DNA of 64,000 nt from an uncultured delta proteobacterium (GTDB lineage Bacteria; Desulfobacterota; Desulfobacteria; Desulfobacterales; SG8-13), in assembly GCA_963848135.1 (NCBI GenBank), contig CAWKCK010000003.1, positions 62,001 through 126,000 of the forward strand, written 5' to 3'. Positions 1 through 64,000 of this stretch are shown here, in pieces (position 1 is the first letter of the stretch; the number at the start of each line of letters is the position of its first letter). The notes beneath the pieces are model-generated. The model saw only the letters and a list, made by a program, of their open reading frames with translations, made no database searches and had not been told where the DNA came from. The translations under genes were made by a program, and so were the position numbers.

Positions 1-480
1 CACTACGAAAAGCCGGCGACCTCAAACCAGGCCATCGAAGGAAATGAGGTAGCGTATAAATTGTGGTATAACGATAAAATATGGAAACTCCATGGAAAGA
101 AAGGTCCCAATTTTAAAACCACAGATCAAGAGTCAAAATATAGAAACAGGTTGTTATCTAATACTTCAAGTGATGTATTTGTTTCAATAGAAGAAACTCA
201 TGAAATACTGTCATATGGAGAATCTTTTAAACACTATTCAAAATGGATAAAACGTCAAGGGGGCCAAATAGTAGACAAGGAGATAAGAAATGTTAATGGA
301 AAAGATATTCTATTTATCAAATCGATTGTAGAATCTGAATCTAAACCACTGGTAAGTATAAATTATGTCTTAACTAACAAATCCGGCGGTGTGAGTATTA
401 CTGCGGGGGTATCGGAGAAATTATTTGAACTTCATAAAACAGAAATATTTGACATATTGAATGGCCTCGTTGATCAATAA
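1..480 (+). CDS. hypothetical protein, 5'-partial (AT-rich)
   Basis: Frame is open from base 1 to the stop at 478-480; ORF track lists 61..480; no family motif recognised. Confidence 0.6.
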   Translation, partial: HYEKPATSNQAIEGNEVAYKLWYNDKIWKLHGKKGPNFKTTDQESKYRNRLLSNTSSDVFVSIEETHEILSYGESFKHYSKWIKRQGGQIVDKEIRNVNGKDILFIKSIVESESKPLVSINYVLTNKSGGVSITAGVSEKLFELHKTEIFDILNGLVDQ

Positions 481-679
481 CGTATAGAACGTTTCGCACA
501 TTTTGAAAGAGTAACTCTCAATCTGGTATGGTTTGTGTTGACAATAATCCATATAGATCCGCCGTCCTGGCATTGGATTGCACCCGTAACGTATCATTTG
601 CCCTGCTAAGATATACGCCTCCTTCAATCTGCTCCTCGTATGGCGTTTACCACACCGAAATGTGCTGCCATACTCATTC

Positions 680-705
680 GTTACAATTTGTTACACATTG
701 ATACG
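680..705 (+). promoter_or_regulatory. putative OmpR/CpxR-type tandem binding site
   Basis: GTTACA(680)-N4-GTTACA(690)-N4-GATACG(700), 10-bp period, ~100 bp upstream of the Spy/CpxP gene that neighbours an OmpR-family regulator. Confidence 0.5.
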
Positions 706-808
706 TCCATGAAAAGCATTGAGCGCAGGACTGCCATATAGTGGGTTCAAACAATCGCGGTTACCGCACATTGCAGCCGCTAAACCCACAATGTAACAGG
801 AGGCAGTC

Positions 809-1264
809 ATGAAGAAGCGCTATGCTATTTTGACCACCGTTTTCTCTTTTCTACTCATCGCCGGCCTTGGCGCTTGCAGGCACGGTCACGCTCGCGGCGG
901 TTTCGATGAATTCGATATGGAGGCCGCCACCAACCGGATCGCAGCGCGGCTGGATTTGTCTGAATCTCAAAAAACGGAATTGAAGGATATCATCACCGAA
1001 ATTGTGACAAGGGCAAAAGAGATGCGCGCCGATCGTGAAACCCGCCACAGTGAACTGGCGAACCTGGTTCGCCAGAACGCAATCGATCCCGAAACCGTTG
1101 ACCTGAAGATAACCGAGAAAGTTGACCAGATGAAGGACCTGGCGGACTTAGCCACTTCTCGATTGATCGCTTTTCACGCCACTCTAACCCCGGAGCAGCG
1201 TGAGAAGATCGCCGCGCACATCGAGGAACATACCGCTACCGATCGCTGCTTTTTTCGACGATAA
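809..1264 (+). CDS. Spy/CpxP-family periplasmic (lipo)protein
   Basis: Signal peptide with lipobox-like LGAC; LDLSESQK and LTPEQR (LTXXQ) motifs; RBS AGGAGG; next to a two-component pair. Confidence 0.85.
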   Translation: MKKRYAILTTVFSFLLIAGLGACRHGHARGGFDEFDMEAATNRIAARLDLSESQKTELKDIITEIVTRAKEMRADRETRHSELANLVRQNAIDPETVDLKITEKVDQMKDLADLATSRLIAFHATLTPEQREKIAAHIEEHTATDRCFFRR

Positions 1265-1275
1265 CGGCTGTCAAC

Positions 1276-1314
1276 CCGTGGACCGCCGCCGCTTTCATGG
1301 TCGGCGGTCCGCGG
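1276..1314 (+). terminator. GC-rich hairpin after the Spy/CpxP gene
   Basis: CCGTGGACCGCCG / CGGCGGTCCGCGG stem just after the stop codon. Confidence 0.5.
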
Positions 1315-1394
1315 TTCCGTGCAACCTTTTCGCTTTAATTCCCATAGACATCTAATTATTTCAGGAGAGTTTTTCCCGCAAATGCCGAACCAAG

Positions 1395-1494
1395 GCGGAG
1401 GGAGTATCAGCCGCGAAAGCGGGCGCTGACTGAATGTGTAAGGCAGCCTTATGTATGAGTTTGCGCGCTGTAGTTCGCTGATTATTCCCTCCGC
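1395..1494 (+). other. long imperfect hairpin (structured RNA or attC-like element)
   Basis: GCGGAGGGAGTATCAGC pairs with GCTGATTATTCCCTCCGC; inner stem ATGTGTAAGG/CCTTATGTAT with G-U pairs; CCGC-GAAA-GCGG tetraloop. Confidence 0.45.
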
Positions 1495-1619
1495 TCCCGG
1501 TTAATGAAAACGCCCCGAGGGCTCAATTGTTTATCCCTGGTCATGGGTTTATTTTGTGAAAAAAAACTGTTACTGAGCAGTTTAGGTCAATCTTGGTCAG
1601 AAAAAGCTCAAAAGAGGCG

Positions 1620-2333
1620 ATGTCAATGCCCTGGAAAATCCTCGTCATCGACGACGATGAAAAACTCAACAAACTATTGAAACGATTTCTCGGTGAGTTT
1701 GATTTTACGGTTTACTCAGCAACCAATGCCCGGGAAGGCCTAAAAAAGATCCGAACCGTTTCACCGGATTTGATTATCCTCGATTTGATGCTGCCCGGGA
1801 TGAGCGGATTTGACGTTTGTAAACGCATCCGGCAGACCAGTTCGTTACCTATTATAATGCTCACCGCTCGGGGTGATTTGATGGATAAAGTCGTGGGACT
1901 CGAACTGGGGGCCGACGACTATTTACCCAAGCCATTCGAGCCGCGCGAACTTGTCGCCAGGATTCAGGCGGTGCTCCGCCGGGTAAAGGACACCGGAACG
2001 GACCGTTGCCGACACTTCGGGCGATTGACCATCGACTTTCACCGTCAGCAGGTGCGGCTGGACGATGACCTCATCCGATTGACCACCAACGAATATGCCG
2101 CTCTCGATCTACTAGCCCGGCATGCCGGCAGAGTACTGGACCGTGACGAAATCCTCCAAACCCTGCGCGGCATTGACAGCGACCCGTTCAACCGGGCGGT
2201 CGACATCACCATCAGTCGGCTGCGTCAGAAGCTGGGGGATCGTCCGAAAAACCCGGAATTCATTAAAACCGTCTGGAACGCCGGTTATGTCTTCATTGCC
2301 AAGGAGTCGGCGGATGCACCGACGTCGGTTTAG
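1620..2333 (+). CDS. OmpR/CpxR-family response regulator
   Basis: REC domain (ILVIDDD, DLMLPG, KPF) plus winged HTH (RAVDITISRLRQKL, IKTVWNAGY); ATG at 1620 after AGAGG. Confidence 0.95.
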   Translation: MSMPWKILVIDDDEKLNKLLKRFLGEFDFTVYSATNAREGLKKIRTVSPDLIILDLMLPGMSGFDVCKRIRQTSSLPIIMLTARGDLMDKVVGLELGADDYLPKPFEPRELVARIQAVLRRVKDTGTDRCRHFGRLTIDFHRQQVRLDDDLIRLTTNEYAALDLLARHAGRVLDRDEILQTLRGIDSDPFNRAVDITISRLRQKLGDRPKNPEFIKTVWNAGYVFIAKESADAPTSV

Positions 2334-3630
2334 GCGACTGTTTCACTCCGCATTCACCAAGCTGCTGGTGATCATACTGGCCGCCGGTGTCGCCATTACC
2401 CTCACCGTTTTGGTGGGTTTTTCCGTCATCCGGTTTCACAGTGTCTCCCATCTGGACCGAAATATGACCCTGTATGCCGAATACCTCTCTCGAGACCTGG
2501 GTGATCCTCCCGAATTCCAACGCGCGGTTGACATCGCACAACGCACCGGTATGGCCATTCGCTTCGACCACCCCAATCTTGGATGGCAAACGGCTGGGTT
2601 CCCAACCAAGGTTCCGCTTGAACGTGCTTGGATTCGCCACCATGACGGGGGTGTATGGACCGGCCGTTTGAGGGGTCGCGTGTTTGTTCGTATCGGGCAC
2701 GCTGGTGGCGACTTGATATTCATCGCACCCCAGTGGGCTGCGGACCACGAAAACGCCGGAATAATCCTGATGGCGATGGCTGTTTCCCTTTCCGCCATCC
2801 TTGCCGCCGCTTATTTCTTTATTCGAAGGGTACTGAAGCCGCTGCGAACGTTGAAAAGGGGCGTAGAGGCCTTGGGCGCCGGACAACTGGACCATCGGGT
2901 GCCACAAAACGGCCATGATGAATTTCGTGACCTGAGTGAAGCGTTCAACACGATGGCCGGACGGCTTTCCGACCTCATGAAAAATAAAGAACAGCTCCTC
3001 TTGGACGTCAGCCACGAGTTGCGCTCACCAATTACACGACTCAAGGTCCAATCTGAATTTATCCAAGACGAGGAGATCCGAAAAAATTTGCAGGCCGATG
3101 TGGCAGAAATGGCAGCCATGGTTTCCACAATACTGGAAGAAGCCCGCTTGCGGAATACTTCCACGGCACTGCAGATGGAACCAACCGATATGGTTAAATT
3201 TCTGCAATCGGTTGTAGACGATTTTAAGGACCAAGCGCCGGGTGTGGGGTGTGCGTCATTGGATCCGTTGACCATTGAAGTGGATCGCGATAAAATGCGA
3301 ATCGTAATGCGGAATCTGATCGACAATGCATTAAAAAACACCCCTGAGGGTGGAAAGCCAGTGGCAGTTTCCATGGCCCGGGGAGAAAACCACCTCAATA
3401 TCGTTGTAAAAGATTGGGGTGTCGGGATTGCCGATTCGGCCATACCGCACCTCTTCGAACCTTTCTATCGCACCGACTCCTCCCGCTCCCGCAAGACGGG
3501 CGGCTATGGCCTGGGGTTGAGCCTGTGCAAGGCGATTGTCGACGCCCACAAGGGCAATATTGACATCTTCAGCATACTCGGGCAGGGTACCACGGTAAAA
3601 GTCAAACTTCCCATTTCTATTAGACAATAG
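2314..3630 (+). CDS. HAMP-domain sensor histidine kinase
   Basis: Two TM segments, HAMP, H-box DVSHELRSPITRL, N-box NLIDNALK, G boxes DWGVGI and GYGLGL; start MHRRR at 2314 after AAGGAG. Confidence 0.93.
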   Translation: MHRRRFRRLFHSAFTKLLVIILAAGVAITLTVLVGFSVIRFHSVSHLDRNMTLYAEYLSRDLGDPPEFQRAVDIAQRTGMAIRFDHPNLGWQTAGFPTKVPLERAWIRHHDGGVWTGRLRGRVFVRIGHAGGDLIFIAPQWAADHENAGIILMAMAVSLSAILAAAYFFIRRVLKPLRTLKRGVEALGAGQLDHRVPQNGHDEFRDLSEAFNTMAGRLSDLMKNKEQLLLDVSHELRSPITRLKVQSEFIQDEEIRKNLQADVAEMAAMVSTILEEARLRNTSTALQMEPTDMVKFLQSVVDDFKDQAPGVGCASLDPLTIEVDRDKMRIVMRNLIDNALKNTPEGGKPVAVSMARGENHLNIVVKDWGVGIADSAIPHLFEPFYRTDSSRSRKTGGYGLGLSLCKAIVDAHKGNIDIFSILGQGTTVKVKLPISIRQ

Positions 3631-3829
3631 CGCTAAGTTTTCCAATGCGCCGATAATTTCATGTTTAGTAAAACCACTTCTGTTTGATCCATGTAATAGA
3701 GAGGATTGAATTTGTTCAAAATGAGGTGGCACGTTTTACGATTGAAATTTATACAGGAGACAGGCCTTATCACACGCCTCCTTTTAAAGAGAAATCCTAC
3801 CCTCCATTGATGACACAAAGGGAGACATC

Positions 3830-4849
3830 ATGAATCTTGCTGAAAAATTCTTTCCCCCCTGGATCGAACTTGCCCGTTTGCCCACCCCGCTCCAGCCCCT
3901 GAAGCGTTGGAGCGAAAAGCTCGGTGTCGATCTGATGATCAAACGCGACGATCTCACCGGGGCCGCGCTTTCAGGCAACAAGATCCGCAAACTCGAATTC
4001 GTCCTGGCAGATGCCCTTGCAAAAAAGGCCGATACCGTATTGACCTGCGGCGGCGAGCAGTCCAATCACTGCCGTGCCACAGCCATCGCCGCGGCTATGC
4101 TCGGCTTGGACTGTCGTCTGCTGCTGCGTACCGCCAATCCCGCTAATCCACCGCCACCCGAAGGCAACATTCTGCTCGATCGGATGGCAGGGGCGGAAAT
4201 CGTCTGGATCACACCCGAGGAGTATAAGCGGCGCGAGGAATTTTTCGCCCGTGAGGCCGAAAGTCTTCGCAGTCAGGGGAAAGTTCCCTATATCATCCCT
4301 GAAGGGGCCTCCGATGCGGTCGGTGCCTGGGGCTATATCAAGGGGATGGAAGAATTGGTGTGCGATCTCTCCGGCGTTTCCAGCCGGGAAGAACCGGTGA
4401 CTGTCCTTCATGCCTGCGGGTCCGGAGGCACGGCCGCCGGGCTGATTCTGGGAGCCAAATTGTCCCGGCAGCCGATCAGGGTCACCAGTATCAACGTCTG
4501 CGATGACCGCGATTATTTCATCGAGGTCGTCGGTGGTATCTGCGAAAAGGCGATCGCGGAATATAATCTGGATATCGCATTTGATCGCCATCGCGATATC
4601 GAAATCATCGACGGCTACGTCGGCCGAGGGTATGCGCTGTCCCAACCGGAGGAGCTGAGACTCATTTGCGAAATGGCCCGAACCGAAGGTATATTCCTCG
4701 ATCCGGTGTATACCGGTAAGGCTTTTTACGGTATGGTGCAGGAATTAAGACGTGACCCGAAATGCTTCGGAGATCGCATCGTTTTCCTCCATACCGGGGG
4801 GATTTTCGGCCTGTTTCCGGCGGCAAAACAGATAGCCCCGATCCTGTGA
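3830..4849 (+). CDS. D-cysteine desulfhydrase / ACC deaminase family PLP enzyme
   Basis: IKRDDLTG..SGNKIRKLEF (PLP lysine), QSNHCR, CGSGGT, LDPVYTGKA, FLHTGG. Confidence 0.92.
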   Translation: MNLAEKFFPPWIELARLPTPLQPLKRWSEKLGVDLMIKRDDLTGAALSGNKIRKLEFVLADALAKKADTVLTCGGEQSNHCRATAIAAAMLGLDCRLLLRTANPANPPPPEGNILLDRMAGAEIVWITPEEYKRREEFFAREAESLRSQGKVPYIIPEGASDAVGAWGYIKGMEELVCDLSGVSSREEPVTVLHACGSGGTAAGLILGAKLSRQPIRVTSINVCDDRDYFIEVVGGICEKAIAEYNLDIAFDRHRDIEIIDGYVGRGYALSQPEELRLICEMARTEGIFLDPVYTGKAFYGMVQELRRDPKCFGDRIVFLHTGGIFGLFPAAKQIAPIL

Positions 4850-5035
4850 TGCACTGGAAGTTTTGTTTAAATCTCAATTATGACCGCAGAAAAGAAATCC
4901 GGACCAACAATCCCCTTTTAGATCTTGAGGATTTTTTTCCCAAACAGTGAAAGCACATACTCGGTCGCCGTCCCGGTGTTTGAGTGATTCACATCCCTTT
5001 CGGGAAAATAATCGACAACCACCAGAGACCGCATG

Positions 5036-5101
5036 AAGCCTGACAATTCCGGATCCCATCTGGCCAGTACCGAGAACCGCCACTTTTAATTTATCTTTCA
5101 T
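5036..5101 (-). pseudogene. N-terminal remnant of an NAD(P)-dependent dehydrogenase (DapB / 2,4-diaminopentanoate dehydrogenase-like)
   Basis: RBS GAGGCGG, then MKDKLKVAVLGTGQMGSGIVRL (Rossmann GxGxxG); the frame then turns into non-protein-like sequence. Confidence 0.6.
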
Positions 5102-5338
5102 ATGACTACCGCCTCAAATTAGTCGACTTTTGAGCATAGCCTCAGAAGTCCTAATTTAATAGTCATAGCTATGACTCATTTTTGTTTTCTTCATCATTTA
5201 GATGTGATCTGTCTAAAGCATTGCAGATGGTCCTGTATAATGGTGTAAAATCGATAATCCAGTAATTTCAGAGCATCACCCATGGAACAAAATCATTTAC
5301 TTATCCTTTGGTCATCGAGCCACCATTTAAATATAAAC

Positions 5339-6034
5339 CTATTCCTTTAGGCTGCGAACTGGCAAAATATAGCCAGATCGATTTTTAATATTTTCGTAAC
5401 AAGTAGTGCCGGATTCGATGTATACAATCCATGCTATTTCAGAATGATAATCAAGCGTTGTTGCCGACCAATGGTAACCCGGGGGAGCATCTGAAAACAT
5501 ATGACCGTTTGGTAAGGCTGGATCTCTTTTGCTAAAATCGATCAATGTGCACAGCTCCTTCATTGTCGGTAATCGCCAATCACCGGCAGAAGAACCATCA
5601 GAAAGAACAAGATCGGGATTCGGCCCACAGTCTCCCTCTTTAAGGCTTTTCGCTGCCAGCACAGCACTTTGCCAATCCTGAATCCCGAGACAATTCGTAT
5701 TTTTAAGCCAAACAAGCTTGGTCAGATTGTCGGTCACCGTGCCATTTTTGTTATCAGTAAAACGGGAACCAGAGATGGACTTATCAAACATCAGTTCTGC
5801 ATACGGTCCTTTAAAATCACATGGAATGATATTTTCTCTCCAGTCATAGCAAGTAGAGTCAAAAGGATTAACTATAGCTGCAAATACATCATCATTTTGA
5901 GATGCTGAAAGCGGAATATCTTCGTTAGCATAAAACGGCTCAACCTGTATGCAAGAGAATACGAAGAACAATGAAATCAGGTGGAACACAATGTATTTAA
6001 TCGCAATTGATCTTTTCTTTAAATTTAACCTCAT
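5339..6034 (-). CDS. DUF1566 (Lcl C-terminal) domain lipoprotein
   Basis: FTDNKNGTVTDNLTKLVWLK, DWRLPTMKEL, YHWSATT; lipobox-like VFSC; start uncertain (6034 or 6163). Confidence 0.82.
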   Translation of the reverse strand: MRLNLKKRSIAIKYIVFHLISLFFVFSCIQVEPFYANEDIPLSASQNDDVFAAIVNPFDSTCYDWRENIIPCDFKGPYAELMFDKSISGSRFTDNKNGTVTDNLTKLVWLKNTNCLGIQDWQSAVLAAKSLKEGDCGPNPDLVLSDGSSAGDWRLPTMKELCTLIDFSKRDPALPNGHMFSDAPPGYHWSATTLDYHSEIAWIVYIESGTTCYENIKNRSGYILPVRSLKE

Positions 6035-6260
6035 CTGTCGCACCCAAAACCAGAGTACAAAGTACGATAAAAAGAAATGTATATTTTTTCCGTTTTCTTC
6101 TATTGTTTCCCATTTTTCATATCTAACGAACGTATTTGAACCAGTCGGTTTTTTTTGAACCACTTGTCGTGCATTTTCTCAAATCGCCCGTCTTGCTTGA
6201 TTTCCTGTAAAAAATTGTTCAACCATTTGAGAAAATCAGGATCATTTCTGTATAAGCAAA

Positions 6261-6989
6261 CTACACAGATTTACTAATCGCCTGATATACAGAATTCGTC
6301 AGCGTGACAAAGTCAAATACAGGACAGCCAGTCACCTTCCGAATAGAATTGGCAAAAGGTGGAAGATCCGTGCATTCCAAAATGAAAGCTCCGATATCGG
6401 CCATCTTCATCATTGAACATGCGACATTTACAACGTCGTTTTCTACCATGGAAATATCAATATCTTCATTAGGCGAAGAAAATATCTTATCCCATTCTGC
6501 ACAGGCTTCCAAGCCTTCGATATAAATCGAAAGCTGGTTTTCTATCCCAACACTTCCCAAGTGTTTTTCCGTAAGAGCCGATTTTTTAGCGGTGATAACG
6601 CCCACTGACTGTTGTCCCCCTATCATGTTCCGCACCAGAGGGATCTGCATCAGGCTAGAAGTGAATACTGGCACATTTACAGAATCGGCTAGTTCTCTCT
6701 GAAAAACAGCGTTAAAACCACAGCTGGTAGTAATTGCTCGAATACCTTGTTCCGTCATTTTGCGAGCTTCACCAATCATGGTTTGCAGGACATTTTGACA
6801 AGGTTTTTCAATAATCGTATGAATATTGGCTCCCTTTATTCTGCAATATTTCAGGGGGAATTCAAATGTTTCTGGATTGGTACTGTTTCCCGGAAGCTTT
6901 TCAAGTTGTACTAAACCACGTGGAACGCAACCTTCTTCCCAACATAAAATACCTATCAATGGTGTTTTCGAAGAAACATCTGTCTTCAC
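6261..6989 (-). CDS. aspartate/glutamate/hydantoin racemase family protein
   Basis: Two-cysteine motifs ITTSCGF and LECTDLPP; PVFTSSL. Confidence 0.85.
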   Translation of the reverse strand: MKTDVSSKTPLIGILCWEEGCVPRGLVQLEKLPGNSTNPETFEFPLKYCRIKGANIHTIIEKPCQNVLQTMIGEARKMTEQGIRAITTSCGFNAVFQRELADSVNVPVFTSSLMQIPLVRNMIGGQQSVGVITAKKSALTEKHLGSVGIENQLSIYIEGLEACAEWDKIFSSPNEDIDISMVENDVVNVACSMMKMADIGAFILECTDLPPFANSIRKVTGCPVFDFVTLTNSVYQAISKSV

Positions 6990-7087
6990 GATTATAGGAT
7001 CTCCTTTCTTGATACCGCATTACCATTTGGAATGGCTTCCAATAATACTTATCTTATCCATGTCACCAATTACGAGTGCTTCCGCAT

Positions 7088-7144
7088 AAGATCCAGCGGT
7101 TTGTAATTATTGGCTCCATATTGTTTTTCAAGATTGATATATGA
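7088..7144 (-). pseudogene. fragment of ornithine aminotransferase N-terminus
   Basis: Intergenic DNA translates to SYINLEKQYGANNYKPLDL, matching the RocD/OAT N-terminal motif YGA(N/H)NY(H/K)PL. Confidence 0.6.
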
Positions 7145-7252
7145 AGTGGCTTGTATTTAAAGCTCCGAGAAAATATTTGAAGAGATTCGGACACACTTTT
7201 TAGGTATCTTTTTATGAGAACTAAATTTGTTGAGCACCATCTGCATATATCT

Positions 7253-8335
7253 TTATGCCAGCAGTTTCTCCAATTCTTTTGCAGTGTACTTTGAAAGTCC
7301 TAAAGTTTCCATTGTGCGCCTGGCTTCACCGAAATAATCTCGATTCATCAACAGAGAAACCAGTGTGATCACAGCCGACATAACCGGTGTCGCTACCCCG
7401 ATCTGTTCCCCAAGGTTCTGGAGGAACACCAGACCATACCCCACATCTTCATTGAAATAGCGGTAATCCAGACTACTCTGGGCTTTGACCCCCGCGAATC
7501 CCGGCGCGGTGTTAAATCCGGTGTCATAGGAGGCTTCAAGCATATAGCCCTGGATGACGCCTAATTCCGGATCGGGAATGACGTCCACGCCCAATTTTTT
7601 TCCAATGGCGATCCGTTCTCTATCAACGGCTTCGATCAGCTTGCCAACCGCCGGAGTGACGCCCTCGTGATAAAAATCGAAATCGCCGTTGGTGCGTTCG
7701 ATTAACGCGACATTCATGAGCGTAATCGCGGGATGGATGACCGGGTTGCCGTTCTGTAAGCTGGTCTGGAGTATATTCTTTGCCGCGCTCATCGTCGGAT
7801 AGACATCGCGCACCTGCTCCAACACGTTATTGGTATTATGCGCCGGAACCGCCGCCAGGAACAACCCGCCTTTGAGCTTGTTAAAAATCCTGATTTTGCC
7901 AGGTTCAAGCAGTCGTACGGCATACGGCAGCGTCGAAGTCTCTGCAACGACAATGTCAGCATCCCGAAGATCCAGTCCCGCGCCGTTTTTAAATTCAACA
8001 CTGCCACCGCAGGAACTTGGGCACACGATCACGATCTGCCCTTGCTTGAGGTATGGCTTACAGGCTTCGGCAAAGGGTCTGGTGCTGTACGCCGGGCCAA
8101 CGGCATATATGATATCAGCCCCATCCAACGCTTTTTCAATCTCGTGTCCGGCAGAGACCACCGGCTGAAATCCTTCAAGTATGCCCTCGCAGTGGATGCC
8201 TCCGCTTTTTCGGACAGCCTTAATACTCTCCGGAAATTGTTCGAAATCAAATAGACTAACCTGATGCCCGTGGGCCGCACAGTCGAATGCAACGGCACAG
8301 CCCCCGTTTCCCGAGCCCAATACAGCGATGTTCAT
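7253..8335 (-). CDS. NAD/NADP octopine/nopaline (opine) dehydrogenase family
   Basis: IAVLGSGNGG, AETSTLPY, SLQNGNPVIHP, DRERIAIG, RYFNEDVGYGL. Confidence 0.92.
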   Translation of the reverse strand: MNIAVLGSGNGGCAVAFDCAAHGHQVSLFDFEQFPESIKAVRKSGGIHCEGILEGFQPVVSAGHEIEKALDGADIIYAVGPAYSTRPFAEACKPYLKQGQIVIVCPSSCGGSVEFKNGAGLDLRDADIVVAETSTLPYAVRLLEPGKIRIFNKLKGGLFLAAVPAHNTNNVLEQVRDVYPTMSAAKNILQTSLQNGNPVIHPAITLMNVALIERTNGDFDFYHEGVTPAVGKLIEAVDRERIAIGKKLGVDVIPDPELGVIQGYMLEASYDTGFNTAPGFAGVKAQSSLDYRYFNEDVGYGLVFLQNLGEQIGVATPVMSAVITLVSLLMNRDYFGEARRTMETLGLSKYTAKELEKLLA

Positions 8336-8622
8336 ATTGTTATCCTCCTGATTTCTTCGAGTGAGTGACAGGAAATTTCTATTAATATACCGTTTCGCGG
8401 ATCTCTACGAAGCTCAAGCTACGACAACGTACTCGGATATAAGGCTCGATGTACATTTACAGGAACTTAAACCATTGAGCCCTTCGCACGATAGCCGTAT
8501 GTCAATGTCGAAGTGTAGATAATGGTAGGCAATTTATCGAAACCAACTTCGCAAAAGACTTGAGCAAATGCGCCATAAATTTAGAATTATTCTGTTCAGC
8601 GAACAACGATATGGAGAATCAA

Positions 8623-9351
8623 TCAATGCGTTAGGATTGAGCTTAAAAAGAATTTGCCGCGATCTGTTTGTGGATTTTTGAAAAAATCGTTTGGCGGTGC
8701 AACCTCGATGATTTGTCCTTCATCCATAAAGACGACCCGGTTAGCCACCTCTCGGGCGAATCCCATTTCGTGGGTGACGACCATCATGGTCATCCCTTCC
8801 TTGGCTAGATCTCGCATGACATCAAGGACTTCATTGATCATCTCCGGGTCAAGGGCCGATGTGGGTTCGTCAAATAGCATAATTTTAGGGCGCATACATA
8901 AGCCTCTGGCAATAGCCACCCGCTGCTGTTGTCCGCCTGATAGCTGCGCAGGATGGCTATCGATTCTTTCCCCCAATCCCACCCGTGTAAGTGTCTCCCT
9001 ACCGATTTTTTCTGCCTCTTCTTTCGGTATATTTCTGACCCTGATTGGTGCAATGGTCACGTTTCCTAAAGCTGTCATATGAGGATAGAGATTGAATGAT
9101 TGAAAGATAAACCCGATCTCCGCTCGAATCTTGGTCATATTTGTCTTGTTGTCATGGACATTCATGTTGTCGACAACGAGCTCTCCTTTCTGGATGGGCT
9201 CCAAGCGGTTGATACAGCGAATCAGAGTGCTTTTCCCTGAACCGCTCGGACCGCAGACCACCACCACCTCGCCCTGAGCAACCTCTAGGTTGATTTCCTT
9301 CAGGACATGAAGATCGCCGAACCATTTGTTTACGTTCTTGAAAGAGATCAT
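8623..9351 (-). CDS. polar amino acid ABC transporter ATP-binding protein (GlnQ-like)
   Basis: [35 protein letters not shown]. Confidence 0.97.
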
Positions 9352-9408
9352 TAAATCATCCCCCTTTGTGTATAAACAGCTTTACACAGCTACTTATCCT
9401 ATTCCTTT

Positions 9409-10077
9409 TTAGAGCCTCGTACTTACGACAGTCATCCGTCTTTCCAGAAAATTAGAAATATTTATCAACGGATAACAAATGACGAAATATAAAATGCCCA
9501 CCAGGCCGAATACCATCAGACCTTCAGGAATACGTTGAACTGTCAGCCAACCGACTCTGGTTATATCAACCACTCCAATTGCAGAGACAACGGATGAATC
9601 TTTTACAATCAGTACAAATTGACCCACCAGCGGGGGCAGAATCGTGCGCAGGGCCTGGGGTAGAATGATGTATCGAAGCTGGTGATAGGCTGAAAGGCCT
9701 GAGGCCGTCGCCGCTTCTCTTTGTCCGGATGGAACGGCCAAGATACCGCCGGCTACGATTTCACAGATAAAACAAGCAGCCAGGTTGCTGAGGGCGATTA
9801 CCGCGGCCGGAAAAGCCTCTAATTCTATGCCAGCACTCGGTAGAATAAAAAATATAATAAAGACCTGGACCAGAAAGGGTGTCCCACGAATGAGGTCCAC
9901 CCACGCGCCTATAATGGATCGAAGAATCTTGCTCCCGCTGGCCCTCATGATTCCCCAAATGAAGCCGATAATGGTCCCCGCGATCAAGCTCAATCCAGAA
10001 ACCGCTACGGTCATCCAAAGCCCCTTGAGGAAGAACGGCAGGCTGCGCATCAGTTCGTTAAAATAGAAACCCCACAT
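9409..10077 (-). CDS. polar amino acid ABC transporter permease
   Basis: IRGTPFLVQ, EAA loop GQREAATASG, ILPQALR, KDSS. Confidence 0.95.
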   Translation of the reverse strand: MWGFYFNELMRSLPFFLKGLWMTVAVSGLSLIAGTIIGFIWGIMRASGSKILRSIIGAWVDLIRGTPFLVQVFIIFFILPSAGIELEAFPAAVIALSNLAACFICEIVAGGILAVPSGQREAATASGLSAYHQLRYIILPQALRTILPPLVGQFVLIVKDSSVVSAIGVVDITRVGWLTVQRIPEGLMVFGLVGILYFVICYPLINISNFLERRMTVVSTRL

Positions 10078-10094
10078 AGTTTATCCCTCGTGTC

Positions 10095-10763
10095 TCAATG
10101 CACTTCTCGGAAGATCAGTCGTTTTTCAGACCAACTTGAGAAACCTTTGAGCATATAATAAATGATCAGATAAAAAGCCGCTGTGGTCAGAAACCCTTCT
10201 GCAGGCATAAATCGATCAGATGTCAACAACTGACCTGCCCGTGTCAACTCTACGATCGAAATCAATGAAAGGAGCGAGGAATCCTTGACTAGAACAATAG
10301 CCTGTCCCAGCATCGGTCGGATGGTCATACCGAGCGCCTGTGGTAGAATGATAAAACGCATGCGTTGGAAATAACTCAGGCCGGAAGAAATTCCGGCCTC
10401 GATCTGTCCGAATGGAATGGCCTGTATGCCCGCTCTGATTATCTCGGCATAATAGGCGCCACTGTTCAAGGTAAGGGCTATAATACCTGTAACCCATTCA
10501 GGAAGCATAAGGCCAAGAGACGGGAGACCGAAATAGAAAAAATAGAGTTGCGCCAGCAACGGTGTAGAACGGATACTTTCAATGTAAATACCGGCAATGC
10601 GGGAGATGGTCCGTGATTGACTGAGTCGCATGGCGCAGGCTATGGTCCCCACCAGAATAGCTCCGAGCAATGACGCTGCAGACAGCCAAATGGTAGCCAG
10701 GAAGCATTGCAGGTAGAGCGGCATGTATTCCAAGATGACCCTAAAATTGAAGTCTTCTAGCAT
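10095..10763 (-). CDS. polar amino acid ABC transporter permease
   Basis: IRSTPLLAQL, AEIIRAGIQAI..GQIEA, KDSSL. Confidence 0.95.
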   Translation of the reverse strand: MLEDFNFRVILEYMPLYLQCFLATIWLSAASLLGAILVGTIACAMRLSQSRTISRIAGIYIESIRSTPLLAQLYFFYFGLPSLGLMLPEWVTGIIALTLNSGAYYAEIIRAGIQAIPFGQIEAGISSGLSYFQRMRFIILPQALGMTIRPMLGQAIVLVKDSSLLSLISIVELTRAGQLLTSDRFMPAEGFLTTAAFYLIIYYMLKGFSSWSEKRLIFREVH

Positions 10764-10806
10764 ATCCTTTATCCGTATGTTTTATATGATGGACTCGATT
10801 CAAACG

Positions 10807-10835
10807 GTTGTGAGCCGGTTGGACCGGCTCACAAC
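10807..10835. terminator. perfect 13-bp hairpin between the binding-protein and permease genes
   Basis: GTTGTGAGCCGGT-tgg-ACCGGCTCACAAC; typical position for an mRNA-stabilising or attenuating stem. Confidence 0.6.
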
Positions 10836-10872
10836 ATAAAACAGTCATCATCCCGATAGGTCCTAAAATCAA

Positions 10873-11670
10873 CTAATGATCTTTCTTCCAATCCAGAGTA
10901 TTGACCCAGTAGTTCAGGTTATCATCAAGACGTCCATCCAAGCTGGTGTGCAGGAAGAATAGGTTGAGCCAACTGAGCAGATCCGGTGAATCATAGCGCA
11001 CAGCAAAGGCTAACGGCGATTTTGACAACTGCCCTTCTAAAATTCGAACGCTATTGGGGGGGAAACTCGCCGACTGGCCAACCACGGCCGATCCGTCATT
11101 CACACCGGCATCCGTATGTCCTGCCATCACCGCATTGATTAGAAGCGGTCCGCCGCCTTTGTAGGTCTTCAATTCCGCATCCGGGAATGCCGTTTTTGCG
11201 TCGTTTTCACCGGTTGATCCCAATAGTACGGCCAACTTGGTCCCCTTTTTCTTAACGTCTTCGAGGGTTTTGATAGGGCTGTCCTGCTTTACAAATACAA
11301 CGCTTCCGGTATACATATAGGGTTCGGCGAAAGCGATTTTCATGGCCCTTTTTAAAGTCGGCGTCATATCGGCCGCAAGCATATCGGCCTTTTTTGAGAG
11401 CAGGGCAGGAATGAGACCGTCCCAGTCGTAATTAAGAAACTTGACTTTCACTCCCATTTCCTTGGCAATCATTTCACATAGGTCTATGGAACTGCCGGTC
11501 CTCTCGCCATTTCTACCCACAAAACTGAAAGGTGCGCCCTGGGTCTGAACGGCGATACGGATTTCTCCTCTTTTTGCAATTTCGTCTAATGTTCCCGCTG
11601 AGGCGATTGCCAAAAAACCGAAAAAAATTGCCAATGAAACAAGAACCGTGAATACTTTAACCTTTTTCAT
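10873..11670 (-). CDS. amino acid ABC transporter substrate-binding protein (SBP_bac_3)
   Basis: Signal peptide; GTLDEIAKRGEIRIAV, WDGLIPALLSKKAD, LGSTGE. Confidence 0.95.
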   Translation of the reverse strand: MKKVKVFTVLVSLAIFFGFLAIASAGTLDEIAKRGEIRIAVQTQGAPFSFVGRNGERTGSSIDLCEMIAKEMGVKVKFLNYDWDGLIPALLSKKADMLAADMTPTLKRAMKIAFAEPYMYTGSVVFVKQDSPIKTLEDVKKKGTKLAVLLGSTGENDAKTAFPDAELKTYKGGGPLLINAVMAGHTDAGVNDGSAVVGQSASFPPNSVRILEGQLSKSPLAFAVRYDSPDLLSWLNLFFLHTSLDGRLDDNLNYWVNTLDWKKDH

Positions 11671-11774
11671 TTTTTCCCTCCATTTTCCTTGTTGTTATTA
11701 GTGCTCAACCGCTATTAGTTAATCTTCTTTTAAAACCAAATCACCACCCTTCTTGATTGGATTCATGCTTCTTT

Positions 11775-12578
11775 TCAAGGTATCTTACAAAGACGAAAAC
11801 CAATATGCCGGAACTTGTAGTGTGGTGGACTCCCGAAACGACTGGCGCTACGACAATCGCGCGCCGGGCTGTACCAGACGCCGCCTCTCATAACTCGATA
11901 GGATCCTGATGGTGGTCCTTTCGGATTGGTCACTTCATCGTAGGGATAGACGCCAAACCAGTCTTGGCACCACTCTTGGACATTCCCGGCCATATCATGG
12001 AGCCCCCAGGCATTGGGCATTTTCTGAGCCACGGGTTGAATATTATTTTTTGAATTCCAGCAATACCAGCCTATGGCATCGAGGTTAGGATCGCGATCAC
12101 ATTCGAGTTCAGTGATGTTGCCGTTAGGAAAGGCGGACGTGTTCCCTGCTCGGCAGGCATATTCCCACTCGGCTTCCGTCGGAAGCCGGTACTTGTCCGT
12201 CCCTTCTTTCTGGTTGAGTTTTTGAATGAATTTCTGAACATCATCCCACGAAACCTGTTCCACAGGACACTTGGCTCCACATCCTTTTTGGCTGGAGGGA
12301 TTTTTTTTCATTAACGACATCCATTGCTCCTGTGTTACCTCGGTGGTTTGCATGTAGAAAGGGTCTGTCAAATTTACCGTGTGAGGATTCTCACCCGCAT
12401 ACCGGCCTGGTTCATCTTCAGGGCTCCCCATCATAAATTTTCCGGGCTGGATCAGGACAAATTCCATTCCTACGCTGTTTTTGATCCTTTCATTGGGCTC
12501 TTCAGCATAGCCATTAAAAGCAAGGCTGAGCATAACCGCGATGAATTGAATTGGGACAATTAATTTTCTCATCGCCAT
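11775..12578 (-). CDS. formylglycine-generating enzyme (FGE/SUMF1)-domain exported protein
   Basis: FMMGS, TTEVTQEQW, PVEQVSWDD, RLPTEAEWEYACRAG, NAWGLHDMAGNVQEWC, RGG, GFRL; signal peptide. Confidence 0.92.
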   Translation of the reverse strand: MAMRKLIVPIQFIAVMLSLAFNGYAEEPNERIKNSVGMEFVLIQPGKFMMGSPEDEPGRYAGENPHTVNLTDPFYMQTTEVTQEQWMSLMKKNPSSQKGCGAKCPVEQVSWDDVQKFIQKLNQKEGTDKYRLPTEAEWEYACRAGNTSAFPNGNITELECDRDPNLDAIGWYCWNSKNNIQPVAQKMPNAWGLHDMAGNVQEWCQDWFGVYPYDEVTNPKGPPSGSYRVMRGGVWYSPARDCRSASRFGSPPHYKFRHIGFRLCKIP

Positions 12579-12657
12579 ATCCCCTTGGTATTGTTTATTA
12601 ATGGCCAATTCACATTTCAACGATATTCACCTGAAAAGTAACTTCACGATTTCTCGC

Positions 12658-13134
12658 TTATATTTCCCCCAGACCTTCAGGCAGGCGTAACCAGTTTTGT
12701 CTGGATTTCATAATGATAAATGTTTCACTTCTGACAACATTGCCGATTTTTAGAATCGTTTCAGTGGTAAATTGATATAGTTCGTCCTTACCTCCCACAC
12801 AAACAACCTCTGCAATCATATCGTAACGTCCAGCAACCACCCCTGCCCATGCTACATTTGGAAACCGGGATATTTTGTCCAAGATGTTATCCATCTGTCC
12901 TTTTGACTGTATGCTCATGGCGACCAAAGCAGTTATCATGTCTTGGTGTCGGCTGGGATCAACCAGGCCTGATATTTTGAATAAACCTTTTTCCTCGAGT
13001 ATTTTTATCCTGCTTCGAATGGTCGGCGCTGTAACATTGAGCTTTTTTGCTAGCTCTCCAATCGACATGCGCCCATCCTCTGTTAGCAGACGAATGATCT
13101 GGTTATCCAATGCGTCAAGAACTGTTTTATCCAA
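12658..13134 (-). CDS. Lrp/AsnC family transcriptional regulator
   Basis: LDALDNQIIRLLTEDGRMS..ELAKKLNVT..TIRSRI HTH; VAGRYD; TTG start after GAGAGGGGGG. Confidence 0.92.
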   Translation of the reverse strand: MDKTVLDALDNQIIRLLTEDGRMSIGELAKKLNVTAPTIRSRIKILEEKGLFKISGLVDPSRHQDMITALVAMSIQSKGQMDNILDKISRFPNVAWAGVVAGRYDMIAEVVCVGGKDELYQFTTETILKIGNVVRSETFIIMKSRQNWLRLPEGLGEI

Positions 13135-13675
13135 AAAAATCCCCCCCTCTCTAAAATTTCTTAATGGAAAATTAATATTTTTATAAATATTTAAAAACAA
13201 AATATCAAGCAAAAAAATTATTTTATAAGAAAAAAAATACACGTAATTTTTGGGTTTTCTGATTGCGGCCGAAACGATAACGATGGTCCGATAGCATGGC
13301 GTTTACAGGTCCGGATCAATGTTGTTACGTACTCAACCGCCATGACCCCAAAGGGGACATGGCGGTTGGGTACATCTGTCTTTCTTTCCCTTGATAGACA
13401 GGAAATGGCGGTCAGTACTGGTTATGGATTATGCATCAAAGCCAATTTCAATGCTTCGGACTATTGGTCAAACGCTGCCCGTACGTGCCGAAAAAAGATC
13501 GAAGAATCTATCTTGACAAGGCAGATATTGACGCAATACGGGGGCTTTTGGCAACGTAAATCTGTTGATCAAAAGGCCAGGGTGGTTGAGCCTAAAGAGG
13601 AGGAAAAGGTGGCCAACGGAGAAGGGGTCCCTTAAATTATGTAACCACCCTATAATATTATTAAAAAGTGGTTCC

Positions 13676-14817
13676 TCAACTCAATATCTCTTCGGATTCT
13701 TCCACCCTTATCCCTCTTTGGGCCAAGCGGTCCAGAAACAGACGGCTGGGAACATGCATGGCAGGCGAAAGAATCCCGGTTGCGGTAATTTCAGCGGCAG
13801 CGATTATCTGGGCAACGATGCTGGTCGGAAAGCCGATCCCCTTGCTCATAGCCATCACGCCGGTCTCCAGATCCCGCTCGATCAATATCCGGATTGTCCG
13901 TCGGATCCTTTTGCCGCCAGCCAGTCCTTCGAAAACGTTGACCATGACCGCAAGGTCTTTTTCGTTGTCTTCGTATTGGAGCTTAGGCCCCAGGTGGGCC
14001 GTCAAAAACTGAAACGGGGAGACCTTGCAGGAAAGTCCCGACACCGGTGCATCACTTAAAAAATCCAATTGTTTCAACTGATTCCAGAAAGCGCTCCATC
14101 CGAGCCATCTCAGAGAGTACCGACCTGTTTCCCGGATCGTTTCGGTGACAGCGAGCAAATCGATGAAGTGGATGGCATCTCCGTTCGGAATGGCCTCCAA
14201 CCGATCTCATGAATCTGCTCGGGGTCGTGCTGACGATCCGCGGGAATCTCGAACAACCGGCCGTCTCTGATGGCGCGTGCGTCGCGGCGGGTCGATTCAA
14301 GCACACTGGCCCAGTTCCAGGATATCTTGTAATTCAACGGATTATTGCAGGCGGACGCTTCCGGCAAACCGCCGAAATAAGAGTTGATGACATGAATCTC
14401 ATCGAAGCCCTGCAGGGCGTGTTGGTATAAAATCAGTCGATGCCCGGATCGAGACCGCACTCGGTCATGAGGGCAACACCTGCGGATTTAGCGGCTTGGT
14501 CGAGGTCCCGAAGGCTGTGGCTGTAATTGGTGCTGACCAGAGGCACCCCGGCCTCGATCGCAGCTTCGAAGGCGGAGCGCATCAGCGTCAGTGGCAGCAG
14601 GTCAATCACCACGTCCACATCTTGTTTGAAAAGGGACATCATGCTTGGCTTGTCGACGGCACCGATTCGAACCGGATCGATTCTGCCGGTGTCCATGATA
14701 GGCGTGATCGTCTCCCAGGCATCCAGGTTCGCATCGGCATAAATTACGGATGTAACCGCCGCACTGCCGACGAGATCGGCCAATGCGGCTTTACCCTGGA
14801 GCCCCGGCGATCTTCAT
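13676..14817 (-). pseudogene. saccharopine dehydrogenase / lysine 6-dehydrogenase family, disrupted
   Basis: Pieces in different frames: MKIA/GLQGKAALADL..ECGLDPGID, ..SYFGGLPE..NPLNYKISWN.., LEAIPNGDA..GRYSLRW..GILSP; multi-base deletions appear at two junctions. Confidence 0.85.
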
Positions 14818-15064
14818 ACCGCGGTCCCATCTGGTTCAATTTAAGATGAATAACGGATACGTGTTGCGAGGATAACCAAATGGCCAATGCGCCCACCTGT
14901 AATTGTTAACGGGACTAGAAGTCAACAAGGTTTCACTGATTCGAAATAATTTGAGTAGTGAAGAGGATCTGAAGGATAGCAGTTTCTCAAATACAAAGAT
15001 TATGAAAACGTTAGGTTATACGATTGTTTTTCTTCATACACGCCATGCCTGGCGCACTAAAAAT

Positions 15065-15090
15065 GGCAGAGCCTCGTTAGAGGCCCTGCC
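15065..15090. terminator. probable intrinsic terminator hairpin
   Basis: GGCAGAGCCTC-gtta-GAGGCCCTGCC flanked by A- and T-rich tracts. Confidence 0.5.
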
Positions 15091-15219
15091 GTATTATTTT
15101 CTCCGCATAGCGGTTGATTGTATATTTTAACTGATCTTAAGAGCTCTGCCTTTAACTGTAAATTATATGGCACAAGAGTCGTGAAATAATGCGCCGTTTA
15201 AGGCGCACCATTGGTTTTA

Positions 15220-15354
15220 TCATCCCTGAACATCGATACCCAGGTCGCAGCCGAGATGTTTGTCTGGATTTTCACATTCAAAGTTTCTCTCGCGGGTATC
15301 AACATGACCTTCATTATCATCTTCGAAGTAATCTTGGGTTTTATTTTCAGCCAT
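15220..15354 (-). CDS. small acidic protein (44 aa), unknown function
   Basis: Strong RBS GGAGGTG before ATG; MAENKTQDYFEDDNEGHVDTRERNFECENPDKHLGCDLGIDVQG; hairpin at 15190-15207 right after the stop. Confidence 0.6.
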   Translation of the reverse strand: MAENKTQDYFEDDNEGHVDTRERNFECENPDKHLGCDLGIDVQG

Positions 15355-15920
15355 TGTGTCACCTCCGGTTCGTTTTAGATTATTGATCGATCTTTCTTGG
15401 AAACAAAATATGACACGATGACAGAAACGCAATAAGGATAGAATTTGGTCAAAACAACAGTCAAAACCTACCATTTTATGAGAGCTGAATGGGGTATGAT
15501 CGTAGTACTGTATGTTTCGAAGGAATATCCAAAACTTTAGGAGGTTAACAAGATATCGTATGGCGGCACGTAGTCCAAAGTTGGGGGAGTTGCCACAATA
15601 TTTTAGATACGAGTATGATTTATTAAACAGAGACAATAATTGATAGAGAATGTCGCAGAAAATTGAGACTGTAGTAGCTGGCAAGGCTATTGGGCTCAGA
15701 CGAGTAAGAATTGATTTATTGAGTTGTGGTTGGCAAATCAAATATATATTCGGCTGGAATGTCAGATTTAGGCACGATATCTACAATTCAGTCGTTTGCT
15801 AAAAAATACAGATTTGTATATGAAATCGATGGTGCATTTCCAACAAAAATCCTGATACTCAAATTTTCAGTGTTGATTCCCCTAATTTTGTCAATGGTTT
15901 TAAAAAAGGAACACATTCGG

Positions 15921-18900
15921 ATGGTCGGCAACGGACGTGGACAATGTTTACCTGGAAACCTTCGACAAACTGATGGTTATATGCCGATACCATTTCTGAA
16001 GAGCCTTTTATGTGCAACGATTTGGTTCTTGCTCCTCGTCTGCACGATTCCAACGTCGGTAGCGGAGTCTGCGTCGGGATCTGCTATCACGATGACCACA
16101 GATGAACGGGCCTGGCTTGATGCACATCCGGATATCCGTCTGGCCTATCCGCCAGGTCATGAACCGACATTGATGAGAAATGACGACGGCAGACTCGTCG
16201 GTATTCTTGCAGACTACTGGAATTTACTTAACACCAGGATGGGTACCAATTTCAAGCTCGAACTCGTACCATGGCTTGAAGTGGATGATTTGATCAAACA
16301 GAATCGGATTGACGGTTTGGCTATCGCAACACCCAAAAGAATTGAAGCCTCGGGATTAATTACCACGAAGCTTGTTTTTCAGTCATATGCGGTTGTTTAT
16401 GGCCATGTATCGAAGGAGTCGTTTCGCTTTCCCGAGGACCTGACTGGTAAACGACTTGCCATATTGAAGGGCTACAATCACACAACCGCGGCAATTGCCC
16501 CGGTTCGTGATACGGCCTCGTTTATCGAGGTCATGTCGCCCCGGGATGGCCTTCGGGCAGTTCATCAGCGAAAAGCCGATTATTTTATCGGATCAGCCAG
16601 CAACAATTATTTGATATCGAAATATCAGTTTTTCGGACTCGGCCCCTCATACGTTTTGTGGGACAAGCCTTACACGACACGGACAAGCGTACGGTCTGAT
16701 TTGCCCGAACTCGCCGCGATTCTCAACAGGGGGGCTGGTCTAATCACAGATAGAGAATTCAAATCCATCATCGCAAAATGGAGCAACCTTCCGGCAAGCA
16801 AAGATACGATTAAATTTACTTCTGAAGAACGGGACTGGTTGAAGGCCAACCCACTTATTAACGTTGGAGTTTTTTCAGTTCCTCCTTACATGTTTAAGGA
16901 AAATGGAAAGATTCAAGGCTACCTGATCGATATAATGGAAATCCTTGTCCGTCAGGCTGGGCTCACGGCAGAATTTTCCATGCAGCCTCTGGCTGAAACG
17001 TTGACCAAGGTCAATAGTGGACAGTACCATGCAATTCCTGGCATGATTCATAGTGCAGAACGTGCCGGGTTTTTGTTTTTCTCGGAAAATGTCATGAACT
17101 TGCAAATGTCCGTTTTTGCCCGATCCTCACGTTTGGACATACATGATGTGGCTTCCCTTGAAAGCAAGGTCATCGCCTCCTATAACGGCTACGGTTTTGA
17201 GCCTGTAATAAAAAAATATCTGCCCGATGCGAAAATCATCAGAGCCGAAGATGCTGAGGGAATGCTCCGGCTGGTAGCCTCGGGTGAGGCAGACGCCGCC
17301 GTGCAGGAGTTATACTCAGGTGAATTCATTTTGCGTGATAGCTTCATCAATGGTGTCAACCGTAAGGGAAGTTTCGACCCGCCTGGATTTCCAGCCCTTA
17401 CGGGGTCTGAATTTGCAGTCAGCCGGAAATTTCCACTCCTTAATTCGATTCTTAATAAGTCCTACAATACGCTTCCTGAGAGTGAGAGGATTCGTGTTTG
17501 GCGAAAATGGTTTGCCAGTGATACTGAGCAAAAGAAAACGATTGAACTTACCCCAGGGGAACAGGCGTGGCTCGATCAGAACCACAAAGTCCGGGTGCGA
17601 GCGGCCGACTGGCCGCCCTACCTGATCGTAAAGGAGAATGAACCACCCCAGGGGATTGCCATCGAGTATCTCAAGCTGATCGAAGAACGGACCGGGCTCA
17701 CATTCGAATATGAGATGGCAAAACAATCGTTTGCCGAATTTCTCGAAAGCATAAAACAGCGCCAGGGACCCGATATGACATCGCTTATCGTTCAAACCCC
17801 TGGCCGAGAGCAGTACCTTTCCTTCACAACTCCTTATATTTCCTCGCCCTATGTCATCTTCGCCCGGGAACAGAAAGAGACATTACTTGATATAAGCGGT
17901 CTTTCCGGTAAGGCACTCGCCGTGCCCAAAGGCTTCATTATACAACAGTTTCTGGAGATGGATTATCCTGAGATCAGGCTTGTGCTGTTTGAAAATGATG
18001 AACAATCATTGGTCGCCTTGTCGTCCGGGAAGGTGGACGCCTATATCGGCAACCTGACCGTGGCCAGCCATCTCATCCAAAAACGTGGGTTATCTAATTT
18101 GCGGGTGGTCGCTCCCACCCCCTATGGTGACCAGGTTTTGTCCATGGGCAATCGCAACGACTGGCCGGAACTGACCTCGATCATCAACAAGACACTGGCA
18201 AGTATCACCGAAGAGGAAAAAACAGCCATTCGCAATAAATATGTCGCGCTGAGAGTCGAACAGGGAATCAACAGAGCTGCAGTGCTGAAATGGACTCTGC
18301 TTGTTGTCGGGGGGACATTCGGTATCCTCTTGTTTTTTACTTTCTGGAACCGGAGTCTGGCCAAGCGAGTCCGTCAGCGCACAGTTGAACTGGAAACTAC
18401 CACGGAATCCCTGAAAATCGAAATTGTAGAAAGAAACCAGGCAGAAACGGCTTTAAGGACCTCCAGGCGGTTTACCGACAACCTGATCGAGACTGCCAAC
18501 GTGATGATCGTCGGACTCGATGCGGCGGGCAAGATCAATTTGTTCAATCCAGCGGCGGAGAGAATTACTGGCTATTCCCTATCCGAACTCCATGGTAAAA
18601 ACTGGTTCGCGCTTCTGGTTCCCCGCAATCGATACCCGAACGTTTACGATGAATTTAACCGACTGATGCAAGGCGGATTGCCGCATGTTTTTGAGAATCC
18701 GATTGTGACCAAGGATGGACGGGAGCGGTTCATTTCCTGGAGTAGCAATGAGATCAAAGAAAACGACCAGATTGTTGGAACGCTTTCTTTCGGTATCGAC
18801 ATCACCGAGCGCAGGCAGGCAGAAGACAAACTGCAGCAATATCAGCAACAGCTTAAGGCGATGGCCTCCCAGTTGACCATCGCTGAGGAGAAGGAACGGC

Positions 18901-19526
18901 GAAAAGTTGCCGCCGACCTGCACGATCACGTGGGCCACTCGTTGGCTCTGGCCCGCATGCAACTGAACGGCATCCTGGAAAGCGATTCCGACCTGGAAAG
19001 GAACATCCTGGTCAAGGACGTCTCCAACATCATGCTACAGGCATTGCAGGAAACCCGTAGCCTGATATTCGAACTGAGCACTCTATCGATGGAAGACATC
19101 AACCTAAACGCAGCCATATCCGAATGGCTGGAGGAGCAGATCGAAAAACGCCAAGGCCTTAAAACCGAGTTCAGCGGCACCATCGCAAAAAAACACCAGA
19201 AAACACTGGATGAAACCGTGCGGATACTCCTGTTTCGCAGCGTGCGCGAACTGCTCACCAATGTCGTCAAACATGCCCGGGCGAACAAGGTCGCGGTTCA
19301 TTTAGGGGAACATGACAACGACATATCAATCACCATCGAAGATGACGGCATCGGCTTCGATCGTGATGCGTTCAAGTCAATAAGCGGACCAAAAGACGGC
19401 TACGGTCTGTTCAGCATCCAGGAGCGTATGACCAATATGGGAGGAACGTTCGACATCCAGTCCGAACCGGGAAAAGGATGCCGGGTGGTGTTGACGGTGC
19501 CGGTGGCGGAAGGGCGGAAAGACTGA
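15921..19526 (+). CDS. sensor histidine kinase: 3x periplasmic binding (PBPb) domains + TM + PAS + HisKA_3/HATPase
   Basis: Three repeats starting T.(D/E/G)E..WL; PAS FNPAAERITGYS; EEKERRKVAADLHDHVGHSL; ELLTNVVKHA, DDGIGFD, GYGLFSIQER. Start uncertain (15921 or 15981). Confidence 0.92.
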   Translation: MVGNGRGQCLPGNLRQTDGYMPIPFLKSLLCATIWFLLLVCTIPTSVAESASGSAITMTTDERAWLDAHPDIRLAYPPGHEPTLMRNDDGRLVGILADYWNLLNTRMGTNFKLELVPWLEVDDLIKQNRIDGLAIATPKRIEASGLITTKLVFQSYAVVYGHVSKESFRFPEDLTGKRLAILKGYNHTTAAIAPVRDTASFIEVMSPRDGLRAVHQRKADYFIGSASNNYLISKYQFFGLGPSYVLWDKPYTTRTSVRSDLPELAAILNRGAGLITDREFKSIIAKWSNLPASKDTIKFTSEERDWLKANPLINVGVFSVPPYMFKENGKIQGYLIDIMEILVRQAGLTAEFSMQPLAETLTKVNSGQYHAIPGMIHSAERAGFLFFSENVMNLQMSVFARSSRLDIHDVASLESKVIASYNGYGFEPVIKKYLPDAKIIRAEDAEGMLRLVASGEADAAVQELYSGEFILRDSFINGVNRKGSFDPPGFPALTGSEFAVSRKFPLLNSILNKSYNTLPESERIRVWRKWFASDTEQKKTIELTPGEQAWLDQNHKVRVRAADWPPYLIVKENEPPQGIAIEYLKLIEERTGLTFEYEMAKQSFAEFLESIKQRQGPDMTSLIVQTPGREQYLSFTTPYISSPYVIFAREQKETLLDISGLSGKALAVPKGFIIQQFLEMDYPEIRLVLFENDEQSLVALSSGKVDAYIGNLTVASHLIQKRGLSNLRVVAPTPYGDQVLSMGNRNDWPELTSIINKTLASITEEEKTAIRNKYVALRVEQGINRAAVLKWTLLVVGGTFGILLFFTFWNRSLAKRVRQRTVELETTTESLKIEIVERNQAETALRTSRRFTDNLIETANVMIVGLDAAGKINLFNPAAERITGYSLSELHGKNWFALLVPRNRYPNVYDEFNRLMQGGLPHVFENPIVTKDGRERFISWSSNEIKENDQIVGTLSFGIDITERRQAEDKLQQYQQQLKAMASQLTIAEEKERRKVAADLHDHVGHSLALARMQLNGILESDSDLERNILVKDVSNIMLQALQETRSLIFELSTLSMEDINLNAAISEWLEEQIEKRQGLKTEFSGTIAKKHQKTLDETVRILLFRSVRELLTNVVKHARANKVAVHLGEHDNDISITIEDDGIGFDRDAFKSISGPKDGYGLFSIQERMTNMGGTFDIQSEPGKGCRVVLTVPVAEGRKD

Positions 19527-19545
19527 ACGTCCAACCGAAACCGAT

Positions 19546-19706
19546 GATGGAGTTTTGGAGTGATGGAGTGATGGCGGTAGGAACGGATTGAACGTCCAAC
19601 GCTCAACGTCAAACTTACAAAGTCTAATGAACAACGAAATTGGAGCTATGATAAATAGAGTGGTGGAGTGTTGGAGTACTGGAGTAAAGGTGTAACGTAA
19701 TGGAGT
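19546..19706 (+). repeat. left arm: TGGAGTRN 8-mer repeats plus AACGTCC 7-mer repeats upstream of the four-helix-bundle gene
   Basis: GATGGAGTTTTGGAGTGATGGAGTGATGG; AACGTCCAACGCTCAACGTC; GAGTGGTGGAGTGTTGGAGTACTGGAGTAA. Confidence 0.85.
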
Positions 19707-19712
19707 TGTGTA

Positions 19713-20150
19713 ATGATTAGGAAGAATCGGAATCGTGGATACAAAAAATTGACAGTGTGGAATGATGCGATTCATTACTACGTTATAACATGTGAGGTAT
19801 TTCGTCCGTTCCCTTATGATTTGAAGCGCGTCGCTTCACAACAGATAGCCTCGGCTGATTCAGTTCACCGTAATATAGCCGAGGGTTACTGCCGGCGCTC
19901 AATCAAAGAGTACCTCAACTTTTTGAACATTGCCCTTGGTTCATTAGGGGAATCCGTATCGGGCCTTTTCGCTTTTGCAAAATCGAAACAGATATCCAAA
20001 GAACCATTCGAAAAACTGGATTCTCTGGCCTACAAACTCGAAAATGGGCTTTTAAGGCTTGTGGTGAGCCTGGAGAAAAAGCGTGATCGCGGAGGCTGGA
20101 TTGACAGCCTGGTCGTCAAAGAGAGCAATGCAGAGTATGGGAATGATTGA
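19713..20150 (+). CDS. four helix bundle protein (23S rRNA IVP / Avd-like family)
   Basis: GYKKLTVWNDA, SQQIASADSVHRNIAEGYCRRSIKEYLNFLNIALGSLGE. Confidence 0.9.
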   Translation: MIRKNRNRGYKKLTVWNDAIHYYVITCEVFRPFPYDLKRVASQQIASADSVHRNIAEGYCRRSIKEYLNFLNIALGSLGESVSGLFAFAKSKQISKEPFEKLDSLAYKLENGLLRLVVSLEKKRDRGGWIDSLVVKESNAEYGND

Positions 20151-20173
20151 AAACAAATGCGCGCCTGGATTTT

Positions 20174-20207
20174 TCCAATACTCCAGTACTCCATCACTCC
20201 AATACAC
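20174..20207 (+). repeat. right arm: ACTCCA 8-mer repeats, inverted relative to the left arm
   Basis: TACTCCAGTACTCCATCACTCCA is the reverse complement (1 mismatch in 23) of TGGAGTGTTGGAGTACTGGAGTA at ~19664-19686. Confidence 0.88.
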
Positions 20208-20273
20208 TAGTATGCTAATTTCTTTAACGCTTAAGCTTTCCGACGACGTACACAACCAACCAAGGAGCATCTT

Positions 20274-23200
20274 GTGCCCGCCACGATAATTCTAGTGGAC
20301 GACCATCCCGTATTCCGCCAGGGGCTTCGCAACCTGATAGGCAAAGAAAAGGGCCTGATAGTTGTGGGCGAAGCCAACGACGGTCAAATGGCGATCGACC
20401 TGGTACGCCAAAAGTGTCCCGATCTTGCGGTTATGGACATCAATATGCCGCATCTTAACGGGATCGAGGCCACCCGGCAGATCATATCGGAGTGCTCCAC
20501 TACCCGCGTGTTGGCCCTGTCGGTGCATTCCGGCAAACAATTTGTCAGGGACATGATAGAGGCAGGCGCGTCGGGCTACATCCTCAAAGAGAGCATCCCG
20601 GAGGAGATGATTGAAGGCATCCGATCGGTGCTTGCCGGAAATATATATTTAAGCAAATCCATCTCCAGCAAACTGGTTTCAGACTACAAAGCGCTCCTTT
20701 CGGAATCCAGGCCCGAACCCGACGAACGGTCCACACAGATTTTGTACACCAAACTGCACCGACCGCCGATCGCTAACCATGTGATCCCCAGGACACGATT
20801 GATCGAGGTGTTGGCGAATGGTGCGGAAAGTCCTCTGACGTTGATTGTCGCTCCGGCCGGTTACGGCAAAAGCATTCTGGCCAGCCAGTGGCTGGATGTG
20901 GCGGCACTTACCGGTGCCTGGGTGTCGCTGGATAACGGCGACAACGATCTGCGTGTGTTTTTGAGCTATATCATTGAAGCCATCCAAAGCGTGGTTCCAC
21001 AGCAGGAGTTAAAGACGAGGTCATTCTTGGCGGCCCACAAATTGCCGTCCGTGAAGTTGATCAGCCAGCACCTGCTGAACGACCTGGAACAAATACCTGA
21101 CTCCTTTATCCTCGTTCTGGATGATTATCACCATATCCACACCGACTCGATACACGATTTTTTTTCGGAACTGCTGGTGCATCCATCGCCTCACATGCAC
21201 CTGGTGCTGATCACACGGCGGGATCCGCCCCTGCCTTTGACGTCTCTGCGCGCCCGGGGAATGTTGAATCTGATATCCACGAAAGACCTCCGCTTTACCG
21301 TTCAGGAAACAAAATCTTTTTTGGAGCGATTTTTACGCATCGCCATTGCGGACAATACCGCGCAAGTTTTAGAAGAAAAAATGGAAGGCTGGGTGACCGG
21401 TTTGCACCTGGCGGCCCTGTCCATCCGGAACGAAGCCGACCAGGAACGGTTGATCGTCGGGTTGCTGGAGACGAATCAGTACGTGCGAGAATACCTGATC
21501 CAAGAAGTCTTTTCTATTATTCCACCGAAGTTTCGTCGGTATTTCCTGCAAACCGCCATATTGAACCGTTTTTGTGCCCCTATTTGCGAGGCACTGTCCC
21601 TGGATGATTCGGAAGGGCAACAAATGGAAGCGGATGCCAGCGCCCGGGATTTCATCGACTGGCTGATCAAAACGCAAATGTTTGTCATTCCCCTGGATAA
21701 CAGCAACCGCTGGTTTCGTTACCACCACCTGTTTCGAGACCTCTTGCTTGACTTACTAAAACAAAGATACAGCGCTGAGGAAATCGCTGCACTCCAATTA
21801 CGGGCCAGCGAATGGTTTGCTAAGAACGGTCCCATCGAAGAGGCACTTCAGCATGCTATTTCCACTAATGATATACGATACGCTGTGAAGTTGGTAGAGC
21901 GGCAACGCCACAATCTGATGAATCGGGAGGAATGGAGCCGCCTGGAGCTCATGCTGAAAATGCTGCCCCCTGAAGCTCTAAAGAAAAATCCCTTACTGCT
22001 TGCCTCAAGAGCCTTCATCTTTGAACATCGTGGTCAAGTGGCTGAATCATTTGCGGATCGGGATCGGGCTGAGAGCTTACTGTCTGCACTTCAGCCCGAG
22101 TCGCCCGAGCAAAAAGAAGTCAAGGGAATGATCGCGGTACTGCATGGTGAGGAACGTATATTATTAGGAGAGGGGGATCGGGCATTGGAATGTGCAGAAC
22201 GGGCATTAAGATTATTGCCTGCAGAGGCTCTCCATATCCGGTCTTATGCTATTGCCGAAAAGGTCCTGTCCTATCAGATTGCTGGCGACATTGGCACCGG
22301 GCTCAAAATCATCAATGAAATATTAAATGCGCGTGCTTTGCTCCCCGGCATTACCCAAGCCAGAATGATGCTCTGGTTCTGTATTGCATATTGGATGGAA
22401 GGGGACCTGAATGGCTTGAAACAACCGGCATTACAGTGCCTGAAACTCGGTGAGCAACACGCGCTGCCGGAATCAATTTGTTTAGGGAGATACTTTCTCG
22501 GAGTCCTTCACTATGTCCGCAATGAGCTGTCCGAAGCCGAACGATATCTGGCAGCAGTAGTTGACGATCCTTTTACAGCCAGGCCACAGTACTTGGTGCA
22601 AAGTGCTTTTGCACTGGCGTGCATCTATACCCCTCATGGCCGCGACGATGAAGCCTCCAATGTTATCGAATCCGTGATCTCGCACGTCATGGAGACCAAT
22701 GACACGCTTGCATTGTCTGTAGCCCGCGCCTTCCAGGTGGAACTGGCCCTCAGACAAAGGAAAATCCCGGAAGCACATCGCCTGAATGAGCATGCAGCCT
22801 ATGATCCATATCCCCCAGTCTGGTTTTTCTACGTGCCCCAATTAACGCCGGTCAAGCTCCTGTTAGCCCAGAACACGTCGGACAGCCTGGAGAAGGCGTT
22901 TACTCTGCTCGATCAGATCGATGGATTTGTTAGGAAAACCAACCGCAAAACCATTCGGATTGATGTGCTGGCATTGCAGGCATTGATCCTCGATGCTCAA
23001 GGCAAGGAACCTGCTGCCATGGAAAGGCTCACCGAATCGCTGGTTCTGGCAAGGCCCGGTGGCTTCATCCGCAACTTTGTTGACATGGGCCCACCGATGG
23101 TCGACCTGCTCAAACGAATGCACAGGCAGAATGTCGCTGTTGACTATATAGAGAACCTCCTGGCCGCTTTTAATGATGATGAACAGGTTGTTGCACCGAA

Positions 23201-23429
23201 CGACCATCCTGTCGCATCTCCCTATCAACCTCTTACCGATCCCATGACCAATAGAGAGTTGGATGTCCTTGAATTGCTGGCGGAAAGATTGCAGAATAAA
23301 GAGATTGCCGACAAGCTTTATGTTTCGCCGGAAACCGTCAAAGGGCATTTAAAAAACATCTACCAGAAGCTCGGCGTCAGCAACCGGCGGCAAGCCGTGG
23401 AAAAGGCCAAGCGGTTGAATGTTATTTAA
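20274..23429 (+). CDS. MalT-like LuxR-family regulator (STAND NTPase + C-terminal LuxR HTH) with N-terminal NarL-type receiver domain
   Basis: VDDHPVFRQG..MDINMP..GASGYILK (REC); TKLHRPP, APAGYGKS, LVLDDYH, EGWVTGL, WFRYHHLF (MalT); MTNRELDVLELLA..NKEIADKLYVSPETVKGHLKNIYQKL; GTG start after AAGGAG. Confidence 0.93.
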   Translation: MPATIILVDDHPVFRQGLRNLIGKEKGLIVVGEANDGQMAIDLVRQKCPDLAVMDINMPHLNGIEATRQIISECSTTRVLALSVHSGKQFVRDMIEAGASGYILKESIPEEMIEGIRSVLAGNIYLSKSISSKLVSDYKALLSESRPEPDERSTQILYTKLHRPPIANHVIPRTRLIEVLANGAESPLTLIVAPAGYGKSILASQWLDVAALTGAWVSLDNGDNDLRVFLSYIIEAIQSVVPQQELKTRSFLAAHKLPSVKLISQHLLNDLEQIPDSFILVLDDYHHIHTDSIHDFFSELLVHPSPHMHLVLITRRDPPLPLTSLRARGMLNLISTKDLRFTVQETKSFLERFLRIAIADNTAQVLEEKMEGWVTGLHLAALSIRNEADQERLIVGLLETNQYVREYLIQEVFSIIPPKFRRYFLQTAILNRFCAPICEALSLDDSEGQQMEADASARDFIDWLIKTQMFVIPLDNSNRWFRYHHLFRDLLLDLLKQRYSAEEIAALQLRASEWFAKNGPIEEALQHAISTNDIRYAVKLVERQRHNLMNREEWSRLELMLKMLPPEALKKNPLLLASRAFIFEHRGQVAESFADRDRAESLLSALQPESPEQKEVKGMIAVLHGEERILLGEGDRALECAERALRLLPAEALHIRSYAIAEKVLSYQIAGDIGTGLKIINEILNARALLPGITQARMMLWFCIAYWMEGDLNGLKQPALQCLKLGEQHALPESICLGRYFLGVLHYVRNELSEAERYLAAVVDDPFTARPQYLVQSAFALACIYTPHGRDDEASNVIESVISHVMETNDTLALSVARAFQVELALRQRKIPEAHRLNEHAAYDPYPPVWFFYVPQLTPVKLLLAQNTSDSLEKAFTLLDQIDGFVRKTNRKTIRIDVLALQALILDAQGKEPAAMERLTESLVLARPGGFIRNFVDMGPPMVDLLKRMHRQNVAVDYIENLLAAFNDDEQVVAPNDHPVASPYQPLTDPMTNRELDVLELLAERLQNKEIADKLYVSPETVKGHLKNIYQKLGVSNRRQAVEKAKRLNVI

Positions 23430-23560
23430 TTCTTCCTCCCACCACACAAATATTCCGAAACCGTTAAATTATCTCACTTTCTGATCCCCGAAATTTAATT
23501 CTTGAAGTTCTATTTACCCTTCGTTCGACTGTGAACGTTCGATCCTCATTGTTGTTTGTT

Positions 23561-23626
23561 CACCCACCCCCCATCCCCCCCATTTTCAACCCTTTTCGGG
23601 GGTCGCTCACACCTATTGATTAAACT
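23561..23626 (+). promoter_or_regulatory. putative activator boxes and -10 element for the downstream operon
   Basis: C-rich boxes CACCCACCCC / ATCCCCCCC / CAACCCTT, an inverted GGGGGTCG, then TAAACT at 23621. Confidence 0.4.
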
Positions 23627-23690
23627 AAAGTCAACATCAATGGATTAGTCGGCTCAATTAAAACCCTGTCAGCAACAGAGATGGTGACTC

Positions 23691-23960
23691 ATGGCTAATA
23701 CGCCACAAACGGGGACACTTCAGTTTGAGAAATCAGGTAAATATCGCATTGAAGTCATAGGGTATTTGGATGATCACTGGTCAGACCGCTTGGCGGGCAT
23801 GCAGATCTCCACTTCCAGTTCGGCAAATGAGTCCACCGTGACGACGCTCATCGGCCATCTGCGTGACCAGGCTCAGCTCAGCGGGGTCTTGAACTCCCTG
23901 TACGATCTCCACCTGCCGCTCCTGCTAGTGGAATTCCTCGAGAAGAATAATGGTGTCTGA
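23691..23960 (+). CDS. small conserved protein typically found beside MalT-like regulators
   Basis: YRIEVIGYLDDHWSDRLAGMQI..TTLIGHLRDQAQLSGVLNSLYDLHLPLLLVE (Y.I.V.G.L...WS / DQA.L.G.L pattern). Confidence 0.8.
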   Translation: MANTPQTGTLQFEKSGKYRIEVIGYLDDHWSDRLAGMQISTSSSANESTVTTLIGHLRDQAQLSGVLNSLYDLHLPLLLVEFLEKNNGV

Positions 23961-24045
23961 GGCCCGCAGGATTCGCTTGAATCATCTTCGTCAAAAACCG
24001 GAGAGCAAACACCGGGAAAGGTTTGCCATAAAGGAGGCGATACAA

Positions 24046-24867
24046 TTGAAGATTCCTATAATCACTGCCCTTGCATTGGCCACGCTAATATGGCTCGGTA
24101 GCACTGTGTTCCCTAACAACCTGCGGGCGGAAGGGAAAAGCACAGAGGACCTGGCCAAGGCCGCTCAGAACCCGGTGGCCGATTTGATCAGCCTGCCGCT
24201 TCAGAACAACACCAACTTCGGTGTCGGGCCGGGCAATGACGTTCAGAACGTGCTCAACATCCAGCCGGTGATTCCTTTCAAACTGGGCGCGAACTGGAAC
24301 CTGATCACCCGCACCATCGCACCGCTGATCTACCAGCCGGAACTCGTGCCGGGAGCCGGCAGCACGTTCGGTCTAGGAGATATCAACACGACCCTGTTTT
24401 TGTCACCCGCCAAGCCGGGCAAATTCGTCTGGGGGGCGGGTCCGGTGTTCTCCTTTCCCACCGCCACCGACGACGTGCTGGGCACCGACAAGTGGAGCGC
24501 CGGTCCCTCGGCCGTGGTGCTGAAGATTCAGGGCCCCTGGGTGGTCGGCGGCCTGGCCAGCAACCTGTGGTCCTTTGCCGGTGACAGCGACCGGGCGGAC
24601 GTCAACCAGTTCCTGTTTCAGTATTTCATCAACTACAACATGGCCGACGGCTGGTACCTTTCGTCGGCGCCGATCATCACCGCCAACTGGGAGGCGGACA
24701 GCGGCAATAAATGGACCATCCCCTTCGGCGGCGGTGCGGGGAAGATCTTCAAGATCGGCAAACAGGCTATGAACGCACAGGTGCAGGCCTTTTACAACGC
24801 GGCCAAGCCGGACGACGGTCCCGACTGGACCCTGCGGTTGCAATTGCAGTTTCTGTTTCCGAAGTGA
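24046..24867 (+). CDS. putative outer-membrane beta-barrel channel (often annotated 'neuromedin U' / transporter)
   Basis: Signal peptide; AQNPVADLISLPLQNN, NIQPVIPF, GLGDIN, C-terminal LQFLFPK; TTG start after AAGGAGG. Confidence 0.8.
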   Translation: MKIPIITALALATLIWLGSTVFPNNLRAEGKSTEDLAKAAQNPVADLISLPLQNNTNFGVGPGNDVQNVLNIQPVIPFKLGANWNLITRTIAPLIYQPELVPGAGSTFGLGDINTTLFLSPAKPGKFVWGAGPVFSFPTATDDVLGTDKWSAGPSAVVLKIQGPWVVGGLASNLWSFAGDSDRADVNQFLFQYFINYNMADGWYLSSAPIITANWEADSGNKWTIPFGGGAGKIFKIGKQAMNAQVQAFYNAAKPDDGPDWTLRLQLQFLFPK

Positions 24868-24884
24868 GGAACGAGTGCAGATAC

Positions 24885-25034
24885 AAGGTTCAGAGGTTCA
24901 GGGTTCAAAGGTTAATATTAAGGATTCTGTCCCTCAAACCAGAACCCGGAACCCTGTATGGTGAAACCGAAACTTGAAACCTCATCAGGCTTCTATCCTT
25001 CAACTCTGAACCCTGAACACTGAACGCAGAACCT
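24885..25034. repeat. intergenic heptamer inverted-repeat element (GGTTCAG)n ... (TGAACCC)n
   Basis: AAGGTTCAGAGGTTCAGGGTTCAAAGG ... CTGAACCCTGAACACTGAACGCAGAACCT, ending just before the RBS. Confidence 0.85.
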
Positions 25035-25057
25035 AACATTAAAAGGAGAGAATTAAA

Positions 25058-25588
25058 ATGAAAGCGATTCGGAACTCGGCGGAAAAATCGCCTCTGTCCA
25101 TAACTCTTTATGCGAGGCTTTGCCTGGTTTTTGCCTGCCTGTTACTTATCGGCTCGCTGGCCATGGGAAGCAGTGCCTATGCCGGGCCGATTGTCTATCC
25201 GGCCAAGGGACAGAGCCAGGATCAGCAAAATAAAGATCAGTGGGAATGTCACCAGTGGGCCGTGAAGCAGACCGGTGTTGACCCGCAGAATCTGGCCGCA
25301 CAGACCAGCTCCGGAGAAGTCTATCAGAGGCACCACAGTGCTCTGGGCGGCGCTGCCAGAGGGTCACTGCTTGGGGTTGTGGGCGGTGCCATCGCCGGAG
25401 ATGCGGGAAAAGGAGCCGCCATCGGCGCCGGCGTGGGTGCCGTGGCCGGTCGGATGCGGGCGCGCCAGGATGTGGAAATGACGCAACAGGTGAATGCCAA
25501 CGCGGCTGCTGAGCAACAGGCTCAATTACACGAGTATGATCGCGCATATGGAGCTTGTCTGGAGGGACGGGGCTATACCGTCAAGTAA
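25058..25588 (+). CDS. glycine-zipper domain exported protein
   Basis: YPAKGQSQDQQNKDQWECHQWA; GGAARG..GAIAGDAGKGAAIGAGVG; YDRAYGACLEGRGYTVK. Confidence 0.85.
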   Translation: MKAIRNSAEKSPLSITLYARLCLVFACLLLIGSLAMGSSAYAGPIVYPAKGQSQDQQNKDQWECHQWAVKQTGVDPQNLAAQTSSGEVYQRHHSALGGAARGSLLGVVGGAIAGDAGKGAAIGAGVGAVAGRMRARQDVEMTQQVNANAAAEQQAQLHEYDRAYGACLEGRGYTVK

Positions 25589-25648
25589 CGAAATACGGCG
25601 TTTAATCACCGGAGGAATAAGAAAAGTTTTTTTCACGTTTTTGTTCCT

Positions 25649-25676
25649 TGAACCCGGAACATTGAACCCAGAACCA
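25649..25676 (+). repeat. heptamer repeat arm (TGAACCC-type x4)
   Basis: TGAACCC GGAACAT TGAACCC AGAACCA just upstream of the RBS. Confidence 0.75.
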
Positions 25677-25696
25677 TAAAATAAAAGGAAACAGAT

Positions 25697-27206
25697 GTGA
25701 AAACGAAATCACTATTTGTTATTGCTGCGGCGGGACTCTTGGCTGGGTGGGCCTTGTTTGGCTTAGCACCACAGGTCAGTGCATCCGAAAATAACGTAAC
25801 CGTTCAAGAAAGCTATCTGGGTAGACTTGAATACCAGGGCCAGTCAATTACCAAAAAGACAGCAGAACTTTTACACCGACAGATTCTTTTGCAGCGCGCC
25901 ACCCAGCTGGTATCGTGGGCGATGCCGATGATGAATTTCGAGCAGCTATATCCGGCGCTTCATGCCAACCTGAAAACCTCTAACGCCATGGATGTCTCGG
26001 AGGAGGATATCTTCTTTGGCCTGTATGACGGATATGACGGCGTTTATCCGTTCATGACAGCTAACGTTACGACACCATACACCATCGGGTTCTCGGATTT
26101 GTCGCAAACCGGACCAATTGTGGTCGATCTGCCTCCCGGTGCGATCTACGGCGTGGTGGACAACGCGTGGATGCAGCCCATTCACGAGATCGACGGCAAG
26201 CCGGGGAAACTATTGCTGGTGGGGCCGGGACAAAAATATCCCAAGGATTTCGACGGCAAAATTATCCAGTCCGACACGTTCCGGGTGTTCTACTTCTACC
26301 GCGCACTTGGCACCGGCGATGAGGCCAAAAAGCTAAGGACCGCAGTTCAGGCCTACAAGCTGTCGGACGCTGCCAAGCCACCGAAAACCAAATTCGTCAA
26401 ATATGAGCCGAAGCCGGGCGACAAGATCGCGCTCAATACCCAGCCGCGCGACATGCAGTTCTGGGAACTGGTGAACATCTATGTTCAGCGTGAACCCATG
26501 GCTGACCGTGATCGGTTCTTCTATGCGTGGCTGAAAGACTTGGGCATCGAAAAAGGTAAGCCGTTCAAGCCAACCGACCATCAAAAAGAAATATTGCAAG
26601 CGGGTTTGGACGTGGGCATGGCCATGTCCCAGGCCATCTCTTTCAATAAAACCCGCAATATGTTCCCAACGTCTCTCTATGGAAAGGATTCCGGATTTGA
26701 AGATGCCATGGCAGGGATGAACCCGAAAATTGATCTTGAAACCTACTCTATGTTCAACGAGCGGGCATCCTACGGTTTTGAAGCGACCACCACGTCGGCC
26801 GGTATGGTGTCGCGTGTTCCCGGCAAAGGGTCTGCTTATCTGGGCAGCTTATTACGATGCCGACGGTAATGCGCTCATGGGCGGCAACAACTACAAGCTC
26901 CACCTGGAGCCCAACCCGCCGGCGGCCAACTTCTGGTCCATCACAGTCTATGACATCGAGAACCGCCTGATTATCCGAAATAAAATCAAACGGTCTGACC
27001 GTTCATCCCGTACAAAAGGGCTGATCAAGAACGCCGACGGCTCGGTTGACATGTACTTCGGGCCAAAGGCGCCTGAAGGCAAAGAGGTGAACTGGATTCA
27101 GACCAATGAAGGCCAGTCTTTCTTTGTCTATCTGAGACTGTACGGCCCCGAGAAGGCCTATTTTGACCAGACCTTCCCTATGAATAAGATAGAGAAAATC
27201 AAATAA
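25697..27206 (+). CDS. DUF1254/DUF1214 periplasmic protein, copy 1 (frameshift ~26845)
   Basis: Signal peptide; TANVTTPY..DLSQTGPIVVDLPP; LGIEKGKPFKP; joins ORF 26730..27206 (NFWSITVYD, NADGSVDMYFGPKAPEG..NWIQT, LRLYGP). Confidence 0.88.
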
Positions 27207-27218
27207 AGGAGGGTCTAA

Positions 27219-28779
27219 ATGAAAACAAAGCAATTATTCACCCTGGCTTTGGTCGGGATCATGTCCACCTGCCTGGCGACAGTCTCCTGGGCTGCATCGT
27301 CTCAGGTGAAAATGATCACCCAAAAACCTGAAATGAAAATGACCACGCCGATTCCGGAGAACATCACCACGCCGGCTAAAGTCGAGACACCGATCGGCAC
27401 CCTGGAGTTCTTCGACGGTATCCCCATCGGCAACACCAAAGATGTCGTCTATGACTATATGGACCGGGCGCGGGCCGTGCAGGTTTTCGTCGACACGATC
27501 CCGGCGGTGTCCACCTACAGTCTGCGTCAGGGCAGCCTGGACATGGGAGCAGGCAACAGCAACCAGATCCTGATCTGGGAGCAGCTGGGGGACTCCAAAT
27601 CTCTGGTGCTGACCTATAACAACACCTCGCTCTACACCTGGGGTTTTCTGGATCTGGAGAAAGACGGCCCCACCGTGGTTGAGGTCCCGCCGGATGTGTT
27701 GGGTGTATTCGATGATGGTTACATGCGCTACCTGAGCGACTTCGGCGCGGCGGGTCCGGACAAGGGCAAGGGCGGCAAGTATCTGGTCCTGCCGCCGGGC
27801 TACAAGGGCGAGATACCGTACGGGTTACTTCGTCGTCAAGTCCACCAGCAACGTGGTCTGGAACTTCATGCGCGGCTATGTGCGGGGCAGTGTGCAGGAC
27901 CCCGCCAATGTCAAGAAGTCCGCCGACAATATCGTGAACCATCTCAGGGTCTATCCGCTGGCGAAGAAGGACAATCCGCCGAAGACCGAGTTCATCAATA
28001 TGACCGGGAAGTACTACAACACGATCCCGCCGAACGACTTCAGTTACTTCGAACGACTCAACGAGATCGTCCAGAAAGAGCCGATCAGTTTCATCGAGCC
28101 TGAAACCCGCGGCCTGATTGCCGCCATCGGCATCGTCAAGGGTAAGCCCTTCAATCCGGATGCGCGGATGAAGAAACTGCTCAGCGAAGCCGTAGCCATC
28201 GGCAATGCCTATGCCAGGGCTAATACCGTGTTCCCGCGTGATCCCGGGCAGCGTATCTACGGCCCGGACAGCGAGTGGGTCATGGCCTTCCCGGAAAGGA
28301 ATGCCTTCTTCCTGAAAGACGGCGCCCGCCGCTACGATGCGCGCCTGTGGATGCACTACAACGCCGTGGTCGTCACACCCGCCATGGCCGGTATCAAACC
28401 AGGTATTGGTTCTGATTACGGTATCGCCGGAATGGATTCGAAACACCAGCCGCTGGACGGTGCAAAGACCTACAAGTTGCACCTGCCGCCCAATATCCCG
28501 GTAAAGGACAACTGGTCGGTGACCATCTACGACACCCAGACCCGTTCCATGATGCAGACCGATCAGGCATCCGCCGGTATCAATAGCCTGGGCGAGGGCA
28601 TCAAGAAAAATGCCGACGGCTCTATCGACATCTACTTCTCCCCCAAAGCGGAGAAAGGTAAGAACTGGATCCAGACCATTCCCGGCAAGAGCTGGTTCAT
28701 CATCCTGCGGATGTACGGCCCACTGGAACCATGGCTGGACAAGACCTGGAGGCCGAGTGAGCTCGAGTTGGTGGAGTGA
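27219..28779 (+). CDS. DUF1254/DUF1214 periplasmic protein, copy 2 (frameshift ~27820)
   Basis: LTYNNTSLY, GPDKGKGGKYLVLPPGYKG; continues in ORF 27853..28779 (NWSVTIYDTQTRS, NWIQTIPGKSWF). Confidence 0.88.
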
Positions 28780-28800
28780 GAAATGGGGTTAAAAATGAAA

Positions 28801-28930
28801 TGGAGTACTGGAGTTATGGAGTAATGTGAAAAAAGAAGACATGGAACGTTCGGTATTGGTCGTTCTTACCCCATACTCCAACACTCCACTACTCCATCAA
28901 GTTTGAACCCTGAACCCTGAACCGTGAACC
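28801..28930. repeat. empty TGGAGT/ACTCCA inverted-repeat element followed by TGAACCC x4
   Basis: TGGAGTACTGGAGTTATGGAGTAA..CATACTCCAACACTCCACTACTCCATC, then TGAACCCTGAACCCTGAACCGTGAACC. Confidence 0.88.
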
Positions 28931-28951
28931 ATACGCAGAAAGAGAACTAAA

Positions 28952-30469
28952 ATGAAGACAAAAAGCTTATCACTGGCTCTGGCCGTATTGCTCGCCACCT
29001 GCCTGGCAACTATAGCCTGGGCTGCACCGCCCAAAATGAAAATGACCACCGACATCCCGGCGGGAATCGCAACACCGGATAAACTGGAGACGCGGCTCGG
29101 CACGCTGACTTCGTTCGACGGAGTGCCGGATGCGGCAACGGCCCAGAAGGTCTACGACAACCTCGACTTTCAGCGGGCCACCCAGGCGTATCTGAATAGC
29201 ATTCAGATCGCCTCCATGAATGGCATGCGCGAAGGAATTCTCAAATGGGGGCCCGCCAACTACACCGCGCTGCTCTTCGAAGACCTCATGGATTCGAAAA
29301 CGCTGTTCCTGACACCGAATACCACCTCGATTTACCAACTGTTGTGGCTCGATCTGTCGGAAGGACCGATGGTCATCGAGACGCCTCCCAACGTGATCGG
29401 CCTCGTTGATGACGCCTGGTTCCACTATGTGTGTGACTTCGGCCAGGTCGGCCCGGACAAGAACAAGGGCGGCAAGTTCCTGTTCCTGCCCCCCGGCTAC
29501 AAAGGCGACGTGCCGGACGGCTATTTCGTGCAGAAGCCGCAGACCTTCGGCAACTGGGTGATCTGGCGCGGCTCCCAAGTCGATGGCAGCACCGCTCCGG
29601 CCATCAATGCCACCAAGGAGAAGCTGCGTGTCTACCCGCTGGCGAAGAAGGACAACCCGCCGAAGATGACCTTCATCAATGTCTCGGGTAAGCCCTTCAA
29701 CACCATCCATGCGATGGACGCGCACATCTTCGATGAGATCAACAGCGTCGTTCAGCGCGAGCCCGGCGATGGGCAGGATCCGGAGATTCTCGGCCAATTG
29801 GCATTCATCGGCATCAAGAAGGGACAGCCCTTCAAACCCGACGCACGGATGAAGAAAATTCTCGAAGATGCCGCCAATGTAGCTGCGGTGACGGTGCGCG
29901 CCCTGGCTTCACGCCCGCGTGACAAGGAGTTCTATTACTACCCGGGTGAGGGAGTGTGGACCACGCCCTTTATCGGTGGCAGTTATCTGTTCCTCGACAA
30001 GAACAACGCCCGTTACCTCGATGCACGCGCCTACTTCCACTTCTACGCGACGGGGATTACCCCTGCAATGACTCAGGCACCGTACGGCAAAGGTTCGGTG
30101 TATGCCGTGGCCTATATGGATCATACGGGTAACCCGCTCGTTGGTGACAAGACTTACAAGGTGCATGTGGCGCCGAATGTGCCGATGGAATCCTTCTGGT
30201 CGTTTACGTTGTATGACAACCAGACCCGCTCGGAACTGCAGACGGATCAGCAGTTCCCTGGTATCGACAGCAACAAAAAGGATCTGGTGAAGAATGCCGA
30301 TGGTTCCTATGACATCTACTTCGGTTTCAAAGCGCCTAAAGGCAAGGAGGCCAACTGGCTCCAAACCGTTCCCGGTAAAGGCTGGAACATGCTGTGGCGT
30401 ATCTATGGTCCGAACAAGGCCTGGTATGACAGGAGCTGGAAGATTGGTGATCCTGAGATGGTGAAGTAA
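28952..30469 (+). CDS. DUF1254/DUF1214 periplasmic protein, copy 3 (intact)
   Basis: 505 aa; signal peptide; LTPNTTSIY, GPDKNKGGKFLFLPPGY, FWSFTLYDNQTRS, NWLQTVPGKGW. Confidence 0.92.
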   Translation: MKTKSLSLALAVLLATCLATIAWAAPPKMKMTTDIPAGIATPDKLETRLGTLTSFDGVPDAATAQKVYDNLDFQRATQAYLNSIQIASMNGMREGILKWGPANYTALLFEDLMDSKTLFLTPNTTSIYQLLWLDLSEGPMVIETPPNVIGLVDDAWFHYVCDFGQVGPDKNKGGKFLFLPPGYKGDVPDGYFVQKPQTFGNWVIWRGSQVDGSTAPAINATKEKLRVYPLAKKDNPPKMTFINVSGKPFNTIHAMDAHIFDEINSVVQREPGDGQDPEILGQLAFIGIKKGQPFKPDARMKKILEDAANVAAVTVRALASRPRDKEFYYYPGEGVWTTPFIGGSYLFLDKNNARYLDARAYFHFYATGITPAMTQAPYGKGSVYAVAYMDHTGNPLVGDKTYKVHVAPNVPMESFWSFTLYDNQTRSELQTDQQFPGIDSNKKDLVKNADGSYDIYFGFKAPKGKEANWLQTVPGKGWNMLWRIYGPNKAWYDRSWKIGDPEMVK

Positions 30470-30481
30470 AGAGAAAAAGAC

Positions 30482-30546
30482 ATGGAGTGATGGAGTAAAG
30501 AAGTAATGGGTTTAAAAGATTCGTTTTTCCAATACTCCAATACTCT
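30482..30546. repeat. empty TGGAGT/ACTCCA inverted-repeat element
   Basis: ATGGAGTGATGGAGTAAAGAAGTAATGG..TTCCAATACTCCAATACTCT. Confidence 0.8.
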
Positions 30547-30573
30547 AAACCTAAATAATTAGGAATATGCAAA

Positions 30574-32111
30574 ATGAAAATAAAACAATTAGCGACTATT
30601 GGTATTGCATTAGTGATAGCGGCAAGCCTGGCAGCACCAGCCTGGGCCGCACCACCTAAAATGAAAATGACCACCGATATTCCGGCAGCTTATACCGCCC
30701 CCGACAAGGTTGAAACCTCGATCGGGACGCTGGACTACTTCGATGGTGTGCCTACAGAGAAAAGCACCGAAACCATCTACGACTATCTTGACACCTCGCG
30801 GGCCGTGAACGTATTTCTCAACTCAATCCCCGCACTCTCCATCAATGCCTTGCGCGAAGGACAGGCTGCCATGGGCGCAGATGCAAGCAATAAGATCTGC
30901 ATCTGGGACAACCTGATGGACTCCAAGACCATCCTGCTGACCGGCAACACATCGACCATGTACGCAGTCGGCTTCCTTGACCTCTTCAAAGACGGCCCGA
31001 CCGTCATAGACCTTCCGCCGGGAATGCTCGGAATCCTCGACGACATGGCTTTCCGGTATATGGTCGACCTTGGCGTGGCGGGTCCCGATAAGGGCAAAGG
31101 CGGCAAGTACCTCGTTCTGCCTCCCGATTATAAAGGCGACGTCCCCAAGGGCTACTTCATCGTGCAGTCAAAGACCAGTGGTGTGTGGGTCTTCATGCGC
31201 GGGTATCTCGATAAGAAGCTACCCATCGAGAAAGCAGTCCCGGCCGCGTCGAAAAACATCCGGAACACGCTGAAAGTCTACCCGCTGGCAACCAAAGACA
31301 ACCCGCCGGCGATGGAGTTCATCAACGTGTCCGGCAAGGACATGCATATGATCGTCCCCAATGACTACAGTGCGTTTGAAAAAATGCATGCACTGATTCA
31401 GACCGAGCCGGATGACTATCTGGGCAAGGAAGCAAAAGGGATGATGGCCGCCATCGGCATCGAAAAGGGCAAGCCCTTCAATCCGGATGCCCGCATGAAG
31501 AAAATCCTGACCGACGCTGCGGCTATCGGAAACGGCGCCGCCCGCGCCATCAGCTACTTCCCGCGCGATCCCGGTAACTTGACCTTCAAGGACAGCAAAG
31601 CCTGGGTCACCGCCTACGCCGACAAGGACACCACCTTCACGCGCAACGGCGCCTATCGCCTCGACCCACGCATCCTCTTCCACTTCGGCTACATCTGCGT
31701 CTCTCCGCCATGGCCATGACCGTTGCCGGCAAAGGATCGGACTACTCCATGGGAATGCTCGATTCAGAAGGCAAGGTTCTGGATGGTTCCAAGACGTACC
31801 GGCTCCGGATTCCGCCGAACCCGCCAGCAAAAGATTTCTGGGCTATCACCATGTACGACACCCAGACCCGTTCGCAACTGCAGACCGACCAGCAGTTCCC
31901 CACCAAGGGCAGTCAGGATAAAGGAATCAAGACCAACGCAGACGGATCGATGGACATCTACTTCGCCCCCGAAGCGCCTGAGGGCAAAGAGGGCAACTGG
32001 CTGCAGACGATTCCCGGCAAGAGCTGGTTCATCGCTCTGCGTATCTACGGCCCCGAACAACCCTGGATCGACCAGACCTGGCGCCCGGGTGAGATCGAGT
32101 TGGTAGAGTAA
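30574..32111 (+). CDS. DUF1254/DUF1214 periplasmic protein, copy 4 (frameshift ~31707)
   Basis: LTGNTSTMY, GPDKGKGGKYLVLPP; VSP/AMAMT junction to ORF 31710..32111 (DFWAITMYDTQTRS). Confidence 0.88.
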
Positions 32112-32116
32112 AGATA

Positions 32117-32219
32117 AGTGTTCTGGTGTCAGTGTTCTGGTGTCAGGAAAAAAATAGGTGTCAGTGTTCAGGTGTCAGACCTTTTTTCCTGAAACCTGAC
32201 ACCCGACACCTGAAACCTG
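32117..32219. repeat. heptamer inverted-repeat element (GGTGTCA/GTGTTCA)n ... (TGAAACC/TGACACC)n
   Basis: GGTGTCAGTGTTCAGGTGTCAG ... CTGAAACCTGACACCCGACACCTGAAACCTG. Confidence 0.88.
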
Positions 32220-32242
32220 TAATCCTTAAAAGGGGGCCTAAA

Positions 32243-33731
32243 ATGAAATTAAAGCGCACGTTTCCAGTTACCCTGGCCTTGTTGCTGGCGATTTGCCTGG
32301 CCATCACGGTCAGTGCCGGTGACATGCCCACCGAACCGATCGGGGGAAAGCCTCCGGAGGATACGAAGGCGTCGTTCACCAACTTCGACACCTTCAAGGA
32401 TCAGGTGCTGTATCAGCGCGCCTTCGAGGCCGTTCTCTGGTCGGTGCCGATGGTCAACAAGCTGGGCCTGCGGCGCGGCACGCTTGCGATCGGTGGTGGC
32501 GACAACGTCGTTCTCGCTTGGTCGGCAGGTGTGAAGCCTTATTTCGAGGCCTTGACCCCGAATAACGTCTCGCCCTATGTTAACTGCATGATGGACCTCA
32601 GCAAGGGTCCGGTCGTGGTCGAGGTGCCCCCCGCGAATGACAAGGCCGGCAATGTTCGGGCAGATCGCGGATCACTGGTATCAGACCTTCGTGGACATTG
32701 GCCCGATCGGCATCGACAAGGGCAAAGGTGCCAAGCTGGCCCTCACTCCGCCCGGTTGCAGGAGAAATTCCCGACGGGCTTCACCGAAATCAAGAGCGCC
32801 GAGTTTCCGGCATCGATTTCGCCTTCCGCAATGTGCCGTCTCCCGCCGGGAACGCAGAAGGATGCTCGACGAGCTCTGGCCAACAAGGTTGCCAATCTAC
32901 AACCTGTCGGAACTTCCAAAACCAGCGCCGACCAAGTTCATCGACCCGCTGAACATGCGTTGGCCGACTCTGGCGCGCTATGACGAGCGTTGGTTCGAGG
33001 ATTTCCACGACGTCATCAGTGTCGAGAACTCCATGCCGCGGGACAAGACGATGATGGGCATGCTCAAGACCATCGGGATCGAGAAGGGCAAACCCTACAA
33101 GCCCGACGACAAAACCAAAGCGATCTACCGCAAGGCGGTGGTCGATGCCTATCACTACATGCAGGCGACATTCGAGGAGGAAATGCCGGGAGAAGGGTGG
33201 TGGGACCGACCGCAAGTGGCGCAACATCTTTTTCCACGACGCCAACATGGGGTTCAACTGGGAGAACGGACGCCTATGGTCGACTACGACATGCGGGCGG
33301 TTCGGCCCTGGTTCACGGCGATCTACTTCCCGGCGCAAGGTCGCGAAGCAGCCTGCGACGATATACATTGCCACGATGCACGATGCGATGGCGACCTGAT
33401 GGAAGCCGGCAAAACTTACTCGCTGACCGTGCCCAAGGAGGTCCCGGTCAAGCAGTTCTGGTCATTGACCATCTATGACCGCGACACCTGGGCGTTCATC
33501 TATTCGCCGCAGGAGCTTCCGGGCCTGTCTTCGCGCGATATTGGCAAGATGACGAAGAACGCGGACGGCGGGGTGACACTCTACTTCGGTCCCAAGGCGC
33601 CCAAAGGGCTGGAGGCGAACTGGATCCCGACCTCCGGAAAAAAGCCCTATGCGATGTTCCGCTTCTACGGTCCCGAGGAGGCCTTCTACAACAAGACCTT
33701 CAAGCTGGCGGATGTGGAACTGGTCGAATAA
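32243..33731 (+). CDS. DUF1254/DUF1214 periplasmic protein, copy 5 (multiple frameshifts ~32650-33390)
   Basis: MKLKRTF signal peptide; LTPNNVSPY..DLSKGPVVVEVPP; IGIEKGKPYKP; QFWSLTIYD; NWIPTSGKKP..FRFYGP. Confidence 0.82.
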
Positions 33732-33742
33732 AGCGAAAAAGA

Positions 33743-33873
33743 ATGGAGTGATGGAGTAATAAGGATAAAGAAATGGAGCGGTGGAGTGATGGAGTAATGT
33801 GAAAAAAGAAGACATGGAGCGCTCAGTATTGGTCGTTGTTACCCATACTCCAACATTCCAATACTCCAGTACC
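33743..33873. repeat. empty TGGAGT/ACTCCA inverted-repeat element sharing its core with 28817-28888
   Basis: TGGAGTAATGTGAAAAAAGAAGACATGG..TATTGGTCGTT..ACCCATACTCCAACA is nearly identical to the 28.8 kb copy. Confidence 0.88.
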
Positions 33874-33900
33874 CTAAACCTTTAGAGGAGGTACACTCAC

Positions 33901-34710
33901 ATGAATAAGACTAGTCCCAAATCAGTGAAGATGTTTATACGCTGGCTGTCCGCCGTGACGCTATCCTTGATACTTCTATTGGGAACGTCCACGGGGGCCA
34001 AGGCCGCTGAGGCGGATGCCAAGCGCATACTAAAGGCCATGTCCGATTACATGGCGGCAGAGACGTCCATCTCGTTTGGATTCGATGCCACCCTCGAGGT
34101 CGTCACCACCGACGAACAGAAACTGGCCTTGGCGAGTTCAGGCACCCTCGTGCTCAAGCGGCCCGACAAGATCCGGGTCACCCGCGCCGGCGGGTTTGCG
34201 GATGTCGAGATGTCCTTTGACGGGAAGACGCTGACGCTGCTGGGCAAGAACCTCAATCTCTACACGCAACTTGATGTGCCGGGCACGATCGATCACCTGG
34301 TCGACGAATTAAAGGATACCTATCAGCGGCCGCTGCCGGCGGCAGACCTGCTGTTGTCGAATGCCTACGATGAACTGATGCGCGATGTCGTTGACGTCAA
34401 AGACCTTGGCAGCGGTGTGGTCGGCGGCATTGAATGCGATTACCTGGCTTTTCGAACCAAGGAGGTTGACTGGCAGATCTGGATTGCTCAGGGAAAGCGC
34501 CCGTATCCGTGCCGATATGTCATCACCTCCAAGCACCTTGACAGCATGCCGCAATACACCATCCAGATCAGGGATTGGAAGACTGGCGGCGAGGTGGCGG
34601 CAACCGATTTTGGCTTCAAGAACCCAACCCAGGCCGCTAAGGTCGAGCTGAAGGATCTCAAGGGTGCCAATGATTTACCGGACCATTTCATGCAAGGAGA
34701 CGCAAAATGA
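33901..34710 (+). CDS. DUF2092 periplasmic protein
   Basis: Signal peptide; ILKAMSDYM, RPDKIRV, FDGKTLTL, PLPAADLL, HLAF-like YLAFR..VDWQIWI. Confidence 0.88.
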   Translation: MNKTSPKSVKMFIRWLSAVTLSLILLLGTSTGAKAAEADAKRILKAMSDYMAAETSISFGFDATLEVVTTDEQKLALASSGTLVLKRPDKIRVTRAGGFADVEMSFDGKTLTLLGKNLNLYTQLDVPGTIDHLVDELKDTYQRPLPAADLLLSNAYDELMRDVVDVKDLGSGVVGGIECDYLAFRTKEVDWQIWIAQGKRPYPCRYVITSKHLDSMPQYTIQIRDWKTGGEVAATDFGFKNPTQAAKVELKDLKGANDLPDHFMQGDAK

Positions 34711-34991
34711 AGATCTTTAAAATATTAGGAATCATTGTGATTGCCGGGATCGTGATGACTTTCGGATCCGAGATTGGAGAGCGGTTTTCCATTCCGGAGG
34801 CGCAGCGTCTGGTGCCGACGGCCGAAGCCAGAGTCGGGCGTCCGCTGACTCCGGTGAGCGTTGCCGGGGTGGCACGGCGCACAGTGCGGCGTTGCGCGGT
34901 GGGCGTGTACAACTGCAGTCTTCCCGGACCCAGGTCTGTGGACAGCCTGTTGGGGCAGACGAGCCTTGAGCCGATTCGCTTTCCCGGTTAA
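34707..34991 (+). CDS. small exported hypothetical protein (AEARVGRPLTPVSVAGVARRT family)
   Basis: RBS AAGGAG; 4-bp overlap with the DUF2092 stop; hydrophobic N-terminus. Confidence 0.7.
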   Translation: MKIFKILGIIVIAGIVMTFGSEIGERFSIPEAQRLVPTAEARVGRPLTPVSVAGVARRTVRRCAVGVYNCSLPGPRSVDSLLGQTSLEPIRFPG

Positions 34992-35134
34992 AAAATCAGG
35001 AGTTCAAAAAAATGGAGAAAGAATAAAATCGTTATCTGGAATGGGATTTGAACGACAACCCCGTATTTGACGACCTGAGCTTCAGCGGGCCGTATGGTGG
35101 GGTCAAGTTCTACTTTAATTAGGAGAAAGACCTT

Positions 35135-35788
35135 ATGTTAACTGCAAACGAACCGCTGAGCGCCAGTATCCTGGCGATCATGTATGTCGGCGATGTGGTG
35201 TTTGCCGTCAGCGGGGCCTTGAATGCGGCGCGGCACCGCATGGATGTTCTGGGTTTCGTACTGATTGGCACCATTACCGGCATCGGGGGCGGCACCACCC
35301 GCGACCTGTTGATGGGCCGCACGGTCTGGTGGACCCAGGATCCTTTCGAACTGCTGTTGTGCGTGGGAGCAGCGCTGCTGACCTTTTTTTTCATCAAAAC
35401 GGACATCTCCACGCAGAAATGGATGATCTGGTCCGATGCCGTCGGACTGGCCTGTTTCGGGGTCGTGGGCTGCCATGTGGCGCTGGCGTTCGGGGTCTCC
35501 TTCGTTGTGGCCGTATTTCTGGGCATGGTGACGGCAACCGGCGGCGGCGTGATTCGGGACACAATGACCCAGACCCGACCGATGATCCTTTGTGGCGAGG
35601 TGTATGCCACGGCTGCCCTGGTCGGCTCACTGGGGTATGCCGTCCTGGCTCAATTCACGCTGCCCGAAGGCGTTGCCGAGCTGTTGGCTTTCCTGGCGGC
35701 CTTTGCACTCCGGGCGGCGGCTATCCTTTTCAATATTCGCATGGGACCGCCCGGTGAATTCATTCGAATCGGTGGGCGCAAAGGCTGA
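35135..35788 (+). CDS. trimeric intracellular cation channel (TRIC/UPF0126) family membrane protein
   Basis: FAVSGAL, MDVLG, TGIGGGTTRDLL, DAVGL, TATGGGVIRD, GEVYATAA. Confidence 0.92.
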   Translation: MLTANEPLSASILAIMYVGDVVFAVSGALNAARHRMDVLGFVLIGTITGIGGGTTRDLLMGRTVWWTQDPFELLLCVGAALLTFFFIKTDISTQKWMIWSDAVGLACFGVVGCHVALAFGVSFVVAVFLGMVTATGGGVIRDTMTQTRPMILCGEVYATAALVGSLGYAVLAQFTLPEGVAELLAFLAAFALRAAAILFNIRMGPPGEFIRIGGRKG

Positions 35789-35793
35789 AAAAA

Positions 35794-35875
35794 ATGGAGT
35801 GTTGGGTGGTAAAGAATCGGGTACCGGAGGAATGCATTGCTATCTTACCCAATACTCCAGCACTCCATTCCTCCA
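35794..35875. repeat. degenerate TGGAGT/ACTCCA inverted-repeat element
   Basis: ATGGAGTGTTGGGT..ACCCAATACTCCAGCACTCCATTCCTCCA. Confidence 0.75.
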
Positions 35876-35919
35876 GCGGCGTATAACCCAGCACCAAATA
35901 ACATAAAAGGAGATCAATT

Positions 35920-37432
35920 ATGACAAATCAAAAAGAATTATACGACATCGTCATCATCAACGGCCGGGTCATCGATCCGGAAACCGGACTCGATGCGGTG
36001 CGCAACGTCGGCATCAAGGGCGGGAAGATCGCCGCGGTCACCGAGGATCCGATCCAGGGCAAGGAGACCATCGACGCCAAAGGGCACGTGGTCTGCCCCG
36101 GGTTCATCGACATGCACCAGCACAACACCGGCTATGCGTTCGGCCAGAAGCTGGCGCTGCGCGACGGGGTGACGACACCCATGGAGCTCGAGCTGGGCAT
36201 CTATCCGGTCAAACCCTGGTACGAGGCCATGGCAGGCAAGTCGCGGACCAACTACGGGGCCTCCGTCGGTTCGATCCCGATTCGGGAGACCATCTTCAAC
36301 CCGGACCTCGATGAGCAGTACCACGGCTATTTCATTCTGGATGTGCTCCATCCCGAAAAAACGAAGACGACGATGAAGTGGTCCAAGGAGCATGCGACCA
36401 GCGAACAGATCGTGCAGTTCGAGCGCATGATGGAGGAAGGGCTGCAGCAGGGATCGGTCGGTGTCGGCCACGCCGCCGGCTACATGGTGGACGGCTGCTC
36501 CCAGCAGGAAGCCATGATCGTCCAGAAGATGGCCGGCAAGTACGGCCAGTCGTCCTTTGTCCACGCCCGCTTCTCCAGCCAGATGCCGCCCACGAGCGGC
36601 CTGCTCGCCTTCTTCGAGATGATGGCGCCGCAGGAGGTCTACGGTGGAGGCATCGTCTTCCAGCACGCGTCGGCTCAGGCATTGCGAGACACGATCCCCG
36701 CGCTGGAGCTTTTCGACGCTGCCCGCGAAAAGGGGATCCAGGTGATCGGCGAGATCTACCCCTATGACTATGGCGCGAGCATCGTCGGCGCGGACTATCT
36801 GGTCCCGGATAACTACGGTCCCAACATGGGCCGGGACTACAAGGACATCATCGAGATCTCCAACCTCGAGCCACTCACCAAGGAGCGCTACGACGAAATC
36901 ATGAAGACGGCCCCCCTGACGCCGGCCATGTTCTACAACGCCCAGGAAGAAGACGTCGTCAAAGGGCTGGCACATCCCTCCTCTGTCGTCGGCAGCGATG
37001 CCTTCGCCTATACCGATCGCAAGACCGGGCGAGATTGCCCTCGACTGGGACACGCCATTCGACTCGGTCAATGGCCACCCGCGGGGCGCCGGCACGCATG
37101 CGCGAATTCTCTCCTGGACACGGGAGAAGAAGCTCGACATCCCGCTTTCGCTCGCCGTCTCGAAGATGACCTACATGATCGCGAAGTATCTCGAGGACAA
37201 CGGTGTCCCGCAGATGGCGGACAAGGGCCGCATCCAGGAAGGCAAGGACGCGGACATCACGATCTTCGATCCCGAGACGGTCCAGGACAAGGCCACGATG
37301 CAGGATGGCGGGCTTCCGTCGAGCGGTATCCCGTACGTGCTCGTCAACGGCACCGTGATGGTGCGAAACTCCGAGACGGTGAACGACGTCTTCCCCGGCA
37401 AGCCGATTCACGGCACCGGCAAGATCGGATGA
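35920..37432 (+). CDS. D-aminoacylase-like amidohydrolase, copy 1 (frameshift ~37028)
   Basis: IINGRVIDPETG, CPGFIDMHQH, VGSDA; C-terminus in ORF 36998..37432 (GHPRGAGT, KGRIQEGKDADITIFDP, VLVNG). Confidence 0.88.
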
Positions 37433-37443
37433 TGGGAGTGACC

Positions 37444-38514
37444 ATGAAGCAGGAAGGCACAGTGGCAGCAGATGGCCCGAACCGATCGAAGATCCCGGTC
37501 ACCCTGATCGGTGGCTTCCTCGGCGCCGGCAAGACGACGTTGCTGAATCACATCCTGAGCGGGGACCACGGTATTCGGGCTGCGGTGCTGGTGAATGATT
37601 TCGGCGCGATCAACATCGACGCCAAGCTCATCGTCGGGGTCGAGGGCGATACGGTCAACCTCGCCAACGGCTGCGTCTGCTGCACCATCCGCGATGACCT
37701 GATCGGGGCCTGCCTCGGGCTGCTGCAGCGGCCCGAGCGGCCCGAGCACCTGTTCGTCGAGATGAGCGGCGTGTCGGACCCCGTGCCCGTTCTGAACACC
37801 TTTCTGGAAACGCAGCTTGCGTTGGTTTTCGCCTTGAACAGCATCCTGTCGGTGGTCGATGCGGAGCAACTGCCGAGGCTGGAGGGCGACATGGCACACC
37901 TGGCCCGGTCGCAGCTGGGGGCAGCCGACATTGTCGTGCTGAACAAGGTGGATCTAGTCAGCACGGACGAGCTCAACCACGTAAAGAACCTGGTGCAGAT
38001 GGTGACGCCGGGATCACGGATCATCGAAGTCGTGCGGGGGCAGATGCCGCTGGAGCTGGTCTTTGCCGGCGGCAGTGACGCGCCTCCTCCGTGGCGTCGT
38101 GAAGACGCCCGCAAGCGTGAGGCGCATGCGCACGACGAGGCGCATTCCCATGACCATGTGTTCGCCACATGGAACTGGACGAGTGACCGCGCCCTGTCGC
38201 TGCCCAAGCTGCGTTCGACATTGGAGCAATTGCCCGAAACGGTTTACCGCTGCAAGGGCGTCGTCCAGATCGAGGAACTGCCCCGGTATCGCTACGTGCT
38301 GCAGATGGTGGGCAGGCGCTATCACCTGGAGGAATCCGGCTTCTGGGGAACGGCGATGCCCCGATCCGAAATCGTCCTCATCGGGGGCCGGGCCGGCATC
38401 GACCCAGACAAACTGCATTCCGCCTTCGATGCATGCATCGGGACCGGGGACGAATCGCAATCGCCGGTCCTCCGTCTGACCCGCCTGCTCGCAGCGGATA
38501 CGCCCCGAGATTGA
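37444..38514 (+). CDS. COG0523/CobW-family metallochaperone GTPase, copy 1
   Basis: IPVTLIGGFLGAGKTT, VNDFG, ANGCVCC, NKVD, His-rich HAHDEAHSHDH, CobW_C RCKG. Confidence 0.9.
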   Translation: MKQEGTVAADGPNRSKIPVTLIGGFLGAGKTTLLNHILSGDHGIRAAVLVNDFGAINIDAKLIVGVEGDTVNLANGCVCCTIRDDLIGACLGLLQRPERPEHLFVEMSGVSDPVPVLNTFLETQLALVFALNSILSVVDAEQLPRLEGDMAHLARSQLGAADIVVLNKVDLVSTDELNHVKNLVQMVTPGSRIIEVVRGQMPLELVFAGGSDAPPPWRREDARKREAHAHDEAHSHDHVFATWNWTSDRALSLPKLRSTLEQLPETVYRCKGVVQIEELPRYRYVLQMVGRRYHLEESGFWGTAMPRSEIVLIGGRAGIDPDKLHSAFDACIGTGDESQSPVLRLTRLLAADTPRD

Positions 38515-38524
38515 CGATAAGTAG

Positions 38525-38580
38525 TATTTGCGAGATGTGGCTCCGGTTGCCGGAACCAATCACATGGAAAATACGATGAG
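38525..38580 (+). pseudogene. C-terminal remnant of a C45 hydrolase
   Basis: YLRDVAPVAGTNHMENTMS matches YLRDVAPVPGTNHMEDKMS at 42579-42635. Confidence 0.75.
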
Positions 38581-38641
38581 CAAACGAGTAACTAAAGGAT
38601 TACCACCAACAATAACTTTTATAGAAAAAGGAGAATCAACA

Positions 38642-40165
38642 ATGACAGATCAAAGCAAGCAATACGACGTGGTACTCGCCAATGGACGTGTCATCGACCC
38701 CGAGACCTATCTCGATGGAACCTTTAACGTCGGAATTAGTGGTGGACAGATTGCAGCAGTTTCCGATCAGCCCCTGAAGGGGAAGGAGGTCATCGACGTC
38801 ACCGGCATGATCGTCTCGCCCGGCTTCATCGATATCCATTCTCACGCCGTGAATGTCGCCAGCAACCGAATCCAGGCCTTCGACGGCGTCACCAGCGCCC
38901 TGGAACTGGAAGGCGGCATCCTTCCCATCGGGGAGTTCTACGATAACTGCGCGAAAGAAGGTCGGCCGATCAACTACGGCGCCTCCGCCGGCTGGGCCTC
39001 GGCCCGGCTGGTCACGATCAATCCGGACCAGGCCGTGAATGGCAAGCCCGAGGCCAATGCCATTCCGTATGTCTTCAACAGATTCTACATCAAGGAATTT
39101 ACCCAGAATGTCGCCACCGAGGCTCAGGTGGACAAGATCATCGAATGGACCGAGCAGGGGCTCAAGGAAGGGGGGATCGGCATCGGTGTGCTGCATGCCT
39201 ACCTGCCGGGCGCGGGTTCCAAAGAACTCATGCGCGTGTGGGAATTGGCTGCAAAGTACAATGTTCCCACCTATACCCATATCCAGAACGTCTCGATGCT
39301 GGATCCCAAGAGTGGCGTTGCGAGTATGCTGCAACTAGCTGGCCTCGCCGCAGCGACCGGGGCTCACACCCACGTATGCCATATGAACAGTGTTGGACTT
39401 CGGGATATCGATAAGTTCGTTGCTGTCGTGCGAAATGCACAGAAACAGGGCGTTAAGATGACGACCGAGGCCTACACCTACGGTGCAGGAAACTCGGCGA
39501 TTGCCGCTGCGGAATTCAATCCGGATGACGTCGAAATGAGGATGGGAGTCCACTTCAACGACTTCACCCTGGTGAAGACGAATACGGCCTTCAAGAACAA
39601 AGAGGAGTTTGTGAAGGATATGAAGGCCAGTCCCGGAGACGCCGTCATCATCCACTTCCTGGATGAAGACAATAACCCCCATGACGCCAGTCTGCTGGAT
39701 ATGTCGGTGCTTTATCCGGGCGGGGCCGTCGTCACCGATGCGATCCCCTTCACCGACGAGAAAGGGACATGGTTCTTGGGCGATGAATGGCCCCTCCCCA
39801 AGGGACTGCAGAGCCACCCTCGCGCTGCAGGGAATTACTGCCACTTCCTGAGGAGATGGGTCCGGGAGCGGGAGGTTTTGAGCTGGATGGATGCCATCAG
39901 GAAATGCTCCTTGATCCCCGCCCAGATCATCGAAGATGCCGCACCGATGACGAAAAAGAAGGGGCGTCTTCAAGAAGGCTGTGATGCCGACATCATCGTC
40001 TTCGACCCGAAGACCGTTGCGGATAAGGCCACCTTCAAGGAGCCCTGTCAGCTGTCCGAAGGCATGAAGCACGTGATCGTCAACGGCACCTTCCTGATTC
40101 GTGACGAAGAACTGGATACCAAGGCTATGCCGGGACAGCCGGTACGTGGTCCGATCCGGAAGTAG
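38642..40165 (+). CDS. D-aminoacylase-like amidohydrolase, copy 2
   Basis: LANGRVIDPET, SPGFIDIHSH, SHPRAAGNY, KKGRLQEGCDADIIVFDP, HVIVNG; ATG at 38642 after AAGGAG. Confidence 0.92.
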   Translation: MTDQSKQYDVVLANGRVIDPETYLDGTFNVGISGGQIAAVSDQPLKGKEVIDVTGMIVSPGFIDIHSHAVNVASNRIQAFDGVTSALELEGGILPIGEFYDNCAKEGRPINYGASAGWASARLVTINPDQAVNGKPEANAIPYVFNRFYIKEFTQNVATEAQVDKIIEWTEQGLKEGGIGIGVLHAYLPGAGSKELMRVWELAAKYNVPTYTHIQNVSMLDPKSGVASMLQLAGLAAATGAHTHVCHMNSVGLRDIDKFVAVVRNAQKQGVKMTTEAYTYGAGNSAIAAAEFNPDDVEMRMGVHFNDFTLVKTNTAFKNKEEFVKDMKASPGDAVIIHFLDEDNNPHDASLLDMSVLYPGGAVVTDAIPFTDEKGTWFLGDEWPLPKGLQSHPRAAGNYCHFLRRWVREREVLSWMDAIRKCSLIPAQIIEDAAPMTKKKGRLQEGCDADIIVFDPKTVADKATFKEPCQLSEGMKHVIVNGTFLIRDEELDTKAMPGQPVRGPIRK

Positions 40166-40166
40166 A

Positions 40167-40259
40167 ATGTCCGAACCGCGGACAACCCTCGCACCGATCC
40201 CGGTCACCGTTGTGGCCGGGTTTCTCGGGGCGGGCAAGACCGCGGCGATCCATATATAG
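40167..40259 (+). pseudogene. N-terminal remnant of a COG0523 GTPase
   Basis: MSEPRTTLAPIPVTVVAGFLGAGKT, followed by a stop five codons later. Confidence 0.8.
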
Positions 40260-40309
40260 TACACGCCATGGTCATAAACGTGGGTGAGGTGATTGGCGTT
40301 TAAGGGCAG

Positions 40310-40344
40310 AATATCCAATAACCAACAAGGAATAACCAATGATC
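40310..40344 (+). repeat. heptamer repeat arm (AATAACC-type x5)
   Basis: AATATCC AATAACC AACAAGG AATAACC AATGATC. Confidence 0.7.
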
Positions 40345-41325
40345 AAGGAAAGCGCATACGACTTGCAAGGCCCTATCCCGATCACGGTAATAGCCGGGTT
40401 TTTAGGGGCGGGCAAAACCACCCTGGTCAACCACATCCTGAAAGGCGATCATGGTCTTCGTATTGCGGTGGTAGTCAATGATTTTGGCTCTATCAATATC
40501 GACGCCGAGCTGATCACCGATGTGGGCGAGGGCATGGTCAGCCTGGCCAACGGCTGCATCTGCTGCGTGATCCGCAGCGACTTGATCAGCGCGGTGTTGC
40601 AGCTGGCGGATCGTCCCGAACCTCCCGATCACATCGTCATCGAGTCGAGCGGCGTGGCCGATCCGGCCAGCGTGGTCAGGACGTTCATGGACCCGATGAT
40701 CTGGGGCACGGTCCTGCTCGATGGGGTGATCACCGTCGTCGATGCCGAATGGCTTCCCTCATGTAACGACGACGAAGTGGATCTGGCGCGGCAGATCGCC
40801 GGTAGCGACCTGGTCGTTCTGAACAAGACCGATCTGGTTGATCCCGCGGGTCTCGTGGCGTCTCGAGAACGAATCCTCAAGGCCAGACCAGGCGTCGCGA
40901 TCCTCGAGGCCGACCACTGTCGTCTGCCCATCGAGGTCCTCCTCGGAGTCCACAGCAATGACCCGGAAGGACCGGGTCCGGCGTCGTCTGACGGCCACCA
41001 CCACGATCACGGTCTCGCCTTCGAGACCTGGACCTACACGTCGCCAGAACCGCTCCGCCTGGGTCTGCTGCAGCAGCTGCTGCAGAACCTCCCGCCGACC
41101 TTGCTCCGTGCCAAAGGTTTCGTCTACGCAGCCGACAAACCGCACCAGCGCACCTTGCTCCAGCTCGTCGGCCGGCGAGCGACCCTGGCGGTGAAGGGTT
41201 CGTGGAACGGGCAGCCGCCGCAGACTCAGCTGGTCTTCATCGCCAGAAACGACAGCTGCAATTTTCATGCAATCGGGGCGGCCTTGGACTGCTGCCGCGC
41301 AGAGAGAGGGTGCTCAGGAGTTTGA
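40339..41325 (+). CDS. COG0523/CobW-family metallochaperone GTPase, copy 2
   Basis: GFLGAGKTT, VNDFG, ANGCICC, ESSGVADP, NKTD, HHHDH, LRAKG. Confidence 0.92.
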   Translation: MIKESAYDLQGPIPITVIAGFLGAGKTTLVNHILKGDHGLRIAVVVNDFGSINIDAELITDVGEGMVSLANGCICCVIRSDLISAVLQLADRPEPPDHIVIESSGVADPASVVRTFMDPMIWGTVLLDGVITVVDAEWLPSCNDDEVDLARQIAGSDLVVLNKTDLVDPAGLVASRERILKARPGVAILEADHCRLPIEVLLGVHSNDPEGPGPASSDGHHHDHGLAFETWTYTSPEPLRLGLLQQLLQNLPPTLLRAKGFVYAADKPHQRTLLQLVGRRATLAVKGSWNGQPPQTQLVFIARNDSCNFHAIGAALDCCRAERGCSGV

Positions 41326-41415
41326 TCCCAAGGCCATGCCTGGTCAAGCCGTTCGTGCACCAATTAGAAGTTAGAAACTGTTTTTTTATTAACCATTAAA
41401 TTTAAGGAGAAAACA

Positions 41416-42659
41416 ATGGCTATTCTAAAAAATGAACCTGTCTACAACTTCAAAGATGGAGATTACTGCCAAGCCCCACCACATCATCGTGAAGGGGAGT
41501 TGGAAAGAGATCGGATTCGATCTCGCCACAATCGCAAAAAATGAATACGACGTGAAGTTGCTCCCTTACTGTAGTCCTCGTCTATGGTAAAGCGCGCCAG
41601 CGAGTATCTGGGCCCAGAACTGGCCGCACGTGGCCGAAATGCAAAAGGGAGTCCTAAAGGCCTTTGGTCACCCGGAAGATTCCGTCGAGTTTGATGGTAC
41701 CAACCTGCGCTTCGACTGGTACGAAACAACGCGTTCCGGTCTCAGTCCTTAGGAACAGCTAATTTGTTCGGGCTTGGTCCTGCCGAAAGAGGAATCGGAG
41801 GGTGGGCCGGTCTTTATCGTTGCCCGCAACATGGATTTCCCTCGGCGGTCGAATGGATCGGCAACTTAGGGCAAAAAAGCGCCGGAAGGCCGTTATGGAG
41901 CCTGCGAGCGAGCGGTCGTGCTCGAGCTTCAGCCGGACGAGGGATATCGCTCGATCATGTGCTCGGGACCAAACGAATTATTGATGCCTTGGGTGACGGA
42001 ATCAATGAAAAGGGGCTCTGGTTGAGTTGCATGCACGATCCCGCAGGGTCGGCGCCGACGATGGCAGCCCTCCGGTCGGCGGAGATGTGTCGGGCCTTGT
42101 CGTGACGCAACTCCATCAACTGATACTCACCACCTGCGCCACCGTGGAAGAGGCCAAAGAAGCGATCCTCAAGAACAGAATCCTGCAGACCATGATGACC
42201 CTGCATATTCCGATTGTGGATGCCACCGGTGCTGCAACAGTCTTTGAGATCGACAAGGGCGGGGCCTATATCTTTACTGATCGCGTGGCTGGCGAACCAC
42301 TTTTCAGCACCAATCACCCGATTCACATCTATCCAACACCGGAAACCTTCCCTGACGTGGACATGACCGATGAACACAACACCTTTGTTAGGCAGCACAT
42401 GCTTCGGGATGCATATAGCAAGATGACCCCACCGTTCACGCTGGACGATGCGGAGAACCTGATCAACGTAGTCCATTGTTCTTTCGTTGATGGTGCCAAG
42501 GCTTGTCTCAGGCAGGACGAAAGGACCCTGTCAATATCACGGCCGACCTCTCGAAACCGGAGATCCACTTCAAGTTGCTATCTGCGGGATGTGGCGCCCG
42601 TTCCCGGAACCAATCACATGGAAGATAAGATGAGCGACTTTTACACCTTTGGTTTCTGA
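41416..42659 (+). pseudogene. C45-family / linear amide C-N hydrolase (Ntn), heavily frameshifted
   Basis: Start MAILKNEPVYNFKDGDY and end GTNHMEDKMSDFYTFGF parallel the intact copy at 43170; DGINEKGL present; many indels at ~41480-42080. Confidence 0.8.
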
Positions 42660-42682
42660 AGCCTGCTCATGTAGGCAGGCGA

Positions 42683-42713
42683 CCGGAGCAGCGGCTTAGA
42701 ACCGCTGCTCCGG
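42683..42713 (+). terminator. perfect 12-bp hairpin
   Basis: CCGGAGCAGCGG-cttagaa-CCGCTGCTCCGG. Confidence 0.55.
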
Positions 42714-42747
42714 CCAACAATCAGAAGCAAGGAGACACGGATTAACA

Positions 42748-43095
42748 TTGAATGATCTCAAGCCAACACCCATTCCGGTCACCATCGTATACAGTACCGA
42801 CCTGCTCTTTGATTATGAAGGAAGGAAGCAACAGCTCAAAGACCTCACGCTCAGAAAGCCCTGGTTCACCTCTGCGGAGATCATGATTCAAGCCACCGGA
42901 AACACCGGGGATTGTGTAGCGCTGTGCGGCAAGAGAAATATGTACGGAAAAGTCGGTGTGGTCGAGGAAGGCGCCATGGCAGATGTCCTGATCTACAACA
43001 AGAATCCTTTAAAGGATGTAAGTGTTGCCGAGGCTTTCGAAAACAACCTCAAACTCATCGTATAGGGCGGCAAGGTTCATAAGAACAGCCTTTAG
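42748..43095 (+). pseudogene. chimeric remnant: COG0523 N-terminus fused to an amidohydrolase C-terminus
   Basis: MNDLKPTPIPVTI + ..GKVGVVEEGAMADVLIYNKNPL..LKLIV(TAG)GGKVHKNSL*. Confidence 0.75.
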
Positions 43096-43169
43096 GGATG
43101 TAACTCGAATGGGTTACATCCGAGGGAGGGATGAGACCTCGGCAACAACAATGAACGGGGAGGTAAAAA

Positions 43170-44405
43170 ATGAGCATACTGAAGAATGACCCGATCTATG
43201 AATTCAAAGATGGCGATTACAGCAAACCTCGACACATCATCTTGGCAGGAAGCTATGAGGAAATCGGTTTCGATCTCGCGACCATCGCAAAAAACGACTA
43301 TGACTGCGAGTTGGGGATCTATGACGACCCGATTTATGGGAAAGCTCGTAAAACATACATGGAAATGCACTGGCCGGAGATGGCGGAACGGGCAAAAGGT
43401 GTCCGAAGGGCATATGGTCTATCAGAAGACGATGTGGTCTATGACTCGAACACCCTGGCCTACGATTGGTATGATGCGGCAAAGAGCGGAACTTCAGCTG
43501 ACCTGACTACCTGCTCTGCAGCCATGTTGCCCGTCGAAAAAAGTGATGGTGGCGTCTATGTCTCCAGGAACTATGACATGATGGCCATGGTCATGTGGAG
43601 CGAAGTATTTGGAAAGAAAGCCCCGGAAGGTTCCTATCGGTTTGCTGAACGTTATCTTGTGCTGGAGACTCGGCCGGACAAGGGATACAAGAGTATCCAA
43701 ATTGGAGGCAACGAAGCGCTGCACCCTTATGTGGATGGCATCAATGAAAAAGGGCTCTATGTGACCGTGTTTCACGATCCGGATTCAATCGGGAATGAAG
43801 GCACTCCGACCTCAGGGATGAAAATCGCAGGACTCCCGCTGACGCAGGTGCCCACCTTGCTGCTGGACACGTGTGCCTCCGTCGAGGAGGCCAAGCTGAA
43901 TATTCTTGCGAATCACGTCATGCAGACGATGATGCGCGTGCATCTGTTGATTGCGGACGCCAGCGGAAATGCCACCGTCTTTGAATTGAGTAATCAAGGA
44001 GAGTATTGTTTTACCGACCGTAAAGCCAATGAGCCGCTCTTTGTCACCAATCATGAGCTGGTAAAGTATCCTGACCCGGGTTCCTATCCTGAATTTGATA
44101 TTCATGCGGAGCACAATACCTATGCCCGGCAATTGATTCTCAGGGATGCCTATGCCGGACTTAGCGCACCGTTCAAAAAAGAAGACGTCACGGCGATGAC
44201 TGACTCGGTGCACTGTTCTTTTGTGGATACCAAGAAAGCCGAATCCGGCCCGCTGGAACGAACCTTGAGTAATTGTACCTGTGATCTTAGCAAACCTGAA
44301 CTGAGTGTTCGCTGGTATTTAGGTGATGTAAAACTCATCCCCGGAACCAACCATATGGAAGACAGAATGTCTGACTTCTATTCGTTTGGATTTGACGATG
44401 AATAA
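43170..44405 (+). CDS. C45-family (acyl-CoA:6-APA acyltransferase-like) Ntn hydrolase
   Basis: Candidate nucleophile Cys in LTTCSAA, SRNYD, DGINEKGL, LLDTCASVEEA, HLLIADASG, VTNH. Confidence 0.88.
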   Translation: MSILKNDPIYEFKDGDYSKPRHIILAGSYEEIGFDLATIAKNDYDCELGIYDDPIYGKARKTYMEMHWPEMAERAKGVRRAYGLSEDDVVYDSNTLAYDWYDAAKSGTSADLTTCSAAMLPVEKSDGGVYVSRNYDMMAMVMWSEVFGKKAPEGSYRFAERYLVLETRPDKGYKSIQIGGNEALHPYVDGINEKGLYVTVFHDPDSIGNEGTPTSGMKIAGLPLTQVPTLLLDTCASVEEAKLNILANHVMQTMMRVHLLIADASGNATVFELSNQGEYCFTDRKANEPLFVTNHELVKYPDPGSYPEFDIHAEHNTYARQLILRDAYAGLSAPFKKEDVTAMTDSVHCSFVDTKKAESGPLERTLSNCTCDLSKPELSVRWYLGDVKLIPGTNHMEDRMSDFYSFGFDDE

Positions 44406-44444
44406 TGCTTTCTAAGTAGCTGGATAATCATAGTCTGCTCTCGA

Positions 44445-44570
44445 GGCGGCATGGCCGGTGTCCTGATCTATGACAAAAATCCAATTGAAGATGTGGCGAT
44501 TGTGGAAGACCATGAAAACCACCTGAAGCTCATCTTCAAAGACGGGAAGGTCTTCAAGAACACGCTGTAA
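44445..44570 (+). pseudogene. second amidohydrolase C-terminal remnant
   Basis: GGMAGVLIYDKNPIEDVAIVEDHENHLKLIFKDGKVFKNTL*, paralogous to ~42970-43095. Confidence 0.8.
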
Positions 44571-44578
44571 GGGCTCTG

Positions 44579-44850
44579 GGTTCCCGGTTCAGAGGTTGAA
44601 GGATTAAAAAAGATCAACCTGTGCGGTTAGCGATTAGCGTTTAGCCATTAGGATTGAGAATGAATAGAGAACTTAATCAACAGGTGAACGAGGTAAAGAG
44701 GATGTTGAACAGTTTTATCCAAAAGCTAACCGCTAATGGCTAAAAGCTAACCGCACAGGTCGAAAAAGGCGCAAGGTTTCCGGTTCAAGGATAGGAACTA
44801 TTTTTTAATACCTCTAAACCCCAGAACCCTGAACGCTGAACCCTGAACCT
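44579..44850. repeat. nested heptamer inverted-repeat elements (outer GGTTCAG/TGAACCC, inner TTAGCG/GCTAA)
   Basis: Perfect 15-bp IR ACCTGTGCGGTTAGC (44617) / GCTAACCGCACAGGT (44746) inside GGTTCAGAGGTTGAAGG..GAACCCTGAACGCTGAACCCTGAACC. Confidence 0.88.
44660..44743 (+). pseudogene. internally deleted four-helix-bundle gene relic
   Basis: MNRELNQQVNEVKRMLNSFIQKLTANG* resembles the final helix (EV.EVKRML.SFIQKL) of four helix bundle proteins. Confidence 0.7.
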
Positions 44851-44884
44851 AAAAACAAATGCCAAGGGAGATAGAGAGAAAATA

Positions 44885-46126
44885 ATGCATTCGGACAACC
44901 AGACAAACGACAAGGCCTTCGATGAAGCCTGCCGGTTCATCATCAAGCTTGGCGAAGCGGCTCACGGCTATGGTTCAAACGCGGGACGCCTGGAAGTATA
45001 TCTGTCGCGCCTGACTGCGGCGCTCGGTTTCCAGGGCGTCTTCCGCTCCACACCGACGGAGATTGTCTTTGCCTTCCGGGAAAATGAAAACCAGGCGCAG
45101 CGCATGCACCTGTCGGCCATGCCCGGAACCGGTCTCGATCTGAACCGGCTGGCCCTGGTGGGTGAACTTGTCGATGCCGTCGCCGCCGGTCAGGTTACCA
45201 TCTCGGAGGCTACCACCCAACTGGTCGCGATCGACAAGACACCCCACCCCTGGGGCAACCTGGCGAACGCCGCCAGTTACGCGTTTGTGGGGTTCGGGTT
45301 TGCGGTTCTCCTGTCCGGCGGGTGGTGGGATGTGTTGTTCGCGATGCTCTACAGCCTGGTCGTCTTCGGCATGGTGGTGATGTCGGCCCGATTCGGAGCG
45401 ACGGCGGCCGCCTGGCTGCCGCTGTCCACCGCGTTCGTGGCCGGGGTTCTGACGGCGATCACCCGGATTTTCCTGCCGGAACTGAATATCGTTCTGGTCA
45501 CGCTGTGTGCCATCCTGATCCTGATCCCGGGTTATCCCGTCAGCGTCGGCATCGTCGAACTTGTCACCGGCCACGTCGTCTCGGGAACCGCGAACCTCAT
45601 GAGCGGGCTGGTCTACCTGGTCAAGCAGTTTGCCGGCGCGTGGCTCGGCGTCAAGCTGGTGGCCCTCGCCGGGTCGATTCCGCCTGCAGCCGCCGCAACA
45701 GCGGTGAGCCCCGCATGGCTCTGGCTGGCCATACCGCTGCTGATCGTGGCACTGTGTATCGCTTTTCAAACCGGTAAGCGTGATTTCCTGGCGGCGGCCG
45801 TCGGCTGTGCCGGCGCCTACGGCGGCATCCTGCTCGGCAGTGCCCTGGCGGGCGGCAATCTGGGGAACCTTTTCGGCACCATCGTCGCGGTGGTCTTTGC
45901 CAACCTCTGGGCCAGAAGGACGCGGCGGCCAACGTCCATCGCGCTGCTGCCGGCCATCGTTCTGCTGGTCAGCGGCAGTATCGGGTTCCGTGGCCTGGCC
46001 GCCATCGCCGTGGGGCAGGTCGCCACCGGTGAGCAGCAGTTCATCCAGATGTTCGTGGTCGCGCTCACCATTGCGGCGGGCTTGCTCGTGGGCAATACGA
46101 TCGTGCGGCCGAAGACGACGCTGTAG
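44885..46126 (+). CDS. threonine/serine exporter (ThrE) family protein
   Basis: FIIKLGEAAHGYG..RLE, DLNRL, LIPG, PAIVLLVSGSIGFRGL; about 10 TM segments. Confidence 0.9.
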   Translation: MHSDNQTNDKAFDEACRFIIKLGEAAHGYGSNAGRLEVYLSRLTAALGFQGVFRSTPTEIVFAFRENENQAQRMHLSAMPGTGLDLNRLALVGELVDAVAAGQVTISEATTQLVAIDKTPHPWGNLANAASYAFVGFGFAVLLSGGWWDVLFAMLYSLVVFGMVVMSARFGATAAAWLPLSTAFVAGVLTAITRIFLPELNIVLVTLCAILILIPGYPVSVGIVELVTGHVVSGTANLMSGLVYLVKQFAGAWLGVKLVALAGSIPPAAAATAVSPAWLWLAIPLLIVALCIAFQTGKRDFLAAAVGCAGAYGGILLGSALAGGNLGNLFGTIVAVVFANLWARRTRRPTSIALLPAIVLLVSGSIGFRGLAAIAVGQVATGEQQFIQMFVVALTIAAGLLVGNTIVRPKTTL

Positions 46127-46229
46127 TGCTACGGCCATGAAGACGGTAGAAGAGATGCAAGAGATTAAATGTCTAAACAGGAGGACCCAAGCCCAAGGAT
46201 AGACAATAGCGATAGAGAAAGGATTTTCA

Positions 46230-47195
46230 ATGAATATTAAATATTATCGTATTGCCGCTGATTCTGTTGAGGCTTTGGATGTATCCGAAGAAGTTATGGA
46301 ACAGTGGCGGCTTGGCAAGGAAAGTTACTGGGTCGACATTCATTCATACGAGACCGATGAACTCGAGTCATGGTTAAAAAACCTCAGTTTGTCCGACCTG
46401 GCCATGAAATGCTGCCGTGAGGCCGGAGAGGCCACACGGTTTATTCCCCTGAATAATGAGGTGTTCTTTGATTTTCCGGTCTACTCCGAAAGCAACGAGT
46501 CGCCAATCCTTCATCTTTCTTTTCTCTGCATGCCAAACCTTGTCGTTACCCTGCATTCTGTTCCCCTGGGGAGCCTCGATGGGGTTATCAAAGGGCTGAC
46601 TTCCGGCCTGACACTCACACACTCAACCACTTCCGCTTTGGTTTGTCTGCTGTTGCTGGTGGAATCGGCCAAAAGTCTCAAGATATCCGAAGCTCTGAAG
46701 AAGGCCGTTTTTGATCTTGACGAACGCATGGACGACGATCCGGACAGTGTCGAGGCGGATGAGATTCTCGACCAGAAACGGTCGCTGCGTATCCTCGATA
46801 TGGTTGTCGGCGCCCAAGTCAGTTGCTTTGAATTTATCGGAGGTATGAGTCGACCGTTTTTGGACCTGAAGGCACTGGCGACGCAATTCCAATTCGCTTC
46901 GAGCAATGTCCGTGTTGGAAATCAGAATGTGGACCGGCTCGAAAAAACAATTGCAGACATTCGGCAGCGCTTCGATATGAACCAGCAAGAAAAAACCAAC
47001 CACCGCCTGGCGATTCTAACCATTCTGTCGGCCATCTTCATGCCCCTGACCTTTATCGCTGGAATATACGGTATGAATTTCGACAAGATGCCGGAGCTGC
47101 ATTTTCCCTACAGCTATCCGGTAGCGCTGGGTGTTATGGCCCTGATCGCCGGCGGCATGTATCTCTATTTTAAAACCCGGGGATGGCTTGAGTGA
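46230..47195 (+). CDS. corA: CorA-family divalent cation transporter
   Basis: LTILSAIFMPLTFIAGIYGMNF..MPEL (GMN motif). Confidence 0.9.
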   Translation: MNIKYYRIAADSVEALDVSEEVMEQWRLGKESYWVDIHSYETDELESWLKNLSLSDLAMKCCREAGEATRFIPLNNEVFFDFPVYSESNESPILHLSFLCMPNLVVTLHSVPLGSLDGVIKGLTSGLTLTHSTTSALVCLLLLVESAKSLKISEALKKAVFDLDERMDDDPDSVEADEILDQKRSLRILDMVVGAQVSCFEFIGGMSRPFLDLKALATQFQFASSNVRVGNQNVDRLEKTIADIRQRFDMNQQEKTNHRLAILTILSAIFMPLTFIAGIYGMNFDKMPELHFPYSYPVALGVMALIAGGMYLYFKTRGWLE

Positions 47196-47263
47196 GCCTT
47201 CACTCAGCACGACGACAGCGAACATAGTTCTTATATTTTTTGAGCCCAACGGAGGAAGCGACC

Positions 47264-48730
47264 GTGAAAAGTTTATTATCCTCTCTATATGTGTTTTTTG
47301 TGGCCCTTTTCTTCCTCTCGACACCGGCGTTGGCTGAGGATACTAAGGCACCCTCTCGCCCGGCCCAGCAAGGGTATGCCGCCAAGGTAATAGAATTACA
47401 GAAGATTATCGAGACGCAGCAGCATCAGTTGGATGCGCAACAAGAGCAGCTCGAGGCACAACAGAGACAGCTGCAGGAGCTTCGCCAGCAGGTGCAGGCG
47501 CTGGCCGAAGGCCCGGCGCCGACAAAGGCGCCCGTTACTGAAAAAACCGCGGCCGCACCCTCCGGGAGCGAATTCTCAAGGCGCACGGATATCCAGACCG
47601 TCAGAAGGGACAAAGACCACCCGCACGAGGAATGGGACGGCTCCTTCGGCGTGGAGGCACTCGATACCCGCTTCAAGATCGGCGGTTTCGCAGAGCTGGA
47701 TGTGATCCACGACAGCGATGCCATCGGCACGCCGGGCGAGTTTGTGACCGCGGCCATCGTAACCGGGGATGCTACCAAAGCAGAGGGCGCCGACGGTCAA
47801 ACCAGCTTCAGCGTCAATCCCACCCGGCTCTATGTCGAGACGCGAACCCCTTTAAAACAGCACCGGCTGACCACCTTTCTTTCCATGGACCTTTTTGGCG
47901 ATTCAACCAGCACAACGCCCGACCTGCGTTTGCGTCAGGCATACGGGGAGGTCACCGACATCCTCTTCGGCGGCGACCTTCTGGCCGGGCAAGCCTGGTC
48001 GACGTTTTCCGATCTCGAGGCGTTTCCCAATACCCTGGACTTCGAGGGACCCAACAGCTTTTTCGGCACGCGCCAGCCGCTGGTGCGTTGGACCCGGGGG
48101 ATTGCCGACGGTCTCAAACTGATGGTTGGCGCGGAAACGCCCGACAATCACATCATCCAGGGTGCCGATTCCCTTACGGCCTGGCCCGATGGCGTGCTTT
48201 CCCTGGTTTGGGACCAGGCCCCCGTCCATCTGATGGGTTCCTTTGTCGCGCGTGACCTGCGCGCCAGTTTCGACAACGGACCGACGGAAACAGCCTTCGG
48301 CTGGGGGGGCAGTGTCTCCGGCAAGGTGGGGATGCCGTTTATCGCTGAAAAGGATTATATGACTTTTTCGGTCACCTACGGTGAAGGCATTGGCAGTGGT
48401 TTCAATGATGCGCCGCCTGATGCCGTTTTTGACAGCACCGGCACGAGCCTCGAAGCTATCCCGGTTTTCGGTTGGTTCGCAAGTTATGAGCACTGGTGGA
48501 GCCGGCAGTTTTACTCGGTCTTTGTCTACGGTGCCCTCAAGGCGGACAACCGGTCTGCACAACCACCCGATTCGTTTAAAAAGACACAGTACACCAGCGG
48601 AAACCTGGTCTGGGTGCCAACTGAAAGATGGCTGCTTGGTATCGAGGGACTTTGGGGCAAGCGGGAAGACAAGGACGGTGCGGACGGAACTGACTTTCGA
48701 ACCCAGTTTACGACGCGGTTCACTTTCTAA
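47264..48730 (+). CDS. DcaP-family trimeric outer membrane porin with N-terminal coiled coil
   Basis: Signal peptide, Gln-rich coil, KIGGFAELD, LRLRQAYG, LAGQAWSTFSD, C-terminal RFTF; GTG start after GGAGG. Confidence 0.85.
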   Translation: MKSLLSSLYVFFVALFFLSTPALAEDTKAPSRPAQQGYAAKVIELQKIIETQQHQLDAQQEQLEAQQRQLQELRQQVQALAEGPAPTKAPVTEKTAAAPSGSEFSRRTDIQTVRRDKDHPHEEWDGSFGVEALDTRFKIGGFAELDVIHDSDAIGTPGEFVTAAIVTGDATKAEGADGQTSFSVNPTRLYVETRTPLKQHRLTTFLSMDLFGDSTSTTPDLRLRQAYGEVTDILFGGDLLAGQAWSTFSDLEAFPNTLDFEGPNSFFGTRQPLVRWTRGIADGLKLMVGAETPDNHIIQGADSLTAWPDGVLSLVWDQAPVHLMGSFVARDLRASFDNGPTETAFGWGGSVSGKVGMPFIAEKDYMTFSVTYGEGIGSGFNDAPPDAVFDSTGTSLEAIPVFGWFASYEHWWSRQFYSVFVYGALKADNRSAQPPDSFKKTQYTSGNLVWVPTERWLLGIEGLWGKREDKDGADGTDFRTQFTTRFTF

Positions 48731-48781
48731 CCCGAGAATTCATGAACCAAGTCAACAATCGATAAAGGAAAGGAGAACACC

Positions 48782-50138
48782 ATGTTGAAACATATCGCTA
48801 AGGTATCACATGTGACGTGTATCGGCTTGGTCCTGGCGATAACGGCCTGCGCCAATTTTTCTGCAATCGACAAACCCATATCCAAAGTGACCCCGGATTT
48901 TCAAGACAGATCGCGAGCGAACGCTCGCCCGAGCTGCTGGTGCTGGTGGGCTTCTCGGGCGGGGGCACCCGCGCGGCCGCTTTAGCCTACGGCGTGCTCA
49001 AGACGCTTGCCGATACGGAAGTGACGACCGAAAAGGGCCGGACGAGCCTTGCTGCATGAGGTGGACGTGATTTCCTCGGTTTCCGGCGGCAGCTTCACAT
49101 CGGCCTATTACGGGCTGCGGGGCGACAAGATATTCGAAGAGTTCGAAGAGCGTTTTCTGCGCAAAAATGTCGAGGGCGCCCTGATCTGGCAGGTCATTCG
49201 GCCCGGTTAATTGGATACCGCAGATGAGCGGTAAATACGGCCGGGGCGATGTGGCGGCCGAGTATTACGGCAAACATATCTTTGACGATGCGAAGTTTGC
49301 GGATCTCAACCGGCCGGGAGCCCCGGCCGTGGTCATCAACGCCACGGATCTGGCCACCGGGATGCGTTTCTCTTTCACCCCGGGGTTCTTTGATATCCTT
49401 TGCGCCGATCTCGACCAATACCCATTGGCGCGAGCCGTCACCGCCTCCTCGGCCGTCCCGGTTCTCTTCACCCCCATCACCGTCAAGAGCTATGCCGGGA
49501 CCTGTGGATTCGAGTTGCCGGCCTGGGTGGATGAAGCGGCAAAGGATGAAAGAGGCTCCACACGCAAAGCCGAGGCGCGCAGTCTGAAGGAATTTATGGA
49601 TCGTGACAAACGGCCGTGGCTCCATCTGGTGGACGGCGGCATTGCCGACAACCTCGGTCTGCGGGCGTTTTATACCACTTTCAGTCTCGAGGGAGACCCA
49701 AGGCAGGCGTTTCGCGACCTCGGTCACCCAGACGTGCGTCACGTTCTTATCATCTCGGTCAATTCGTTTGCGCACAAGAAGGAGAAATGGATATTGAAGC
49801 GGGTAGCCCCGGGTCTCGCGGAGACGATCGGCGCAATCAGCTCGGATCAAATCGGTCGCTACAATTACGATACCATCGATATCGTGCGCTACTCTTTCGA
49901 GTACTGGACAAAACAGGCTTCGACCCCGCAGCGCCCGGTGACCTTCGATTTTGTCGAGGTGAGCTTCAACCAGGTCCACGACGAAAACCAACGTCAGGCG
50001 CTCAACAACATCGGCACGAACTTCGACCTCGATGACGAAGAGGTGGATTTGCTCATCAAGGCTGCCGATGAAGTGCTGCGTGCGTCACCCGATTTCCGGA
50101 CTTTTTTAGAGCGCACTAACGGACGGGTCAATCAATAG
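48782..50138 (+). CDS. patatin-like phospholipase lipoprotein (frameshifted at ~48915, ~49050, ~49205)
   Basis: Lipobox-like ITAC; FSGGGTRAAA; ISSVSGGS; INATDL; ASSAVP; LVDGGIADNLG, spread across frames. Confidence 0.85.
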
Positions 50139-50175
50139 TAATACTGGATAGCTTTAACAAAGAGGAGAAATTGAA

Positions 50176-50946
50176 ATGGTGAGAAGAAAATACCTGTTAC
50201 TAACGTTGATTTTATTTGTTGCCATTGGCTTGAATGGAACCGCGTCAGCCGAAGAAACAGCTCAAACTGACAAATGGGAATTCGAGGCCGCGATTTACCT
50301 GTGGGGCGCTTCGATCGGCGGCAAAACCGGCTCCGGAAGTGACATCGATATCAGTTTCGACGATCTTCTCAGCAACCTCGAAATGACATTCATGGGGGCG
50401 GTTGGGGCGCGCAAGGGCAAGTGGTCGCTGATGCTGGATGCGATCTACCTGGACGTAAAAGGCGAAGATAACTTCACAATACCTGTCGATGGGTCTCTCA
50501 TCAATGCCAACGGCTCAGTGGAGTTGACAAGTTGGGTACTTACGCCGTCTGTCGGCTACAATCTCTTGCAGAAAGAAAGGATCCGGCTGGATGTTTTGGC
50601 CGGTGCCCGCTATCTTTACTTGAAGACCGATGCGAAGCTCGATTTTGCCACCGGCATCATCCCCATTAACAAACGCGACACCGTATCAGATTCCATTTGG
50701 GACGGTATTATCGGCGTCAGAGGGCACGTGAACCTCAACAAGAACTGGTATCTGCCCTACTACGCGGATATCGGCACCGGAAGTTCGAATTCGACATGGC
50801 AGCTGTTCGGTGGCGTCGGCTACCGGTTCAAATGGCTCGATCTCATCCTGGCCTATCGTTACATGGACTGGAACTTTGATGACAGTGACGCGTTCGAGGA
50901 TATGACTCTGCACGGCCCGTTTGTCGGGGTAAAATTCAAATTCTGA
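50176..50946 (+). CDS. outer membrane beta-barrel protein
   Basis: Signal peptide; WEFEAAIYLW, alternating beta-strand pattern, HGPFVGVKFKF C-terminus. Confidence 0.82.
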   Translation: MVRRKYLLLTLILFVAIGLNGTASAEETAQTDKWEFEAAIYLWGASIGGKTGSGSDIDISFDDLLSNLEMTFMGAVGARKGKWSLMLDAIYLDVKGEDNFTIPVDGSLINANGSVELTSWVLTPSVGYNLLQKERIRLDVLAGARYLYLKTDAKLDFATGIIPINKRDTVSDSIWDGIIGVRGHVNLNKNWYLPYYADIGTGSSNSTWQLFGGVGYRFKWLDLILAYRYMDWNFDDSDAFEDMTLHGPFVGVKFKF

Positions 50947-51185
50947 TCACAGCATGTGAACCAATCCGGCAAAAGTGGCCAACCATAGGGCGTCGCAATT
51001 CTATTGGCGATGACCAAGTCGAACAGCGCGTTTTATCCATGATCGATCAGGTGTTGGGCCGAAGTCCTGAATCGACGCCTGGAACATGTTGGGGCCTTTA
51101 GGGAATCCGCCAAACTTCAGCTTCCGCTCTCATCGATCGGCCCGTCTGTGGTTTATTTGGGCGTCTTGTTATACAGGATTATGAA

Positions 51186-52280
51186 ATGAATACCCGAAAT
51201 TTCGTTGGCTGCATTGCACTTTTGATCATCCTGTTTTTCCCTTGTGGTTTACTTGCGCAAAAGGAGAACAGCCTGCCGGACAAGCTGGTGGTTGGTACGT
51301 TAGATATACCGCCGTACGCCATGAAGACTGCCGATGGGCGTTGGGAGGGTCTCGGCATCGATCTCTGGCGAGAGGTTGTTGATGAACTGGGCGTGGAATT
51401 CGTCTTGCGTGAATATGACGGTATCGGAGCGATTGCAGAAGCGATTGTAAATGGAGAAGTTGACATCGTTCCCGTGGCAGCCGTATCTCAGGATCGCGAA
51501 ATCTATCTCGACTTTACGAACCACTACCACCAATCGGGATTAGCCATTGCGATCAGGACAGAAAAAACCGGACACAGTTGGTTGCAAGTTATCGACCGGT
51601 TGGTTTCATTCCAATTCCTGGTGGTCATTGGTTCACTGCTCCTGCTATGGATCATCGCCGGCACCCTCGTGTGGCTGTTCGAGAGCCGCCGGAACAGTGA
51701 AATGTTTGGTAGGGGCGCTGTCAAAGGGCTTGGGCACGGTATCTGGTGGGCGGCAGTAACGATGACCACTGTGGGTTACGGGGATAAAGCCCCGAAGACT
51801 CTGGGTGGACGTATCATTGCCATTATCTGGATGTTCGCATCGATTATTTTGATCTCCAGCTTTACAGCCGCTATCACCACCTCGCTCACGATCAGTGAGT
51901 TGAGCGGCAAGGTGCGCGGCTCACAAGACCTGCCGACAGTGCGGGTCGGTTCAGTAGCGCAATCGGAAGCCAAACGCTATCTCGTTGACAAAGGCATCGC
52001 GGTATTCCCATTCAAGAACGAGCGCGACGGTTTACAGGCGATCGTTGATTCCAAAATCGATGCCTTCGTTTTTGATGAGGCGATATTGAAGTATTTGGTA
52101 AGAACTCGATTCCCAACCCGAGTACAAGTTCTTCTCGAAACATTCGATCACTACTTCGTCAGCATGGCCGTGCCTCCTGACAGTCCACTGCGTGAACCGC
52201 TCAACAGAGCCATGCTGAAATTTATGGAAACGGACAAATGGCTGAAGTTCGTAGAGAAATATTTAGGTTCCGGCAGTTAA
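51186..52280 (+). CDS. GluR0-like ligand-gated K+ channel (PBP ligand-binding domain split around a pore)
   Basis: PPY..GLGIDLW (S1), TM, WWAAVTMTTVGYGDKAP (K+ selectivity filter), TM SFTAAITTSL, S2 DAFVFDEAILKY. Confidence 0.9.
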   Translation: MNTRNFVGCIALLIILFFPCGLLAQKENSLPDKLVVGTLDIPPYAMKTADGRWEGLGIDLWREVVDELGVEFVLREYDGIGAIAEAIVNGEVDIVPVAAVSQDREIYLDFTNHYHQSGLAIAIRTEKTGHSWLQVIDRLVSFQFLVVIGSLLLLWIIAGTLVWLFESRRNSEMFGRGAVKGLGHGIWWAAVTMTTVGYGDKAPKTLGGRIIAIIWMFASIILISSFTAAITTSLTISELSGKVRGSQDLPTVRVGSVAQSEAKRYLVDKGIAVFPFKNERDGLQAIVDSKIDAFVFDEAILKYLVRTRFPTRVQVLLETFDHYFVSMAVPPDSPLREPLNRAMLKFMETDKWLKFVEKYLGSGS

Positions 52281-52720
52281 ATTTACCGGTACTACCCGCA
52301 AAAGTTTACGGATTACCATTTTAAATGAAATTGTCCTGACTTTTTAACTGGTTGCACACAATTTACTATGTGTGGCCAGTATTTATTAGCATGCGTAATA
52401 CGCAAATTGCGATGATTGTGGATTACGGCTATGGAATGTGAACTCTTAAACCCTCATATATTTTTCAGGTTTTATGAGTTAATCCAAAATCTAAATCTTA
52501 GGCCTCAGAAAACTGCAATATTCTGCTATGCTATTCCATTTCTGAATTTTCTATATTCGTGCATTATACCGTATGAATATATGATCCGGTCGATTTTCTT
52601 AAATTAGACAATCCGTATCCATGAATAAAGGGGTGGCATACACAAAGGACGTCACCCCTCTCATTCTGAATTTATGAGGTTAATATTGATAAATCAGATC
52701 ACCTCATTTTGAGATTCTCT

Positions 52721-53293
52721 TTAGCCTTTTTGCATCTGCGCCACCATTTCTTGGAAACCCTCTACCGGCGCACCGAGCCCATCGGCCATGCGGTCCATGT
52801 AGTTAAAAAGTGACGTAACGGCTACCGCTTCGAAGATATCTTCGTCGGAGCAGCCGATCTTGCGTAAAGCCTGCATATCCTCTTCGGTGACTTTGTATGC
52901 ATTGCGGGTGACTTTTTCAGCAAAATGAAGAATTTTTTTGGTCTTCTCGTCGATGAGGGTCGATCCGTCGATGTCATCGAGGATGCTCTTGACCTGTTCC
53001 TGGGTCAATCCTTGCGCCATGGCCATGGCGCTATGCGCATCCACTCAGTAATCACAAGCATTGATGCGGGATACATGGGCAGCGATCAACTCCTTGGTGC
53101 GTCGCGGCAGGGAATGAGTCTCTATCATCAATTGGTTCACGTAGTTGACAATCAATTCCAAAAGATCCGGCCTGATACTCTGAGCAACGAAGACCTTCGG
53201 GACCGTCTGGAACATGGTCGTTAACGTATTATACGCGTTCTTCACCTGTCCTTCGGCATTTTCCGGTTCAACAGTCGGCAGAAAATAGTTCAT
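52721..53293 (-). CDS. AhpD/carboxymuconolactone decarboxylase-like peroxidase-related protein, probable selenoprotein (CxxU)
   Basis: ORFs 53045..53293 and 52721..53044 are in frame across one TGA: KELIAAHVSRINACDY-U-VDAH; downstream EAVAVTSLFNYMDRMADGLG. Confidence 0.88.
53014..53031 (-). promoter_or_regulatory. candidate bacterial SECIS hairpin
   Basis: GCGCCAU-GGCC-AUGGCGC starts 14 nt after the UGA; the G-initiated apical loop is 21 nt downstream. Confidence 0.6.
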
Positions 53294-53583
53294 GCATTAC
53301 TCCTTTCGATTCTTAGCTTATCAACAGGGGGTAATCTATCCCGAATATTTCATTAAATTTCCAGGCGACACACGGCTTATTCTATACACGATCCTTATTA
53401 TTTCAACCCGCCCATTTGCAAATCACCTTATCCAAAATATCTTCGACTCCCGCTATACGTTTACAAGAACTGAACACCCACTGTCTAAAAGACAGCGGGT
53501 CGTTGGTCGGTTATAATCGACTGAAGTGTTAACGTTTCAACAAGGGAGTAATAGAGACGTCTGTTGTAGATATATTGCTTTTG

Positions 53584-54729
53584 CTATTCCTGGTAAACGC
53601 TGATGCCCAGCTCATCTGCATTCAGAACACTCGGTGCCGCTTTGGGTGGTACACCTTCCAGAAAGCCGGAAATATCGGTGCGCTGCCAGGCCGGGTAGCC
53701 GAGAAGTAGCCCGGCCACGTTTGCGGCGGCGAGACTCGCCATGCCCTGACGGGTCCAGCGGGTGGCCGAAGCGATGTGGGGTACGATGACGACATTCTCT
53801 AAATCCGCCAACCCGGGGGAGAGTTGCGGTTCGTCCTCGAACACATCCAGACCGGCCCGAAAATTTGGATTCTTCTTGCAGTGGGCCACCAGGGCAGCTT
53901 CGTCGATCACCGGCCCACGGCTGGTATTTACCAGGATGGCGGTGGGTTTCATCACTGCCAATCGTTCGACATCGATGAGGTGGTGGGTGGAATCATTCAA
54001 CAGCGTGTGCAGACTGACGCAGTCGGCTTGGTGCAACAGGTTATCGACACTGTCTGCGCGGCGGCACGTCACTGGGGGCTCTCTGTTTGATTCGAGAAAT
54101 GCGCTATAGACGCGGACATATTCTTCGAGTTCAGTGTTCTCCTGAAGATCGAAATAGACCAGGTTCATCTTGAGCGCTTCGACCATCATGCGGGCATAGG
54201 CCGCCCCGATACGTCCCGCACCGATAACGCCAACAGTTTTGCGTTTTAGCAACTCCCCCTGAAGAAGCGTCGGCAACCAACCGTGAAACTTTCCCGCGCG
54301 CAGAAAACGTTCGGCTTCACCGATCCGTCGCGCGGCTGCAAAGGTCAGCGCCACGGCCATTTCCGCGGTGGTCTCTGTTAGAACGCCGGGGGTATTGCCC
54401 ACGGGGATTCCGTTCCGGCTGGCCGCCGCCAGATCCACATTGTTAAACCCCACGGCATAATTGCTGTAGGCTCGGCCGCCGGCCGCCTTGAGGGCCGCGA
54501 AAAGTTCTTCGCCCCATTCTTCGGTCAGCTGGCCGATCACTCCGTCACATCGCTGACCGATCACTTTCTTTATCTCTGCCGTACGCAGAACCCGTGTCGA
54601 GGTGCCGATCTCGATCCTGCAGTCGGCGGAAATGAGCAATTTGAGCCACCGGTCACCGGGAAGTTCCTTGGTAACGATCACGCGATGTCTTCCCGGAACA
54701 TTTTCCGTTCGCCAGTTTACCGGTGCCAT
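53584..54729 (-). CDS. hydroxypyruvate reductase / D-glycerate dehydrogenase (plant HPR1-like)
   Basis: CDGVIGQLTEEWGE, AVGFNNVD, GNTPGVLTETTAE, GVIGAGRIG, NTSRGPVIDE, LDVFEDEP, PHIASA. Confidence 0.9.
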   Translation of the reverse strand: MAPVNWRTENVPGRHRVIVTKELPGDRWLKLLISADCRIEIGTSTRVLRTAEIKKVIGQRCDGVIGQLTEEWGEELFAALKAAGGRAYSNYAVGFNNVDLAAASRNGIPVGNTPGVLTETTAEMAVALTFAAARRIGEAERFLRAGKFHGWLPTLLQGELLKRKTVGVIGAGRIGAAYARMMVEALKMNLVYFDLQENTELEEYVRVYSAFLESNREPPVTCRRADSVDNLLHQADCVSLHTLLNDSTHHLIDVERLAVMKPTAILVNTSRGPVIDEAALVAHCKKNPNFRAGLDVFEDEPQLSPGLADLENVVIVPHIASATRWTRQGMASLAAANVAGLLLGYPAWQRTDISGFLEGVPPKAAPSVLNADELGISVYQE

Positions 54730-54753
54730 GCTCGGCCCTCCCTATAATTAACT

Positions 54754-55764
54754 TTATTTTCTTTTCAGGACTTCCTCCACGGCGGCCGCGATATGCTTCG
54801 CTGAAAGTCCGTACTTGTCAAGCAGATCCAGATACGGTCCGGATTCGGCAAAAGTGTCGCGAACCCCAATGCGCTTCATCGGAATCGGAATATTCTCCAC
54901 CAGAACTTCAGCCACAGCACTACCGAGCCCGCCGAAGATGACATTGTTCTCGGCCGTTACGATAGCCCCGGTTTCCTGGGCCGCCTGGAGCACCACCTCG
55001 ACATCCAATGGCTTGAGGGTGTGGCAGTCGATAACGCGAGCATCGATGCCTTTAGACGCCAGCATTTCAGCCGCCACCAAAGCATGGGCGGTCAAATCGC
55101 GCATGGCGATGATGGTCGCATCGGATCCGGTCCGTACCGTCACGGCTTTGCCGATCTCGAAAGGATAATCCTTCGTGAAGATCTTCGGCACCGGATCGCG
55201 GGTGAAACTCAGATAAACCGGTCCGTCGTATTCCGCCGCCGCCCGAACGGCCTGTTCGGTTGTGGTCGTGTCTGCCGGCGCGATGACAGTTGAATTGGCA
55301 ATCGCACGCATGATCGACATGTCTTCCTGCCCCTGGTGGGTCACCCCGTCCGGTCCCGGTGTTATTCCACTGTGGCTGGCGGCGATCTTGACGTTTAACC
55401 GGGGATAGTGAATGCTGTTACGGACCATGTCCAGAGCGCGCAGGCTGGCAAACACCGCATAGGTGGAAGCGAACGGAATCAGTCCGGTTGTGGCCATGCC
55501 GGCGGCAGCAGCGAACATGTTCTGTTCGGCAATACCGAAATTGAAAGAACGGTCCGGAAATTTCTCGGCAAATTTGTTAGTTCCGATGGACTTGGAAACA
55601 TCGGCATCCAGCACGACCAATTTGGTGTTCTCCGCACCAATTTCAAGCATTGTCCTGGCATAGGCCGCCCGGGTGGGTTCGCCATCGGTGCGGGCGAAAA
55701 AGTCCTCTGCTGACAGATCGGCAACAATTTCGGGGCGAACGAAATGATAGTTGTTATTGCTCAC
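54754..55764 (-). CDS. transketolase, C-terminal subunit
   Basis: LDADVSKS, NFGIAEQNM, GPDGVTHQ, LKPLD, GGLGSAVAE; GTG start after GGAGGT. Confidence 0.93.
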   Translation of the reverse strand: MSNNNYHFVRPEIVADLSAEDFFARTDGEPTRAAYARTMLEIGAENTKLVVLDADVSKSIGTNKFAEKFPDRSFNFGIAEQNMFAAAAGMATTGLIPFASTYAVFASLRALDMVRNSIHYPRLNVKIAASHSGITPGPDGVTHQGQEDMSIMRAIANSTVIAPADTTTTEQAVRAAAEYDGPVYLSFTRDPVPKIFTKDYPFEIGKAVTVRTGSDATIIAMRDLTAHALVAAEMLASKGIDARVIDCHTLKPLDVEVVLQAAQETGAIVTAENNVIFGGLGSAVAEVLVENIPIPMKRIGVRDTFAESGPYLDLLDKYGLSAKHIAAAVEEVLKRK

Positions 55765-56602
55765 AGCTGCACCTCCTGATCTCATCCAGAGCCTTGTCCG
55801 CATCCTCCCTGCAGGGTGCTTTTCCGTGCCACTCACATACATTCTCCATGTATGAGACCCCTTTGCCTTTGACGGTGTGTGCGATAATCATGGTCGGGGC
55901 GCTTTTATGCGTTTTTGCGCCTTCAAGTGCCGTCACGATGGCCGACATGTCGTGCCCGTCGATTTCAACAACGTTCCACCCAAAGGCCCGCCACTTGTCA
56001 GCGATAGGCTCGATGGGCATCAGGTCATCCACGAAAGCATCGTTTTGCAGGTTGTTGCGATCCAGGATGGCGGTGAGGTTATCCAGCTTCCACTTGGCAC
56101 CGGACATGGCCGCCTCCCACACGGAGCCCTCCTGAGACTCCCCATCGCCGATAATCACCCAGACGTGATAATCCAATTTCTGCAACCGCCCGGCCAAGGC
56201 CATGCCAACACCCACTGACAGGCCATGCCCAAGGGAGCCGGTAGTCATATCGATGCCCGGAACCTTGTTCATGTCGGGGTGGCCTTGAAGAATGCTGCCC
56301 ATACGCCGCAAGGTGCCTAAATGTGACTTATCATAAAAACCGCGTTCGGCCAGGGCGGCATACCAGACCGGACAGGCGTGACCCTTTGAAAGAATGAACC
56401 GGTCCCTATTCGGCCAAAGAGGGTTTGCGGGGTCGATCTGCATCAATCTGAAGTAAAGCGCCGTCACAATGTCGGTCGCGGAAAGAGATCCCCCCGGATG
56501 GCCGGCTCCGGCCGTGCAAATCATCTCGATAATGTCGCACCGGATAACGGCCGCCATTTGCTTGAGTTCGTCAACAGACATCGGTTGCGTTGTTTGGGTC
56601 AT
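55754..56602 (-). CDS. transketolase, N-terminal (TPP-binding) subunit
   Basis: GHPGGSLS, RDRFILSKGHA, LQGHP, TGSLGHG, GDGESQEG, TVKGKG, WHGK. Confidence 0.95.
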   Translation of the reverse strand: MTQTTQPMSVDELKQMAAVIRCDIIEMICTAGAGHPGGSLSATDIVTALYFRLMQIDPANPLWPNRDRFILSKGHACPVWYAALAERGFYDKSHLGTLRRMGSILQGHPDMNKVPGIDMTTGSLGHGLSVGVGMALAGRLQKLDYHVWVIIGDGESQEGSVWEAAMSGAKWKLDNLTAILDRNNLQNDAFVDDLMPIEPIADKWRAFGWNVVEIDGHDMSAIVTALEGAKTHKSAPTMIIAHTVKGKGVSYMENVCEWHGKAPCREDADKALDEIRRCSCEQ

Positions 56603-56636
56603 TTTAATGTGTACTCCTAATCTTGTGTCTATCCAT

Positions 56637-57605
56637 TTACGATTCCAGCCGAAAAATTTCATTCTCGACAAACTGCCAGGTCGCCAGATAATCGCCCTGG
56701 GCCATCAGCTGATCGATCCTGTCGACACCGATCTCATCCAGGCGATTCCATATCTTGTTGGTCAATCGGCTGTTGGCCTCGAAGGTTCCTTTGATGTCCC
56801 AGCGTGTCGGTGAAGTATCCGAGGTCAGATAGTCCTTGTAGCCGTATTTCTTCAAGTAAAAGATAAATTCCACGTATTCGAGAAAGTGTTTGGTGCCGCA
56901 GAAGTAATCCCAATCCCAACGACCGTCGTTATCGTTGATGTGGATGTAATACTTATAGGGGCTTTCAGCCAGAAGAACAAAAGCCTCGGCCGGATTTTCA
57001 TTTCCATACATGGAATGACCGAAATCGAGGGTGACCCCCATTCCGTGGTTCTGAATCTCGTTGAGCAGACAAAGGGTTTTGGCGGCGGAGTCGAGAAAAC
57101 AACGCCCCCGGGTTTCGCTGGGCTTGTATTCGATAAAGAGCGGCACTTCCGTTTTGTAACTCCCGGCTTCACCGAAACACTCCACCAGGTACTTCCAGGT
57201 TCGGGCATAATCATATTGAAATGCGAACTCGTATCCATCACCCAAGGGACAACAGGTGACCTTGTCGGCCCCAATCCCGGCGGCAAAGTCCTTGGCTTCT
57301 TTTATGAACCGGACGGCTTTTTGCCGGACATCGGGCATGTGGGATGTCAGCCCCCCGTTGCGGAACTCTGGTTCGGCCTTGACATTGACATTGACGGCCG
57401 CCACCTTTAGGTCGAATTTCTTCAGAAGCGCTCGGGTCTTCTCAATATCGTTGACTTCATAAGGATAAACAATTTCCACTCCGTCGTAACCGTCAATGGT
57501 GGCCATCAACGCGAACTTCTTTTCGAGATCAATCGGTTCGTTGTAATCGTGGAAGCGATCTTTGGTTCGGGAGAGAAACCCCGTAATGATACCCATTTTT
57601 AACAT
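56637..57605 (-). CDS. sugar isomerase/epimerase, xylose isomerase-like TIM barrel
   Basis: IEYKPSETR, GVTLDFGHS, HINDND..WDWD. Confidence 0.88.
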   Translation of the reverse strand: MLKMGIITGFLSRTKDRFHDYNEPIDLEKKFALMATIDGYDGVEIVYPYEVNDIEKTRALLKKFDLKVAAVNVNVKAEPEFRNGGLTSHMPDVRQKAVRFIKEAKDFAAGIGADKVTCCPLGDGYEFAFQYDYARTWKYLVECFGEAGSYKTEVPLFIEYKPSETRGRCFLDSAAKTLCLLNEIQNHGMGVTLDFGHSMYGNENPAEAFVLLAESPYKYYIHINDNDGRWDWDYFCGTKHFLEYVEFIFYLKKYGYKDYLTSDTSPTRWDIKGTFEANSRLTNKIWNRLDEIGVDRIDQLMAQGDYLATWQFVENEIFRLES

Positions 57606-57679
57606 GCTAACCTCCTCGAAGGCTTAATCCGTATTTTCATCAAAACTATTTATAGGGGCAGTCAAACAAACAATGTTTT

Positions 57680-57873
57680 TAGAATCTGTCTCAAAAAAGT
57701 CTTTTCGCCCGATATCGGCGTTGAGACCTCGTCTCAAGTTTTCGACATACTTTAGTATGCCTGCGGATTGTGACCCACATGCTGTGTTGGATCGGGTGGG
57801 AAATCCCGCGCAGCGGGGATCCTTGACCTCGCCTTGATCTCGACCGAAAATCCTAATTTTGAGTTAGCTTCCA
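57680..57873. mobile_element. MITE/REP-like palindromic element
   Basis: Imperfect terminal IRs TAGAATCTGTCTCAAAA / TTTTGAGTTAGCTTCCA; inner arms TTTTCGCCCGATATCGGCG / CGCCTTGATCTCGACCGAAAA. Confidence 0.65.
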
Positions 57874-58002
57874 GTCCGCTTTTGTGAAAGAAAAATACGG
57901 ACATATTTCCTTTTTGCAGGTTTGCAGGCGAAGCATCGGCAGTCGGGTTATCGGATATTAAGCGAACAGACGAAAGCAATCTTCGCGGCGAAATTATTTC
58001 CT

Positions 58003-59541
58003 CTATTTCTTCGCGTTTTTCTTCCGGCGAAATAGACGGCCGATTACCCGGTTTTTAAACCTTCGATAAAATTCGAACTGGCTGACCACCGTCCACACGA
58101 TAATTAAGAAAAGGATCAGAGAAACCGGCCGGGTAAATACGGGGAGAAAGCTTCCCTGGGAAACCATCAGGGCTCGACGCAAGTTTTCGTCGGCCATCGG
58201 GCCGAGAATCACACCAATGACCAGTGGCGCTATGGGATACCCCATCTCGATCAAAAAATAGCTGATGATACCCACCGGCAGCATCAGGTAGAGGTTAAAT
58301 AAATTGAGCCCCAGTGAATAAGAGCCGATGATGCACAGCACACCGATGATCGGCATAAAAAGCGGGGTGGGGATACGCAGCACTTTGACCACCTGTTTGG
58401 CCAGCAACATCCCGCTGATCCACATGGCGCCCGAAGCCAGAAGAAGAATGGCTGCCACCTCCATGATAAAGGTGGGATGCTCGAACGTGATCATGGGGCC
58501 CGGTTGTACCCCGTGAAGCATCAATGCGCCCAGCAGCATGGCGGCCGGCGGACTGCCGGGTATCCCCAGGTTCAACAGGGGGATCATGGCGCCGCCGACG
58601 CAGGCATTGTTGGCGGTTTCGCTGGCCAGAACACCCTGAAGCTCGCCTTTACCAAACGTCTCCGGGTGCTTGGATGTGTTCTTGGCCGTGCCATAAGACA
58701 CCCAGCCGGCAATGTCTTCCCCGATTCCCGGAACGGCGCCGATGCCGACACCGATCAACGCCGACCGGATGATGGCCGGTATATTGCGGAGTACCGTACC
58801 GATTTCGGGAATGATACGTTGCAGTTTCTGCGCCTCTCCAATCTGGAAGCGGTCCTTCAAAACCTGGATAATCTGGGGAATGCCGAAGGCGCCGATAAGT
58901 ACAGGCACCACCTCGACGCCGCTGTCCAGCTCCGGTAGGCCGAAGGTAAAACGGGGATAAAACTGCAGCAGGTCCCGTCCCACGCAAGACAAAAACAAGC
59001 CCAGGAAACCGGCAATCCAACCCTTGATGACAAGATCCGGGCTGGTGAGGGTACCGCTGATCAATATCCCGAAAAATGCCAGCAAAAAGAATTCGAAAGA
59101 CGTAAACTGCAGCGCGAAATATGAAATGATGGGTGAGATGCTGACCACAAAGAGCATGCTGATGGCTGTCCCGATGGCGGAAGCGGTGGTGGTCAGACCA
59201 ATGGCCCGCCCGGCCTCACCTTTGCACGCCAAGGGGTAGCCATCCAAAGCGGTGGCTGCCGCTGCTGCTGTTCCGGGAATATTGATCAGTATGGAGGAAT
59301 ACGACCCGCCATAAGTGCCGCCGACGTAAATGGCCAGCAGGCACACCATGGCCAATTCCGTGTCCATTCCGTAAGTCAGCGCCGTAAGCAGCGCCACCCC
59401 CAGAGTGGAGGTCAGGCCAGGCATGGCACCGAATATTATTCCCAGCAAGACCGAGCCGAAAAGGATCGCCAGGCTCGTTGGCTCCGAAGCGAGATTGAGG
59501 ACAATACCGAAGAAGGCCCCGATACGTTCGAACAGCATCAT
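58003..59541 (-). CDS. tctA: tripartite tricarboxylate transporter large permease
   Basis: GAMPGLT, YGGSYSSILINIPGT, DGYPLA..G.AGRA, ETANNA, LGIPGS, HGVQPGP. Confidence 0.95.
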   Translation of the reverse strand: MMLFERIGAFFGIVLNLASEPTSLAILFGSVLLGIIFGAMPGLTSTLGVALLTALTYGMDTELAMVCLLAIYVGGTYGGSYSSILINIPGTAAAAATALDGYPLACKGEAGRAIGLTTTASAIGTAISMLFVVSISPIISYFALQFTSFEFFLLAFFGILISGTLTSPDLVIKGWIAGFLGLFLSCVGRDLLQFYPRFTFGLPELDSGVEVVPVLIGAFGIPQIIQVLKDRFQIGEAQKLQRIIPEIGTVLRNIPAIIRSALIGVGIGAVPGIGEDIAGWVSYGTAKNTSKHPETFGKGELQGVLASETANNACVGGAMIPLLNLGIPGSPPAAMLLGALMLHGVQPGPMITFEHPTFIMEVAAILLLASGAMWISGMLLAKQVVKVLRIPTPLFMPIIGVLCIIGSYSLGLNLFNLYLMLPVGIISYFLIEMGYPIAPLVIGVILGPMADENLRRALMVSQGSFLPVFTRPVSLILFLIIVWTVVSQFEFYRRFKNRVIGRLFRRKKNAKK

Positions 59542-59693
59542 AGGTATACAAGCTCCCGCATGGTCAGATTAGACGCGCAAACCCTCGTCTAACACCAATT
59601 CCGACGTTGTGGCCCTCCTCAAAAGACTCACATGCGCCCGTGTATCGTCCCACGCCTCACACTCCGGCGTGATCTGAAGTTTTGAAGTCACTT

Positions 59694-60458
59694 CTAAAAA
59701 TCCCAGTACCAGATGGCATCCATTACCGCTACGACCAAGCCTTCCTTCGGCATGGGGACCAGCAGAAAATATTTGAAAATCGGACATATGATAAACGGAA
59801 CGATAATAGCCAGAATCAGGCTGATTCTATATTTTTTACGCAATAGCGGTGAATGACGAGTTAAGGCCCAGGCATAGGCAGCGTAGGCGATGATGAAAAT
59901 AAAGGTGAGCCAATCGCTGGAGTAGGGCAGTACGGTTTTTAATATTTTTGGAAGCCCCAGTGTAAAATAAGCCAGAAACACAATGGTTCCGGCAATATAG
60001 AAGTAAAACAATTTCTTTAATAAAACATCGTCATCGAAGTAAAACATACTGATAAAGGCGATAAGGAAAAGCACACTCCCCAAGAGAAAATCGATACGCG
60101 GTATGTTGAGAAAGACAAAGGCGATGAACAGGACCGCCATGGCGTAAAACCGCATCACCGGGGGGGTTTTTAAGTACCGGGTCAATTCCGGGCTGGTGAA
60201 CCAGCGTAAAACTTTTTTGAATCCGGCAACGCCCACTTCTTTCAAAGCTGTTCGGACGAGCAAGGCCCCCAAAAGGGCGATCATCGCACCGACAAGCAGG
60301 GGAAACAACGCCGGAGAGACGAACCAGACGTTCTGCACGCCACCCCAGGAATCCTTCATGGGCATTTTAAGGCCCTGGCTGGTAACCCAAAGGCCAAACA
60401 GAAAAATCAGCCCCCCTGAAAAGATATCGGCCTTACGAAGTTTGTCTTTATCCATCAT
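59694..60458 (-). CDS. tctB: tripartite tricarboxylate transporter small permease (extended)
   Basis: Located between tctC and tctA; SPALFP, FKYFLLVPMP; multiple TM segments. Confidence 0.8.
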   Translation of the reverse strand: MMDKDKLRKADIFSGGLIFLFGLWVTSQGLKMPMKDSWGGVQNVWFVSPALFPLLVGAMIALLGALLVRTALKEVGVAGFKKVLRWFTSPELTRYLKTPPVMRFYAMAVLFIAFVFLNIPRIDFLLGSVLFLIAFISMFYFDDDVLLKKLFYFYIAGTIVFLAYFTLGLPKILKTVLPYSSDWLTFIFIIAYAAYAWALTRHSPLLRKKYRISLILAIIVPFIICPIFKYFLLVPMPKEGLVVAVMDAIWYWDF

Positions 60459-60561
60459 GGAGCGTCAACCTCCATCAGATTCGGAATTGAATTTGAGTTA
60501 AATACCAGCGCCGTAATTGCAAAGCGCATACGTATTTCAACCTCTGCCAAAATTGCCCGAC

Positions 60562-60607
60562 AGGGCGGGTATCGTCGTCCTGAAGTATATGCAGAGATAC
60601 CCGCCCT
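60562..60607. terminator. 12-bp hairpin downstream of tctC
   Basis: AGGGCGGGTATC / GATACCCGCCCT. Confidence 0.5.
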
Positions 60608-60625
60608 CGCGCCGGAGGTTAAGTT

Positions 60626-61630
60626 TTATGGTTTTGGAATGCCAAGTGAAGCCGGATCTACCGTCGCCGCCTTCAGGTCCCACAATGTCCAGGCGAAATT
60701 CGATTCGAGCGCGTCAAATACAGCTTTTGACTCCGCACCGGTTTTGCCGGAGAGCAGGTAGTAATTCTCCTTGGCCCAACTCTTCACTTTATCGGTTTCC
60801 ATTGCTTTCTTAAAGGCATCCACGAGGACTTTTTTGGCATCATCCGGAGTGTCTGCCGGGACAGCAAAACCGATGGCCTGTGATATTGGCAAGTACTTTG
60901 ACAGGCCGGGATATGAATCAAACGCACTGGGGATCGTTCCGAGACCCTCAACATCGAATGAATCGGGAATCAGCATGCCCAGGGCTCTCAGTTTGCCGCC
61001 ACGCAACAGCTGCTGCTGTTCGGCCAGAGAGGTGACAACGACCGAGACCTCGCCGGTCATGGCCGCATTCTGACTGGGGGCCGACCCTTTGTAAGGAATG
61101 AAATTAAACTTGGCTCCCGAGCCGTTTTCTACTGCCAGCAAGTTAAGGTGATGGATGGAACCCGCGCCGCTGGCCGCTGCCTTGATGCTTTTGGGGTTGG
61201 CCTTTGCCGCTTCAATCAGGTCTTTAAGGGTTTTGTACGGGGTGTCGGGGGTAACCGAAATAATGTCCGGTGAACCGCCAACGATGAAGGTATCCCATAC
61301 GTCAAATTTTTTATCCCATCCGCCCTGTACACCCGCGGTGACATTGGATTCAGACAGGCCGCATAGCGTGTAACCGTCATGGGGCTGACTGTATGCATAA
61401 TTCATCCCCACCGAGCCGGCGACACCGCCGGTCTTGTTGATGACGTTGATGTTGACTCCCAGAATTTTTGCCATTTCAGCGGTTATAATCCGGTTACACG
61501 TGTCGGTACCGCCGCCGGCGCCCCATACAACCACATCGGTGATGTTGCGTGCCGGAAACCCCTTCGCGGCGTATGCCCCGGTTCCCAGGGCCAGCAGGAT
61601 GACCGTACAAAGGATCAACATTTTTTTCAT
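60626..61630 (-). CDS. tctC: tripartite tricarboxylate transporter substrate-binding protein
   Basis: Signal peptide; FPARNIT.VV.WGAGGGTD, NKTGG, DGYTL, IPYKGS. Confidence 0.93.
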   Translation of the reverse strand: MKKMLILCTVILLALGTGAYAAKGFPARNITDVVVWGAGGGTDTCNRIITAEMAKILGVNINVINKTGGVAGSVGMNYAYSQPHDGYTLCGLSESNVTAGVQGGWDKKFDVWDTFIVGGSPDIISVTPDTPYKTLKDLIEAAKANPKSIKAAASGAGSIHHLNLLAVENGSGAKFNFIPYKGSAPSQNAAMTGEVSVVVTSLAEQQQLLRGGKLRALGMLIPDSFDVEGLGTIPSAFDSYPGLSKYLPISQAIGFAVPADTPDDAKKVLVDAFKKAMETDKVKSWAKENYYLLSGKTGAESKAVFDALESNFAWTLWDLKAATVDPASLGIPKP

Positions 61631-61906
61631 TTCATTTCCTCCTTTTGGTTTCAAGTGTGCGTGTCTCATTCGACCGAACGGTTGGCTCGCTTCCTTTGAC
61701 TCTGGTGGTGTCCGCGAACCAAAGTCTATGGCATTTCATTGCGAGCGGGATCGGTGCGATAAACCCTCCTGATTGCGTCCTATTCATCCCCCCTTTCCCC
61801 ATCTTCCGGCGCTATCAACGAAACAGCAATCGTTTCGGAGATGCGCCCAGAAAATAAACTGGCTCTCGTAGTTACTCACACGCGGCTGTGTTGCATGCTC
61901 GGTAAT

Positions 61907-62644
61907 TTAAAAAACTCGATTCAACGCGTGGTTCTTGGTATTCCGCCTGACCGAACCCTTGGAAATAGCCGCAACATCCACGTCCTGGCCGTCAACATCC
62001 TCCTTGAGTCTCGCGATCGATTTCTTGAAATGCGCCCGCATCATCTCTTCGGCCTTCTCGACATTTTTTTGGCAGATCGCATCGATTATGGCCCGATGCT
62101 CCACGATGGTTTCATTTGGCGAGCGGACGAGTCCTTCGGACGACACCACCTGATAGGAAAAACTGATGATATTGTATGTCTGGAGAATGTTTTTTAAGAA
62201 CTCTTTGGCCCCGATTTCGGTAACATAATTATGAAAACTACGGTCTTCTCGGGCATAGCCGCTGATATCGGTGATGACGCCGGAATTTGTAAAGGAATTA
62301 AAGAATCCTTTTAATTTTCTGCTTTTTGATTCGGTGATGTAAAGTGCGGCCCGCCGGGCCGCAAGGCCTTCCAATACCTCCCGGAGTTCAAAGATACTGA
62401 CCATCTCCTGCTTGGTAAAAAAACGGACAAAGAACCCGCGCCGGGGTTTGGCTTCGACCAGTTTCTCTTTCTCGAGATATTTGAGCGCACTCACGAGGGG
62501 GGTGCGACTGATGCCCAATTCATGCGCCAGTTTTTCCTGGGGAATTTTGTCCCCCGGCAACAGTTTGCGCTCGATGATCATCTGTTTGATGATCTGGTAA
62601 GCCTTCTGATCCAGGTTCGCGTGCATGCGGCCTAAATTTTCCAT
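61907..62644 (-). CDS. GntR family (FCD) transcriptional regulator
   Basis: LLPGDKIPQEKLAHELGISRTPL..AL..LE, ELREVLEGLAA, EHRAIIDAI. Confidence 0.95.
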   Translation of the reverse strand: MENLGRMHANLDQKAYQIIKQMIIERKLLPGDKIPQEKLAHELGISRTPLVSALKYLEKEKLVEAKPRRGFFVRFFTKQEMVSIFELREVLEGLAARRAALYITESKSRKLKGFFNSFTNSGVITDISGYAREDRSFHNYVTEIGAKEFLKNILQTYNIISFSYQVVSSEGLVRSPNETIVEHRAIIDAICQKNVEKAEEMMRAHFKKSIARLKEDVDGQDVDVAAISKGSVRRNTKNHALNRVF

Positions 62645-62722
62645 TGATCAGACTTTCCTCCGGTTCGCTATCGGTATCCATCGCATCTTGATTGATGAAA
62701 TCTACAGATTTACAATCTCATA

Positions 62723-62773
62723 TTTGTATTTTGCATACAAAATTCAAATATAGGAATCAGTATGGGGTGTCAA
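62723..62773 (-). promoter_or_regulatory. putative GntR operator and sigma70 promoter
   Basis: Palindrome TTTGTAT-N5-ATACAAA at 62723-62741; minus-strand TTGACA at 62773-62768 followed by TATATT/TATTTG. Confidence 0.55.
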
Positions 62774-62799
62774 CAATTTTGTTGGATAAAATTTAACTG

Positions 62800-63777
62800 T
62801 CAAAAGGAATTGATCATCACGAGCAACAGCGGCAGCACGACGATGAGCAAGGTTGTGGTGAAAAACCAGCAGGAGTTGGCCAGGTCGAGGTCAAGATCGA
62901 ATATAGACGGCGGTATGAGGGCATTGAAGGCCACCGGCATGGCGGAAAGGATCATTACAACCTTGAGGGGCAAACCATTATCAATCGTTCCATATCCGAG
63001 GAGGTATGCCAGTGTTGTTATGCATACCGGAACGATGAAAAATTTAATCGAGGATACGATCAAACATTCGCGAAAATAGTTACGGACGCTTCTGAACCTC
63101 ATCGCCAGACCGATCGAGACCAGAAGCAACGTCGTTCCCACCGGAATGAAAACAGAATTGATGGTCTTAAAATAAGCGGGCCGCGGAAGTCCGGACACGT
63201 TGAGAAGTGCGCCAATCGTAATGCTGGCTAACGCAACGACGATGAAGGGATCTCTGGCAAGATCCTTGAGGCGATCGCGGGTGCGCTCCGTTTTGCGGTC
63301 AGCGCGACTGTAAAACTTGGCCACCGGAAAACCAATGGCGTAATAGCTGAGCTCCTCAAAAATTTTGTAAATCGGAACCAGAGCGAACCCTTTTTCACCG
63401 AGGAAGATGAAGCAGACCAGGGCGCCGATGGATCCGATATTGGTAAAGGCCCCACAGGGAATCAAGGCACCGGTCTTTCGCGGTTCAAGCCTTATGGCGC
63501 GGGCAGCCCCCCATGCCAGAACGCCGCCCAAGGTTATTGCTGTAAATCCGATAAAAGGCAGGGCCGCAATCGAAACCGCCTTGATGTTGACGATCCAGAT
63601 GGCTCCCAGTACCGTTATCGGCAGAAAGAACAACAGGGCAAATTTCTGTAATAGTTTTCGAATCGTGTCCAGGGGTACCGGCAAACGAAGGACGCCGCGA
63701 TTGGAAAAAATCTGAATAGTATAACCCAAGGCGACGCCAAAGAAGATGAGACTGAAAGAATAGGCGAATTTGGTCAT
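62800..63777 (-). CDS. AEC (auxin efflux carrier / malate permease) family transporter
   Basis: FTNIGSIG, LVSIGL, IKFFIVP, SAMPVAFNA; about 10 TM segments. Confidence 0.85.
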   Translation of the reverse strand: MTKFAYSFSLIFFGVALGYTIQIFSNRGVLRLPVPLDTIRKLLQKFALLFFLPITVLGAIWIVNIKAVSIAALPFIGFTAITLGGVLAWGAARAIRLEPRKTGALIPCGAFTNIGSIGALVCFIFLGEKGFALVPIYKIFEELSYYAIGFPVAKFYSRADRKTERTRDRLKDLARDPFIVVALASITIGALLNVSGLPRPAYFKTINSVFIPVGTTLLLVSIGLAMRFRSVRNYFRECLIVSSIKFFIVPVCITTLAYLLGYGTIDNGLPLKVVMILSAMPVAFNALIPPSIFDLDLDLANSCWFFTTTLLIVVLPLLLVMINSF

Positions 63778-64000
63778 GAATGTCCTTTACATTGCAGGTG
63801 GTCTGCAGAGGGTGGTGCTGAAAGATGTCCTTTTAATTGATATCACCGAATATTGCAAATAGCAGCCAGGCCAGCTGCCGCCGAGGCCCTCAAGGAACGC
63901 TTCCGTCTCCATACGCTGTTGACAGAAGGTTATTCGATTATCTAAACTCCACCCTGATAAAAGAAACAGCCGGGTGTCGAGTTATCAGCCTATTTTTCGG

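Follow-up and report, generated by a model that had tools for sequence, protein, structure and literature searches.

Inverted arrays of 7- and 8-nt units around PF05635 four-helix-bundle genes: a probable cluster of intervening-sequence-like cassettes between protein-coding genes

The 64,000-nt stretch of DNA analysed here (the window) contains an island of intergenic elements that unites a PF05635 gene, a hairpin like those of rRNA intervening sequences (IVS) and heptamer arrays, present as a full cassette, a decaying cassette and numerous arrays without a gene. Genes and arrays occur together in this genome and across phyla. We interpret the island as probably a group of IVS-like hairpin cassettes located outside rRNA, together with relatives that lack the gene; they would be selfish and near-neutral inserts rather than regulators of the host. 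The rest of the genome and its relatives add a match between gene and unit family, a co-occurrence of gene and arrays at the level of whole genomes, and a junction that is found empty, filled, swapped or eroded.

Tandem Repeats Finder (TRF) was run over the whole window, and all arrays of period 7 or 8 with at least 2.8 copies were found to lie within 19545-44849. An earlier sequence-only reading had listed about ten elements of one architecture in this region. The observation is confirmed. Nine of the ten carry clear 7/8-nt tandem arrays and seven of these nine have inverted arms; its weaker points are a marginal array at 40310 and a set of AACGTCC units which are direct. Counted by kind, the window has a single full unit at 19545-20205, a decayed unit at 44571-44850 that is nested inside a second hairpin, and some seven further hairpins or single arms without a gene; all features are given on the forward strand. 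The elements begin 6-20 nt past a stop codon and, as had been claimed, usually end shortly before the next RBS, finishing 22-35 nt ahead of the next start codon and leaving the RBS free. RNA folding of six elements gave z-scores from -2.6 to -6.9 against dinucleotide shuffles. An Rfam scan of 15000-47500 returned no rRNA and nothing else of relevance, and the flanks of the full cassette are protein-coding genes and not a 23S rRNA helix.

The full unit starts with a compound array after the stop codon of a histidine-kinase gene (19526), where two direct blocks of AACGTCC-type units, identified by reading the sequence (19528-19541 and 19586-19616), flank a distal 5' arm with 3.8 copies of TGGAGTNN (19545-19574, TRF). 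This region (19528-19616) is kept in the genomes G006 and G011. The proximal 5' arm of the same unit (19658-19700, TRF and sequence reading) places a GGAG in its last unit, 8 nt upstream of the ATG of the four-helix-bundle gene, and the 3' arm consists of four copies of NNACTCCA (20174-20205, TRF). Orthologous cassettes have a longer 3' arm, at 10323-10404 in G006 and 958-1021 in G011. In the arm alignment, 27 of 31 positions are Watson-Crick pairs.

Besides the three arrays of the full unit (19545, 19658 and 20174), TRF placed TGGAGTNN/ACTCCA arrays at 28799, 28875, 33743 and 33845, whereas GGTTCAG/CTGAACC arrays were placed at 24886, 25002, 28904 and 44820. The first of the ORF-less hairpins (24886-25033) pairs a GGTTCAG arm at 24886-24913 with a CTGAACC arm at 25002-25033 (TRF; fold -45.3 kcal/mol, z -3.07). 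A lone A/C-rich arm of the TGAACCC type (25648-25674) stands 22 nt before the next start codon; TRF reports it solely as a period-14 row of 1.9 copies, and its 7-nt units were recognized by reading and a lag scan. Contigs of two RNA libraries bridge this arm, a weak signal, and the libraries may also contain DNA. The element at 28799-28930 (TRF; fold z -5.02) comprises an ORF-less TGGAGT/ACTCCA hairpin at 28799-28896 and, immediately after it, a lone TGAACCC arm at 28904-28930, and is an example of abutting arrays of different units (28875-28930). A short ORF-less TGGAGT/ACTCCA hairpin lies at 30483-30545 (TRF; fold z -5.18), its 3' arm at 30528 having merely 2.2 copies in TRF, and an ORF-less hairpin of GGTGTCA and TGACACC-TGAAACC units spans 32117-32219 (TRF, as GGTGTCA/TGACACC; fold z -4.14). 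The ORF-less TGGAGT/ACTCCA hairpin at 33743-33872 (TRF; fold z -2.59) duplicates the 28.8k element, loop included, with 88% identity over 103 nt by alignment and blastn. The genes that flank these two elements are paralogs, apparently diverged ones. An AATAACC array at 40310-40340 abuts the CobW start codon; with 70% matches and a TRF score of 34, it was considered marginal and was not counted as a member of the family.

In the nested element (44571-44850; TRF, inner fold z -6.89), outer arms of GGTTCAG (about 44571-44602) and CTGAACC (44820-44849) enclose inner arms of GGTTAGC (44623-44655) and GCTAACC (44721-44766), for which TRF reports arrays at 44623 and 44721. When eight window elements were compared with the genome by blastn, just one pair was related beyond the unit. 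A search for remnants of the IVP cassette in the loops of the gene-less TGGAGT hairpins at 28.8k and 33.8k revealed no likeness to the inside of the full cassette, the scores being no higher than those of shuffled sequences (128 and 281 of 300 shuffles, respectively, reach them).

The four-helix-bundle gene (19713-20150) is intact and bracketed by the arms of the full unit, as the sequence-only reading had recognized. Its product of 145 aa matches PF05635 (E 7.8e-18, 65.1 bits against a cut-off of 33.8) and TIGR02436 (E 2e-18, 66.6 bits against a cut-off of 24); the structures matched by sequence are 2GSC, the pentameric XCC0516 (E 1.6e-7), and 2RLD (E 1.6e-3). The protein is under purifying selection, with a pN/pS of 0.077 against G011 and a second value against G011 of 0.054. 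Between G000 and G011, the ORF is identical at 391 of 438 positions and the 5' arm plus leader at 175 of 178, the flanking coding DNA having about 93% identity. Contigs from two DNA and two RNA metagenome runs were compared with 19000-35000, a picture dominated by paralogs and related organisms. One DNA contig of 671 nt covers exactly 19539-20205 at 92% identity, and its two ends possibly result from assembly breaking inside the arms.

The relic that had been noticed in another copy was also recovered. It comprises 27 C-terminal codons of a four-helix-bundle gene (44660-44740), corresponding to the last helix and positioned directly before the inner 3' arm. With a custom IVP profile of 122 positions built from 96 IVP proteins, it was found at profile positions 97-119 with E 0.011, ranking second among 1769 six-frame peptides of the window; Pfam gave no match to the 27-residue relic up to E 1.

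Arrays of 7/8-nt units flank all five PF05635 loci in this genome, with a separate unit for every locus, and within the order 22 of 30 loci in relatives are likewise flanked (counted from a table). Across many phyla, an array was found within 300 nt of 65 of 80 loci, and 26 of the 80 have arrays on both sides; these 80 loci were found with a six-sequence query whose pattern picks one PF05635 protein subfamily, and are therefore not a random sample of PF05635. The background in the repeat-rich host genome is 351 of 4831 crude genes (7.3%) with a nearby array and 14 of 4831 with arrays on both sides, which for the 80 loci against the genes of the host genome gives an enrichment of at least 11-fold for one side and more than 100-fold for both. 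Array density is 2.33 per kb adjoining the gene compared with 0.48 per kb farther away, and 96 of the 110 arrays adjacent to it have period 7. Terminal inverted repeats that form a long stem around the gene are indicated by the arm alignment, by the folds and by related loci, where arm complementarity exceeds the 95th percentile of shuffles in 75 of 93 testable cases. The tie between repeats and PF05635 genes, claimed from the window, is therefore strong and extends beyond this genome. Arrays were also observed to flank one other small gene, an ORF6N gene.

The earlier remark that no such repeats were seen outside the island is correct for the window and fails for the genome, in which 95 period-7 and 44 period-8 arrays were found. 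Among the period-7 arrays, 70 are intergenic and 25 coding, although coding DNA makes up 81.5% of the genome, and distances to start codons are 0-116 nt; such intergenic placement, outside genes and near start codons, is the layout of STRR/TAACTGA-type repeats. The commonest heptamers among the TRF arrays, GAGCTTT (15), GCGGGTT (12) and GGTTCAG (11), form the arms of three of the five PF05635 genes, and the fourth, GGTGTTT (8 arrays), borders the gene in five congeners. Clustering at the gene is seen for two of the 8-nt families: nine of eleven TGGAGT arrays are found in this window, no more than 14 kb from their gene, and ten of twelve loosely assigned AGGAATTN arrays cluster around theirs. 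A separate unit family belongs to each gene copy, and no other families are commoner in the genome. At the genome level, the contrast covers partial samples of seven genomes from one order, three of them gene-bearing (two relatives and this genome). Arrays of at least four copies are rare, near chance level, in the four sampled relatives without a PF05635 match (0, 0, 1 and 0 in 1.28 Mb sampled), whereas in two relatives with PF05635 the counts are 22 for 398 kb and 2 for 322 kb, and this genome has 64 in 6.03 Mb. Many PF05635 matches sit at contig ends. Such arrays break short-read assemblies, and they can extend or replace the stop codons of neighbouring genes, which matters for annotation.

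Sites are filled, empty, swapped or eroded among congeners, in line with the presence/absence polymorphism that had been expected. The junction between a small gene and mutL was compared in 12 congeners and shows empty sites, two cassette types and one deletion relic. It is empty in G005 and G014, where the genes overlap in TAATG, and in G013, which has a 25-nt spacer. A GCGGGTT cassette occupies it in G000, G002 and G003, with its deletion relic in G001, and a GGTGTTT cassette with a different protein occurs in G004, G006, G007, G008 and G015; no target duplication is visible at this junction. The G006 site orthologous to 44571-44850 has kept the outer arms and lost the inner 5' arm and the relic. 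The copy number of the arms also varies fast among relatives, and the elements turn over quickly. The cassettes carry no transposase, as had been proposed. No transposase, integrase or target-site duplication turned up, nor was any insertion event observed, and mobility is proposed from comparison only. None of the four Y1_Tnp matches in the genome, two of which are fragments, adjoins an IVP locus; one of the fragments is about 4 kb from the array cluster at C5:685-692k.

The sequence-only reading had suggested that the hairpins tune a long envelope operon. Their stems could have been selected as processing sites, attenuators or translation controls for the DUF1254/DUF1214 and neighbouring genes, with the four-helix-bundle protein as a trans-acting binder of the stems. 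The precise placement between stop codon and RBS agrees with such control, as does the unusual conservation of the 5' arm and leader, and the GGAG of the TGGAGT unit could mask the RBS of the enclosed gene; translational control has been proposed by MacGregor for the TAACTGA repeats, according to the available part of the paper (PMC4679880). However, the homologous DUF1254/DUF1214 paralog junctions in congeners have no arrays but plain spacers of 70-150 nt, and one and the same junction is empty, filled or differently filled in close relatives. In the stems, G·U and A·C mismatches are about as frequent (168 against 153 at 75 loci; 6 against 7 in the window); as G·U is not above A·C, nothing points to selection on the sense RNA, and the mismatch pattern fits a DNA-level or very young structure as well. 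A/C-rich arrays do precede start codons on the sense strand in 34 cases against 10, but for paired arms the order of the arms alone produces this bias. The shared polarity noted earlier is seen in that order, with 16 G/T-first and 3 A/C-first among 24 pairs, although the GAGCTTT family of the genome is reversed relative to the others; since paired-arm polarity is identical after strand reversal, it is uninformative on transcription. Arrays occur at similar rates in co-directional (53/3287), divergent (10/763) and convergent spacers (8/763), which gives no indication that operon junctions are preferred. The data do not support regulation of the host, which we regard as quite improbable. The elements behave instead as fast-changing inserts, presumably selfish and near-neutral, and not as switches for adjacent genes.

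In the interpretation as IVS-like cassettes, a full unit consists of a PF05635 gene enclosed within about 10-20 nt by two inverted 7/8-nt arrays; it follows the stop codon of one gene and precedes the RBS or start codon of the next. The paired arms would allow the insert to fold out of the transcript, where it may be cut by RNase III like rRNA intervening sequences, so that downstream genes could keep functioning; mobility and RNA processing of the cassettes are both predicted. Single arms and gene-less hairpins would derive in part from deletion of full units; deletion is seen in G001 at mutL and in G006 relative to the window at 44.6k. Members of a family have only the unit in common, not loops or ends, and part of them may therefore originate afresh through an activity associated with the cognate gene. 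With one matching pair among eight elements and unrelated loops, neither simple copying of whole elements nor decay of full units explains most arrays.

These features also bear on an explanation in which arrays are not copied as elements but written anew, one unit after another, on a short template and in dependence on the cognate four-helix-bundle protein, possibly where DNA ends or gaps occur between genes, full cassettes being the autonomous source and gene-less arrays the products. Likeness confined to the unit, abutting arrays of different units, one unit family per gene copy, the clustering of the two 8-nt families at their genes, the biased arm order and the near absence of arrays in sampled relatives without the gene would all follow from such writing, and Avd, a relative of the protein, serves a reverse transcriptase as a cofactor. 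Near the five loci, however, neither a polymerase nor a reverse transcriptase was found. PF00078 has four matches, on contigs C1 and C18 and none on the contig of the window, and none within 130 kb of any of the five IVP loci; no reverse-transcriptase domain was found among the window ORFs scanned. Moreover, single arms and empty hairpins are demonstrably made by deletion, the common loop of the 28.8k and 33.8k elements shows that whole elements can be copied, the GAGCTTT family has the reversed arm order, and a seed can be expanded by slippage alone. We consider this explanation unlikely. Ordinary microsatellite slippage of the STRR kind, with four-helix-bundle genes merely chancing into repeat-rich spacers, would account for the rapid change in copy number; heptamer repeats of cyanobacteria and Beggiatoaceae are known without mention of the gene, and 'intervening sequence' and 'four helix' have 0 occurrences in PMC4679880. 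It is already disfavoured, and in our view very improbable, by the enrichment around the gene on one and both sides, its span over many phyla, the inverted symmetry around the gene and the near-chance level of arrays in sampled relatives without it.

The cassette interpretation touches three long-standing questions. PF05635/TIGR02436 is a very widespread family for which we know of no function outside diversity-generating retroelements (DGRs), where rRNA intervening sequences come from and how they spread has, to our knowledge, lacked an answer since about 1990, and intergenic heptamer arrays have been catalogued for decades without any explanation that we are aware of. A wider reading, tentative and on balance rather unlikely, is that most of the heptamer arrays found between bacterial genes stem from PF05635 cassettes as their autonomous source, each ring protein recognizing its own 7/8-nt unit and promoting the seeding or spread of arrays of that unit, preferentially near its own gene. 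If true, a single mechanism would account at once for how rRNA intervening sequences arose, for what the very large Avd-related family does and for the heptamers of cyanobacteria and giant sulfur bacteria.

Among known systems, MITEs and REP/BIME elements are likewise small, non-coding, palindromic intergenic inserts, often gene-less derivatives of a coding parent. Unlike MITEs, the family members described here have no conserved interior or ends by blastn and no target duplication was seen; unlike REP/BIME, their arms are tandem 7/8-nt units and not a single palindrome of 20-40 nt, and no Y1/RAYT gene is associated with them. The Avd accessory protein of DGRs, a pentameric, nucleic-acid-binding four-helix-bundle ring, belongs to the same PF05635 protein family, and the link to DGRs suggested earlier holds at that level only, as none of the five loci of the genome has an adjacent reverse transcriptase.

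Heptamers repeated in short tandem in cyanobacteria are known as STRR. They and the TAACTGA repeats of Beggiatoaceae (PMC4679880) resemble the present arrays in being intergenic 7-nt tandem arrays that often end right before a start codon and are oriented to the downstream gene, with other heptamers mixed in, a patchy phylogenetic distribution and an unexplained origin. They were described as direct repeats, with only one inverted set among 170, and without a link to PF05635, whereas most of the present arrays are inverted pairs tied to a gene family, and their units are others, namely GGTTCAG, GCGGGTT, GAGCTTT, GGTGTTT and TGGAGTNN. PF05635-type genes have been reported inside cas loci (18 genes; Zhang et al., PMC3936711) and in 16S and 23S insertions of CPR bacteria (preprint 10.1101/2024.02.27.582315), the available portions of both mentioning no repeats. 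In the literature searched, no paper was found connecting PF05635 genes with heptamer arrays outside rRNA, and in the accessible text of the sources, heptamer repeats with this gene type were found for the Coxiella rRNA IVS only.

The 23S rRNA IVS share with the window elements an S23p/PF05635 ORF in the loop of a stem formed by terminal inverted repeats, tandem heptamers in the 5' arm with strain-variable copy number, the lack of a transposase, a sporadic distribution and ORFs prone to decay. They are located in helix 25 or 45, and those of Leptospira reportedly bear an ORF, as Ralph and McClelland are said to have described in 1993. The likeness proposed in the sequence-only reading is borne out by Coxiella burnetii, where, in the available part of PMC4990558, the helix 45 IVS has tandem GACAGAT heptamers before S23p and a 28-bp stem within which RNase III cuts. 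Such cleavage is shown for the IVS, whereas for the window elements it is presumed. Unlike the IVS, the window elements lie between protein-coding genes and are accompanied by many gene-less hairpins and single arms and by genome-wide unit families.

The long ORFs between 15.7 and 47 kb of the window all lie on the + strand. They comprise a sensor kinase gene, a 145-aa PF05635 gene (19713-20150), a response-regulator/LuxR/MalT-type regulator gene, a glycine-zipper protein gene, five DUF1254/DUF1214 paralogs and, among others, DUF2092, CobW and amidohydrolase genes. When the entire window was scanned with Tandem Repeats Finder (TRF), all period-7/8 arrays of at least 2.8 copies fell within 19545-44849, and reading of the spacer sequences confirmed the list of about ten elements drawn up in the sequence-only reading. 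Seven of these are inverted arm pairs; the other three are single A/C-rich arms (25648 and 28904) or weak (40310). Folded as RNA, six elements gave energies of -23.8 to -50.4 kcal/mol (z -2.6 to -6.9) with 'beaded' stems, in which 5-7 bp are paired per unit and the variable unit positions are unpaired. The elements start 6-20 nt past a stop codon and end 22-35 nt ahead of the next start, which leaves the RBS outside, and none matched an Rfam family. The hairpins at 28.8k and 33.8k share 88% identity across 103 nt that include the loop, and their flanking genes are diverged paralogs; if, as assumed, these paralogs differ from each other far more than the hairpins do, copying of the hairpin postdates the divergence of the paralogs.

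Of the five DUF1254/DUF1214 paralogs, four are broken into two overlapping frames (25697-27206, 27219-28779, 30574-32111 and 32126-33731). In contigs from other metagenomes, a G is added after 31706 in all four runs and a base is missing at 32651 in two DNA runs. Two of the frames break at these positions, and the breaks may thus be strain-specific or due to misassembly. A 30-codon frame at 40166-40258, with a P-loop-like start resembling the N-terminus of a CobW-type GTPase, runs into a stop codon shortly before the real CobW gene (40339-41325); it has no Pfam match and may be left over from duplication of a gene start.

The gene at 19713-20150 clearly belongs to PF05635/TIGR02436, as proposed for the intact four-helix-bundle gene between the arms, and its product is related in sequence to the pentameric XCC0516 structure. 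Compared with its counterpart in the relative G011, the ORF shows a pS of 0.384 and a pN of 0.030 (pN/pS 0.077), indicating that the protein is maintained. Between the two genomes, the non-coding 5' arm and leader match at 175 of 178 positions, above the neighbouring coding DNA (ORF 391/438, kinase 3' end 287/309, regulator 5' end 836/900), so this non-coding part is either constrained or recently exchanged. The suggested relic of a second such gene was recovered in the inner hairpin at 44623-44766, where 27 codons match the last helix of the family (profile positions 97-119 of 122; E 0.011, ranked second among 1769 six-frame peptides) with a custom profile built from 96 members, and gave no match with Pfam alone. 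At the orthologous site in G006 the outer GGTTCAG/CTGAACC arms are kept and the inner 5' arm and relic are gone, so the two genomes present two decay stages of one nested cassette.

The arrays are genuinely and generally associated with four-helix-bundle genes. A PF05635 gene was found in 25 of the 31 genomes of the order, the genome under study included, often at contig ends, and arrays lie directly beside the ORF at 22 of 30 loci taken from the order. A six-sequence alignment used to query one genome of each species returned 80 loci spread over many phyla, among them Acidobacteriota, Planctomycetota, Bacteroidota, Patescibacteria, Firmicutes, Proteobacteria, Nitrospirota and Chloroflexota, although this query represents a single peptide pattern and thus samples one subfamily. 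The proposed tie between repeats and gene family holds across these loci: an array lies within 300 nt of the gene at 65 of the 80 and on both sides at 26, compared with 351 (7.3%) on at least one side and 14 (0.29%) on both for all 4831 crude genes of the repeat-rich genome under study. Array density is 2.33 per kb adjoining the ORF versus 0.48 per kb farther out, period 7 accounts for 96 of 110 ORF-adjacent arrays, and the median array-ORF distance is 13 nt upstream and 18 nt downstream. Arm complementarity exceeded the 95th percentile of shuffled controls at 75 of 93 loci (median score 42 versus 18 shuffled), the 93 being what remained of 110 after excluding the own-genome locus L013 and 16 with no recognisable ORF, short flanks or N.

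Within the genome under study (6.03 Mb, ~50% G+C, 18 contigs), period-7/8 arrays occur genome-wide, clustered in several regions, so the absence of such elements outside the island, noted in the sequence-only reading, holds for the window only. A lag scan (at least 3 copies, at least 80% self-identity) found 70 intergenic and 25 coding arrays of period 7, 31 and 13 of period 8, and 12 and 24 of period 9, in a genome with a coding fraction of 81.5% by crude ORF calls. Arrays flank all five PF05635 loci (seven matches), with a different unit at each: TGGAGTNN in the window (which spans C3:62001-126000), GGTTCAG at C2:547.7k, GCGGGTT at C3:618.4k, GAGCTTT at C18:726k and an AGGAATT-like 8-mer at C4:212k. 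The three most frequent heptamers in the TRF output (GAGCTTT 15, GCGGGTT 12, GGTTCAG 11) are all PF05635-flanking units, and the fourth, GGTGTTT (8), flanks a PF05635 gene in five congeners. At a looser threshold, 133 of 309 arrays were assigned, loosely in the case of 8-mers, to seven unit families taken from the gene-flanking arms, the congeners' GGTGTTT and the remaining window units. Nine of the 11 TGGAGT arrays lie inside the window, within 14 kb of their cognate gene.

Two of the five four-helix-bundle genes of this genome are each interrupted by a small gene of the GIY-YIG type (PF01541, E ~2e-15 for both), at L139:2389-2640 (C18 ~726.4 kb, - strand) and L140:4125-4409 (C4 ~212.1 kb, + strand). 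Both inserts interrupt the conserved NIAEG motif at one position, between its A and E codons, BLASTP shows no likeness between the two GIY-YIG proteins, and a similarly split copy occurs in G008:C15; the GIY-YIG gene looks like a homing-type insert targeting this gene family. Arrays also accompany other cargo: a 1-kb insert at C5 ~345.5-346.5 kb (L137:1480-2520), which G014 lacks, its flanks being 25 nt apart, encodes an ORF6N-domain gene (PF10543, E 3e-37) with A/C-rich heptamer arrays before it and a GGTTCAG/CTGAACC hairpin after it. Dispersed repeats of ~100-275 nt, unrelated to the heptamer arrays, have many copies in this genome and its congeners at ~75-93% identity (L134:6867-7141, C3 ~620.9 kb; L137:2150-2390, 4193-4340 and 8189-8294).

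Array abundance also tracks PF05635 presence, an observation that is suggestive, not conclusive, as it covers seven genomes of one order with partial samples (for relatives, at most 20 contigs, with 20 kb from the start of each; period-7/8 arrays of at least 4 copies). Four genomes with no PF05635 match yielded one array in a joint 1.28 Mb (G016 one; G020, G023 and G030 none). G001 has seven matches and 22 arrays in 398 kb, G019 four and two in 322 kb, and the genome under study 64 arrays in its full length. At a laxer threshold of at least 3 copies G030 gave six minimal, A+T-rich arrays; a shuffled 500 kb control gave two.

The kinase-cassette-regulator arrangement is conserved in G006 and G011, where the 3' arm, of four units in the window, is longer (10323-10404 and 958-1021, respectively). 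Arrays are absent from the DUF1254/DUF1214 paralog spacers of G001, G005, G008 and G015, which are plain and ~70-150 nt long; these paralogs, 45-70% identical in protein, are homologous and not strictly orthologous. The anticipated presence/absence differences among relatives are seen at the junction of a small gene with mutL, which is syntenic across the genus and shows four states in 12 genomes. It is empty in G005 and G014 (stop/start overlap TAATG) and G013 (25 nt); it holds a GCGGGTT cassette with one protein type in G002, G003 and the genome under study, with a 3' arm of 25 units in the last (TRF) and a much shorter one in G002; in G001 a 149-nt deletion relic of this cassette retains only the 5' arm and leader; and a GGTGTTT cassette encoding another protein type occupies it in G004, G006, G007 (broken), G008 and G015. 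Deletion thus produced some gene-less arrays, and fresh seeding is a possible origin of others. No Shine-Dalgarno sequence precedes mutL in the filled sites, where the upstream stop codon may come from the arm or be displaced by it; the stem base would join the old stop and start, a possible route to keeping translational coupling. A 671-nt DNA contig from an independent sediment metagenome spans exactly 19539-20205, arm to arm, at ~92% identity, and stops at both arms; either assembly failed within the repeats or, in that metagenome, the cassette is set in another context.

The shared polarity described for the elements stands as a common arm order: of 24 loci flanked by arrays on each side, 16 have the G/T-rich arm before the A/C-rich one, three the reverse and five alike arms. 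Nine arm pairs of the genome under study place G/T first and four A/C first, all four belonging to the reversed GAGCTTT family. It does not stand as a sign of orientation to transcription, since the order of an inverted repeat is unchanged on the other strand and thus characterises the element family. Arrays whose end is no more than 120 nt from a start codon are more often A/C-rich on the sense strand (34 versus 10), a bias that for paired arms follows from arm order alone, and arrays occupy 1.6% of co-directional, 1.3% of divergent and 1.0% of convergent spacers. An A·C mismatch on the sense strand is a G·U pair on the antisense strand, and selection for folding of the sense RNA should favour G·U; no such excess was seen in the aligned stems (168 G·U versus 153 A·C) or in the window (6 versus 7). 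A host regulatory role, proposed as tuning of an envelope operon, is not supported.

A diversity-generating retroelement was rejected, as no reverse transcriptase occurs on the window's contig or near any of the five PF05635 loci. Classical MITEs or REPs were likewise rejected, since members of one unit family have neither a conserved interior nor conserved ends; no Y1 transposase adjoins the cassette loci, and one fragment lies ~4 kb from the C5 array cluster. We found no published description of extra-ribosomal PF05635 cassettes with heptamer arms or of their gene-less arrays. MacGregor reported TAACTGA arrays ahead of start codons in Beggiatoaceae, cyanobacteria and Bacteroidetes (PMC4679880), and the PF05635 family is not mentioned in the available portion of that study. 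The Coxiella paper (PMC4990558) was the only literature found to join heptameric repeats, an intervening sequence and 23S rRNA. As described in the available part of that paper, the intervening sequence in helix 45 is 428 nt long, carries an S23p ORF within a 28-bp stem of terminal inverted repeats that is cut by RNase III, and has two or three tandem GACAGAT heptamers, variable among strains, ahead of the ORF (PMC4990558). The elements described here act as inserts with fast turnover, probably selfish, that are related to such rRNA intervening sequences.
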